From NCBI GenBank assembly GCA_038087875.1, contig JAXLNO010006056.1, positions 1-50,437 on the forward strand: DNA of 50,437 bases. Direction: 5' to 3'. The position numbers and the translations under genes are program-made. The notes beneath the pieces are model-generated. The model searched no databases. It was given only the letters and a program-made list of their open reading frames with translations, and was not told the DNA's origin. Within the stretch, counting starts at the first letter, position 1. Every line of letters starts with the position of its first letter. This document shows positions 1 to 50,437 of the stretch, in pieces. The stretch comes from Malacoraja senta (taxonomy: Eukaryota).

Positions 1-32
1 GCAGTTTATTATTGTCACGTTTAGTTTCGAGG

Positions 33-292
33 TACAGCATGGAAATAGGTCTTTTGGCCCACTGAACCTGTGCTGACTAACGACCACACAAATATCAGTT
101 CTATCCTACACACTAGGGACAATTTACAGAAGCCAAAAAACTTACAGACCTGCACTTCTTTGAATGTTGCCGAACTGCAGCACCCGGAGATAACTCACAT
201 GGTCACAGGGAGAATATATGAACTCTATATAGACAGCACCCATTGTCAGGATTGAACTTTGGTCTGTGGTACTGTAAAGGCAGCAACTTTCC
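33..292 (-). mobile_element. tRNA-derived SINE (HE1-like, elasmobranch type), degraded
   Basis: Reverse complement shows a degenerate tRNA-like head followed by the same body as the copies at 7005-7314, 7406-7682 and 8518-8810. Boundaries approximate. Confidence 0.65.
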
Positions 293-454
293 AGGTACAG
301 TTGCATGCTATCCAATTGGATGAGATAACAACATACATATATATGATCAAGTCAACTCAAGTACTGAAGGTAGAGCAAAGGGGAAGGTACAGAGTGTGGC
401 ATATAGTTCTCAGCAATGTAGCACACCAGTTCCATTAGATAAGTGTTTCGACAC

Positions 455-530
455 ACGAAACGTGACACATTCCTTCTCTCCAGAGATGCTGCCTGACCCG
501 TTGAGTTACTCTAGCATTTTGTGTCTATCT
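455..530 (+). repeat. Short interspersed repeat (GAAACGTGAC...AGATGCTGCCTGACCCGTTGAGTTACTCTAGCATTTTGTGTCTAT), Penelope-pLTR-like family
   Basis: Same motif recurs at 5941-6000 (-), 6001-6060 (+) and 6466-6560 (-). Family name is inference. Confidence 0.55.
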
Positions 531-699
531 GCGGTTTAAACCAGCATCTACAGTTCCTTCCTACATAGTGCTATAAACAAAGTCCACTGTCTGTAATGGG
601 GTAGTGGTCAATTGGACAGAACCCTAGCTTATGGAACGATCATTCAGAAGCCTGATTTTCTCCTCAGTTATCAAGTAAGCCATTTGGTCCTCTAACCTG

Positions 700-960
700 C
701 CCACCATTCAATATGACCATGGCTGACGTTCCTCAGGCATCAACTCCTGTTCGGTGCCAGTTCCTCATTGCACTCAATTCTCCAATCTTTCAAAAGTTTA
801 ACCACAGCCACATTAAATACTTCCAATGATTTTGTCTTCACAAATCTCTGGGGTCAAGAGCGCCAGAGAATGACCACACTCTGCAAAAAGAGATTTTGTA
901 AACAAATGACTGGTCTCTTTTATCTCTTATTGAAGAGGAGTGAAAATACTGCCAATTTTA
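700..960 (-). mobile_element. CR1-like LINE 3' fragment, degraded
   Basis: CCATTCAATATGACCATGGCTGA and the following sequence resemble the antisense of the CR1-type 3' end seen in sense at 8812-8995. Confidence 0.45.
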
Positions 961-1049
961 AGCTTGCCCCTCCCCAATTGGCCCTCATTTCGTAACTTGT
1001 CAATTATTTATTATTGTCAATAATATGCCCTAGTGAAAAGATTTGCCAT

Positions 1050-1690
1050 TGGTATTAGTTTATTATTGTCACGTGAACTGAGATATTGTAGCGGCACCAA
1101 ACGTGGTGAATAAAGGTGAGACGTCAGGCCGGTTCAAAGAGTCGTTTATTCAGTGCTGACACGTTAGGTTGGTGCCGACTATCATAACAGTGTTGCTGTA
1201 GCTGAGCGAGGTTGTTCCCTCGGGCTCAGCTACGGGTTGAACTCCTCAAGGTCTCAAGGTGAGATGACATTAAGTACCAGGACACTCCCTCTAGCCCATG
1301 ACGTCACGTGCCCGCCCTCGTACTTCCTAACGAGGGTTCGAGCATAAGTGGCCCGTGTATAGGCTGCCGCCACAATATAGTCAAAAGTTTGTCTTTGTGT
1401 TATCCAATCAGATCATACTACACATGTGCAATCAAGCCATCCACAAGTAGATCAGTGCAAAGAGAAAACTACTCAGAGTGCAGAATATCGGGTTACAATA
1501 TCATAGCATTACAGTTACAGAGAAAGTGCAGATCAAAAAGAGTTGCAAGGTTCACAATGAGATTGGTTGGAAGATCAGGACAACATCTTATCTTACATGA
1601 GAATCATTCAGTAGTCCAATAACAGTGGGGAAGAAACTGTTCCTGAATTTAATGGTACGTACTTTCAAACTTTGTTGTGTACTGTCTTAA
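1050..1690 (-). mobile_element. LINE 3' tail (same family as 2455-3135, Rex1/Babar-like), interrupted by a solo LTR
   Basis: Starts with the TTTATTATTGTCACGTG tail. 1630-1670 is the reverse complement of the GGTACAGAAAGTTGAAAG...CAGGAACA segment at about 2850-2890. Confidence 0.55.
1087..1374 (-). mobile_element. Solo LTR, 288 bp, 4-bp TSD
   Basis: TG...CA ends with a 9/10 terminal inverted repeat (TGTAGCGGCA / TGCCGCCACA). Exact ATAT duplication at 1083-1086 and 1375-1378. AATAAA lies on the - strand near its 3' end. Confidence 0.85.
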
Positions 1691-1863
1691 CAGGGAGCGT
1701 ACGATCCCTTTTAAACCACGTGGTTGGTTGATGGGACGAAAGAGGCAAAATGGGGCAGATGTGGACAGTAACTTGGTTGTTGTAGTAGACTGAAGAATAT
1801 TTTGTGGTGGGTGACTGTGCAAGTTTTACTGAAGGTGAAAATAACCATCTTACTGTCTTGTAG

Positions 1864-2128
1864 TTTCCCTGAGGTCACTCTCGCTGCCCGCCCTGATGAT
1901 CATTCAGTCCTGTACTGCACTGTGTTTGGATTTTACCCACCAGCCATCAATGTCAGCTGGTTGCAGAATGGTCAACATGTCTCTGAGACCAAATCTTCTG
2001 GGTCATACCCAACAACGATGGAACATATCATCTAAAGTCTGTCCTTGAGTATGATCCGTATGATGGGAAACAGTATTCCTGTCATGTCGATCACAGCAGC
2101 CTGCCCGGTGGGAAGACCATCATCTGGG
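1864..2128 (+). pseudogene. MHC class I-like heavy chain alpha3 (Ig C1-set) exon, frameshifted as assembled
   Basis: Flanked by a CTGTCTTGTAG acceptor and G|GTAAG donor. Translation across one shift: FPEVTLAARPDDHSVLYCTVFGFYPPAINVSWLQNGQHVSETKSSG/xIPNNDGTYHLKSVLEYDPYDGKQYSCHVDHSSLPGGKTIIW, with C1 motifs CxxxGFYP, WxxNG, PNxDGTY and YSCHVxHSSL. Length 265 nt, 2 short of a phase 1-1 exon of 267. Confidence 0.85.
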
Positions 2129-2454
2129 GTAAGAACATTAAATATTAATTCATAGATAATCATTATCTTCTGTTGTTTCCATTTTAATCATTGTGACTAC
2201 ATCCCATATTCCAAGATGCTTAAACTTTCTTTGTTTAGTGGTGTTGCTCTAAGCAATCACGTAATCAGCACCCACTCTCCACATGAGCAGAAGACTTTGT
2301 CAACAGAAAATTTATCAAAAGTAAATAAATAACTAATATACAAGGAAGGAGTATTTGAGATTCTCAGTGGTGGAACTGAAATCCATGAAAGGTATGTTTA
2401 AATAAAAAATGAATCTTTCCTCATGATGTGATTAACAGCAAGGCACTGGGGGAG

Positions 2455-3135
2455 TACATGCCCCAATCCAAATCAATGGTCCGAAGCGGAAATGATTGAG
2501 AGCTTCATGTTCCTTGGCATGAATTTATCCAATATTCGGTCATGGACTGGCCACATAGCCAAGGAGGCACACCGACACCTCTACTTCCTCCGGAGACTGA
2601 GAATATTCATCGTGTCTCTGGTGACTCTAGCAAACATCTATAGATGCTGCTAGAGAAAGCATGTTGTTGGGTTGCATCACATCTTGATTTGGGAACTGCA
2701 CTGCCCAAGACTGCAAGAATATACAAAGAGTTAAAGATCATCACACAGCCCAGACTTCCCACTATTGATTCAGTCTACACCAGGTTGTCTTCGAAAACGA
2801 GACTTATCCCACCCCGGTCATTCCTCCTTCCTGCTCCCATCAGGCAATAGGTACAGAAAGTTGAAAGTATACACTGCCAGACTCAGGAACACCCCCTTTC
2901 CATCTGTTAACAGGCTTCGGAAGGGTCCTTCCATAATGTAGGTTCAATGCCCGATTCACCTCAACCTCATTGCACATTGTCTATGGAACTGATGCGTTAC
3001 AATGCTGAGAACTATATTCTGTACTCTGTATCTTCCTCTTTGCTCTATCTATTGTTTTTGAGTTTGTATTTATGTATAGTTTTATAATTTGTTTGGGTAG
3101 CATACAAAACAAACCTTTGCTCTGTATTTTGAAAC
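2455..3135 (+). mobile_element. Rex1/Babar-like LINE 3' fragment (degraded RT C-terminus + tail)
   Basis: Broken frames resemble ESFxFLG...KxAHxxLYFLRRLR...LxNxYRC...GCIT.WFGN, typical of Rex1/Babar RT C-termini. The tail recurs at about 330-440 (-) and 6065-6140 (+). Confidence 0.65.
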
Positions 3136-4015
3136 ATCTGGCATTAATAAAACGAAACCTAATGAAGTAAGTTCCCTGACGCAAGTTACAGATTCAGCAA
3201 CGAAAAATATAACTGCCTGACAAACAGCGATCGTAGTAGTTTGATTCCAGGTATGCTGCACTAACCTACACAAATGTTTACTTTTGAAGATTCCCTCGAA
3301 CAATGCACAAATAAGGAATCTGATGTTTCACTCTGAAGACTGTTGACATACTCCAGAACTTAATTTCCAACCTATCTATGTATCATCAGCAATCTAGGCT
3401 ACAGCGCCATCAGTCCCTTCATCTGCTCTTAATACCAACGATAAGTAGTTCACTTTCTTGCATTGATTCCCAACCTGCAGTTGCAGTTTCCCAACCTGAA
3501 CACTCCTTTAAGACAACTCTCTGCTTGCTCTAAATTGTTTTTTCCATTAATGCTAATTATTATCCCCAATGTCATAAGCCTTTGCATCACTTGATTGATA
3601 TCTTATGAAAATCCAGATATTGTGCGACATCTGGTGGTCAGGCCACTTATTGCTAGAACCCTCGTCAGGGGAGCTGGGACTATCACATGACAGGGTTTTG
3701 GTGGGAGTTGGTGATGAATCAGTCGCCAGTCAACTGGTGTGCCCGATAACAACGGCAGGAACTTTGCTCAAGTCCTTACTAAACATGAGTGTGCCAAAAC
3801 TGTATTTCTTTAAAAAAACATTGATTTGTTCACGACGTTTGGATCTCTACAATATATTGTATTTCTTTTGTTTCTCATTCCAATTTTGTTACCTATTCTG
3901 CTTTTCCATCATGTTGTTTTTGAATTTTAGACTGTGCACACCTGCTGCTCGAATATACATTGTCTACGGGTTCCTGTTGCATTTTCAAAGAGTTCTAATC
4001 AATTTCTCAAACAAA

Positions 4016-6060
4016 GTTTGAAGAAGGGTCCCAAAACGAAACGTCACCTGTCCATGTGTAAGAAGAAACTGCAAATGCTGGTTTACACCGAAGTTACCGA
4101 AATTACCAGAACATATCAAGGTATGTTCAGGGCAAATTTTGACCCCCTACTTATTAAACTGAATACATTAATTAAATTCTGGAAAACGCTCCCGATGTCT
4201 TTAATAGGCCGAATAAACGCAATAAAAATGATCTTTTTACCACAAATTTTATACCTATTTCAATCAATTCCTATATACTTACCTAAGAAGTTTTTTAAAA
4301 AACTCGACTCAGATATCACTAATTTTATATGGGACTATAAATCACATAGAATACAAAAAACCCATCTGAATAAACCTAAAGTATTGGGGGGTCTAGCACT
4401 ACCTAATTTTATGTATTATTACTGGTCAGTAAATATTAAAAACATGATTCAACTGATGGATAACTCCATCCAGCAAGTAGACTGGATTGTAATGGAGAAA
4501 GAGGATTGCTCCTCTAGAAACATTGGAGCGATCCTCCTCTCTCCAATGAAACTGAATAACATAAATTATAATAAGAACCCAATTATTCATAGTACAATCC
4601 GTATTTGGAAACAAATAAAACAAAATTTAAAATTAAGAAACTTATCACTTTTATTACCTATAGTCAATAACCCTTCGTTTAGTCCTTCTATTATAGATAA
4701 AGCTTATACACAATGGGATAGACTAGGAATTAAAACGCTTGGTGACTTGTATGAAACTGGAAAATTACTTTCATTTCAACAATTACAAATAAAATATAAA
4801 CTCGGAAATAATCAATATTTTAAATATTTTCAAATATGCGACTATTTGAAAAAATATACAAAAGATCATTATAATAATCCAGTAGATGTATTGGACGAGG
4901 CAATGCAGATAAAAGCGGAATCAGCAAACTTAATATCATATTTGTATAATATTATTTTAAATGTACAAATACCACCTACGGAGGGTATCAGAAGAGACTG
5001 GGAACAAGAGTTAGCTATTAAAATTTCAAAGGAAAGTTGGAATGAATACTTATTAAACGTGCATAAATGCTCGATTAATGTAAGACACACTTTAATACAA
5101 TTTAAAATTTTACATAGATTATATTATTCGAAAACTAAAATTCATAAAATTTTCCCAAACGTATCATCTATTTGTGATAAATGTCAATCCCAAGAAGCAA
5201 CTATAGCGCACTCATTTGTCTTCTGTACAAAAATTCAAAAATTTTGGAATGAAATTTTTGAAATCTTTACAAAGTTATTTAAAACAAGACTGATACCCAA
5301 AGCAGAATGGATTATCTTCGGAATAACGGAAGATGGTCCAGAACTAAATGTGTTTCAAAAGAAATTAATGGACTATGGGTTAATAACTGGAAAAAAGCTA
5401 ATTCTAAAATTTTGGAAGAAGGCTCCAATACCAACTATAAATATGTGGATTTCAAATATGTTTGAAACACTACACCTAGAAGAGATAAGACTCCTCCTAG
5501 CAGGTAAACCAGATCACTTCCACCTGACGTGGTCTGCATTTATAGAATTATTACAAATATAGGGTGCAAAAGTACTTTAAAAAAAATAAAAAATTGAGGT
5601 CAGGTAAGGGGGGATGATAGTTGAAGAGTTGGTATGTCCTATTTACGTAATGCTCAAAAAAAACATTTGTTTCTTTTTTTTTCTCTTTCTTTCTTCTTTT
5701 CTTAGGGCCTATTTCTTAATTTTCTACACTTTTCTACACTTGCACTTTTTCCTTCACTTTCTTCTTTCTTTCAATCTTCCTTTTCTAGTGTAAAAAAATA
5801 AATAAAGGGAGTACATTAATTGTAAGAAGATATAAATGACGAGTATTAATGTATGTGGCTGTAATGTAATGTACTTCTAATAAATAAAAAAATTTAAAAA
5901 AAATTTAAAAAAAATAATAAAAAAATAAATAAATAAATAAATTGCTGGAATAACTCAGCTGGTCAGGCAGCATCTCTGGAGAAAAGGAATAGGTGATGAA
6001 TCCATGTTCGCCAGAGATGCTGCCTGTTCCGTTGAGTTACTCCAGCATTTTGTGTCTATT
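4016..6060. repeat. Nested pair of short Penelope-pLTR-like repeats split by an L1
   Basis: Outer + copy at 4016-4057 and 6001-6060. Inner - copy at 4058-4093 and 5941-6000, flanked by a TCCATGT direct repeat (4051-4057, 6001-6007). Confidence 0.6.
4094..5940 (+). mobile_element. 5'-truncated L1-clade LINE: ORF2 C-terminal half, 3' UTR and A-rich tail
   Basis: Uninterrupted frame from about 4100 to the stop at 5562, with L1 motifs LPxSLIGRINAIKM, GGLALPNFxxYYW and a CCHC knuckle (CDKC...HSFVFC). T-rich 3' UTR, then AATAAA and an A/AAAT tail to 5940. Confidence 0.9.
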
Positions 6061-6465
6061 ATGTATATTCTTTCCACTGACTGGTTAGCATGAAACAAAA
6101 GCTTTTCACTGTACCTCAATACATGTGACAATAAACTCAACTAAAGCTTTTGTGTAAATCAGTATCTGCAGCTCTTTCTTTCTACAATTTTCCTGTTAAT
6201 GCCCTGATAATGCACTTTATTGTTTTGTTATTACTTAAATGTTCTGCCATTATTGAAAGGAATCCAGCATTTTCCCCAAAACAAATGTTAGTTTATATAG
6301 GGTTAAAGCTTACTGCTTTCAATTCACCTTCTTTCTTGAATTAAGTTGTGGCTGTGATGGTGCCATAGATCATAGAGTTGTACACAACATATATTGTCCC
6401 TTTGCCATGCTGCAGAACTCCATGATTCAAAACACCATATCATCTTATATACCTTGAAAAGTGCC

Positions 6466-6560
6466 AAAGATAGACACAAAATGCTGGAGTAACTCAGCGG
6501 TCAGGTAGCATCTCTGGAGAAAAGGAATAGGTGGCATTTCGGGTCGAGACCCTTCTTCAC
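6466..6560 (-). repeat. Short Penelope-pLTR-like repeat with hammerhead-like core
   Basis: The - strand reads GTGAAGAAGGGTCTCGACCCGAAATGCCACC...AGATGCTACCTGACCGCTGAGTTACTCCAGCATTTTGTGTCTATC. Confidence 0.55.
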
Positions 6561-6643
6561 CCTGAAGTCTTCAGACAGTGCCCATCTATTTAGCTGCACA
6601 GCTTAACAATTGATTTGTAAAATTATGCATTCTTATTTTTCAG

Positions 6644-6751
6644 AAGGAAATAGGAAGAAAGACAGGCACATAGGCCTTATTACCGTGTGTGTGCTGATAC
6701 TGCTGGCTATTGTCTTGGCAGTAATTGTTTGGTGGAGAAAAAAGAGGAGAG
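6644..6751 (+). CDS. Connecting peptide/transmembrane exon of the MHC class I-like gene
   Basis: TTCTTATTTTTCAG acceptor and G|GTAAG donor. 108 nt, phase 1-1. Translates (E)GNRKKDRHIGLITVCVLILLAIVLAVIVWWRKKRR(G): a hydrophobic stretch plus basic stop-transfer. It lacks the Gly motif of class II TM helices. Confidence 0.85.
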
Positions 6752-7004
6752 GTAAGATGGAAAAATTGTGATGCACTGTTGCTAGTAAAGGTATTGGGCT
6801 TGAAGAAATGATCGATCTCAAGTAGGATAAGGCAGCAGCTACACCTGAAATGCCTCGACAGTCACCACTGTCAACTAGCCTTTGTGCTGTTGTTAAATGT
6901 TTCTGATAATCAGATATTTAAAAATTGTGAATTCAGTGTAAAAAAATGTTATACATTATGGATTCACTGCCCCAAATCCTAGAAATATCAATGAGTCATT
7001 AAAA

Positions 7005-7314
7005 AGTACAGCATGCAAGCAGTCCTTTCGGCCCACCGTGTCCATGCCAACCACCAACCACCTGTTCTCATGAATTCTATCTCATTGCACCTTCTCATCC
7101 AGTCACCCACCCACTAGGGGCAATTTACAGTGGCCAATTAAACTATAAACTGACACATCTTAGGATGTGTGAGGAAACCGGAGCCCCTGGAGGGATCCAA
7201 TGCGGTTACACGGAGAACGTGCAAACTCCACATAGATGGCACTCAAGGTCAAAATTGAACCCGGGTCTGTGTCGCTGTGAGGCAGCAGCTCTACGAGTTG
7301 TGACACTGTGCTGC
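7005..7314 (-). mobile_element. HE1-like SINE
   Basis: Reverse complement shows a tRNA-like head (GCAGCACAGTGTCACAACTCGTAGAGCTGCTGCC...CCCGGGTTCAATT) and the conserved body GGAGTTTGCACGTTCTCC. Confidence 0.75.
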
Positions 7315-7405
7315 TCTGTTGGGGGCTCGCACTGTTCATGATCCAAGTCAGCTATGAGGCAGATTGGTTGCAGTTTAACGTTTACTAGTTTTGTTTAGTT
7401 TAATA

Positions 7406-7682
7406 TAGAGATACAGTGACGAAACAGGTCCTTAGGCGCACCGAGTCTGCGCTGACCAGTGATCCCCGCACATTAACACTATCCTATACACGCACACCAA
7501 GCCAATTAACCTACATACCTGTACGTCTTTGGAGTGTAGGTGGAAACCTTAGATCTTGGAGAAAACCCAAGCGGTCATGGGGAGAACGTACAAACTCTGT
7601 ACAGACAGCATCAGTAGTCGGGATCGAACCCGGGTCTCCGGTGCTGCAAGCACTGTAAGGCAGCAACTCTACCGCTGCACAC
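7406..7682 (-). mobile_element. HE1-like SINE
   Basis: Reverse complement has an A-box-like GCAGCGGTAGAG, a B-box GGTTCGATCCC and the body GAGTTTGTACGTTCTCCCC. Confidence 0.8.
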
Positions 7683-7814
7683 AGTAGCTGCCACCAAGGC
7701 CGCTGTTGCTGGAAAACTCAAAATTAAGTGGGAATGTGAGTAGTGGGAGAAATGGTTCAAGGTGGAAAGCCGAATGAATGAGCAACAACATGATAGGTGG
7801 ACTACAATGTGAAA

Positions 7815-8095
7815 CAGGACAGCACAGAGCCAGAGACCTGAATTAAATACCGACATCGGCTGTTGTATCTGTAGAGTTTGCATGTTGTTCCTGTGACCAT
7901 GTGGGTTTCCCCAGGTGCTCTGGTTTCCTCCCACATCCCCAAAACATTGTTTGGTAGGTTAGTTGTCCCCTAGATTGTGCATGATACAATGTGGGGAGAG
8001 CTGATGAGAAAGTGGGACAAATATAGGATTAGTGTACATGAATTGTTGGTGCAGGTCAGTGGGACAAAGGCCATGTTTGTATGCTGCATATTTCC
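7815..8095 (+). mobile_element. HE1-like SINE, degraded
   Basis: Body GAGTTTGCATGTTGTTCCTGTGACCATGTGGGTTTCCCCAGGTGCTCTGGTTTCCTCCCACATCCC matches the other copies. Confidence 0.7.
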
Positions 8096-8450
8096 ATGAC
8101 TCTTTATGATGTAGAAATATGCTGACTATTTTTGATTTATAAGATTGGTAAAGACCGTGAGGGACAGTGCTAATAGTAACTCAGCAGGTCAGGCAACATC
8201 CCTGGAGACCATGGATAGGTGACAACCACTGACTTGCTCAACAAGTGCTTAAATTAGTCGAATTAAAGTATGTTTGGAGTAACATGCTGCAGTCCTTAAA
8301 ATCTACCATTTCCCAAATCCCAAGAGAGCTGGATGATCAGGGTTTTAGTGTAAATTCAGTCATCTATATCACTTGTTTCTTGCCTGTGATCACACTGTTG
8401 TAAGAGATATTCTGGTGATGAATTGCAGTTCACTTTCCTCCTGTGTAAAG

Positions 8451-8486
8451 GAGTTATTGTGTTGAATATAACAAGTGGAAGGGAAA
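8451..8486 (+). CDS. Candidate cytoplasmic exon of the MHC class I-like gene
   Basis: Pyrimidine tract plus AAG acceptor. 36 nt, phase 1-1, (G)VIVLNITSGRE, with a GTCAGT donor. Supported by splice signals only, no homology. Confidence 0.25.
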
Positions 8487-8517
8487 GTCAGTGCAGGATT
8501 TAGAGTTTGTACGTAAT

Positions 8518-8810
8518 GCAGCATGGTAGTGCAGCAGGTAGAACTGCTGTCTCACAATGCCAGAGACCCAGGTTCAATCTGGACCTCGGGTACTGTCTAC
8601 GTGGAGTTTGCACATTCTCTTGTGACTATGTGGGCTTCCTCAGGGAGCTCCGGTTTCCTCCCATATCCCAAAGATGAGCAGGTGTGCAGGTAATCATCCT
8701 CGGTAAGTCACCCTGATAGTGTAGGGGGTGGATGGGAAATCTATTATGAATGGGTGATTGCTGGTTAGTATGGATTTGGTGGCACAAATGGTTTGTTTAC
8801 ACACTGTATC
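8518..8810 (+). mobile_element. HE1-like SINE
   Basis: GCAGCATGGTAGTGCAGCAGGTAGAACTGCTG head, B-box GGTTCAATC and the conserved body. Confidence 0.75.
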
Positions 8811-8811
8811 A

Positions 8812-8995
8812 CTGTTTTCAAGAGAGAGTTAGATTTAGTTCTTAGGGCTAAGGGAGTCAAGGGATATGGGGAAAAAGCCAGATCGGAGTATTAATTTTGG
8901 ATGATCAGCCATGATTGTATTGAATGGCGGTGCTCGCTCAAAGGGTCGAATAGCCTATTCCTGCACCTATTTTTTTATGTTTCTATCTTTCTATT
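8812..8995 (+). mobile_element. CR1-clade LINE 3' end
   Basis: TTCAAGAGAGAGTTAGAT...GGATATGGGGAAAA...GATCAGCCATGAT...GAATGGCGGTG...CCTATTCCTGCACCTATT followed by a (TTTCTAT)-type tail. Confidence 0.75.
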
Positions 8996-9048
8996 AAATA
9001 AACTAAATTGGAAGACAGAAGGTATTGACTGATGCATCTTCACGCCAG

Positions 9049-9077
9049 CTGTAAATGTCATAAACTGTGAGAATTGA
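9049..9077 (+). CDS. Candidate terminal coding exon of the MHC class I-like gene
   Basis: CATCTTCACGCCAG acceptor. Phase 1 gives xVNVINCEN-stop. Supported by splice signals only. Confidence 0.2.
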
Positions 9078-9368
9078 TTGCAAATGTTATACAATATTAT
9101 AAACTAAACTGGGTGATCAAAATGACAAGATGGATGAAGAGCAGAGTTTCATTGAAATAACAGACGTGCTGCTTTCTCGAGCACTTGGCCTTGGTTGTGT
9201 AATATTTCCTCTTCAAAATACAATGTTCCCTGGCATTGCTGGTCTGAGACACCATTCAGCAAGTATATTTCCTGAAACGGAGGTTCTGCTTTCATGGTAT
9301 CAAGGTGTCTAACAGCTCCAGCACCCAAATCAGAACCTTGCCAAAATTAAGAATGCAGCAACAATTTA

Positions 9369-9972
9369 AAGGCCTGTCTCACGAATCTGCGGTCATTGGC
9401 GGCGAAACGGGAAGAATCTGCCGCCATAGACCGCGCACTCGTGAGAACGTACAATTCCCGGGCCGTGCGGCGGTGTTCCCAACACCGCGCGGTGCTAAAA
9501 TAAAATCGACAATGTCGAAAACCACATACTCACCGCACAACCTCCACCAGTGATGCACAAGTGCGGCACGGCCGCTCGCACGGGCCGCCGCCAGTGTGGC
9601 TCGAGCGCCGTGCGTCAAACCTCCACTGCCACAGCCTCCGCCAGTGAGGCACGTGCCGCCGCCACTGAGGCACGTGTGCTGCACGGCCGCAGGCACAGCC
9701 ACTGCTACAGCGTCGCGATCAGGATGGCCGCCGCCACAGCCGCCGCTGGTGAGTCACGTGCGGCGGGCCGACGTCATCGCAGTCGGCCCGCCCTTTTTTT
9801 ACTTACCGCAAGCACGTGGGACCCGCCGTGTTTGAATTAACTCGGCCCCCGCGCAGCATCCGTGCGGCGCTCCGGTGGATAGGCTCGACGCTCTCGCCGT
9901 TGCCGCGCGGTCCTCGCTACCGGCGACGCCGCGCTTCACCACCGATGACCGCAAACAGGTAAGACAGAGCCT
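9369..9972 (+). mobile_element. 604-bp GC-rich non-autonomous DNA transposon (MITE), Harbinger-like; solitary copy
   Basis: Imperfect TIRs AAGGCCTGTCTCACGAATCTGCGGTCATTGGCGG vs AGGCTCTGTCTTACCTGTTTGCGGTCATCGGTGG (reverse complement of the right end). Flanks TTA / GTA. Same 604-bp length as the array copies but different flanks and opposite orientation. Confidence 0.8.
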
Positions 9973-10134
9973 GTAGTCATTGAACATCAACGACATGCAT
10001 ATTAGAACTGAGGCAATGGTTAGCTTATTATCACTGTAAACCAGTCATGGTCATGGGTCTGCCATTGTGGTCACTATTAGTGAGGGTGATTAACTATCAT
10101 TTAGCAGTGAAACGGAAAAGAATTGGCTTTTCAA

Positions 10135-10680
10135 GCCCATGGAGCCATAGAGTCATACGGCATGGAAATGGGCCCTTTGCCTCAACTTGGCCATGACAAC
10201 CAAGATGCCATGTTTAAACTACAATTTTCCTGCAATTGACCCATATCTCACTGAACCTTTCCTATCTACAGTATGTACCTGTCCAAGTGTGTTCTAAATG
10301 TTTTTTAATACCTGCCTCAACTCCTTCCCCTGGAATGTTCTTCCATATTTCCACTTCCTCTGGTTCCGAGTAACTCGTTTCCTTCTCACCTTAAACCTAA
10401 GTCCTCTGGTTCTTGATTACATAAGGCTGGTTAAAAGATTCTGTGCATTCAATCTATCTATGCTCCTTGATTTTATAAACTTCTATAAGATCACCCCTCA
10501 GCCTCTTGCGTGCCAAGGACTAAAGTCCAATCATTCTCATCCTCTCCCTGAATCACAGGCCCTGTTAATGACATCCTTCTGATAGTGGAGTGACCAAAAC
10601 TTAACACAATACTCCAAATGTGGCCTCACCAACATCTTGTACAACTGTAGCAGAACATCCCAACTTTTTTATTCAGTACC
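10135..10680 (-). mobile_element. CR1-like LINE 3' fragment, degraded
   Basis: Antisense CR1 motifs, e.g. GACCAAAACTTAACACAATACTCCAAATGTGGCCTCACCAA. Similar to 47105-47650. Confidence 0.65.
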
Positions 10681-10928
10681 TTTCTTTTAAAATCTTTTTA
10701 TTGTTTTTTTTCCAAAAAACAAAAACAAAAACAAAAATAAAACATAAAAAACAGAGCAAAAAGAATAATGATAAACATAACAATGGTATTGATACATAGG
10801 GATCAGGATTAAACACATTAATAACAGGTATAACCTAATATGAGACCAGTGTCAAAATACACAATGAATATAGACCTTTCGGTCTCTATGTAAATATAGT
10901 TAAATCTTTAAAAGGAAACATAAATGTA

Positions 10929-11071
10929 NNNNNNNNNNNNNNNNNNNNNNNNNNNNNNNNNNNNNNNNNNNNNNNNNNNNNNNNNNNNNNNNNNNNNNNN
11001 NNNNNNNNNNNNNNNNNNNNNNNNNNNNNNNNNNNNNNNNNNNNNNNNNNNNNNNNNNNNNNNNNNNNNNN
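10929..11071. other. Assembly gap (143 N)
   Basis: Run of N. Confidence 1.
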
Positions 11072-14000
11072 TGAACTGAGAAATTCAACAATTTAAGTCT
11101 GTTTGTCGTCAAGTTCGTTCCACCCTATGAATGTAAAATAATTTTTATAACGGTTAAAGAGGGAACAATTTATGTTGTATGAAAGTGTTCAATAAATTTT
11201 CCCCAAGTCTTATCAAATTTAACCAAGGGTTCAACAATGTCACTTCTGATTTTTTCTAAATTTAAACATGATATCGTTTCAGAATACCACTGGAGTGTGG
11301 TCGGAGGGTTGGAATCTTTCGATTTAAAGAAAATAAATCTTCTGGCAATTAATGTGGTAAAAGCAATCAGCCGATGGGCGGAGTGGGACAAGTGAATAGA
11401 ATCTAACATTGGTAACCCAAAAATTGCAGTAATAGGATGAGGTTGTAAATCTATACCTAAGACTACCGAAATAGTATCAACAATTTCTTTCCAATATTTT
11501 TCCAAAAGAGGGCAGGACCAAAACATATGGGTCAGTGATGCCACTTCAGAGTTACATCTGTCACAGGTAGGATTTATATGACCATAAAAACGAGCTAACT
11601 TATCTTTTGACATATGAGCTCTGTGGACCACCTTGAATTGTATCAATGCGTGTCTTGCACACATTGAAGAGATATTAACTAATTGAAGGATCCTCTCCCA
11701 TTTCTCTATAGATAAAGACATTTGGAGTTCTCTTTCCCAGTCATTCTTAATTTTATCAAATGTATCTATTTGTAATTTTAAAATCAACTCATGAATAGTC
11801 GTTATTAATCCTTTCTGATAAGGGTTCAACTGTAAAAAAAATTCCAAAATTTCGGGTTGATGTGGTAGTGGAAAATGGGGTAGTTCCTTTTGTCTAATTT
11901 GTAAATATCTAAAAAAGTGTGAATTAGGTAAGTTATATTTATTGGAGAGTTGTTCGAAAGACATAAAACAACCCTCCAAAAACAAATCACGAAAAGCTAC
12001 TAATCCCTTCCTCTTCCATAACAAAAAAACTTGATCAGTACTAGATGGTTGGAAGAGAAATTTGGGTAAAATCAGATAGTCCAAAAAACTTACGAAATTG
12101 AAACCGTATTCGGAACATATGTCTTATTATTGGGTTCGTCATATATTTATTCAATCTCGTAATTGTAAAAGGTAACGAGGTCCCTAGAATAGAAGCCAAT
12201 TATAGCCCTTGTAAGGAATCACGTTCTAGGTTTATCCATCCAGGGCATTGGGTATCTTCTAAATCTTTTGTCCAAAATGTTAAATAACGAACATTGACTG
12301 CCCAATAGTAGAGTCTAAGGTTCGGCATTGCCAAACCACCAACTTTTTTTGATTTCTGTAGGTATTTTTTACCTAGTCTGGGATTTTTATTCTGCCATAT
12401 ATATGAAGAAATTTTAGAGTCTATAATATCAAAGAAAGATTTGGCAATAAAAATTGGTATCGTCTGAAATAAATACAGAAATTTAGGTAAAATGAACATT
12501 TTAATAGCATTGATTCAGCCAATTAAGGATAAGGACATTGGTGACCATTTAGTGAACTGATGTTTAATATGGTCAATTAAAGGAATAAAATTAGCTTTAA
12601 ATAAATCCTTGTGTTTCTTGGTGATCTTAATACCTAAATAAGTAAAACTTTCGGTAGTCACTCTAAATGGAAACTGCCCATAACTCGAAACAAAATTATT
12701 TAATGGGAAAGCTCACCCTTACAAAGATTTAGTTTATTACCAGAAAAACTACTGAATTGATTAAGTAATGCTACTATTACCGGAATAGATTTCTCAGGGT
12801 TAGAAATAAATAATAACAGATCATCTGCATAAAGAGATAGCTTATGTGTCTTATTCCCGCGGACAATACCAAAAATCTTAGGGGATTCCCTAATAGTAGT
12901 GGCTAAAGTTTCCAAAGCAATATCAAATAGTAAAGGACTTAAGGGACAGCCCTGTCTAGTACCTTGAAAGAGCCTGAAAAAAGGGGATCTCTGATTTTTA
13001 GTAAATACAGAAGCCTGAGGTATAAGATATAGCAGTTTGATCCAAGAGATAAATTTTGGACCAATCTTAACTTTTTCAAGTATATTGAATAAGTATTCCA
13101 TTCTACTCTATCAATAGCCTTCTCGGCATCAAGTGAGATGACACATTCTGGGGTTTATTAGACGCTGTATATACAATATTTATTAATCTCCTAACATTAA
13201 AGAATGAGTAACGATTTTTAATAAAACCTGTCTGATCTTCAGAGATAATTTGCGGTAAAATCTTTTCCAATCTCATAGGTAATATTTTGGAAAGAATTTT
13301 AAAATCTACATTTAACATTGATATAGGTCTATATGATGTCACTTCAGTAGGGTCTTTATCTTTTTTTTAAATTAAAGAAATAGAAGCTTCATAAAAAGAT
13401 TGTGGTAATCTATTCCTTAAAAAGGCTTCTTTAAATACCTTGCATAGCCATGGAGACAATAAATTTGAGAAATACTTTTAAAATTCTACTGTAAACCCAT
13501 CTAAACTGGGAGCATTACCAGAATTCATTGAAAAAATTGCTTTCTGAATTTCTTCTTCCATGATGGGTTCATCTAACAACAGAGACTCATTGTATGGTAA
13601 ATTTGGTAAGTTCAGTTTCTTTAAAAACTCATGCATTATATTGGAATCAGTAGGAAAATCTGATTGGTATAGGGAGGTATAAAATTCCTGAAAGGATTTA
13701 TTAATTTCGTCATGGTCTACAGTTACTGTACCATCCCGTTTACTCACTTTAGTAATCTGACGCTTGGCCGACACTGCCTCAATTGATTAGCAAGTAATTT
13801 TCGCCATTTATATAAAATTGACTTTTGGTTTTAAGTAACTGGTTCTCAATCGGTGATACCAATAACAAATCATATCTCAATTGAAGTTCAACTCTATTCT
13901 TATAGAGCTCTAAACTAGGAGCTTTTGAATATTTTTTATCAATTTCTTTAATCTCGTCAGCCAATGTGCGTATTTCTTTTTGTGTTTGTTTTTTTAATCC

Positions 14001-14903
14001 CGCGGAGTATGAAATAATTTGTCCACGAATATATGCCTTAAAAGCATCCCAAACTATACCATTGGATATCTCTTCATTAGAGTTTGTCAAGAAGTAAAAA
14101 GCAATCTGATCTTTCATAAACTTAATAAAGTTTAAGTCTTGAAGCAAAGTAGCATTAAATCGCCATTGTTTAGCACTAAACTTGGAATCAGGTAGTTTGA
14201 TCAATAGTTTCACAGGTGCATGATCAGAAATAGCAATTGTATCATACTCACATGCAATGACCGATGGAACTAGCCGAGAATCTAGTATAAAATAGTTGAT
14301 CCTAGAATAACTATGGGAATAGAATACATGAGAGAAAAATGAAAATTATTTGTCATTTGCGTGTAAGAATCTCCAAATTTCTAACATTCCCGAGTCAAGT
14401 AAAAAATAATTAATAAAATTAGCTGATTTATTTGGAAGCACATGATCAGATGTAGACCTATCAATCGAGGGATTCAAACTGCAATTGAAGTCTCCACCCA
14501 TTATTAAAAAGTGTTCATTTAAATTAGGAAAGGATGCAATTAACTGTTTAAAAAACTCAGGGTGATCAATATTTGGTGCATAGACATTCACCATAGCGAC
14601 TTTTTGCCTATAAAGGACACCGGTAATCACCAAGAATCTGCCATATGGATCAGAAATTGTTTCATAGTGAACAAACGGAATTGAGGGGTCAATAAAAATA
14701 GAGACTCCTTTCACCTTAGCCTGTGAATTTGAATGAAACTGCTGTCCTCTCCAAAACTTGAAAAATCGTGACTTGTCGTCTTGCCTTACATGAGTTTCCT
14801 GAACAAAGATAATCTGAGCATTTAGTCTGTGAAGAACTTTTTTTTTTAAATCCTCTTAATGGGATGGTTCAACCATTCACATTCCATGAAAGGAAATTAG
14901 TAA

Positions 14904-15507
14904 AGGCTCTGTCTTACCTGTTTGCGGTCATCGGCGGTGAAGCACGGCGTCGCCGGTAGCGGGGACCGCGTGGCAACGACGAGAGCGGCGAGCCTATCCA
15001 CCGGAGCGCCGCACGGATGCTGCGCGGGGGCCGAGTAATTCAAACACGGCGGGTCCCACGTGCTTGCGGTAAATTAAAAAAAGGGCGGGCCGACTGCGAT
15101 GACGTCGGCCCGCCGCACGTGACTCACGAGCGGCGGCTGTGGCGGCGGCCATCCTGATCGCGGCGCTGTAGCGGTGGCTGTGCCTGCGGCCGTGCAGCAC
15201 ACGTGCCTCACTGGCGGCGGCACGTGCCTCACTGGCGGAGGCTGTGGCAGTGGAGGTTTGACGCACGGCGCTCGAGCCACACTGGCGGCGGCCCGTGCGG
15301 GCGGCCGTGCCGCACTCGTGCGTCACTGGTGGAGGTTGTGCGGTGAGTATATAGTTTTCGACATTGTCGATTTTATTTTAGCACCGTGCGGTGTTGGGAA
15401 CACCGCCGCACGGCCCCGGAATTGTACGTTCTCACGAGTGCGCGGTCTATGGCGGCAGATTCTTCCCGTTTCGCCGCCAATGACCGCAGACTCGTGAGAC
15501 AGGCCTT
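14904..15507 (-). mobile_element. 604-bp Harbinger-like MITE in unit 1
   Basis: Exact TAA target duplication (14901-14903, 15508-15510) and imperfect TIRs. Removing the element and one TSD restores ATG TAT AAA GTT ACT AAT TTC CTT TCA TGG AAT GTG (MYKVTNFLSWNV). Confidence 0.85.
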
Positions 15508-15823
15508 TAACTTTATACATATTGCTTGTAAAAATCATGTGGGATGTAATGGGTTAATTTCTTGAAGCCTAAAAGTTCATAATACTGGAAGAAGAAAAAT
15601 CTAGGGCGGAGTCAGAAGTGACGACATTACAGACAATTTTGTAGTTCAGAATTTGCACAAATGGAGATCACTAAATAGGGAACAAAAGACCCCTCCCCCT
15701 CCCCCTTCCCCCCTCCCACCCCTGTAGAACCCCAAACTGACCAAAAGACAGTCAGCAAACTACCTAATACCCTCCCCAATCCCATCTCTTCCAGTAACAG
15801 CGCTCAGCATAAAAAGAATAATA

Positions 15824-18800
15824 CTGAATTGATTAAGTAATGCTACTATTACCGGAATAGATTTCTCAGGGTTAGAAATAAATAATAACAGATCATCTGC
15901 ATAAAGAGATAGCTTATGTGTCTTATTCCCGCGGACAATACCAAAAATCTTAGGGGATTCCCTAATAGTAGTGGCTAAAGTTTCCAAAGCAATATCAAAT
16001 AGTAAAGGACTTAAGGGACAGCCCTGTCTAGTACCTTGAAAGAGCCTGAAAAAAGGGGATCTCTGATTTTTAGTAAATACAGAAGCCTGAGGTATAAGAT
16101 ATAGCAGTTTGATCCAAGAGATAAATTTTGGACCAATCTTAACTTTTTCAAGTATATTGAATAAGTGTTCCATTCTACTCTATCAATAGCCTTCTCGGCA
16201 TCAAGTGAGATGACACATTCTGGGGTTTATTAGACGCTGTATATACAATATTTATTAATCTCCTAACATTAAAGAATGAGTAACGATTTTTAATAAAACC
16301 TGTCTGATCTTCAGAGATAATTTGCGGTAAAATCTTTTCCAATCTCATAGGTTATATTTTGGAAAGAATTTTAAAATCTACATTTAACATTGATATAGGT
16401 CTATATGATGTCACTTCAGTAGGGTCTTTATCTTTTTTTTAAATTAAAGAAATAGAAGCTTCATAAAAAGATTGTGGTAATCTATTCCTTAAAAAGGCTT
16501 CTTTAAATACCTTGCATAGCCATGGAGACAATAAATTTGAGAAATACTTTTAAAATTCTACTGTAAACCCATCTAAACTGGGAGCATTACCAGAATTCAT
16601 TGAAAAAATTGCTTTCTGAATTTCTTCTTCCATGATGGGTTCATCTAACAACAGAGACTCATTGTATGGTAAATTTGGTAAGTTCAGTTTCTTTAAAAAC
16701 TCATGCATTATATTGGAATCAGTAGGAAAATCTGATTGGTATAGGGAGGTATAAAATTCCTGAAAGGATTTATTAATTTCGTCATGGTCTACAGTTACTG
16801 TACCATCCCGTTTACTCACTTTAGTAATCTGACGCTTGGCCGACACTGCCTCAATTGATTAGCAAGTAATTTTCGCCATTTATATAAAATTGACTTTTGG
16901 TTTTAAGTAACTGGTTCTCAATCGGTGATACTAATAACAAATCATATCTCAATTGAAGTTCAACTCTATTCTTATAGAGCTCTAAACTAGGAGCTTTTGA
17001 ATATTTTTTATCAATTTCTTTAATCTCGTCAGCCAATGTGCGTATTTCTTTTTGTGTTTGTTTTTTTAATCCCGCGGAGTATGAAATAATTTGTCCACGA
17101 ATATATGCCTTAAAAGCATCCCAAACTATACCATTGGATATCTCTTCATTAGAGTTTGTCAAGAAGTAAAAAGCAATCTGATCTTTCATAAACTTAATAA
17201 AGTTTAAGTCTTGAAGCAAAGTAGCATTAAATCGCCATTGTTTAGCACTAAACTTGGAATCAGGTAGTTTGATCAATAGTTTCACAGGTGCATGATCAGA
17301 AATAGCAATTGTATCATACTCACATGCAATGACCGATGGAACTAGCCGAGAATCTAGTATAAAATAGTTGATCCTAGAATAACTATGGGAATAGAATACA
17401 TGAGAGAAAAATGAAAATTATTTGTCATTTGCGTGTAAGAATCTCCAAATTTCTAACATTCCCGAGTCAAGTAAAAAATAATTAATAAAATTAGCTGATT
17501 TATTTGGAAGCACATGATCAGATGTAGACCTATCAATCGAGGGATTCAAACTGCAATTGAAGTCTCCACCCATTATTAAAAAGTGTTCATTTAAATTAGG
17601 AAAGGATGCAATTAACTGTTTAAAAAACTCAGGGTGATCAATATTTGGTGCATAGACATTCACCATAGCGACTTTTTGCCTATAAAGGACACCGGTAATC
17701 ACCAAGAATCTGCCATATGGATCAGAAATTGTTTCATAGTGAACAAACGGAATTGAGGGGTCAATAAAAATAGAGACTCCTTTCACCTTAGCCTGTGAAT
17801 TTGAATGAAACTGCTGTCCTCTCCAAAACTTGAAAAATCGTGACTTGTCGTCTTGCCTTACATGAGTTTCCTGAACAAAGATAATCTGAGCATTTAGTCT
17901 GTGAAGAACTTTTTTTTTAAAATCCTCTTAATGGGATGGTTCAACCATTCACATTCCATGAAAGGAAATTAGTAAAGGCTCTGTCTTACCTGTTTGCGGT
18001 CATCGGCGGTGAAGCACGGCGTCGCCGGTAGCGGGGACCGCGTGGCAACGACGAGAGCGGCGAGCCTATCCACCGGAGCGCCGCACGGATGCTGCGCGGG
18101 GGCCGAGTAATTCAAACACGGCGGGTCCCACGTGCTTGCGGTAAATTAAAAAAAGGGCGGGCCGACTGCGATGACGTCGGCCCGCCGCACGTGACTCACG
18201 AGCGGCGGCTGTGGCGGCGGCCATCCTGATCGCGGCGCTGTAGCGGTGGCTGTGCCTGCGGCCGTGCAGCACACGTGCCTCACTGGCGGCGGCACGTGCC
18301 TCACTGGCGGAGGCTGTGGCAGTGGAGGTTTGACGCACGGCGCTCGAGCCACACTGGCGGCGGCCCGTGCGGGCGGCCGTGCCGCACTCGTGCGTCACTG
18401 GTGGAGGTTGTGCGGTGAGTATATAGTTTTCGACATTGTCGATTTTATTTTAGCACCGTGCGGTGTTGGGAACACCGCCGCACGGCCCCGGAATTGTACG
18501 TTCTCACGAGTGCGCGGTCTATGGCGGCAGATTCTTCCCGTTTCGCCGCCAATGACCGCAGACTCGTGAGACAGGCCTTTAACTTTATACATATTGCTTG
18601 TAAAAATCATGTGGGATGTAATGGGTTAATTTCTTGAAGCCTAAAAGTTCATAATACTGGAAGAAGAAAAATCTAGGGCGGAGTCAGAAGTGACGACATT
18701 ACAGACAATTTTGTAGTTCAGAATTTGCACAAATGGAGATCACTAAATAGGGAACAAAAGACCCCTCCCCCTCCCCCTTCCCCCCTCCCACCCCTGTAGA

Positions 18801-18895
18801 ACCCCAAACTGACCAAAAGACAGTCAGCAAACTACCTAATACCCTCCCCAATCCCATCTCTCCCAGTAACAGCGCTCAGCATAAAAAGAATAATA
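15824..18895 (-). repeat. Array unit 2 (L1 RT/EN fragment + MITE 17976-18579 + spacer)
   Basis: Near-identical to unit 1; 3072 bp. Confidence 0.95.
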
Positions 18896-21800
18896 CTGAA
18901 TGGATTAAGTAATGCTACTATTACCGGAATAGATTTCTCAGGGTTAGAAATAAATAATAACAGATCATCTGCATAAAGAGATAGCTTATGTGTCTTATTC
19001 CCGCGGACAATACCAAAAATCTTAGGGGATTCCCTAATAGTAGTGGCTAAAGTTTCCAAAGCAATATCAAATAGTAAAGGACTTAAGGGACAGCCCTGTC
19101 TAGTACCTTGAAAGAGCCTGAAAAAAAGGGGATCTCTGATTTTTAGTAAATACAGAAGCCTGAGGTATAAGATATAGCAGTTTGATCCAAGAGATAAATT
19201 TTGGACCAATCTTAACTTTTTCAAGTATATTGAATAAGTATTCCATTCTACTCTATCAATAGCCTTCTCGGCATCAAGTGAGATGACACATTCTGGGGTT
19301 TATTAGACGCTGTATATACAATATTTATTAATCTCCTAACATTAAAGAATGAGTAACGATTTTTAATAAAACCTGTCTGATCTTCAGAGATAATTTGCGG
19401 TAAAATCTTTTCCAATCTCATAGGTTATATTTTGGAAAGAATTTTAAAATCTACATTTAACATTGATATAGGTCTATATGATGTCACTTCAGTAGGGTCT
19501 TTATCTTTTTTTTAAATTAAAGAAATAGAAGCTTCATAAAAAGATTGTGGTAATCTATTCCTTAAAAAGGCTTCTTTAAATACCTTGCATAGCCATGGAG
19601 ACAATAAATTTGAGAAATACTTTTAAAATTCTACTGTAAACCCATCTAAACTGGGAGCATTACCAGAATTCATTGAAAAAATTGCTTTCTGAATTTCTTC
19701 TTCCATGATGGGTTCATCTAACAACAGAGACTCATTGTATGGTAAATTTGGTAAGTTCAGTTTCTTTAAAAACTCATGCATTATATTGGAATCAGTAGGA
19801 AAATCTGATTGGTATAGGGAGGTATAAAATTCCTGAAAGGATTTATTAATTTCGTCATGGTCTACAGTTACTGTACCATCCCGTTTACTCACTTTAGTAA
19901 TCTGACGCTTGGCCGACACTGCCTCAATTGATTAGCAAGTAATTTTCGCCATTTATATAAAATTGACTTTTGGTTTTAAGTAACTGGTTCTCAATCGGTG
20001 ATACTAATAACAAATCATATCTCAATTGAAGTTCAACTCTATTCTTATAGAGCTCTAAACTAGGAGCTTTTGAATATTTTTTATCAATTTCTTTAATCTC
20101 GTCAGCCAATGTGCGTATTTCTTTTTGTGTTTGTTTTTTTAATCCCGCGGAGTATGAAATAATTTGTCCACGAATATATGCCTTAAAAGCATCCCAAACT
20201 ATACCATTGGATATCTCTTCATTAGAGTTTGTCAAGAAGTAAAAAGCAATCTGATCTTTCATAAACTTAATAAAGTTTAAGTCTTGAAGCAAAGTAGCAT
20301 TAAATCGCCATTGTTTAGCACTAAACTTGGAATCAGGTAGTTTGATCAATAGTTTCACAGGTGCATGATCAGAAATAGCAATTGTATCATACTCACATGC
20401 AATGACCGATGGAACTAGCCGAGAATCTAGTATAAAATAGTTGATCCTAGAATAACTATGGGAATAGAATACATGAGAGAAAAATGAAAATTATTTGTCA
20501 TTTGCGTGTAAGAATCTCCAAATTTCTAACATTCCCGAGTCAAGTAAAAAATAATTAATAAAATTAGCTGATTTATTTGGAAGCACATGATCAGATGTAG
20601 ACCTATCAATCGAGGGATTCAAACTGCAATTGAAGTCTCCACCCATTATTAAAAAGTGTTCATTTAAATTAGGAAAGGATGCAATTAACTGTTTAAAAAA
20701 CTCAGGGTGATCAATATTTGGTGCATAGACATTCACCATAGCGACTTTTTGCCTATAAAGGACACCGGTAATCACCAAGAATCTGCCATATGGATCAGAA
20801 ATTGTTTCATAGTGAACAAACGGAATTGAGGGGTCAATAAAAATAGAGACTCCTTTCACCTTAGCCTGTGAATTTGAATGAAACTGCTGTCCTCTCCAAA
20901 ACTTGAAAAATCGTGACTTGTCGTCTTGCCTTACATGAGTTTCCTGAACAAAGATAATCTGAGCATTTAGTCTGTGAAGAACTTTTTTTTTTAAATCCTC
21001 TTAATGGGATGGTTCAACCATTCACATTCCATGAAAGGAAATTAGTAAAGGCTCTGTCTTACCTGTTTGCGGTCATCGGCGGTGAAGCACGGCGTCGCCG
21101 GTAGCGGGGACCGCGTGGCAACGACGAGAGCGGCGAGCCTATCCACCGGAGCGCCGCACGGATGCTGCGCGGGGGCCGAGTAATTCAAACACGGCGGGTC
21201 CCACGTGCTTGCGGTAAATTAAAAAAAGGGCGGGCCGACTGCGATGACGTCGGCCCGCCGCACGTGACTCACGAGCGGCGGCTGTGGCGGCGGCCATCCT
21301 GATCGCGGCGCTGTAGCGGTGGCTGTGCCTGCGGCCGTGCAGCACACGTGCCTCACTGGCGGCGGCACGTGCCTCACTGGCGGAGGCTGTGGCAGTGGAG
21401 GTTTGACGCACGGCGCTCGAGCCACACTGGCGGCGGCCCGTGCGGGCGGCCGTGCCGCACTCGTGCGTCACTGGTGGAGGTTGTGCGGTGAGTATATAGT
21501 TTTCGACATTGTCGATTTTATTTTAGCACCGTGCGGTGTTGGGAACACCGCCGCACGGCCCCGGAATTGTACGTTCTCACGAGTGCGCGGTCTATGGCGG
21601 CAGATTCTTCCCGTTTCGCCGCCAATGACCGCAGACTCGTGAGACAGGCCTTTAACTTTATACATATTGCTTGTAAAAATCATGTGGGATGTAATGGGTT
21701 AATTTCTTGAAGCCTAAAAGTTCATAATACTGGAAGAAGAAAAATCTAGGGCGGAGTCAGAAGTGACGACATTACAGACAATTTTGTAGTTCAGAATTTG

Positions 21801-21968
21801 CACAAATGGAGATCACTAAATAGGGAACAAAAGACCCCTCCCCCTCCCCCTTCCCCCCTCCCACCCCTGTAGAACCCCAAACTGACCAAAAGACAGTCAG
21901 CAAACTACCTAATACCCTCCCCAATCCCATCTCTCCCAGTAACAGCGCTCAGCATAAAAAGAATAATA
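18896..21968 (-). repeat. Array unit 3 (MITE 21049-21652)
   Basis: Near-identical; 3073 bp. Confidence 0.95.
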
Positions 21969-24900
21969 CTGAATTGATTAAGTAATGCTACTATTACCGG
22001 AATAGATTTCTCAGGGTTAGAAATAAATAATAACAGATCATCTGCATAAAGAGATAGCTTATGTGTCTTATTCCCGCGGACAATACCAAAAATCTTAGGG
22101 GATTCCCTAATAGTAGTGGCTAAAGTTTCCAAAGCAATATCAAATAGTAAAGGACTTAAGGGACAGCCCTGTCTAGTACCTTGAAAGAGCCTGAAAAAAG
22201 GGGATCTCTGATTTTTAGTAAATACAGAAGCCTGAGGTATAAGATATAGCAGTTTGATCCAAGAGATAAATTTTGGACCAATCTTAACTTTTTCAAGTAT
22301 ATTGAATAAGTATTCCATTCTACTCTATCAATAGCCTTCTCGGCATCAAGTGAGATGACACATTCTGGGGTTTATTAGACGCTGTATATACAATATTTAT
22401 TAATCTCCTAACATTAAAGAATGAGTAACGATTTTTAATAAAACCTGTCTGATCTTCAGAGATAATTTGCGGTAAAATCTTTTCCAATCTCATAGGTTAT
22501 ATTTTGGAAAGAATTTTAAAATCTACATTTAACATTGATATAGGTCTATATGATGTCACTTCAGTAGGGTCTTTATCTTTTTTTTAAATTAAAGAAATAG
22601 AAGCTTCATAAAAAGATTGTGGTAATCTATTCCTTAAAAAGGCTTCTTTAAATACCTTGCATAGCCATGGAGACAATAAATTTGAGAAATACTTTTAAAA
22701 TTCTACTGTAAACCCATCTAAACTGGGAGCATTACCAGAATTCATTGAAAAAATTGCTTTCTGAATTTCTTCTTCCATGATGGGTTCATCTAACAACAGA
22801 GACTCATTGTATGGTAAATTTGGTAAGTTCAGTTTCTTTAAAAACTCATGCATTATATTGGAATCAGTAGGAAAATCTGATTGGTATAGGGAGGTATAAA
22901 ATTCCTGAAAGGATTTATTAATTTCGTCATGGTCTACAGTTACTGTACCATCCCGTTTACTCACTTTAGTAATCTGACGCTTGGCCGACACTGCCTCAAT
23001 TGATTAGCAAGTAATTTTCGCCATTTATATAAAATTGACTTTTGGTTTTAAGTAACTGGTTCTCAATCGGTGATACTAATAACAAATCATATCTCAATTG
23101 AAGTTCAACTCTATTCTTATAGAGCTCTAAACTAGGAGCTTTTGAATATTTTTTATCAATTTCTTTAATCTCGTCAGCCAATGTGCGTATTTCTTTTTGT
23201 GTTTGTTTTTTTAATCCCGCGGAGTATGAAATAATTTGTCCACGAATATATGCCTTAAAAGCATCCCAAACTATACCATTGGATATCTCTTCATTAGAGT
23301 TTGTCAAGAAGTAAAAAGCAATCTGATCTTTCATAAACTTAATAAAGTTTAAGTCTTGAAGCAAAGTAGCGTTAAATCGCCATTGTTTAGCACTAAACTT
23401 GGAATCAGGTAGTTTGATCAATAGTTTCACAGGTGCATGATCAGAAATAGCAATTGTATCATACTCACATGCAATGACCGATGGAACTAGCCGAGAATCT
23501 AGTATAAAATAGTTGATCCTAGAATAACTATGGGAATATAATACATGAGAGAAAAATGAAAATTATTTGTCATTTGCGTGTAAGAATCTCCAAATTTCTA
23601 ACATTCCCGAGTCAAGTAAAAAATAATTAATAAAATTAGCTGATTTATTTGGAAGCACATGATCAGATGTAGACCTATCAATCGAGGGATTCAAACTGCA
23701 ATTGAAGTCTCCACCCATTATTAAAAAGTGTTCATTTAAATTAGGAAAGGATGCAATTAACTGTTTAAAAAACTCAGGGTGATCAATATTTGGTGCATAG
23801 ACATTCACCATAGCGACTTTTTGCCTATAAAGGACACCGGTAATCACCAAGAATCTGCCATATGGATCAGAAATTGTTTCATAGTGAACAAACGGAATTG
23901 AGGGGTCAATAAAAATAGAGACTCCTTTCACCTTAGCCTGTGAATTTGAATGAAACTGCTGTCCTCTCCAAAACTTGAAAAATCGTGACTTGTCGTCTTG
24001 CCTTACATGAGTTTCCTGAACAAAGATAATCTGAGCATTTAGTCTGTGAAGAACCTTTTTTTTTAAATCCTCTTAATGGGATGGTTCAACCATTCACATT
24101 CCATGAAAGGAAATTAGTAAAGGCTCTGTCTTACCTGTTTGCGGTCATCGGCGGTGAAGCACGGCGTCGCCGGTAGCGGGGACCGCGTGGCAACGACGAG
24201 AGCGGCGAGCCTATCCACCGGAGCGCCGCACGGATGCTGCGCGGGGGCCGAGTAATTCAAACACGGCGGGTCCCACGTGCTTGCGGTAAATTAAAAAAAG
24301 GGCGGGCCGACTGCGATGACGTCGGCCCGCCGCACGTGACTCACGAGCGGCGGCTGTGGCGGCGGCCATCCTGATCGCGGCGCTGTAGCGGTGGCTGTGC
24401 CTGCGGCCGTGCAGCACACGTGCCTCACTGGCGGCGGCACGTGCCTCACTGGCGGAGGCTGTGGCAGTGGAGGTTTGACGCACGGCGCTCGAGCCACACT
24501 GGCGGCGGCCCGTGCGGGCGGCCGTGCCGCACTCGTGCGTCACTGGTGGAGGTTGTGCGGTGAGTATATAGTTTTCGACATTGTCGATTTTATTTTAGCA
24601 CCGTGCGGTGTTGGGAACACCGCCGCACGGCCCCGGAATTGTACGTTCTCACGAGTGCGCGGTCTATGGCGGCAGATTCTTCCCGTTTCGCCGCCAATGA
24701 CCGCAGACTCGTGAGACAGGCCTTTAACTTTATACATATTGCTTGTAAAAATCATGTGGGATGTAATGGGTTAATTTCTTGAAGCCTAAAAGTTCATAAT
24801 ACTGGAAGAAGAAAAATCTAGGGCGGAGTCAGAAGTGACGACATTACAGACAATTTTGTAGTTCAGAATTTGCACAAATGGAGATCACTAAATAGGGAAC

Positions 24901-25040
24901 AAAAGACCCCTCCCCCTCCCCCTTCCCCCCTCCCACCCCTGTAGAACCCCAAACTGACCAATAGACAGTCAGCAAACTACCTAATACCCTCCCCAATCCC
25001 ATCTCTCCCAGTAACAGCGCTCAGCATAAAAAGAATAATA
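21969..25040 (-). repeat. Array unit 4 (MITE 24121-24724)
   Basis: Near-identical; 3072 bp. Confidence 0.95.
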
Positions 25041-28000
25041 CTGAATTGATTAAGTAATGCTACTATTACCGGAATAGATTTCTCAGGGTTAGAAATAAAT
25101 AATAACAGATCATCTGCATAAAGAGATAGCTTATGTGTCTTATTCCCGCGGACAATACCAAAAATCTTAGGGGATTCCCTAATAGTAGTGGCTAAAGTTT
25201 CCAAAGCAATATCAAATAGTAAAGGACTTAAGGGACAGCCCTGTCTAGTACCTTGAAAGAGCCTGAAAAAAGGGGATCTCTGATTTTTAGTAAATACAGA
25301 AGCCTGAGGTATAAGATATAGCAGTTTGATCCAAGAGATAAATTTTGGACCAATCTTAACTTTTTCAAGTATATTGAATAAGTATTCCATTCTACTCTAT
25401 CAATAGCCTTCTCGGCATCAAGTGAGATGACACATTCTGGGGTTTATTAGACGCTGTATATACAATATTTATTAATCTCCTAACATTAAAGAATGAGTAA
25501 CGATTTTTAATAAAACCTGTCTGATCTTCAGAGATAATTTGCGGTAAAATCTTTTCCAATCTCATAGGTAATATTTTGGAAAGAATTTTAAAATCTACAT
25601 TTAACATTGATATAGGTCTATATGATGTCACTTCAGTAGGGTCTGTATCTTTTTTTTAAATTAAAGAAATAGAAGCTTCATAAAAAGATTGTGGTAATCT
25701 ATTCCTTAAAAAGGCTTCTTTAAATACCTTGCATAGCCATGGAGACAATAAATTTGAGAAATACTTTTAAAATTCTACTGTAAACCCATCTAAACTGGGA
25801 GCATTACCAGAATTCATTGAAAAAATTGCTTTCTGAATTTCTTCTTCCATGATGGGTTCATCTAACAACAGAGACTCATTGTATGGTAAATTTGGTAAGT
25901 TCAGTTTCTTTAAAAACTCATGCATTATATTGGAATCAGTAGGAAAATCTGATTGGTATAGGGAGGTATAAAATTCCTGAAAGGATTTATTAATTTCGTC
26001 ATGGTCTACAGTTACTGTACCATCCCGTTTACTCACTTTAGTAATCTGACGCTTGGCCGACACTGCCTCAATTGATTAGCAAGTAATTTTCGCCATTTAT
26101 ATAAAATTGACTTTTGGTTTTAAGTAACTGGTTCTCAATCGGTGATACTAATAACAAATCATATCTCAATTGAAGTTCAACTCTATTCTTATAGAGCTCT
26201 AAACTAGGAGCTTTTGAATATTTTTTATCAATTTCTTTAATCTCGTCAGCCAATGTGCGTATTTCTTTTTGTGTTTGTTTTTTTAATCCCGCGGAGTATG
26301 AAATAATTTGTCCACGAATATATGCCTTAAAAGCATCCCAAACTATACCATTGGATATCTCTTCATTAGAGTTTGTCAAGAAGTAAAAAGCAATCTGATC
26401 TTTCATAAACTTAATAAAGTTTAAGTCTTGAAGCAAAGTAGCATTAAATCGCCATTGTTTAGCACTAAACTTGGAATCAGGTAGTTTGATCAATAGTTTC
26501 ACAGGTGCATGATCAGAAATAGCAATTGTATCATACTCACATGCAATGACCGATGGAACTAGCCGAGAATCTAGTATAAAATAGTTGATCCTAGAATAAC
26601 TATGGGAATAGAATACATGAGAGAAAAATGAAAATTATTTGTCATTTGCGTGTAAGAATCTCCAAATTTCTAACATTCCCGAGTCAAGTAAAAAATAATT
26701 AATAAAATTAGCTGATTTATTTGGAAGCACATGATCAGATGTAGACCTATCAATCGAGGGATTCAAACTGCAATTGAAGTCTCCACCCATTTTTAAAAAG
26801 TGTTCATTTAAATTAGGAAAGGATGCAATTAACTGTTTAAAACACTCAGGGTGATCAATATTTGGTGCATAGACATTCACCATAGCGACTTTTTGCCTAT
26901 AAAGGACACCGGTAATCACCAAGAATCTGCCATATGGATCAGAAATTGTTTCATAGTGAACAAACGGAATTGAGGGGTCAATAAAAATAGAGACTCCTTT
27001 CACCTTAGCCTGTGAATTTGAATGAAACTGCTGTCCTCTCCAAAACTTGAAAAATCGTGACTTGTCTTCTTGCCTTACATGAGTTTCCTGAACAAAGATA
27101 ATCTGAGCATTTAGTCTGTGAAGAACTTTTTTTTTTAAATCCTCTTAATGGGATGGTTCAACCATTCACATTCCATGAAAGGAAATTAGTAAAGGCTCTG
27201 TCTTACCTGTTTGCGGTCATCGGCGGTGAAGCACGGCGTCGCCGGTAGCGGGGACCGCGTGGCAACGACGAGAGCGGCGAGCCTATTCACCGGAGCGCCG
27301 CACGGATGCTGCGCGGGGGCCGAGTAATTCAAACACGGCGGGTCCCACGTGCTTGCGGTAAATTAAAAAAAGGGCGGGCCGACTGCGATGACGTCGGCCC
27401 GCCGCACGTGACTCACGAGCGGCGGCTGTGGCGGCGGCCATCCTGATCGCGGCGCTGTAGCGGTGGCTGTGCCTGCGGCCGTGCAGCACACGTGCCTCAC
27501 TGGCGGCGGCACGTGCCTCACTGGCGGAGGCTGTGGCAGTGGAGGTTTGACGCACGGCGCTCGAGCCACACTGGCGGCGGCCCGTGCGGGCGGCCGTGCC
27601 GCACTCGTGCGTCACTGGTGGAGGTTGTGCGGTGAGTATATAGTTTTCGACATTGTCGATTTTATTTTAGCACCGTGCGGTGTTGGGAACACCGCCGCAC
27701 GGCCCCGGAATTGTACGTTCTCACGAGTGCGCGGTCTATGGCGGCAGATTCTTCCCGTTTCGCCGCCAATGACCGCAGACTCGTGAGACAGGCCTTTAAC
27801 TTTATACATATTGCTTGTAAAAATCATGTGGGATGTAATGGGTTAATTTCTTGAAGCCTAAAAGTTCATAATACTGGAAGAAGAAAAATCTAGGGCGGAG
27901 TCAGAAGTGACGACATTACAGACAATTTTGTAGTTCAGAATTTGCACAAATGGAGATCACTAAATAGGGAACAAAAGACCCCTCCCCCTCCCCCTTCCCC

Positions 28001-28112
28001 CCTCCCACCCCTGTAGAACCCCAAACTGACCAAAAGACAGTCAGCAAACTACCTAATACCCTCCCCAATCCCATCTCTCCCAGTAACAGCGCTCAGCATA
28101 AAAAGAATAATA
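25041..28112 (-). repeat. Array unit 5 (MITE 27193-27796)
   Basis: 3072 bp; shares the PECF/LKMGG variants with unit 7. Confidence 0.95.
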
Positions 28113-31100
28113 CTGAATTGATTAAGTAATGCTACTATTACCGGAATAGATTTCTCAGGGTTAGAAATAAATAATAACAGATCATCTGCATAAAGAGATA
28201 GCTTATGTGTCTTATTCCCGCGGACAATACCAAAAATCTTAGGGGATTCCCTAATAGTAGTGGCTAAAGTTTCCAAAGCAATATCAAATAGTAAAGGACT
28301 TAAGGGACAGCCCTGTCTAGTACCTTGAAAGAGCCTGAAAAAAGGGGATCTCTGATTTTTAGTAAATACAGAAGCCTGAGGTATAAGATATAGCAGTTTG
28401 ATCCAAGAGATAAATTTTGGACCAATCTTAACTTTTTCAAGTATATGGAATAAGTATTCCATTCTACTCTATCAATAGCCTTCTCGGCATCAAGTGAGAT
28501 GACACATTCTGGGGTTTATTAGACGCTGTATATACAATATTTATTAATCTCCTAACATTAAAGAATGAGTAACGATTTTTAATAAAACCTGTCTGATCTT
28601 CAGAGATAATTTGCGGTAAAATCTTTTCCAATCTCATAGGTTATATTTTGGAAAGAATTTTAAAATCTACATTTAACATTGATATAGGTCTATATGATGT
28701 CACTTCAGTAGGGTCTTTATCTTTTTTTTAAATTAAAGAAATAGAAGCTTCATAAAAAGATTGTGGTAATCTATTCCTTAAAAAGGCTTCTTTAAATACC
28801 TTGCATAGCCATGGAGACAATAAATTTGAGAAATACTTTTAAAATTCTACTGTAAACCCATCTAAACTGGGAGCATTACCAGAATTCATTGAAAAAATTG
28901 CTTTCTGAATTTCTTCTTCCATGATGGGTTCATCTAACAACAGAGACTCATTGTATGGTAAATTTGGTAAGTTCAGTTTCTTTAAAAACTCATGCATTAT
29001 ATTGGAATCAGTAGGAAAATCTGATTGGTATAGGGAGGTATAAAATTCCTGAAAGGATTTATTAATTTCGTCATGGTCTACAGTTACTGTACCATCCCGT
29101 TTACTCACTTTAGTAATCTGACGCTTGGCCGACACTGCCTCAATTGATTAGCAAGTAATTTTCGCCATATATATAAAATTGACTTTTGGTTTTAAGTAAC
29201 TGGTTCTCAATCGGTGATACTAATAACAAATCATATCTCAATTGAAGTTCAACTCTATTCTTATAGAGCTCTAAACTAGGAGCTTTTGAATATTTTTTAT
29301 CAATTTCTTTAATCTCGTCAGCCAATGTGCGTATTTCTTTTTGTGTTTGTTTTTTTAATCCCGCGGAGTATGAAATAATTTGTCCACGAATATATGCCTT
29401 AAAAGCATCCCAAACTATACCATTGGATATCTCTTCATTAGAGTTTGTCAAGAAGTAAAAAGCAATCTGATCTTTCATAAACTTAATAAAGTTTAAGTCT
29501 TGAAGCAAAGTAGCATTAAATCGCCATTGTTTAGCACTAAACTTGGAATCAGGTAGTTTGATCAATAGTTTCACAGGTGCATGATCAGAAATAGCAATTG
29601 TATCATACTCACATGCAATGACCGATGGAACTAGCCGAGAATCTAGTATAAAATAGTTGATCCTAGAATAACTATGGGAATAGAATACATGAGAGAAAAA
29701 TGAAAATTATTTGTCATTTGCGTGTAAGAATCTCCAAATTTCTAACATTCCCGAGTCAAGTAAAAAATAATTAATAAAATTAGCTGATTTATTTGGAAGC
29801 ACATGATCAGATGTAGACCTATCAATCGAGGGATTCAAACTGCAATTGAAGTCTCCACCCATTATTAAAAAGTGTTCATTTAAATTAGGAAAGGATGCAA
29901 TTAACTGTTTAAAAAACTCAGGGTGATCAATATTTGGTGCATAGACATTCACCATAGCGACTTTTTGCCTATAAAAGACACCGGTAATCACCAAGAATCT
30001 GCCATATGGATCAGAAATTGTTTCATAGTGAACAAACGGAATTGAGGGGTCAATAAAAATAGAGACTCCTTTCACCTTAGCCTGTGAATTTGAATGAAAC
30101 TGCTGTCCTCTCCAAAACTTGAAAAATCGTGACTTTACGTCTTGCCTTACATGAGTTTCCTGAACAAAGATAATCTGAGCATTTAGTCTGTGAAGAACTT
30201 TTTTTTTTAAATCCTCTTAATGGGATGGTTCAACCATTCACATTCCATGAAAGGAAATTAGTAAAGGCTCTGTCTTACCTGTTTGCGGTCATCGGCGGTG
30301 AAGCACGGCGTCGCCGGTAGCGGGGACCGCGTGGCAACGACGAGAGCGGCGAGCCTATCCACCGGAGCGCCGCACGGATGCTGCGCGGGGGCCGAGTAAT
30401 TCAAACACGGCGGGTCCCACGTGCTTGTGGTAAATTAAAAAAAGGGCGGGCCGACTGCGATGACGTCGGCCCGCCGCACGTGACTCACGAGCGGCGGCTG
30501 TGGCGGCGGCCATCCTGATCGCGGCGCTGTAGCGGTGGCTGTGCCTGCGGCCGTGCAGCACACGTGCCTCACTGGCGGCGGCACGTGCCTCACTGGCGGA
30601 GGCTGTGGCAGTGGAGGTTTGACGCACGGCGCTCGAGCCACACTGGCGGCGGCCCGTGCGGGCGGCCGTGCCGCACTCGTGCGTCACTGGTGGAGGTTGT
30701 GCGGTGAGTATATAGTTTTCGACATTGTCGATTTTATTTTAGCACCGTGCGGTGTTGGGAACACCGCCGCACGGCCCCGGAATTGTACGTTCTCACGAGT
30801 GCGCGGTCTATGGCGGCAGATTCTTCCCGTTTCGCCGCCAATGACCGCAGACTCGTGAGACAGGCCTTTAACTTTATACATATTGCTTGTAAAAATCATG
30901 TGGGATGTAATGGGTTAATTTCTTGAAGCCTAAAAGTTCATAATACTGGAAGAAGAAAAATCTAGGGCGGAGTCAGAAGTGACGACATTACAGACAATTT
31001 TGTAGTTCAGAATTTGCACAAATGGAGATCACTAAATAGGGAACAAAAGACCCCTCCCCCTCCCCCTTCCCCCCTCCCACCCCTGTAGAACCCCAAACTG

Positions 31101-31184
31101 ACCAAAAGACAGTCAGCAAACTACCTAATACCCTCCCCAATCCCATCTCTCCCAGTAACAGCGCTCAGCATAAAAAGAATAATA
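28113..31184 (-). repeat. Array unit 6 (MITE 30265-30868)
   Basis: 3072 bp; shares the YIYGEN variant with unit 8. Confidence 0.95.
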
Positions 31185-34100
31185 CTGAATTGATTAAGTA
31201 ATGCTACTATTACCGGAATAGATTTCTCAGGGTTAGAAATAAATAATAACAGATCATCTGCATAAAGAGATAGCTTATGTGTCTTATTCCCGCGGACAAT
31301 ACCAAAAATCTTAGGGGATTCCCTAATAGTAGTGGCTAAAGTTTCCAAAGCAATATCAAATAGTAAAGGACTTAAGGGACAGCCCTGTCTAGTACCTTGA
31401 AAGAGCCTGAAAAAAGGGGATCTCTGATTTTTAGTAAATACAGAAGCCTGAGGTATAAGATATAGCAGTTTGATCCAAGAGATAAATTTTGGACCAATCT
31501 TAACTTTTTCAAGTATATTGAATAAGTATTCCATTCTACTCTATCAATAGCCTTCTCGGCATCAAGTGAGATGACACATTCTGGGGTTTATTAGACGCTG
31601 TATATACAATATTTATTAATCTCCTAACATTAAAGAATGAGTAACGATTTTTAATAAAACCTGTCTGATCTTCAGAGATAATTTGCGGTAAAATCTTTTC
31701 CAATCTCATAGGTAATATTTTGGAAAGAATTTTAAAATCTACATTTAACATTGATATAGGTCTATATGATGTCACTTCAGTAGGGTCTTTATCTTTTTTT
31801 TAAATTAAAGAAATAGAAGCTTCATAAAAAGATTGTGGTAATCTATTCCTTAAAAAGGCTTCTTTAAATACCTTGCATAGCCATGGAGACAATAAATTTG
31901 AGAAATACTTTTAAAATTCTACTGTAAACCCATCTAAACTGGGAGCATTACCAGAATTCATTGAAAAAATTGCTTTCTGAATTTCTTCTTCCATGATGGG
32001 TTCATCTAACAACAGAGACTCATTGTATGGTAAATTTGGTAAGTTCAGTTTCTTTAAAAACTCATGCATTATATTGGAATCAGTAGGAAAATCTGATTGG
32101 TATAGGGAGGTATAAAATTCCTGAAAGGATTTATTAATTTCGTCATGGTCTACAGTTACTGTACCATCCCGTTTACTCACTTTAGTAATCTGACGCTTGG
32201 CCGACACTGCCTCAATTGATTAGCAAGTAATTTTCGCCATTTATATAAAATTGACTTTTGGTTTTAAGTAACTGGTTCTCAATCGGTGATACTAATAACA
32301 AATCATATCTCAATTGAAGTTCAACTCTATTCTTATAGAGCTCTAAACTAGGAGCTTTTGAATATTTTTTATCAATTTCTTTAATCTCGTCAGCCAATGT
32401 GCGTATTTCTTTTTGTGTTTGTTTTTTTAATCCCGCGGAGTATGAAATAATTTGTCCACGAATATATGCCTTAAAAGCATCCCAAACTATACCATTGGAT
32501 ATCTCTTCATTAGAGTTTGTCAAGAAGTAAAAAGCAATCTGATCTTTCATAAACTTAATAAAGTTTAAGTCTTGAAGCAAAGTAGCATTAAATCGCCATT
32601 GTTTAGCACTAAACTTGGAATCAGGTAGTTTGATCAATAGTTTCACAGGTGCATGATCAGAAATAGCAATTGTATCATACTCACATGCAATGACCGATGG
32701 AACTAGCCGAGAATCTAGTATAAAATAGTTGATCCTAGAATAACTATGGGAATAGAATACATGAGAGAAAAATGAAAATTATTTGTCATTTGCGTGTAAG
32801 AATCTCCAAATTTCTAACATTCCCGAGTCAAGTAAAAAATAATTAATAAAATTAGCTGATTTATTTGGAAGCACATGATCAGATGTAGACCTATCAATCG
32901 AGGGATTCAAACTGCAATTGAAGTCTCCACCCATTTTTAAAAAGTGTTCATTTAAATTAGGAAAGGATGCAATTAACTGTTTAAAACACTCAGGGTGATC
33001 AATATTTGGTGCATAGACATTCACCATAGCGACTTTTTGCCTATAAAGGACACCGGTAATCACCAAGAATCTGCCATATGGATCAGAAATTGTTTCATAG
33101 TGAACAAACGGAATTGAGGGGTCAATAAAAATAGAGACTCCTTTCACCTTAGCCTGTGAATTTGAATGAAACTGCTGTCCTCTCCAAAACTTGAAAAATC
33201 GTGACTTGTCGTCTTGCCTTACATGAGTTTCCTGAACAAAGATAATCTGAGCATTTAGTCTGTGAAGAACTTTTTTTTTAAAATCCTCTTAATGGGATGG
33301 TTCAACCATTCACATTCCATGAAAGGAAATTAGTAAAGGCTCTGTCTTACCTGTTTGCGGTCATCGGCGGTGAAGCACGGCGTCGCCGGTAGCGGGGACC
33401 GCGTGGCAACGACGAGAGCGGCGAGCCTATCCACCGGAGCGCCGCACGGATGCTGCGCGGGGGCCGAGTAATTCAAACACGGCGGGTCCCACGTGCTTGC
33501 GGTAAATTTAAAAAAGGGCGGGCCGACTGCGATGACGTCGGCGCGCCGCACGTGACTCACGAGCGGCGGCTGTGGCGGCGGCCATCCTGATCGCGGCGCT
33601 GTAGCGGTGGCTGTGCCTGCGGCCGTGCAGCACACGTGCCTCACTGGCGGCGGCACGTGCCTCACTGGCGGAGGCTGTGGCAGTGGAGGTTTGACGCACG
33701 GCGCTCGAGCCACACTGGCGGCGGCCCGTGCGGGCGGCCGTGCCGCACTCGTGCGTCACTGGTGGAGGTTGTGCGGTGAGTATATAGTTTTCGACATTGT
33801 CGATTTTATTTTAGCACCGTGCGGTGTTGGGAACACCGCCGCACGGCCCCGGAATTGTACGTTCTCACGAGTGCGCGGTCTATGGCGGCAGATTCTTCCC
33901 GTTTCGCCGCCAATGACCGCAGACTCGTGAGACAGGCCTTTAACTTTATACATATTGCTTGTAAAAATCATGTGGGATGTAATGGGTTAATTTCTTGAAG
34001 CCTAAAAGTTCATAATACTGGAAGAAGAAAAATCTAGGGCGGAGTCAGAAGTGACGACATTACAGACAATTTTGTAGTTCAGAATTTGCACAAATGGAGA

Positions 34101-34256
34101 TCACTAAATAGGGAACAAAAGACCCCTCCCCCTCCCCCTTCCCCCCTCCCACCCCTGTAGAACCCCAAACTGACCAAAAGACAGTCAGCAAACTACCTAA
34201 TACCCTCCCCAATCCCATCTCTCCCAGTAACAGCGCTCAGCATAAAAAGAATAATA
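31185..34256 (-). repeat. Array unit 7 (MITE 33337-33940)
   Basis: 3072 bp; shares variants with unit 5. Confidence 0.95.
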
Positions 34257-37200
34257 CTGAATTGATTAAGTAATGCTACTATTACCGGAATAGATTTCTC
34301 AGGGTTAGAAATAAATAATAACAGATCATCTGCATAAAGAGATAGCTTATGTGTCTTATTCCCGCGGACAATACCAAAAATCTTAGGAGATTCCCTAATA
34401 GTAGTGGCTAAAGTTTCCAAAGCAATATCAAATAGTAAAGGACTTAAGGGACAGCCCTGTCTAGTACCTTGAAAGAGCCTGAAAAAAGGGGATCTCTGAT
34501 TTTTAGTAAATACAGAAGCCTGAGGTATAAGATATAGCAGTTTGATCCAAGAGATAAATTTTGGACCAATCTTAACTTTTTCAAGTATATTGAATAAGTA
34601 TTCCATTCTACTCTATCAATAGCCTTCTCGGCATCAAGTGAGATGACACATTCTGGGGTTTATTAGACGCTGTATATACAATATTTATTAATCTCCTAAC
34701 ATTAAAGAATGAGTAACGATTTTTAATAAAACCTGTCTGATCTTCAGAGATAATTTGCGGTAAAATCTTTTCCAATCTCATAGGTTATATTTTGGAAAGA
34801 ATTTTAAAATCTACATTTAACATTGATATAGGTCTATATGATGTCACTTCAGTAGGGTCTTTATCTTTTTTTTAAATTAAAGAAATAGAAGCTTCATAAA
34901 AAGATTGTGGTAATCTATTCCTTAAAAAGGCTTCTTTAAATACCTTGCATAGCCATGGAGACAATAAATTTGAGAAATACTTTTAAAATTCTACTGTAAA
35001 CCCATCTAAACTGGGAGCATTACCAGAATTCATTGAAAAAATTGCTTTCTGAATTTCTTCTTCCATGATGGGTTCATCTAACAACAGAGACTCATTGTAT
35101 GGTAAATTTGGTAAGTTCAGTTTCTTTAAAAACTCATGCATTATATTGGAATCAGTAGGAAAATCTGATTGGTATAGGGAGGTATAAAATTCCTGAAAGG
35201 ATTTATTAATTTCGTCATGGTCTACAGTTACTGTACCATCCCGTTTACTCACTTTAGTAATCTGACGCTTGGCCGACACTGCCTCAATTGATTAGCAAGT
35301 AATTTTCGCCATATATATAAAATTGACTTTTGGTTTTAAGTAACTGGTTCTCAATCGGTGATACTAATAACAAATCATATCTCAATTGAAGTTCAACTCT
35401 ATTCTTATAGAGCTCTAAACTAGGAGCTTTTGAATATTTTTTATCAATTTCTTTAATCTCGTCAGCCAATGTGCGTATTTCTTTTTGTGTTTGTTTTTTT
35501 AATCCCGCGGAGTATGAAATAATTTGTCCACGAATATATGCCTTAAAAGCATCCCAAACTATACCATTGGATATCTCTTCATAAGAGTTTGTCAAGAAGT
35601 AAAAAGCAATCTGATCTTTCATAAACTTAATAAAGTTTAAGTCTTGAAGCAAAGTAGCATTAAATCGCCATTGTTTAGCACTAAACTTGGAATCAGGTAG
35701 TTTGATCAATAGTTTCACAGGTGCATGATCAGAAATAGCAATTGTATCATACTCACATGCAATGACCGATGGAACTAGCCGAGAATCTAGTATAAAATAG
35801 TTGATCCTAGAATAACTATGGGAATAGAATACATGAGAGAAAAATGAAAATTATTTGTCATTTGCGTGTAAGAATCTCCAAATTTCTAACATTCCCGAGT
35901 CAAGTAAAAAATAATTAATAAAATTAGCTGATTTATTTGGAAGCACATGATCAGATGTAGACCTATCAATCGAGGGATTCAAACTGCAATTGAAGTCTCC
36001 ACCCATTATTAAAAAGTGTTCATTTAAATTAGGAAAGGATGCAATTAACTGTTTAAAAAACTCAGGGTGATCAATATTTGGTGCATAGACATTCACCATA
36101 GCGACTTTTTGCCTATAAAGGACACCGGTAATCACCAAGAATCTGCCATATGGATCAGAAATTGTTTCATAGTGAACAAACGGAATTGAGGGGTCAATAA
36201 AAATAGAGACTCCTTTCACCTTAGCCTGTGAATTTGAATGAAACTGCTGTCCTCTCCAAAACTTGAAAAATCGTGACTTGTCGTCTTGCCTTACATGAGT
36301 TTCCTGAACAAAGATAATCTGAGCATTTAGTCTGTGAAGAACTTTTTTTTTTAAATCCTCTTAATGGGATGGTTCAACCATTCACATTCCATGAAAGGAA
36401 ATTAGTAAAGGCTCTGTCTTACCTGTTTGCGGTCATCGGCGGTGAAGCACGGCGTCGCCGGTAGCGGGGACCGCGTGGCAACGACGAGAGCGGCGAGCCT
36501 ATCCACCGGAGCGCCGCACGGATGCTGCGCGGGGGCCGAGTAATTCAAACACGGCGGGTCCCACGTGCTTGCGGTAAATTAAAAAAAAGGGCGGGCCGAC
36601 TGCGATGACGTCGGCCCGCCGCACGTGACTCACGAGCGGCGGCTGTGGCGGCGGCCATCCTGATCGCGGCGCTGTAGCGGTGGCTGTGCCTGCGGCCGTG
36701 CAGCACACGTGCCTCACTGGCGGCGGCACGTGCCTCACTGGCGGAGGCTGTGGCAGTGGAGGTTTGACGCACGGCGCTCGAGCCACACTGGCGGCGGCCC
36801 GTGCGGGCGGCCGTGCCGCACTCGTGCGTCACTGGTGGAGGTTGTGCGGTGAGTATATAGTTTTCGACATTGTCGATTTTATTTTAGCACCGTGCGGTGT
36901 TGGGAACACCGCCGCACGGCCCCGGAATTGTACGTTCTCACGAGTGCGCGGTCTATGGCGGCAGATTCTTCCCGTTTCGCCGCCAATGACCGCAGACTCG
37001 TGAGACAGGCCTTTAACTTTATACATATTGCTTGTAAAAATCATGTGGGATGTAATGGGTTAATTTCTTGAAGCCTAAAAGTTCATAATACTGGAAGAAG
37101 AAAAATCTAGGGCGGAGTCAGAAGTGACGACATTACAGACAATTTTGTAGTTCAGAATTTGCACAAATGGAGATCACTAAATAGGGAACAAAAGACCCCT

Positions 37201-37329
37201 CCCCCTCCCCCTTCCCCCCTCCCACCCCTGTAGAACCCCAAACTGACCAAAAGACAGTCAGCAAACTACCTAATACCCTCCCCAATCCCATCTCTCCCAG
37301 TAACAGCGCTCAGCATAAAAAGAATAATA
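34257..37329 (-). repeat. Array unit 8 (MITE 36409-37013)
   Basis: 3073 bp; shares variants with units 6 and 11. Confidence 0.95.
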
Positions 37330-40300
37330 CTGAATTGATTAAGTAATGCTACTATTACCGGAATAGATTTCTCAGGGTTAGAAATAAATAATAACAGATC
37401 ATCTGCATAAAGAGATAGCTTATGTGTCTTATTCCCGCGGACAATACCAAAAATCTTAGGGGATTCCCTAATAGTAGTGGCTAAAGTTTCCAAAGCAATA
37501 TCAAATAGTAAAGGACTTAAGGGACAGCCCTGTCTAGTACCTTGAAAGAGCCTGAAAAAAGGGGATCTCTGATTTTTAGTAAATACAGAAGCCTGAGGTA
37601 TAAGATATAGCAGTTTGATCCAAGAGATAAATTTTGGACCAATCTTAACTTTTTCAAGTATATTGAATAAGTATTCCATTCTACTCTATCAATAGCCTTC
37701 TCGGCATCAAGTGAGATGACACATTCTGGGGTTTATTAGACGCTGTATATACAATATTTATTAATCTCCTAACATTAAAGAATGAGTAACGATTTTTAAT
37801 AAAACCTGTCTGATCTTCAGAGATAATTTGCGGTAAAGTCTTTTCCAATCTCATAGGTAATATTTTGGAAAGAATTTTAAAATCTACATTTAACATTGAT
37901 ATAGGTCTATATGATGTCACTTCAGTAGGGTCTTTATCTTTTTTTTAAATTAAAGAAATAGAAGCTTCATAAAAAGATTGTGGTAATCTATTCCTTAAAA
38001 AGGCTTCTTTAAATACCTTGCATAGCCATGGAGACAATAAATTTGAGAAATACTTTTAAAATTCTACTGTAAACCCATCTAAACTGGGAGCATTACCAGA
38101 ATTCATTGAAAAAATTGCTTTCTGAATTTCTTCTTCCATGATGGGTTCATCTAACAACAGAGACTCATTGTATGGTAAATTTGGTAAGTTCAGTTTCTTT
38201 AAAAACTCATGCATTATATTGGAATCAGTAGGAAAATCTGATTGGTATAGGGAGGTATAAAATTCCTGAAAGGATTTATTAATTTCGTCATGGTCTACAG
38301 TTACTGTACCATCCCGTTTACTCACTTTAGTAATCTGACGCTTGGCCGACACTGCCTCAATTGATTAGCAAGTAATTTTCGCCATTTATATAAAATTGAC
38401 TTTTGGTTTTAAGTAACTGGTTCTCAATCGGTGATACTAATAACAAATCATATCTCAATTGAAGTTCAACTCTATTCTTATAGAGCTCTAAACTAGGAGC
38501 TTTTGAATATTTTTTATCAATTTCTTTAATCTCGTCAGCCAATGTGCGTATTTCTTTTTGTGTTTGTTTTTTTAATCCCGCGGAGTATGAAATAATTTGT
38601 CCACGAATATATGCCTTAAAAGCATCCCAAACTATACCATTGGATATCTCTTCATTAGAGTTTGTCAAGAAGTAAAAAGCAATCTGATCTTTCATAAACT
38701 TAATAAAGTTTAAGTCTTGAAGCAAAGTAGCATTAAATCGCCATTGTTTAGCACTAAATTTGGAATCAGGTAGTTTGATCAATAGTTTCACAGGTGCATG
38801 ATCAGAAATAGCAATTGTATCATACTCACATGCAATGACCGATGGAACTAGCCGAGAATCTAGTATAAAATAGTTGATCCTAGAATAACTATGGGAATAG
38901 AATACATGAGAGAAAAATGAAAATTGTCATTTGCGTGTAAGAATCTCCAAATTTCTAACATTCCCGAGTCAAGTAAAAAATAATTAATAAAATTAGCTGA
39001 TTTATTTGGAAGCACATGATCAGATGTAGACCTATCAATCGAGGGATTCAAACTGCAATTGAAGTCTCCACCCATTATTAAAAAGTGTTCATTTAAATTA
39101 GGAAAGGATGCAATTAACTGTTTAAAAAACTCAGGGTGATCAATATTTGGTGCATAGACATTCACCATAGCGACTTTTTGCCTATAAAGGACACCGGTAA
39201 TCACCAAGAATCTGCCATATGGATCAGAAATTGTTTCATAGTGAACAAACGGAATTGAGGGGTCAATAAAAATAGAGACTCCTTTCACCTTAGCCTGTGA
39301 ATTTGAATGAAACTGCTGTCCTCTCCAAAACTTGAAAAATCGTGACTTGTCGTCTTGCCTTACATGAGTTTCCTGAACAAAGATAATCTGAGCATTTAGT
39401 CTGTGAAGAACTTTTTTTTTTAAATCCTCTTAATGGGATGGTTCAACCATTCACATTCCATGAAAGGAAATTAGTAAAGGCTCTGTCTTACCTGTTTGCG
39501 GTCATCGGCGGTGAAGCACGGCGTCGCCGGTAGCGGGGACCGCGTGGCAACGACGAGAGCGGCGAGCCTATCCACCGGAGCGCCGCACGGATGCTGCGCG
39601 GGGGCCGAGTAATTCAAACACGGTGGGTCCCACGTGCTTGCGGTAAATTAAAAAAAGGGCGGGCCGACTGCGATGACGTCGGCCCGCCGCACGTGACTCA
39701 CGAGCGGCGGCTGTGGCGGCGGCCATCCTGATCGCGGCGCTGTAGCGGTGGCTGTGCCTGCGGCCGTGCAGCACACGTGCCTCACTGGCGGCGGCACGTG
39801 CCTCACTGGCGGAGGCTGTGGCAGTGGAGGTTTGACGCACGGCGCTCGAGCCACACTGGCGGCGGCCCGTGCGGGCGGCCGTGCCGCACTCGTGCGTCAC
39901 TGGTGGAGGTTGTGCGGTGAGTATATAGTTTTCGACATTGTCGATTTTATTTTAGCACCGTGCGGTGTTGGGAACACCGCCGCACGGCCCCGGAATTGTA
40001 CGTTCTCACGAGTGCGCGGTCTATGGCGGCAGATTCTTCCCGTTTCGCCGCCAATGACCGCAGACTCGTGAGACAGGCCTTTAACTTTATACATATTGCT
40101 TGTAAAAATCATGTGGGATGTAATGGGTTAATTTCTTGAAGCCTAAAAGTTCATAATACTGGAAGAAGAAAAATCTAGGGCGGAGTCAGAAGTGACGACA
40201 TTACAGACAATTTTGTAGTTCAGAATTTGCACAAATGGAGATCACTAAATAGGGAACAAAAGACCCCTCCCCCTCCCCCTTCCCCCCTCCCACCCCTGTA

Positions 40301-40397
40301 GAACCCCAAACTGACCAAAAGACAGTCAGCAAACTACCTAATACCCTCCCCAATCCCATCTCTCCCAGTAACAGCGCTCAGCATAAAAAGAATAATA
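37330..40397 (-). repeat. Array unit 9 (MITE 39478-40081)
   Basis: 3068 bp; 4-bp deletion shared with unit 10. Confidence 0.95.
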
Positions 40398-43300
40398 CTG
40401 AATTGATTAAGTAATGCTACTATTACCGGAATAGATTTCTCAGGGTTAGAAATAAATAATAACAGATCATCTGCATAAAGAGATAGCTTATGTGTCTTAT
40501 TCCCGCGGACAATACCAAAAATCTTAGGGGATTCCCTAATAGTAGTGGCTAAAGTTTCCAAAGCAATATCAAATAGTAAAGGACTTAAGGGACAGCCCTG
40601 TCTAGTACCTTGAAAGAGCCTGAAAAAAGGGGATCTCTGATTTTTAGTAAATACAGAAGCCTGAGGTATAAGATATAGCAGTTTGATCCAAGAGATAAAT
40701 TTTGGACCAATCTTAACTTTTTCAAGTATATTGAATAAGTATTCCATTCTACTCTATCAATAGCCTTCTCGGCATCAAGTGAGATGACACATTCTGGGGT
40801 TTATTAGACGCTGTATATACAATATTTATTAAGCTCCTAACATTAAAGAATGAGTAACGATTTTTAATAAAACCTGTCTGATCTTCAGAGATAATTTGCG
40901 GTAAAATCTTTTCCAATCTCATAGGTAATATTTTGGAAAGAATTTTAAAATCTACATTTAACATTGATATAGGTCTATATGATGTCACTTAAGTAGGGTC
41001 TTTATCTTTTTTTTAAATTAAAGAAATAGAAGCTTCATAAAAAGATTGTTGTAATCTATTCCTTAAAAAGGCTTCTTTAAATACCTTGCATAGCCATGGA
41101 GACAATAAATTTGAGAAATACTTTTAAAATTCTACTGTAAACCCATCTAAACTGGGAGCATTACCAGAATTCATTGAAAAAATTGCTTTCTGAATTTCTT
41201 CTTCCATGATGGGTTCATCTAACAACAGAGACTCATTGTATGGTAAATTTGGTAAGTTCAGTTTCTTTAAAAACTCATGCATTATATTGGAATCAGTAGG
41301 AAAATCTGATTGGTATAGGGAGGTATAAAATTCCTGAAAGGATTTATTAATTTCGTCATGGTCTACAGTTACTGTACCATCCCGTTTACTCACTTTAGTA
41401 ATCTGACGCTTGGCCGACACTGCCTCAATTGATTAGCAAGTAATTTTCGCCATTTATATAAAATTGACTTTTGGTTTTAAGTAACTGGTTCTCAATCGGT
41501 GATACTAATAACAAATCATATCTCAATTGAAGTTCAACTCTATTCTTATAGAGCTCTAAACTAGGAGCTTTTGAATATTTTTTATCAATTTCTTTAATCT
41601 CGTCAGCCAATGTGCGTATTTCTTTTTGTGTTTGTTTTTTTAATCCCGCGGAGTATGAAATAATTTGTCCACGAATATATGCCTTAAAAGCATCCCAAAC
41701 TATACCATTGGATATCTCTTCATTAGAGTTTGTCAAGAAGTAAAAAGCAATCTGATCTTTCATAAACTTAATAAAGTTTAAGTCTTGAAGCAAAGTAGCA
41801 TTAAATCGCCATTGTTTAGCACTAAACTTGGAATCAGGTAGTTTGATCAATAGTTTCACAGGTGCATGATCAGAAATAGCAATTGTATCATACTCACATG
41901 CAATGACCGATGGAACTAGCCGAGAATCTAGTATAAAATAGTTGATCCTAGAATAACTATGGGAATAGAATACATGAGAGAAAAATGAAAATTGTCATTT
42001 GCGTGTAAGAATCTCCAAATTTCTAACATTCCCGAGTCAAGTAAAAAATAATTAATAAAATTAGCTGATTTATTTGGAAGCACATGATCAGATGTAGACC
42101 TATCAATCGAGGGATTCAAACTGCAATTGAAGTCTCCACCCATTATTAAAAAGTGTTCATTTAAATTAGGAAAGGATGCAATTAACTGTTTAAAAAACTC
42201 AGGGTGATCAATATTTGGTGCATAGACATTCACCATAGCGACTTTTTGCCTATAAAGGACACCGGTAATCACCAAGAATCTGCCATATGGATCAGAAATT
42301 GTTTCATAGTGAACAAACGGAATTGAGGGGTCAATAAAAATAGAGACTCCTTTCACCTTAGCCTGTGAATTTGAATGAAACTGCTGTCATCTCCAAAACT
42401 TGAAAAATCGTGACTTGTCGTCTTGCCTTACATGAGTTTCCTGAACAAAGATAATCTGAGCATTTAGTCTGTGAAGAACTTTTTTTTTAAAATCCTCTTA
42501 ATGGGATGGTTCAACCATTCACATTCCATGAAAGGAAATTAGTAAAGGCTCTGTCTTACCTGTTTGCGGTCATCGGCGGTGAAGCACGGCGTCGCCGGTA
42601 GCGGGGACCGCGTGGCAACGACGAGAGCGGCGAGCCTATCCACCGGAGCGCCGCACGGATGCTGCGCGGGGGCCGAGTAATTCAAACACGGCGGGTCCCA
42701 CGTGCTTGCGGTAAATTAAAAAAAGGGCGGGCCGACTGCGATGACGTCGGCCCGCCGCACGTGACTCACGAGCGGCGGCTGTGGCGGCGGCCATCCTGAT
42801 CGCGGCGCTGTAGCGGTGGCTGTGCCTGCGGCCGTGCAGCACACGTGCCTCACTGGCGGCGGCACGTGCCTCACTGGCGGAGGCTGTGGCAGTGGAGGTT
42901 TGACGCACGGCGCTCGAGCCACACTGGCGGCGGCCCGTGCGGGCGGCCGTGCCGCACTCGTGCGTCACTGGTGGAGGTTGTGCGGTGAGTATATAGTTTT
43001 CGACATTGTCGATTTTATTTTAGCACCGTGCGGTGTTGGGAACACCGCCGCACGGCCCCGGAATTGTACGTTCTCACGAGTGCGCGGTCTATGGCGGCAG
43101 ATTCTTCCCGTTTCGCCGCCAATGACCGCAGACTCGTGAGACAGGCCTTTAACTTTATACATATTGCTTGTAAAAATCATGTGGGATGTAATGGGTTAAT
43201 TTCTTGAAGCCTAAAAGTTCATAATACTGGAAGAAGAAAAATCTAGGGCGGAGTCAGAAGTGACGACATTACAGACAATTTTGTAGTTCAGAATTTGCAC

Positions 43301-43465
43301 AAATGGAGATCACTAAATAGGGAACAAAAGACCCCTCCCCCTCCCCCTTCCCCCCTCCCACCCCTGTAGAACCCCAAACTGACCAAAAGACAGTCAGCAA
43401 ACTACCTAATACCCTCCCCAATCCCATCTCTCCCAGTAACAGCGCTCAGCATAAAAAGAATAATA
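40398..43465 (-). repeat. Array unit 10 (MITE 42546-43149)
   Basis: 3068 bp; 4-bp deletion shared with unit 9. Confidence 0.95.
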
Positions 43466-46400
43466 CTGAATTGATTAAGTAATGCTACTATTACCGGAAT
43501 AGATTTCTCAGGGTTAGAAATAAATAATAACAGATCATCTGCATAAAGAGATAGCTTATGTGTCTTATTCCCGCGGACAATACCAAAAATCTTAGGGGAT
43601 TCCCTAATAGTAGTGGCTAAAGTTTCCAAAGCAATATCAAATAGTAAAGGACTTAAGGGACAGCCCTGTCTAGTACCTTGAAAGAGCCTGAAAAAAGGGG
43701 ATCTCTGATTTTTAGTAAATACAGAAGCCTGAGGTATAAGATATAGCAGTTTGATCCAAGAGATAAATTTTGGACCAATCTTAACTTTTTCAAGTATATT
43801 GAATAAGTATTCCATTCTACTCTATCAATAGCCTTCTCGGCATCAAGTGAGATGACACATTCTGGGGTTTATTAGACGCTGTATATACAATATTTATTAA
43901 TCTCCTAACATTAAAGAATGAGTAACGATTTTTAATAAAACCTGTCTGATCTTCAGAGATAATTTGCGGTAAAATCTTTTCCAATCTCATAGGTAATATT
44001 TTGGAAAGAATTTTAAAATCTACATTTAACATTGATATAGGTCTATATGATGTCACTTCAGTAGGGTCTTTATCTTTTTTTTAAATTAAAGAAATAGAAG
44101 CTTCATAAAAAGATTGTGGTAATCTATTCCTTAAAAAGGCTTCTTTAAATACCTTGCATAGCCATGGAGACAATAAATTTGAGAAATACTTTTAAAATTC
44201 TACTGTAAACCCATCTAAACTGGGAGCATTACCAGAATTCATTGAAAAAATTGCTTTCTGAATTTCTTCTTCCATGATGGGTTCATCTAACAACAGAGAC
44301 TCATTGTATGGTAAATTTGGTAAGTTCAGTTTCTTTAAAAACTCATGCATTATATTGGAATCAGTAGGAAAATCTGATTGGTATAGGGAGGTATAAAATT
44401 CCTGAAAGGATTTATTAATTTCGTCATGGTCTACAGTTACTGTACCATCCCGTTTACTCACTTTAGTAATCTGACGCTTGGCCGACACTGCCTCAATTGA
44501 TTAGCAAGTAATTTGCGCCATTTATATAAAATTGACTTTTGGTTTTAAGTAACTGGTTCTCAATCGGTGATACTAATAACAAATCATATCTCAATTGAAG
44601 TTCAACTCTATTCTTATAGAGCTCTAAACTAGGAGCTTTTGAATATTTTTTATCAATTTCTTTAATCTCGTCAGCCAATGTGCGTATTTCTTTTTGTGTT
44701 TGTTTTTTTAATCCCGCGGAGTATGAAATAATTTGTCCACGAATATATGCCTTAAAAGCATCCCAAACTATACCATTGGATATCTCTTCATAAGAGTTTG
44801 TCAAGAAGTAAAAAGCAATCTGATCTTTCATAAACTTAATAAAGTTTAAGTCTTGAAGCAAAGTAGCATTAAATCGCCATTGTTTAGCACTAAACTTGGA
44901 ATCAGGTAGTTTGATCAATAGTTTCACAGGTGCATGATCAGAAATAGCAATTGTATCATACTCACATGCAATGACCGATGGAACTAGCCGAGAATCTAGT
45001 ATAAAATAGTTGATCCTAGAATAACTATGGGAATAGAATACATGAGAGAAAAATGAAAATTATTTGTCATTTGCGTGTAAGAATCTCCAAATTTCTAACA
45101 TTCCCGAGTCAAGTAAAAAATAATTAATAAAATTAGCTGATTTATTTGGAAGCACATGATCAGATGTAGACCTATCAATCGAGGGATTCAAACTGCAATT
45201 GAAGTCTCCACCCATTATTAAAAAGTGTTCATTTAAATTAGGAAAGGATGCAATTAACTGTTTAAAAAACTCAGGGTGATCAATATTTGGTGCATAGACA
45301 TTCACCATAGCGACTTTTTGCCTATAAAGGACACCGGTAATCACCAAGAATCTGCCATATGGATCAGAAATTGTTTCATAGTGAACAAACGGAATTGAGG
45401 GGTCAATAAAAATAGAGACTCCTTTCACCTTAGCCTGTGAATTTGAATGAAACTGCTGTCCTCTCCAAAACTTGAAAAATCGTGACTTGTCGTCTTGCCT
45501 TACATGAGTTTCCTGAACAAAGATAATCTGAGCATTTAGTCTGTGAAGAACTTTTTTTTTTAAATCCTCTTAATGGGATGGTCCAACCATTCACATTCCA
45601 TGAAAGGAAATTAGTAAAGGCTCTGTCTTACCTGTTTGCGGTCATCGGCGGTGAAGCACGGCGTCGCCGGTAGCGGGGACCGCGTGGCAACGACGAGAGC
45701 GGCGAGCCTATCCACCGGAGCGCCGCACGGATGCTGCGCGGGGGCCGAGTAATTCAAACACGGCGGGTCCCACGTGCTTGCGGTAAATTAAAAAAAGGGC
45801 GGGCCGACTGCGATGAAGTCGGCCCGCCGCACGTGACTCACGAGCGGCGGCTGTGGCGGCGGCCATCCTGATCGCGGCGCTGTAGCGGTGGCTGTGCCTG
45901 CGGCCGTGCAGCACACGTGCCTCACTGGCGGCGGCACGTGCCTCACTGGCGGAGGCTGTGGCAGTGGAGGTTTGACGCACGGCGCTCGAGCCACACTGGC
46001 GGCGGCCCGTGCGGGCGGCCGTGCCGCACTCGTGCGTCACTGGTGGAGGTTGTGCGGTGAGTATATAGTTTTCGACATTGTCGATTTTATTTTAGCACCG
46101 TGCGGTGTTGGGAACACCGCCGCACGGCCCCGGAATTGTACGTTCTCACGAGTGCGCGGTCTATGGCGGCAGATTCTTCCCGTTTCGCCGCCAATGACCG
46201 CAGACTCGTGAGACAGGCCTTTAACTTTATACATATTGCTTGTAAAAATCATGTGGGATGTAATGGGTTAATTTCTTGAAGCCTAAAAGTTCATAATACT
46301 GGAAGAAGAAAAATCTAGGGCGGAGTCAGAAGTGACGACATTACAGACAATTTTGTAGTTCAGAATTTGCACAAATGGAGATCACTAAATAGGGAACAAA

Positions 46401-46537
46401 AGACCCCTCCCCCTCTCCCTTCCCCCCTCCCACCCCTGTAGAACCCCAAACTGACCAAAAGACAGTCAGCAAACTACCTAATACCCTCCCCAATCCCATC
46501 TCTCCCAGTAACAGCGCTCAGCATAAAAAGAATAATA
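43466..46537 (-). repeat. Array unit 11 (MITE 45618-46221)
   Basis: 3072 bp; continues into unique L1-upstream sequence at 46538. Confidence 0.95.
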
Positions 46538-46880
46538 TTTAACCACTACGCCATAACACATTCGTTATTATCTCTTTGAGAGAGAAGAAGAAAAAAATAC
46601 AGACTGGCATGGAATGCTGCTTATTATTATCCAAGGTCAAGATATGAAAAACAAGAACTGCGTTCTCTTAGTTTGTCTAACGACAGGGGAACACGAATTA
46701 ACAAAGAAATTCTTAAAAGAATATATATAAAAGAAAAACAACTCATCCAGTTAAATTCTTAATCATTACCAAACGAAATGTTGTCAAAATAGGAACAGTA
46801 AATCTCCAATTATAACTTAATCAGCTATCAATTACTCCCCTTCCTCGTCGTAGCTCTTCAGAAGGCTGGAGGCTTATTCC
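46538..46880 (-). mobile_element. Probable remaining inter-ORF spacer / ORF1 remnant of the amplified L1 (5'-truncated)
   Basis: Contiguous with the spacer of unit 11, AT-rich, no intact ORF1. The 5' boundary is not defined. Confidence 0.35.
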
Positions 46881-47104
46881 AGATAAGACACAATTCCCTG
46901 TTCTTTTAGAACATATCCACGCATTATCCATCAATTCACCACCACATCATGCCTCTTTAATACATTCATAAGGTTAACTCTGTTTCTTGTCATCTCCAAG
47001 GGACACAGAACCAGTGATTTCAGCCATTCATGGTTAGGCAACACTTGCTTATTCCAGAAATCTCTTCCAGCTGATATCCAATATTAATATATCCTTTCTT
47101 AAAT

Positions 47105-47650
47105 TTGAGGACCAAGCTGTGCACAGTGCTCCTGATATGCCCTTAGCAACATCATGTACCATAATTACAATAGTAACCTACTTTGAATGCTACTCACCTT
47201 CTGCGTTGTGTGCTGCATCTACCTGCTGGCTTTTTGTTTTGCACTCTAAGCACTTGAATCTCTTGTACTCCACTCATTTGCAATCTCACTCCATTTAGAT
47301 AATAGCTTCCTTTGAATTGCTCTTACCAGAGTGCGTGAGCACATATTTTCCATTATTAAACTCCATTTGCCATGTTTATTTTCATCTAACAAAGAGTCAT
47401 GGAGCCATATAGCATGGAAGTAGGTACTTCAGCCTAATGCTCGAAGCTGAACAAGATGCTACATTTAGGTTAGTCACATTTGCCAGAGTTTGGCCCACAT
47501 TACTCTCAACATGTTCTAGCCATGTACCTGTCCAAGTGTCTTTTCAATGCTGTTATTCTGCCTTCGCTGGCAGCTCATTCCATACACCCAGTAACCTCTT
47601 AGTAGAAAAGGTTGCCTCTCAGGTTCCTACTAAATCTTCCTCCTCACCTT
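47105..47650 (-). mobile_element. CR1-like LINE fragments, degraded
   Basis: GAGGACCAAGCTGTGCACAGTGCTCC and CCATGTACCTGTCCAAGTGTCTTTT...AGTGTCTTTTCAATGC motifs parallel 10135-10680. Confidence 0.55.
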
Positions 47651-47905
47651 AAACCCAGTGGTGCAGTGCTGCCGGAGCTCACCTGAGCACCGATCCGGCA
47701 CCTCTGTTAAAGAAAAAATAAACAGCGTGGAATTTTAACAAGCGGATGTGTGGTCGGGGTAACCTGATTAAAAGAGGGGTAAGGGGAAGACCCATCACTA
47801 CTGAGGTTCCCTGTAGGAGGCGGGAACACTATGATGCAGCAGAGTCAGACCATGTGATGTGTGCATAGTTTGTGGTTGTGGGTCTGGAGCTGAGCCTGGA
47901 ACTCT

Positions 47906-47979
47906 GGTGGGTGGGTGAGTGGGTGGGTGTGTGTGTAGGTGAATGGGTGTGAGGGTGAGAATGTGTGTGTGTGTGTGTG
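47906..47979. repeat. Imperfect (GGGT)/(GT)n microsatellite
   Basis: Visible directly. Confidence 0.85.
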
Positions 47980-48520
47980 AAGGCCCAGAGCTGCAGGATA
48001 GTCAGGGTGAGTCGGTGTCTTGCCGGCGCCTCTGTAAAAATACATGATAACTGTCTTTTTCTTTACTTGTTTCATAATTATATTTCATGATAATCAGTGA
48101 GTGCAACCATGCAATATTTTGTCATCATTAAATTAAGTTTTATATGTTTTAATGTACTAGCTATACACTGGGATGTAGTAATAGGCTATAATCTTGTTTG
48201 ACCCTCTAGGGAGACTAGCTTGCTCCCCCCCCCCCAGCAAAATCTGAAATGCCCCTGACAGCTCCGACACCTAAAAAATTAGTATTGAACACTGCTTAAA
48301 CCTGTTTTTGCTGGTTCTTGATTACCCTACCCTGGGTAAAATAAATCCTGATCAATCGCCCTCATGATTTTAGAAAGCTCTCTAAGCACCAATTAAATGG
48401 TTTCAATTATAGATAGAGTAAGACTTTGTGGTTATTTCCAACAAGAATTTTAGACTAAAGAAAGGCCAGTGGAAGTACTTGGTCAAACAGCATCTGTGGA
48501 GGCAAATGACATATACCAAC

Positions 48521-48724
48521 TGTAAAGAGTCCATAACCAGGCATCGTTACTTTACTATCTTTATTCATACTGTAGTATCACACATTGCACTAGCTGTACG
48601 TGGTCTGTCACAGGAACTAGAGAGCGATCTGTGGGTGGGGAGGTTGTAGATATACTTGTGATATAGGGAGTGGTTAGTAGGTATGAGGTCACAATGTTAA
48701 AGGCACATGCACATCTCATCTACA
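48521..48724 (-). mobile_element. 3' LTR (204 bp) of a Gypsy-type retrotransposon
   Basis: TGTA...TACA ends, directly adjacent to a PPT, with AATAAA on the - strand at 48560-48565. Confidence 0.85.
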
Positions 48725-48736
48725 TCCTTCCCCTCC
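48725..48736 (-). other. Polypurine tract (GGAGGGGAAGGA)
   Basis: Pure purine run on the - strand abutting the TG of the LTR, about 60 bp after the pol stop. Confidence 0.85.
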
Positions 48737-48793
48737 GAAAGGACAGGCAATTACAATGGTGACATGGCGACCACGGCTCATGCGCTAGGATGG

Positions 48794-50437
48794 TTAAACA
48801 AAATCGCCATAGCGGTCAGGCGGTTTGACAAGACGTCCCGCCCGGGTCCGCGTCTCGCCATCCATCCTTCCTGCAGGAGGAAGAGGCACCGGCGGTGACA
48901 GATGGACCTGAAAGGGGGAAAGGGGAGGAGAAGGAGGAGACCGCGGCACCGAACCCGGAGGGAAAGCGATATCTGGAACGGGAAAGGCGCGGGCAGGCGA
49001 GCGAGGACTAGTCGGAGCGGGGTGGGACGGAAGGGGCAGAGGAGGAGCAGAACGTTGCACGTGAGGAAGGACGGGCATAGCAACACCATTACGCGAAACT
49101 GGCAGTGGGGGAGCAAAGGGATCCGCGGCAGGAGGACGCGGCTCGTTGACGAGCCGAAGGTGCTGGCGGGACCGTCGGTAAATGACTCCGGCGTGGTCGA
49201 CGAGATAGGACCTGGGCGACCCCGCAGAGCCGACGAAGGTAGCGAGCTTGGAGTGACCGGGAGCCGTCTGCATACGGACAACTTGACCGGGGAAGAGGCG
49301 CGGCAGCGGGTGGCAGGACCTGTCATGGGAACGCTTTTGGACAGCGTGCCGAAAGGCAATGCGTTTCTGAACCGCCGGAGGTTGGAGGACAGAGGGTATG
49401 AGGGAGCGCTGGGCCACAGGGAGCGGGAGTCTCGTAGCGCGAGACATAAGCCGCTGAGCAGGTGAACCCATGGCAGAGTCGCGGAAAATGTTGCGAAGGT
49501 TGAGGAGGGCCAGATGGAAGTCGGAGTTAATGCCACCACACTGTTCCAGCAGGTGTTTCGCGCTGCGGACTGCGCGCTCGGCCAACCCGTTGCTTTGCGG
49601 GTACTCAGGGCTGCTAGTGAAATGGCGGAAGTTACATCTGGAAGCGAACGCTTTAAACTCGGAGCTCGTGAACTGGCTGCCATTGTCCGACTGCAGGCTT
49701 GCCGGGGTGCCAAAAGTGCCAAAATGAGGGTACAACCGATCGATGACGGCCGAAGAGGATAGGGAGCGCAGCCGGTCGACCACAAACCAGCTGGAGTAAG
49801 AGTCAACGAGAACCAGTCGAAAATGTCGGCGGCAAGCGCCATCCAGGGCAGTTCGGGCGCGGGCTGCTGCAGAAGCGGCTGACGCTGCTGGTGGGGGGCG
49901 AGGCTGTTGCAGGAGGAACACGAGGAGACCCTCTCCCGGATGTATTTGGCCATGTCCGGCCAATAGAACTTGCTCCTGGCGAGAGACACAGTGGCTTCGG
50001 CCCCAGGATGACCGCGGTGAGCGACTTGAAAATAGTGGTCGTGCAGCGCCGCGGGCACGACCACCTTGTGACCCTTCACCACCACGCCGTTGTGCAGTAC
50101 GAGCTCGTCCCGGACCAGGAAGTAGGGCTCGGCACCAGCCGGTAGCGCCGAACGACGATCGGGCCAGCCCTGCCGGATGATGGTAGACAGCTGTTGCAGG
50201 GCAGGGTCATTGGCAGTGTGTTCAATCAGGGACTTCATCTGCTGTGAAGGGACGATGTTCAATCGTAGCACCAATAGCTCAGACATTTCATATGGGTGCC
50301 GAGCGGTGGACGTCAGCGGGGCGCGAGACAACGTGTCGGCCACGAACATGTCCTTGCCCTTACGATAAACCACCGTGAACGTGAAGCGCTGGAGCTGCAG
50401 CATCATGCGCTGCAGGCGTGATGAGGCCACATGGATC
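48794..50437 (-). pseudogene. Gypsy/Ty3 (K02A2.6/Mag-like) pol 3' part: RNase H end, integrase HHCC and DDE core, Pro-rich tail; one frameshifting deletion
   Basis: RLQRMMLQL...YRKGKDMFVADTLSRA; H-x3-H...C-x2-C (AHRGH...CSSC); LVDSYS, SDNGSQF, SNGLAER; ends TRAGRLVKPPDRY. Frame switches at about 49815. Continues beyond the window. Confidence 0.92.

What the first reader, a model, noticed from the sequence alone, without database searches (positions are those of the whole stretch)
12752..46537. 34-kb macrosatellite built from a chimeric L1-MITE module (11 x 3.07 kb) next to an MHC class I-like gene
Seen: each unit, read on the - strand, is L1 inter-ORF spacer (G-rich) > ATG > 604-bp CpG-rich MITE > endonuclease > RT through LYADD, then a jump back to the spacer. 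The array sits inside one L1, whose unique 3' part (10682-12751) and 5' part (46538+) flank it, so it grew in situ by internal tandem amplification rather than by retrotransposition. Units are about 99% or more identical by eye. The result is alternating ~0.6-kb GC-rich and ~2.5-kb AT-rich blocks, reminiscent of D4Z4/DXZ4-type macrosatellite architecture (analogy only). Inference: a newborn TE-derived macrosatellite that may be copy-number variable, form a chromatin boundary or silencer for the adjacent class I-like gene, or produce anti-L1 small RNAs. I cannot show it is functional or undescribed.
Basis: partly seen in the sequence, partly recalled or inferred. Interest (0 to 1): 0.75.

Follow-up and report, generated by a model that had tools for sequence, protein, structure and literature searches.

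The report
Eleven-copy tandem array of L1–MITE segment
A 3.07-kb piece from the middle of a dead L1 jumping gene, which already carried a small GC-rich DNA transposon, sits head-to-tail 11 times in this (apparently skate) genome assembly; it is a clean but ordinary example of transposon debris becoming a large tandem repeat, with no sign of function and not yet confirmed in raw reads.

Summary
Window 12750-46537 is exactly 11 head-to-tail units of 3068-3074 bp, 99.5-99.9% identical. Read on the minus strand, each unit has about 300 bp of G-rich sequence upstream of the L1 ORF2 start. Then come the ATG and three more codons, a 604-bp PIF/Harbinger-type MITE (TTA duplication, CpG island), the L1 endonuclease, and the reverse transcriptase to 27 codons past YADD. 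The array is flanked by the rest of the same L1, and the junction shows 2 bp of microhomology (TA). The L1 was already dead, because all units share the same stops and frameshifts. The best reading is therefore one microhomology-mediated internal tandem duplication, expanded in place by unequal exchange; U5-U6 and U7-U8 form a duplicated dimer. I found nothing that supports a function: no CTCF consensus and no RNA evidence. The neighbouring MHC-like exon is 10.7 kb away and frame-shifted. Public runs were available only as contigs, so whether the junction exists outside this assembly, and the copy number, stay untested. The differences between units have an error-like spectrum. TE-derived tandem arrays and composite elements are well known, so this is a new member of a known kind and of low to moderate interest.

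The parts
12750..46537 (-). Whole tandem array: 11.0 units of about 3072 bp; the L1 sense strand is the minus strand
12750..15821 (-). Unit 1 (3072 bp); MITE with both TTA duplications at 14901-15510
15822..18893 (-). Unit 2 (3072 bp), the reference unit. On the minus strand: upstream G-rich region 18893-18593; ORF2 ATG 18592-18590; MITE plus TSDs 18582-17973; EN from 17972; YADD codons 15903-15892; junction at 15822|15821
18894..21966 (-). Unit 3 (3073 bp); MITE 21046-21655
21967..25038 (-). Unit 4 (3072 bp); MITE 24118-24727
25039..28110 (-). Unit 5 (3072 bp); MITE 27190-27799; shares derived variants with unit 7
28111..31182 (-). Unit 6 (3072 bp); MITE 30262-30871; shares a derived variant with unit 8
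31183..34254 (-). Unit 7 (3072 bp); MITE 33334-33943
34255..37327 (-). Unit 8 (3073 bp); MITE 36406-37016
37328..40395 (-). Unit 9 (3068 bp); MITE 39475-40084; shares a 4-bp deletion with unit 10
40396..43463 (-). Unit 10 (3068 bp); MITE 42543-43152
43464..46537 (-). Unit 11 (3074 bp as cut, including the 2-bp TA shared with the right flank); MITE 45615-46224
10690..12749 (-). Unique 3' part of the same L1: rest of the RT, zf-RVT domain (ORF 11170-12084), 3' UTR and an A-rich tail near 10690. It contains the N run 10929-11071, which was left untouched
46538..46900 (-). Unique 5' continuation of the L1 upstream of the array. The end near 46900 is approximate and inferred from where repeat-family contig depth drops. 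No ORF1 domain was detected
18762..18864 (-). Two G4-like G-tracts on the minus strand (18762-18805 and 18842-18864), 30-130 bp from the junction; the same pair recurs in nearly every unit
9363..9981 (+). Independent copy of the same MITE family outside the array, in the opposite orientation, 96% identical, with the same TTA-type flanks. It shows that the insert is a dispersed element

Best explanation
This is a young, locus-specific tandem array, a macrosatellite-like composite repeat, made from an internal 3,072-bp segment of one already dead L1 copy. The likely order of events is as follows. (1) An L1-clade element inserted on the minus strand. (2) A 604-bp PIF/Harbinger-type MITE inserted at a TTA four codons into ORF2, and the L1 accumulated stops and frameshifts. 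(3) A single rearrangement joined a point 27 codons past the RT YADD motif to a point about 300 bp upstream of the ORF2 ATG. It used 2 bp of microhomology (TA) and created a tandem duplication of the segment in between. A replication template switch is plausible, perhaps helped by the G4-like tracts 30-130 bp from the breakpoint. (4) Unequal sister-chromatid or homologue exchange then expanded the duplicate to about 11 units; one step was a two-unit (6.1-kb) duplication. Steps 1 and 2 and the junction structure are shown by the sequence. The template-switch and G4 trigger and the unequal-exchange expansion are inferred. The array most likely has no function and is a neutral by-product that is probably variable in copy number.
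For: Both edges are colinear with one L1. The RT ORF crosses the left edge and extends to RVT_1 position 190, against 174 at the internal junctions. A zf-RVT domain and an A-rich tail lie further 3'. Repeat-family depth continues about 360 bp beyond the right edge. All ten junctions are the same, with TA shared by both parental breakpoints. The same broken ORF pattern repeats at a 3072-bp offset, so the L1 was dead before amplification and retrotransposition is excluded. The MITE is at the same site with the same TTA duplication in all 11 units. A second genomic copy has the same ends, and L1 copies without it exist in contigs, seen as joints that skip 607-615 bp. Four informative sites give U5-U6 the same pattern as U7-U8, and U9 and U10 share a 4-bp deletion, which indicates unit-register exchange. 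G4-like tracts lie next to the breakpoint. TE-derived tandem arrays are a documented route (PMC6947457, PMC9659126, bioRxiv 10.1101/2021.07.12.451456).
Against: No raw reads were available, and the contig-based run data do not show whether any read bridges the junction, so existence and copy number rest on the assembly alone. Differences between units are 14 transitions to 22 transversions with almost no CpG excess. This differs from the normal spectrum between the two MITE copies (15:4; Fisher p=0.0096). Part of the 'variation' may therefore be consensus or polishing error, and the dimer signal rests on few sites. There is no isolation by distance among units (Mantel r about 0), so gradual unequal exchange is not clearly favoured over a single burst. 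An N run lies 1.7 kb from the array edge.
Confidence: 0.75

Rival explanations
1. Assembly artefact or mis-sized array: the genome holds fewer units (possibly two or three, or even one), or a different number, and the assembler or polisher produced the 11 near-identical units and many of their differences.
For: The substitution spectrum between units is error-like (14 ts to 22 tv, little CpG excess). An N run lies 1.7 kb from the array. The MHC-like exon nearby changes frame at a G homopolymer, which is a typical long-read error. No independent read support could be obtained.
Against: A junction that is absent from the reads cannot be assembled, so at least one duplication must exist. The units carry distinct private and shared variants in a coherent two-unit pattern, not identical copies. 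One shared minor allele (unit column 1330, U8 and U11) differs from the L1-family base seen in all contigs, so it is not a mis-polish towards the family consensus.
Confidence: 0.13
2. The locus is the same, but the mechanism was a burst. A 3,072-bp circle excised by TA microhomology (eccDNA), or a re-replication or rolling-circle event, produced a multi-unit concatemer in one step, which then recombined into or stayed at the parental L1.
For: The relationships among units are star-like, with 34 of 44 variable columns singletons, and neighbours are no more similar than distant units. This fits near-simultaneous origin of most units.
Against: The array has exactly whole units in register with both parental flanks, which simple tandem duplication explains without an excision and reintegration step. 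Shared variants (U5/U7, U6/U8, U9/U10) show at least some stepwise exchange. The star-like pattern may partly be sequencing noise.
Confidence: 0.1
3. A functional macrosatellite. The periodic CpG-island MITEs (each with four CACGTG E-boxes) and AT-rich L1 blocks act as a chromatin boundary or silencer for the neighbouring MHC-like gene, or as a small-RNA source against L1.
For: Each unit has a 604-bp block with 65% GC and CpG observed/expected of 1.27, four E-boxes and G4-like tracts. Size and architecture resemble D4Z4/DXZ4. Other TE-built macrosatellites near immune genes were flagged in the same genome (unchecked).
Against: The array has no CTCF-consensus match and no Rfam family, and no RNA run holds it. 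The CpG richness and the E-boxes are properties of every copy of a very abundant MITE family, not of this array. The only nearby MHC-like exon is 10.7 kb away, separated by other TEs, and frame-shifted. The array is too young for conservation to be assessed.
Confidence: 0.05
4. The 3.07-kb chimera is a dispersed or mobile unit present at many loci, and this locus is just one cluster.
For: Both components belong to very high-copy families.
Against: The junction string occurs only at unit boundaries in the window. The array is embedded colinearly in its parental L1. The unit has no ends, promoter-to-polyA structure or TSD of its own. Loose ends at the unit start in contigs show only the ordinary L1 continuation. 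No other window of this genome was reported with the unit; this is weak, since a blank means little.
Confidence: 0.03

Closest known systems
Composite element arrays of the T2T-CHM13 human repeat annotation (Hoyt et al., bioRxiv 10.1101/2021.07.12.451456)
   Same: These are tandemly arrayed kb-scale units built from pieces of TEs plus other repeats. They are found at single or few loci, evolve as one unit, and some are copy-number variable.
   Different: That definition asks for three or more repeat components. Here the unit has two TE components plus a G-rich low-complexity tract. This is a different species and different elements, and no methylation or transcription data exist.
L1/CR1-derived satellite DNAs: common cetacean satellite, PROsat of Phodopus roborovskii (ORF2), Pvc20 of harbour seal (ORF2), chicken HinfI/CR1 (reviews PMC6947457, PMC9659126)
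   Same: A LINE internal or 3' segment has been converted into a tandem repeat.
   Different: Those are high-copy, often multi-locus or heterochromatic satellites whose LINE origin is only partly recognisable. Here a single 34-kb array is still embedded in its parental element, with both breakpoints intact, which makes it a birth-stage example.
Human macrosatellites D4Z4 (3.3 kb) and DXZ4 (3.0 kb) (PMC5687341, PMC3081327)
   Same: Unit size is about 3 kb, the array has about 10 or more units, and each unit contains a CpG-rich block.
   Different: D4Z4 carries the DUX4 retrogene and DXZ4 binds CTCF. Both are GC-rich throughout, polymorphic and epigenetically characterised. Here there is no gene and no CTCF consensus. 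Only 20% of the unit is GC-rich, and polymorphism is unknown.
Satellite birth from TE insertions and duplications (McGurk and Barbash 2018, Genome Research; cited from memory, not read here)
   Same: A first TE-associated duplication gives the substrate for unequal exchange, which then expands the array.
   Different: That model starts from two insertions of the same TE at one site. Here the first step is an internal microhomology-mediated duplication within a single L1.

Membership tests
L1-clade non-LTR retrotransposon (the parental element) | N-terminal APE-type endonuclease followed by a reverse transcriptase with the YADD/FADD motif, in one ORF2 | tested here: met
   The EN piece 17418-17786(-) matches human L1 ORF2p residues 73-186 (E=5.5e-14). 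The RT piece 12700-13101(-) matches ORF2p residues 612-739 (E=1e-24) and RVT_1. YADD was read at 15903-15892.
L1-clade non-LTR retrotransposon (the parental element) | C-terminal cysteine-rich (zf-RVT) region and an A-rich 3' end | tested here: met
   zf-RVT in ORF 11170-12084(-) (E=2.5e-6, above the Pfam cut-off). A-rich tail near 10690.
L1-clade non-LTR retrotransposon (the parental element) | ORF1 upstream of ORF2 | tested here: inconclusive
   The stop-free pieces of 46538-47100(-) gave no Pfam hit. The copy seems 5'-truncated near 46900.
PIF/Harbinger-type MITE | 3-bp TWA (TTA/TAA) target-site duplication | tested here: met
   TTA flanks the element on both sides in the units; the independent copy at 9363-9981 has TTA and GTA. 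Removing the element plus one TTA restores the ORF2 frame.
PIF/Harbinger-type MITE | Terminal inverted repeats, small size, no coding capacity, many dispersed copies | tested here: met
   43-nt TIRs, 77% complementary. Length 604 bp. No Pfam hit for its ORFs. A second copy lies in the window, and contig depth is very high in organism A.
PIF/Harbinger-type MITE | Ends related to an autonomous Harbinger transposon of the same genome | not testable with these tools
   No eukaryotic genome or repeat library was searchable.
Macrosatellite | Tandem repeat with a unit of about 1 kb or more forming an array of tens of kb | tested here: met
   11 units of 3072 bp make 33.8 kb.
Macrosatellite | Copy-number polymorphism between individuals | not testable with these tools
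   Only Logan contigs were available.
Composite element (T2T sense) | [quoted passage not shown] | tested here: inconclusive
   The unit has an L1 segment, a MITE and a G-rich low-complexity tract. It qualifies only if the G-tract is counted as a third repeat.
Satellite DNA (classical) | High copy number, long arrays, usually several loci or heterochromatin | tested here: not met
   Only 11 units are seen at one locus in the window. The junction is absent elsewhere in the window. Genome-wide status is untested.

The most novel reading that the evidence does not exclude
The array is a real, copy-number-variable macrosatellite. Its eleven evenly spaced CpG-island MITEs, each with four E-boxes and flanked by G4 tracts, would escape methylation and act as a regulatory or insulating block in an MHC-linked region. 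It would be one of a set of TE-built macrosatellites that this skate genome has generated preferentially near immune genes.
Probability: 0.05. Interest if true: 0.6.

Novelty: new member of a known kind. Interest (0 to 1): 0.27.

Why it matters
If real, this is an unusually legible birth-stage macrosatellite. The parental L1, both breakpoints, the 2-bp microhomology, the pre-existing MITE and the first higher-order (dimer) duplication are all still readable. It could therefore serve as a textbook example of how TE fragments become large tandem repeats, and as a marker for copy-number variation in cartilaginous fish. It does not open a new question, because TE-to-satellite conversion and composite arrays are already documented in mammals, birds, insects and plants. 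If similar arrays really cluster near immune genes in this genome (unchecked notes), a genome-wide census would be the more interesting project.

Tried and rejected
(1) TRF found nothing, because its longest period is 500; I used k-mer offsets instead. (2) A first unit split merged two units because of an anchor mismatch and was redone. (3) Read test: the look-up of sequencing runs returned only Logan contig runs with coded organisms. Read laying on 43300-49299 (6,000 letters, within the operators' limit) gave family-level information, but it neither listed nor excluded junction-bridging contigs, and contigs drop rare variants. The artefact test is therefore inconclusive. (5) The exact-sequence cluster look-up of the chimeric junction ORF and of the edge ORF found neither in the collection, which is uninformative. 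(6) Rfam at gathering thresholds gave no match in the window. (7) The CTCF consensus with up to one mismatch gave no hit in the array, and the one hit elsewhere is at chance level. (8) ORF1 upstream of the array gave no Pfam signal. (9) The second L1 3' half at 3934-5562 has no nucleotide similarity to this L1's 3' part, so it is a different family and could not be used to delimit the element. (10) Neighbour-similarity test: Mantel r about 0. (11) Earlier-findings searches by place (near), by words and by sequence were blank. (12) The large protein searches, structure prediction and complex prediction were not used, because no claim depends on them. The N run 10929-11071 was left as it is.
Full report
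OBSERVATION. The window is 50,437 bases with one N run at 10929-10071... corrected: 10929-11071. The distances between repeated 20-mers peak sharply at 3072, 3073 and 3068 bp, and the repeated zone runs from 12750 to 46537. The GC profile shows the same period, with a block of about 0.6 kb at 60-67% GC every 3 kb in a background of 29-34% GC. Anchored splitting gives 11 units of 3068-3074 bp. Pairwise differences are 4-16 positions (99.5-99.9% identity). Of 44 variable alignment columns, 34 are singletons. TRF reports nothing only because its period limit is 500.

ANATOMY OF A UNIT (minus strand, unit 2). A reverse-transcriptase frame runs through YADD (15903-15892) and 27 further codons, then jumps at 15822|15821 into the next unit. 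That unit begins with about 300 bp of non-coding sequence containing two G4-like G-tracts. Next come an ATG (18592-18590 in unit 2) and three more codons. A 604-bp GC-rich element follows, and then a frame reading NFLSWNVNG, the typical start of an L1 endonuclease. The EN fragment matches human L1 ORF2p residues 73-186 (E=5.5e-14). The RT fragment matches residues 612-739 (E=1e-24) and Pfam RVT_1. ORF2 is broken into at least six pieces (the longest ORF is 144 aa), and the same ORF pattern recurs at 3072-bp offsets. The L1 was therefore already dead when it was amplified.

THE GC-RICH INSERT IS A HARBINGER-TYPE MITE. An independent copy lies at 9363-9981 in the opposite orientation and is 96% identical. 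Aligning the two defines identical ends, each flanked by TTA (GTA on one side of the second copy). Removing the element and one TTA restores the ORF2 frame. It has 43-nt TIRs (77% complementary), a subterminal hairpin and degenerate internal subrepeats of about 21/42 bp. It is exactly 604 bp in ten units and 605 bp in one. It has 65% GC and 81 CpGs, with CpG observed/expected of 1.27 against 0.45 for the rest of the unit. Each copy carries four CACGTG motifs, and so does the outside copy. In contigs of public runs, this 600 bp has an enormous summed depth in organism A and none in organism B at 90% identity or more. Joints skipping 607-615 bp at exactly this site show L1 copies without the MITE in both organisms. 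The MITE insertion is therefore secondary and belongs to a lineage-specific burst, and it pre-dates the amplification because all 11 units carry it at the same site.

THE ARRAY SITS INSIDE ONE L1. At the left edge, the ORF 12700-13101(-) crosses position 12750 and continues the RT to RVT_1 position 190. At the internal junctions the equivalent ORF ends at profile position 174 and runs into the upstream region. Further 3' lie a zf-RVT domain (11170-12084), the 3' UTR and an A-rich tail near 10690. At the right edge the sequence continues past 46537 without the jump, and L1-family contig depth persists to about 46900. I could not show that this upstream part is an inter-ORF spacer, because no ORF1 domain is detectable. 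The junction reads ...AAAGAATAA[TA]CTGAATTG..., and the TA is present at both parental breakpoints. The junction string occurs at all ten unit boundaries (one has a single variant) and nowhere else in the window.

MECHANISM. What is shown: one breakpoint pair with 2-bp microhomology, whole-unit register with both parental flanks, and a dead template. This excludes retrotransposition and fits a single microhomology-mediated tandem duplication followed by expansion in register. What is inferred: the duplication arose by a replication template switch or end joining, possibly promoted by the G4-like tracts 30-130 bp from the 5' breakpoint. Also inferred is that expansion was by unequal exchange. 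The support for exchange is as follows. Columns 533, 1060, 1755 and 1806 give U5-U6 the same two-unit pattern as U7-U8. U9 and U10 share a 4-bp deletion. Columns 1330 (U8, U11) and 2099 (U2, U7, U10) show further, partly conflicting sharing, as expected with exchange or conversion. Against a slow stepwise history, neighbours are no more alike than distant units (Mantel r about 0), and most variants are singletons. A burst, such as rolling-circle or re-replication, remains a live variant.

HOW FAR TO TRUST THE ASSEMBLY. Mean pairwise difference is 0.31%. The substitution events are 14 transitions to 22 transversions, and only 4 lie at CpG sites. The two MITE copies differ by 15 transitions to 4 transversions, with 7 transitions in CpG context, and the two spectra differ (Fisher p=0.0096). 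Against L1-family differences in contigs (107:83), the trend is weaker (p=0.068). Part of the variation between units may therefore be consensus or polishing error, and 0.31% is an upper bound on divergence. One shared minor allele (column 1330, position 44792 in U11) differs from the base seen in all family contigs, so it is not a mis-polish towards the family consensus. All public runs were available only as Logan contigs, from low-yield runs with coded organisms. An N run (10929-11071) lies 1.7 kb from the array and was left untouched. I put about 0.85 on a real tandem array at this locus, and less on the exact number 11.

SURROUNDINGS AND FUNCTION. The 'MHC class I-like gene' is one Ig C1-set exon at 1802 to about 2110 (+) (Pfam C1-set, E=3.6e-9). 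Its best solved relatives are alpha-3 domains of MR1 and classical class I chains. Its frame changes at a G-run near 1990, so it is either a pseudogene or a homopolymer error. It lies 10.7 kb from the array and is separated from it by a second, unrelated L1 3' half (3934-5562) and the extra MITE. The 550-aa ORF at the right end (48778-50430, minus strand) is a retroelement integrase (Integrase_H2C2), not a host gene. The array has no CTCF-consensus match and no Rfam family, and no run on record as RNA holds the stretch. The CpG richness and the E-boxes belong to every copy of an abundant MITE family and are not special to the array. I therefore see no evidence for a boundary, silencer or small-RNA role, though these were not directly testable.

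COMPARISON WITH WHAT IS KNOWN. Conversion of TE segments into tandem repeats is well documented. Examples include L1-derived satellites (common cetacean satellite, PROsat and Pvc20 from ORF2) and CR1-derived chicken repeats (PMC6947457, PMC9659126). The T2T human annotation defines 'composite elements' as tandemly arrayed units built from three or more repeats including TEs (bioRxiv 10.1101/2021.07.12.451456). D4Z4 and DXZ4 share only unit size and the presence of CpG-rich sequence. Unchecked first-reader notes for the same genome, which earlier follow-ups call a skate, list other TE-built macrosatellites near immune genes (s1-140701, s1-141701, s1-141144) and Harbinger-type MITEs inserting at TTA (s1-203318). 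This kind of array therefore seems recurrent there.

VERDICT. The structural interpretation (in-situ internal amplification of an L1-MITE chimera) is supported, and the functional speculation is not. This is a new member of a known kind. It is attractive as a birth-stage example with intact breakpoints, but it needs long-read confirmation. Interest 0.27.

Noticed in passing
window 1802-2110 (+): An Ig C1-set exon, closest to MHC class I/MR1 alpha-3 domains, changes reading frame at a G-run near 1990. The conserved C-terminal half (…DGTYHL…YSCHVDHSSL…IIW) continues in another frame. It is either a pseudogene or a homopolymer assembly error. No alpha-1/alpha-2 exons were seen in the window.
   Followed up: partly
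window 45700-46300 (every MITE copy) and 9363-9981: The 604-bp MITE family has an enormous summed contig depth in organism A (1.2-1.5 million) and none in organism B at 90% identity or more, while the L1 family is shared. This points to a lineage-specific burst of a CpG-island-like MITE (CpG o/e about 1.27) that spreads four CACGTG E-boxes per copy across the genome.
   Followed up: partly
units 1-11, 44 variable columns: Differences between units are rich in transversions (14 ts to 22 tv; all six shared substitutions are transversions) and show almost no CpG excess. The two MITE copies at the same locus differ by 15 ts to 4 tv. This suggests consensus or polishing noise in the assembly of this array.
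   Followed up: partly
window 10929-11071: A 143-base N run lies inside the L1 3' UTR, 1.7 kb from the array edge.
   Followed up: no
window 3934-5562 (+): A 542-aa open frame encodes the C-terminal half of another L1 ORF2 (weak zf-RVT match). It has no nucleotide similarity to the array's L1, so it is a different and possibly younger L1 family.
   Followed up: partly
window 48778-50430 (-): A 550-aa ORF with an Integrase_H2C2 domain is a GC-rich LTR-retroelement pol fragment running off the window. It is abundant in organism A and nearly absent in organism B contigs.
   Followed up: no
window 47500-47700: A short, very high-copy repeat is shared by organisms A and B and by the small run X21 (depth peak; many loose ends at 47556 and 47605). 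It is probably a SINE or another MITE and was not identified.
   Followed up: no
window 18762-18864 and the same place in each unit: Two G4-like G-tracts on the L1 sense strand lie just upstream of ORF2 and 30-130 bp from the duplication breakpoint. They may be a trigger of fork stalling, which is inference only.
   Followed up: no
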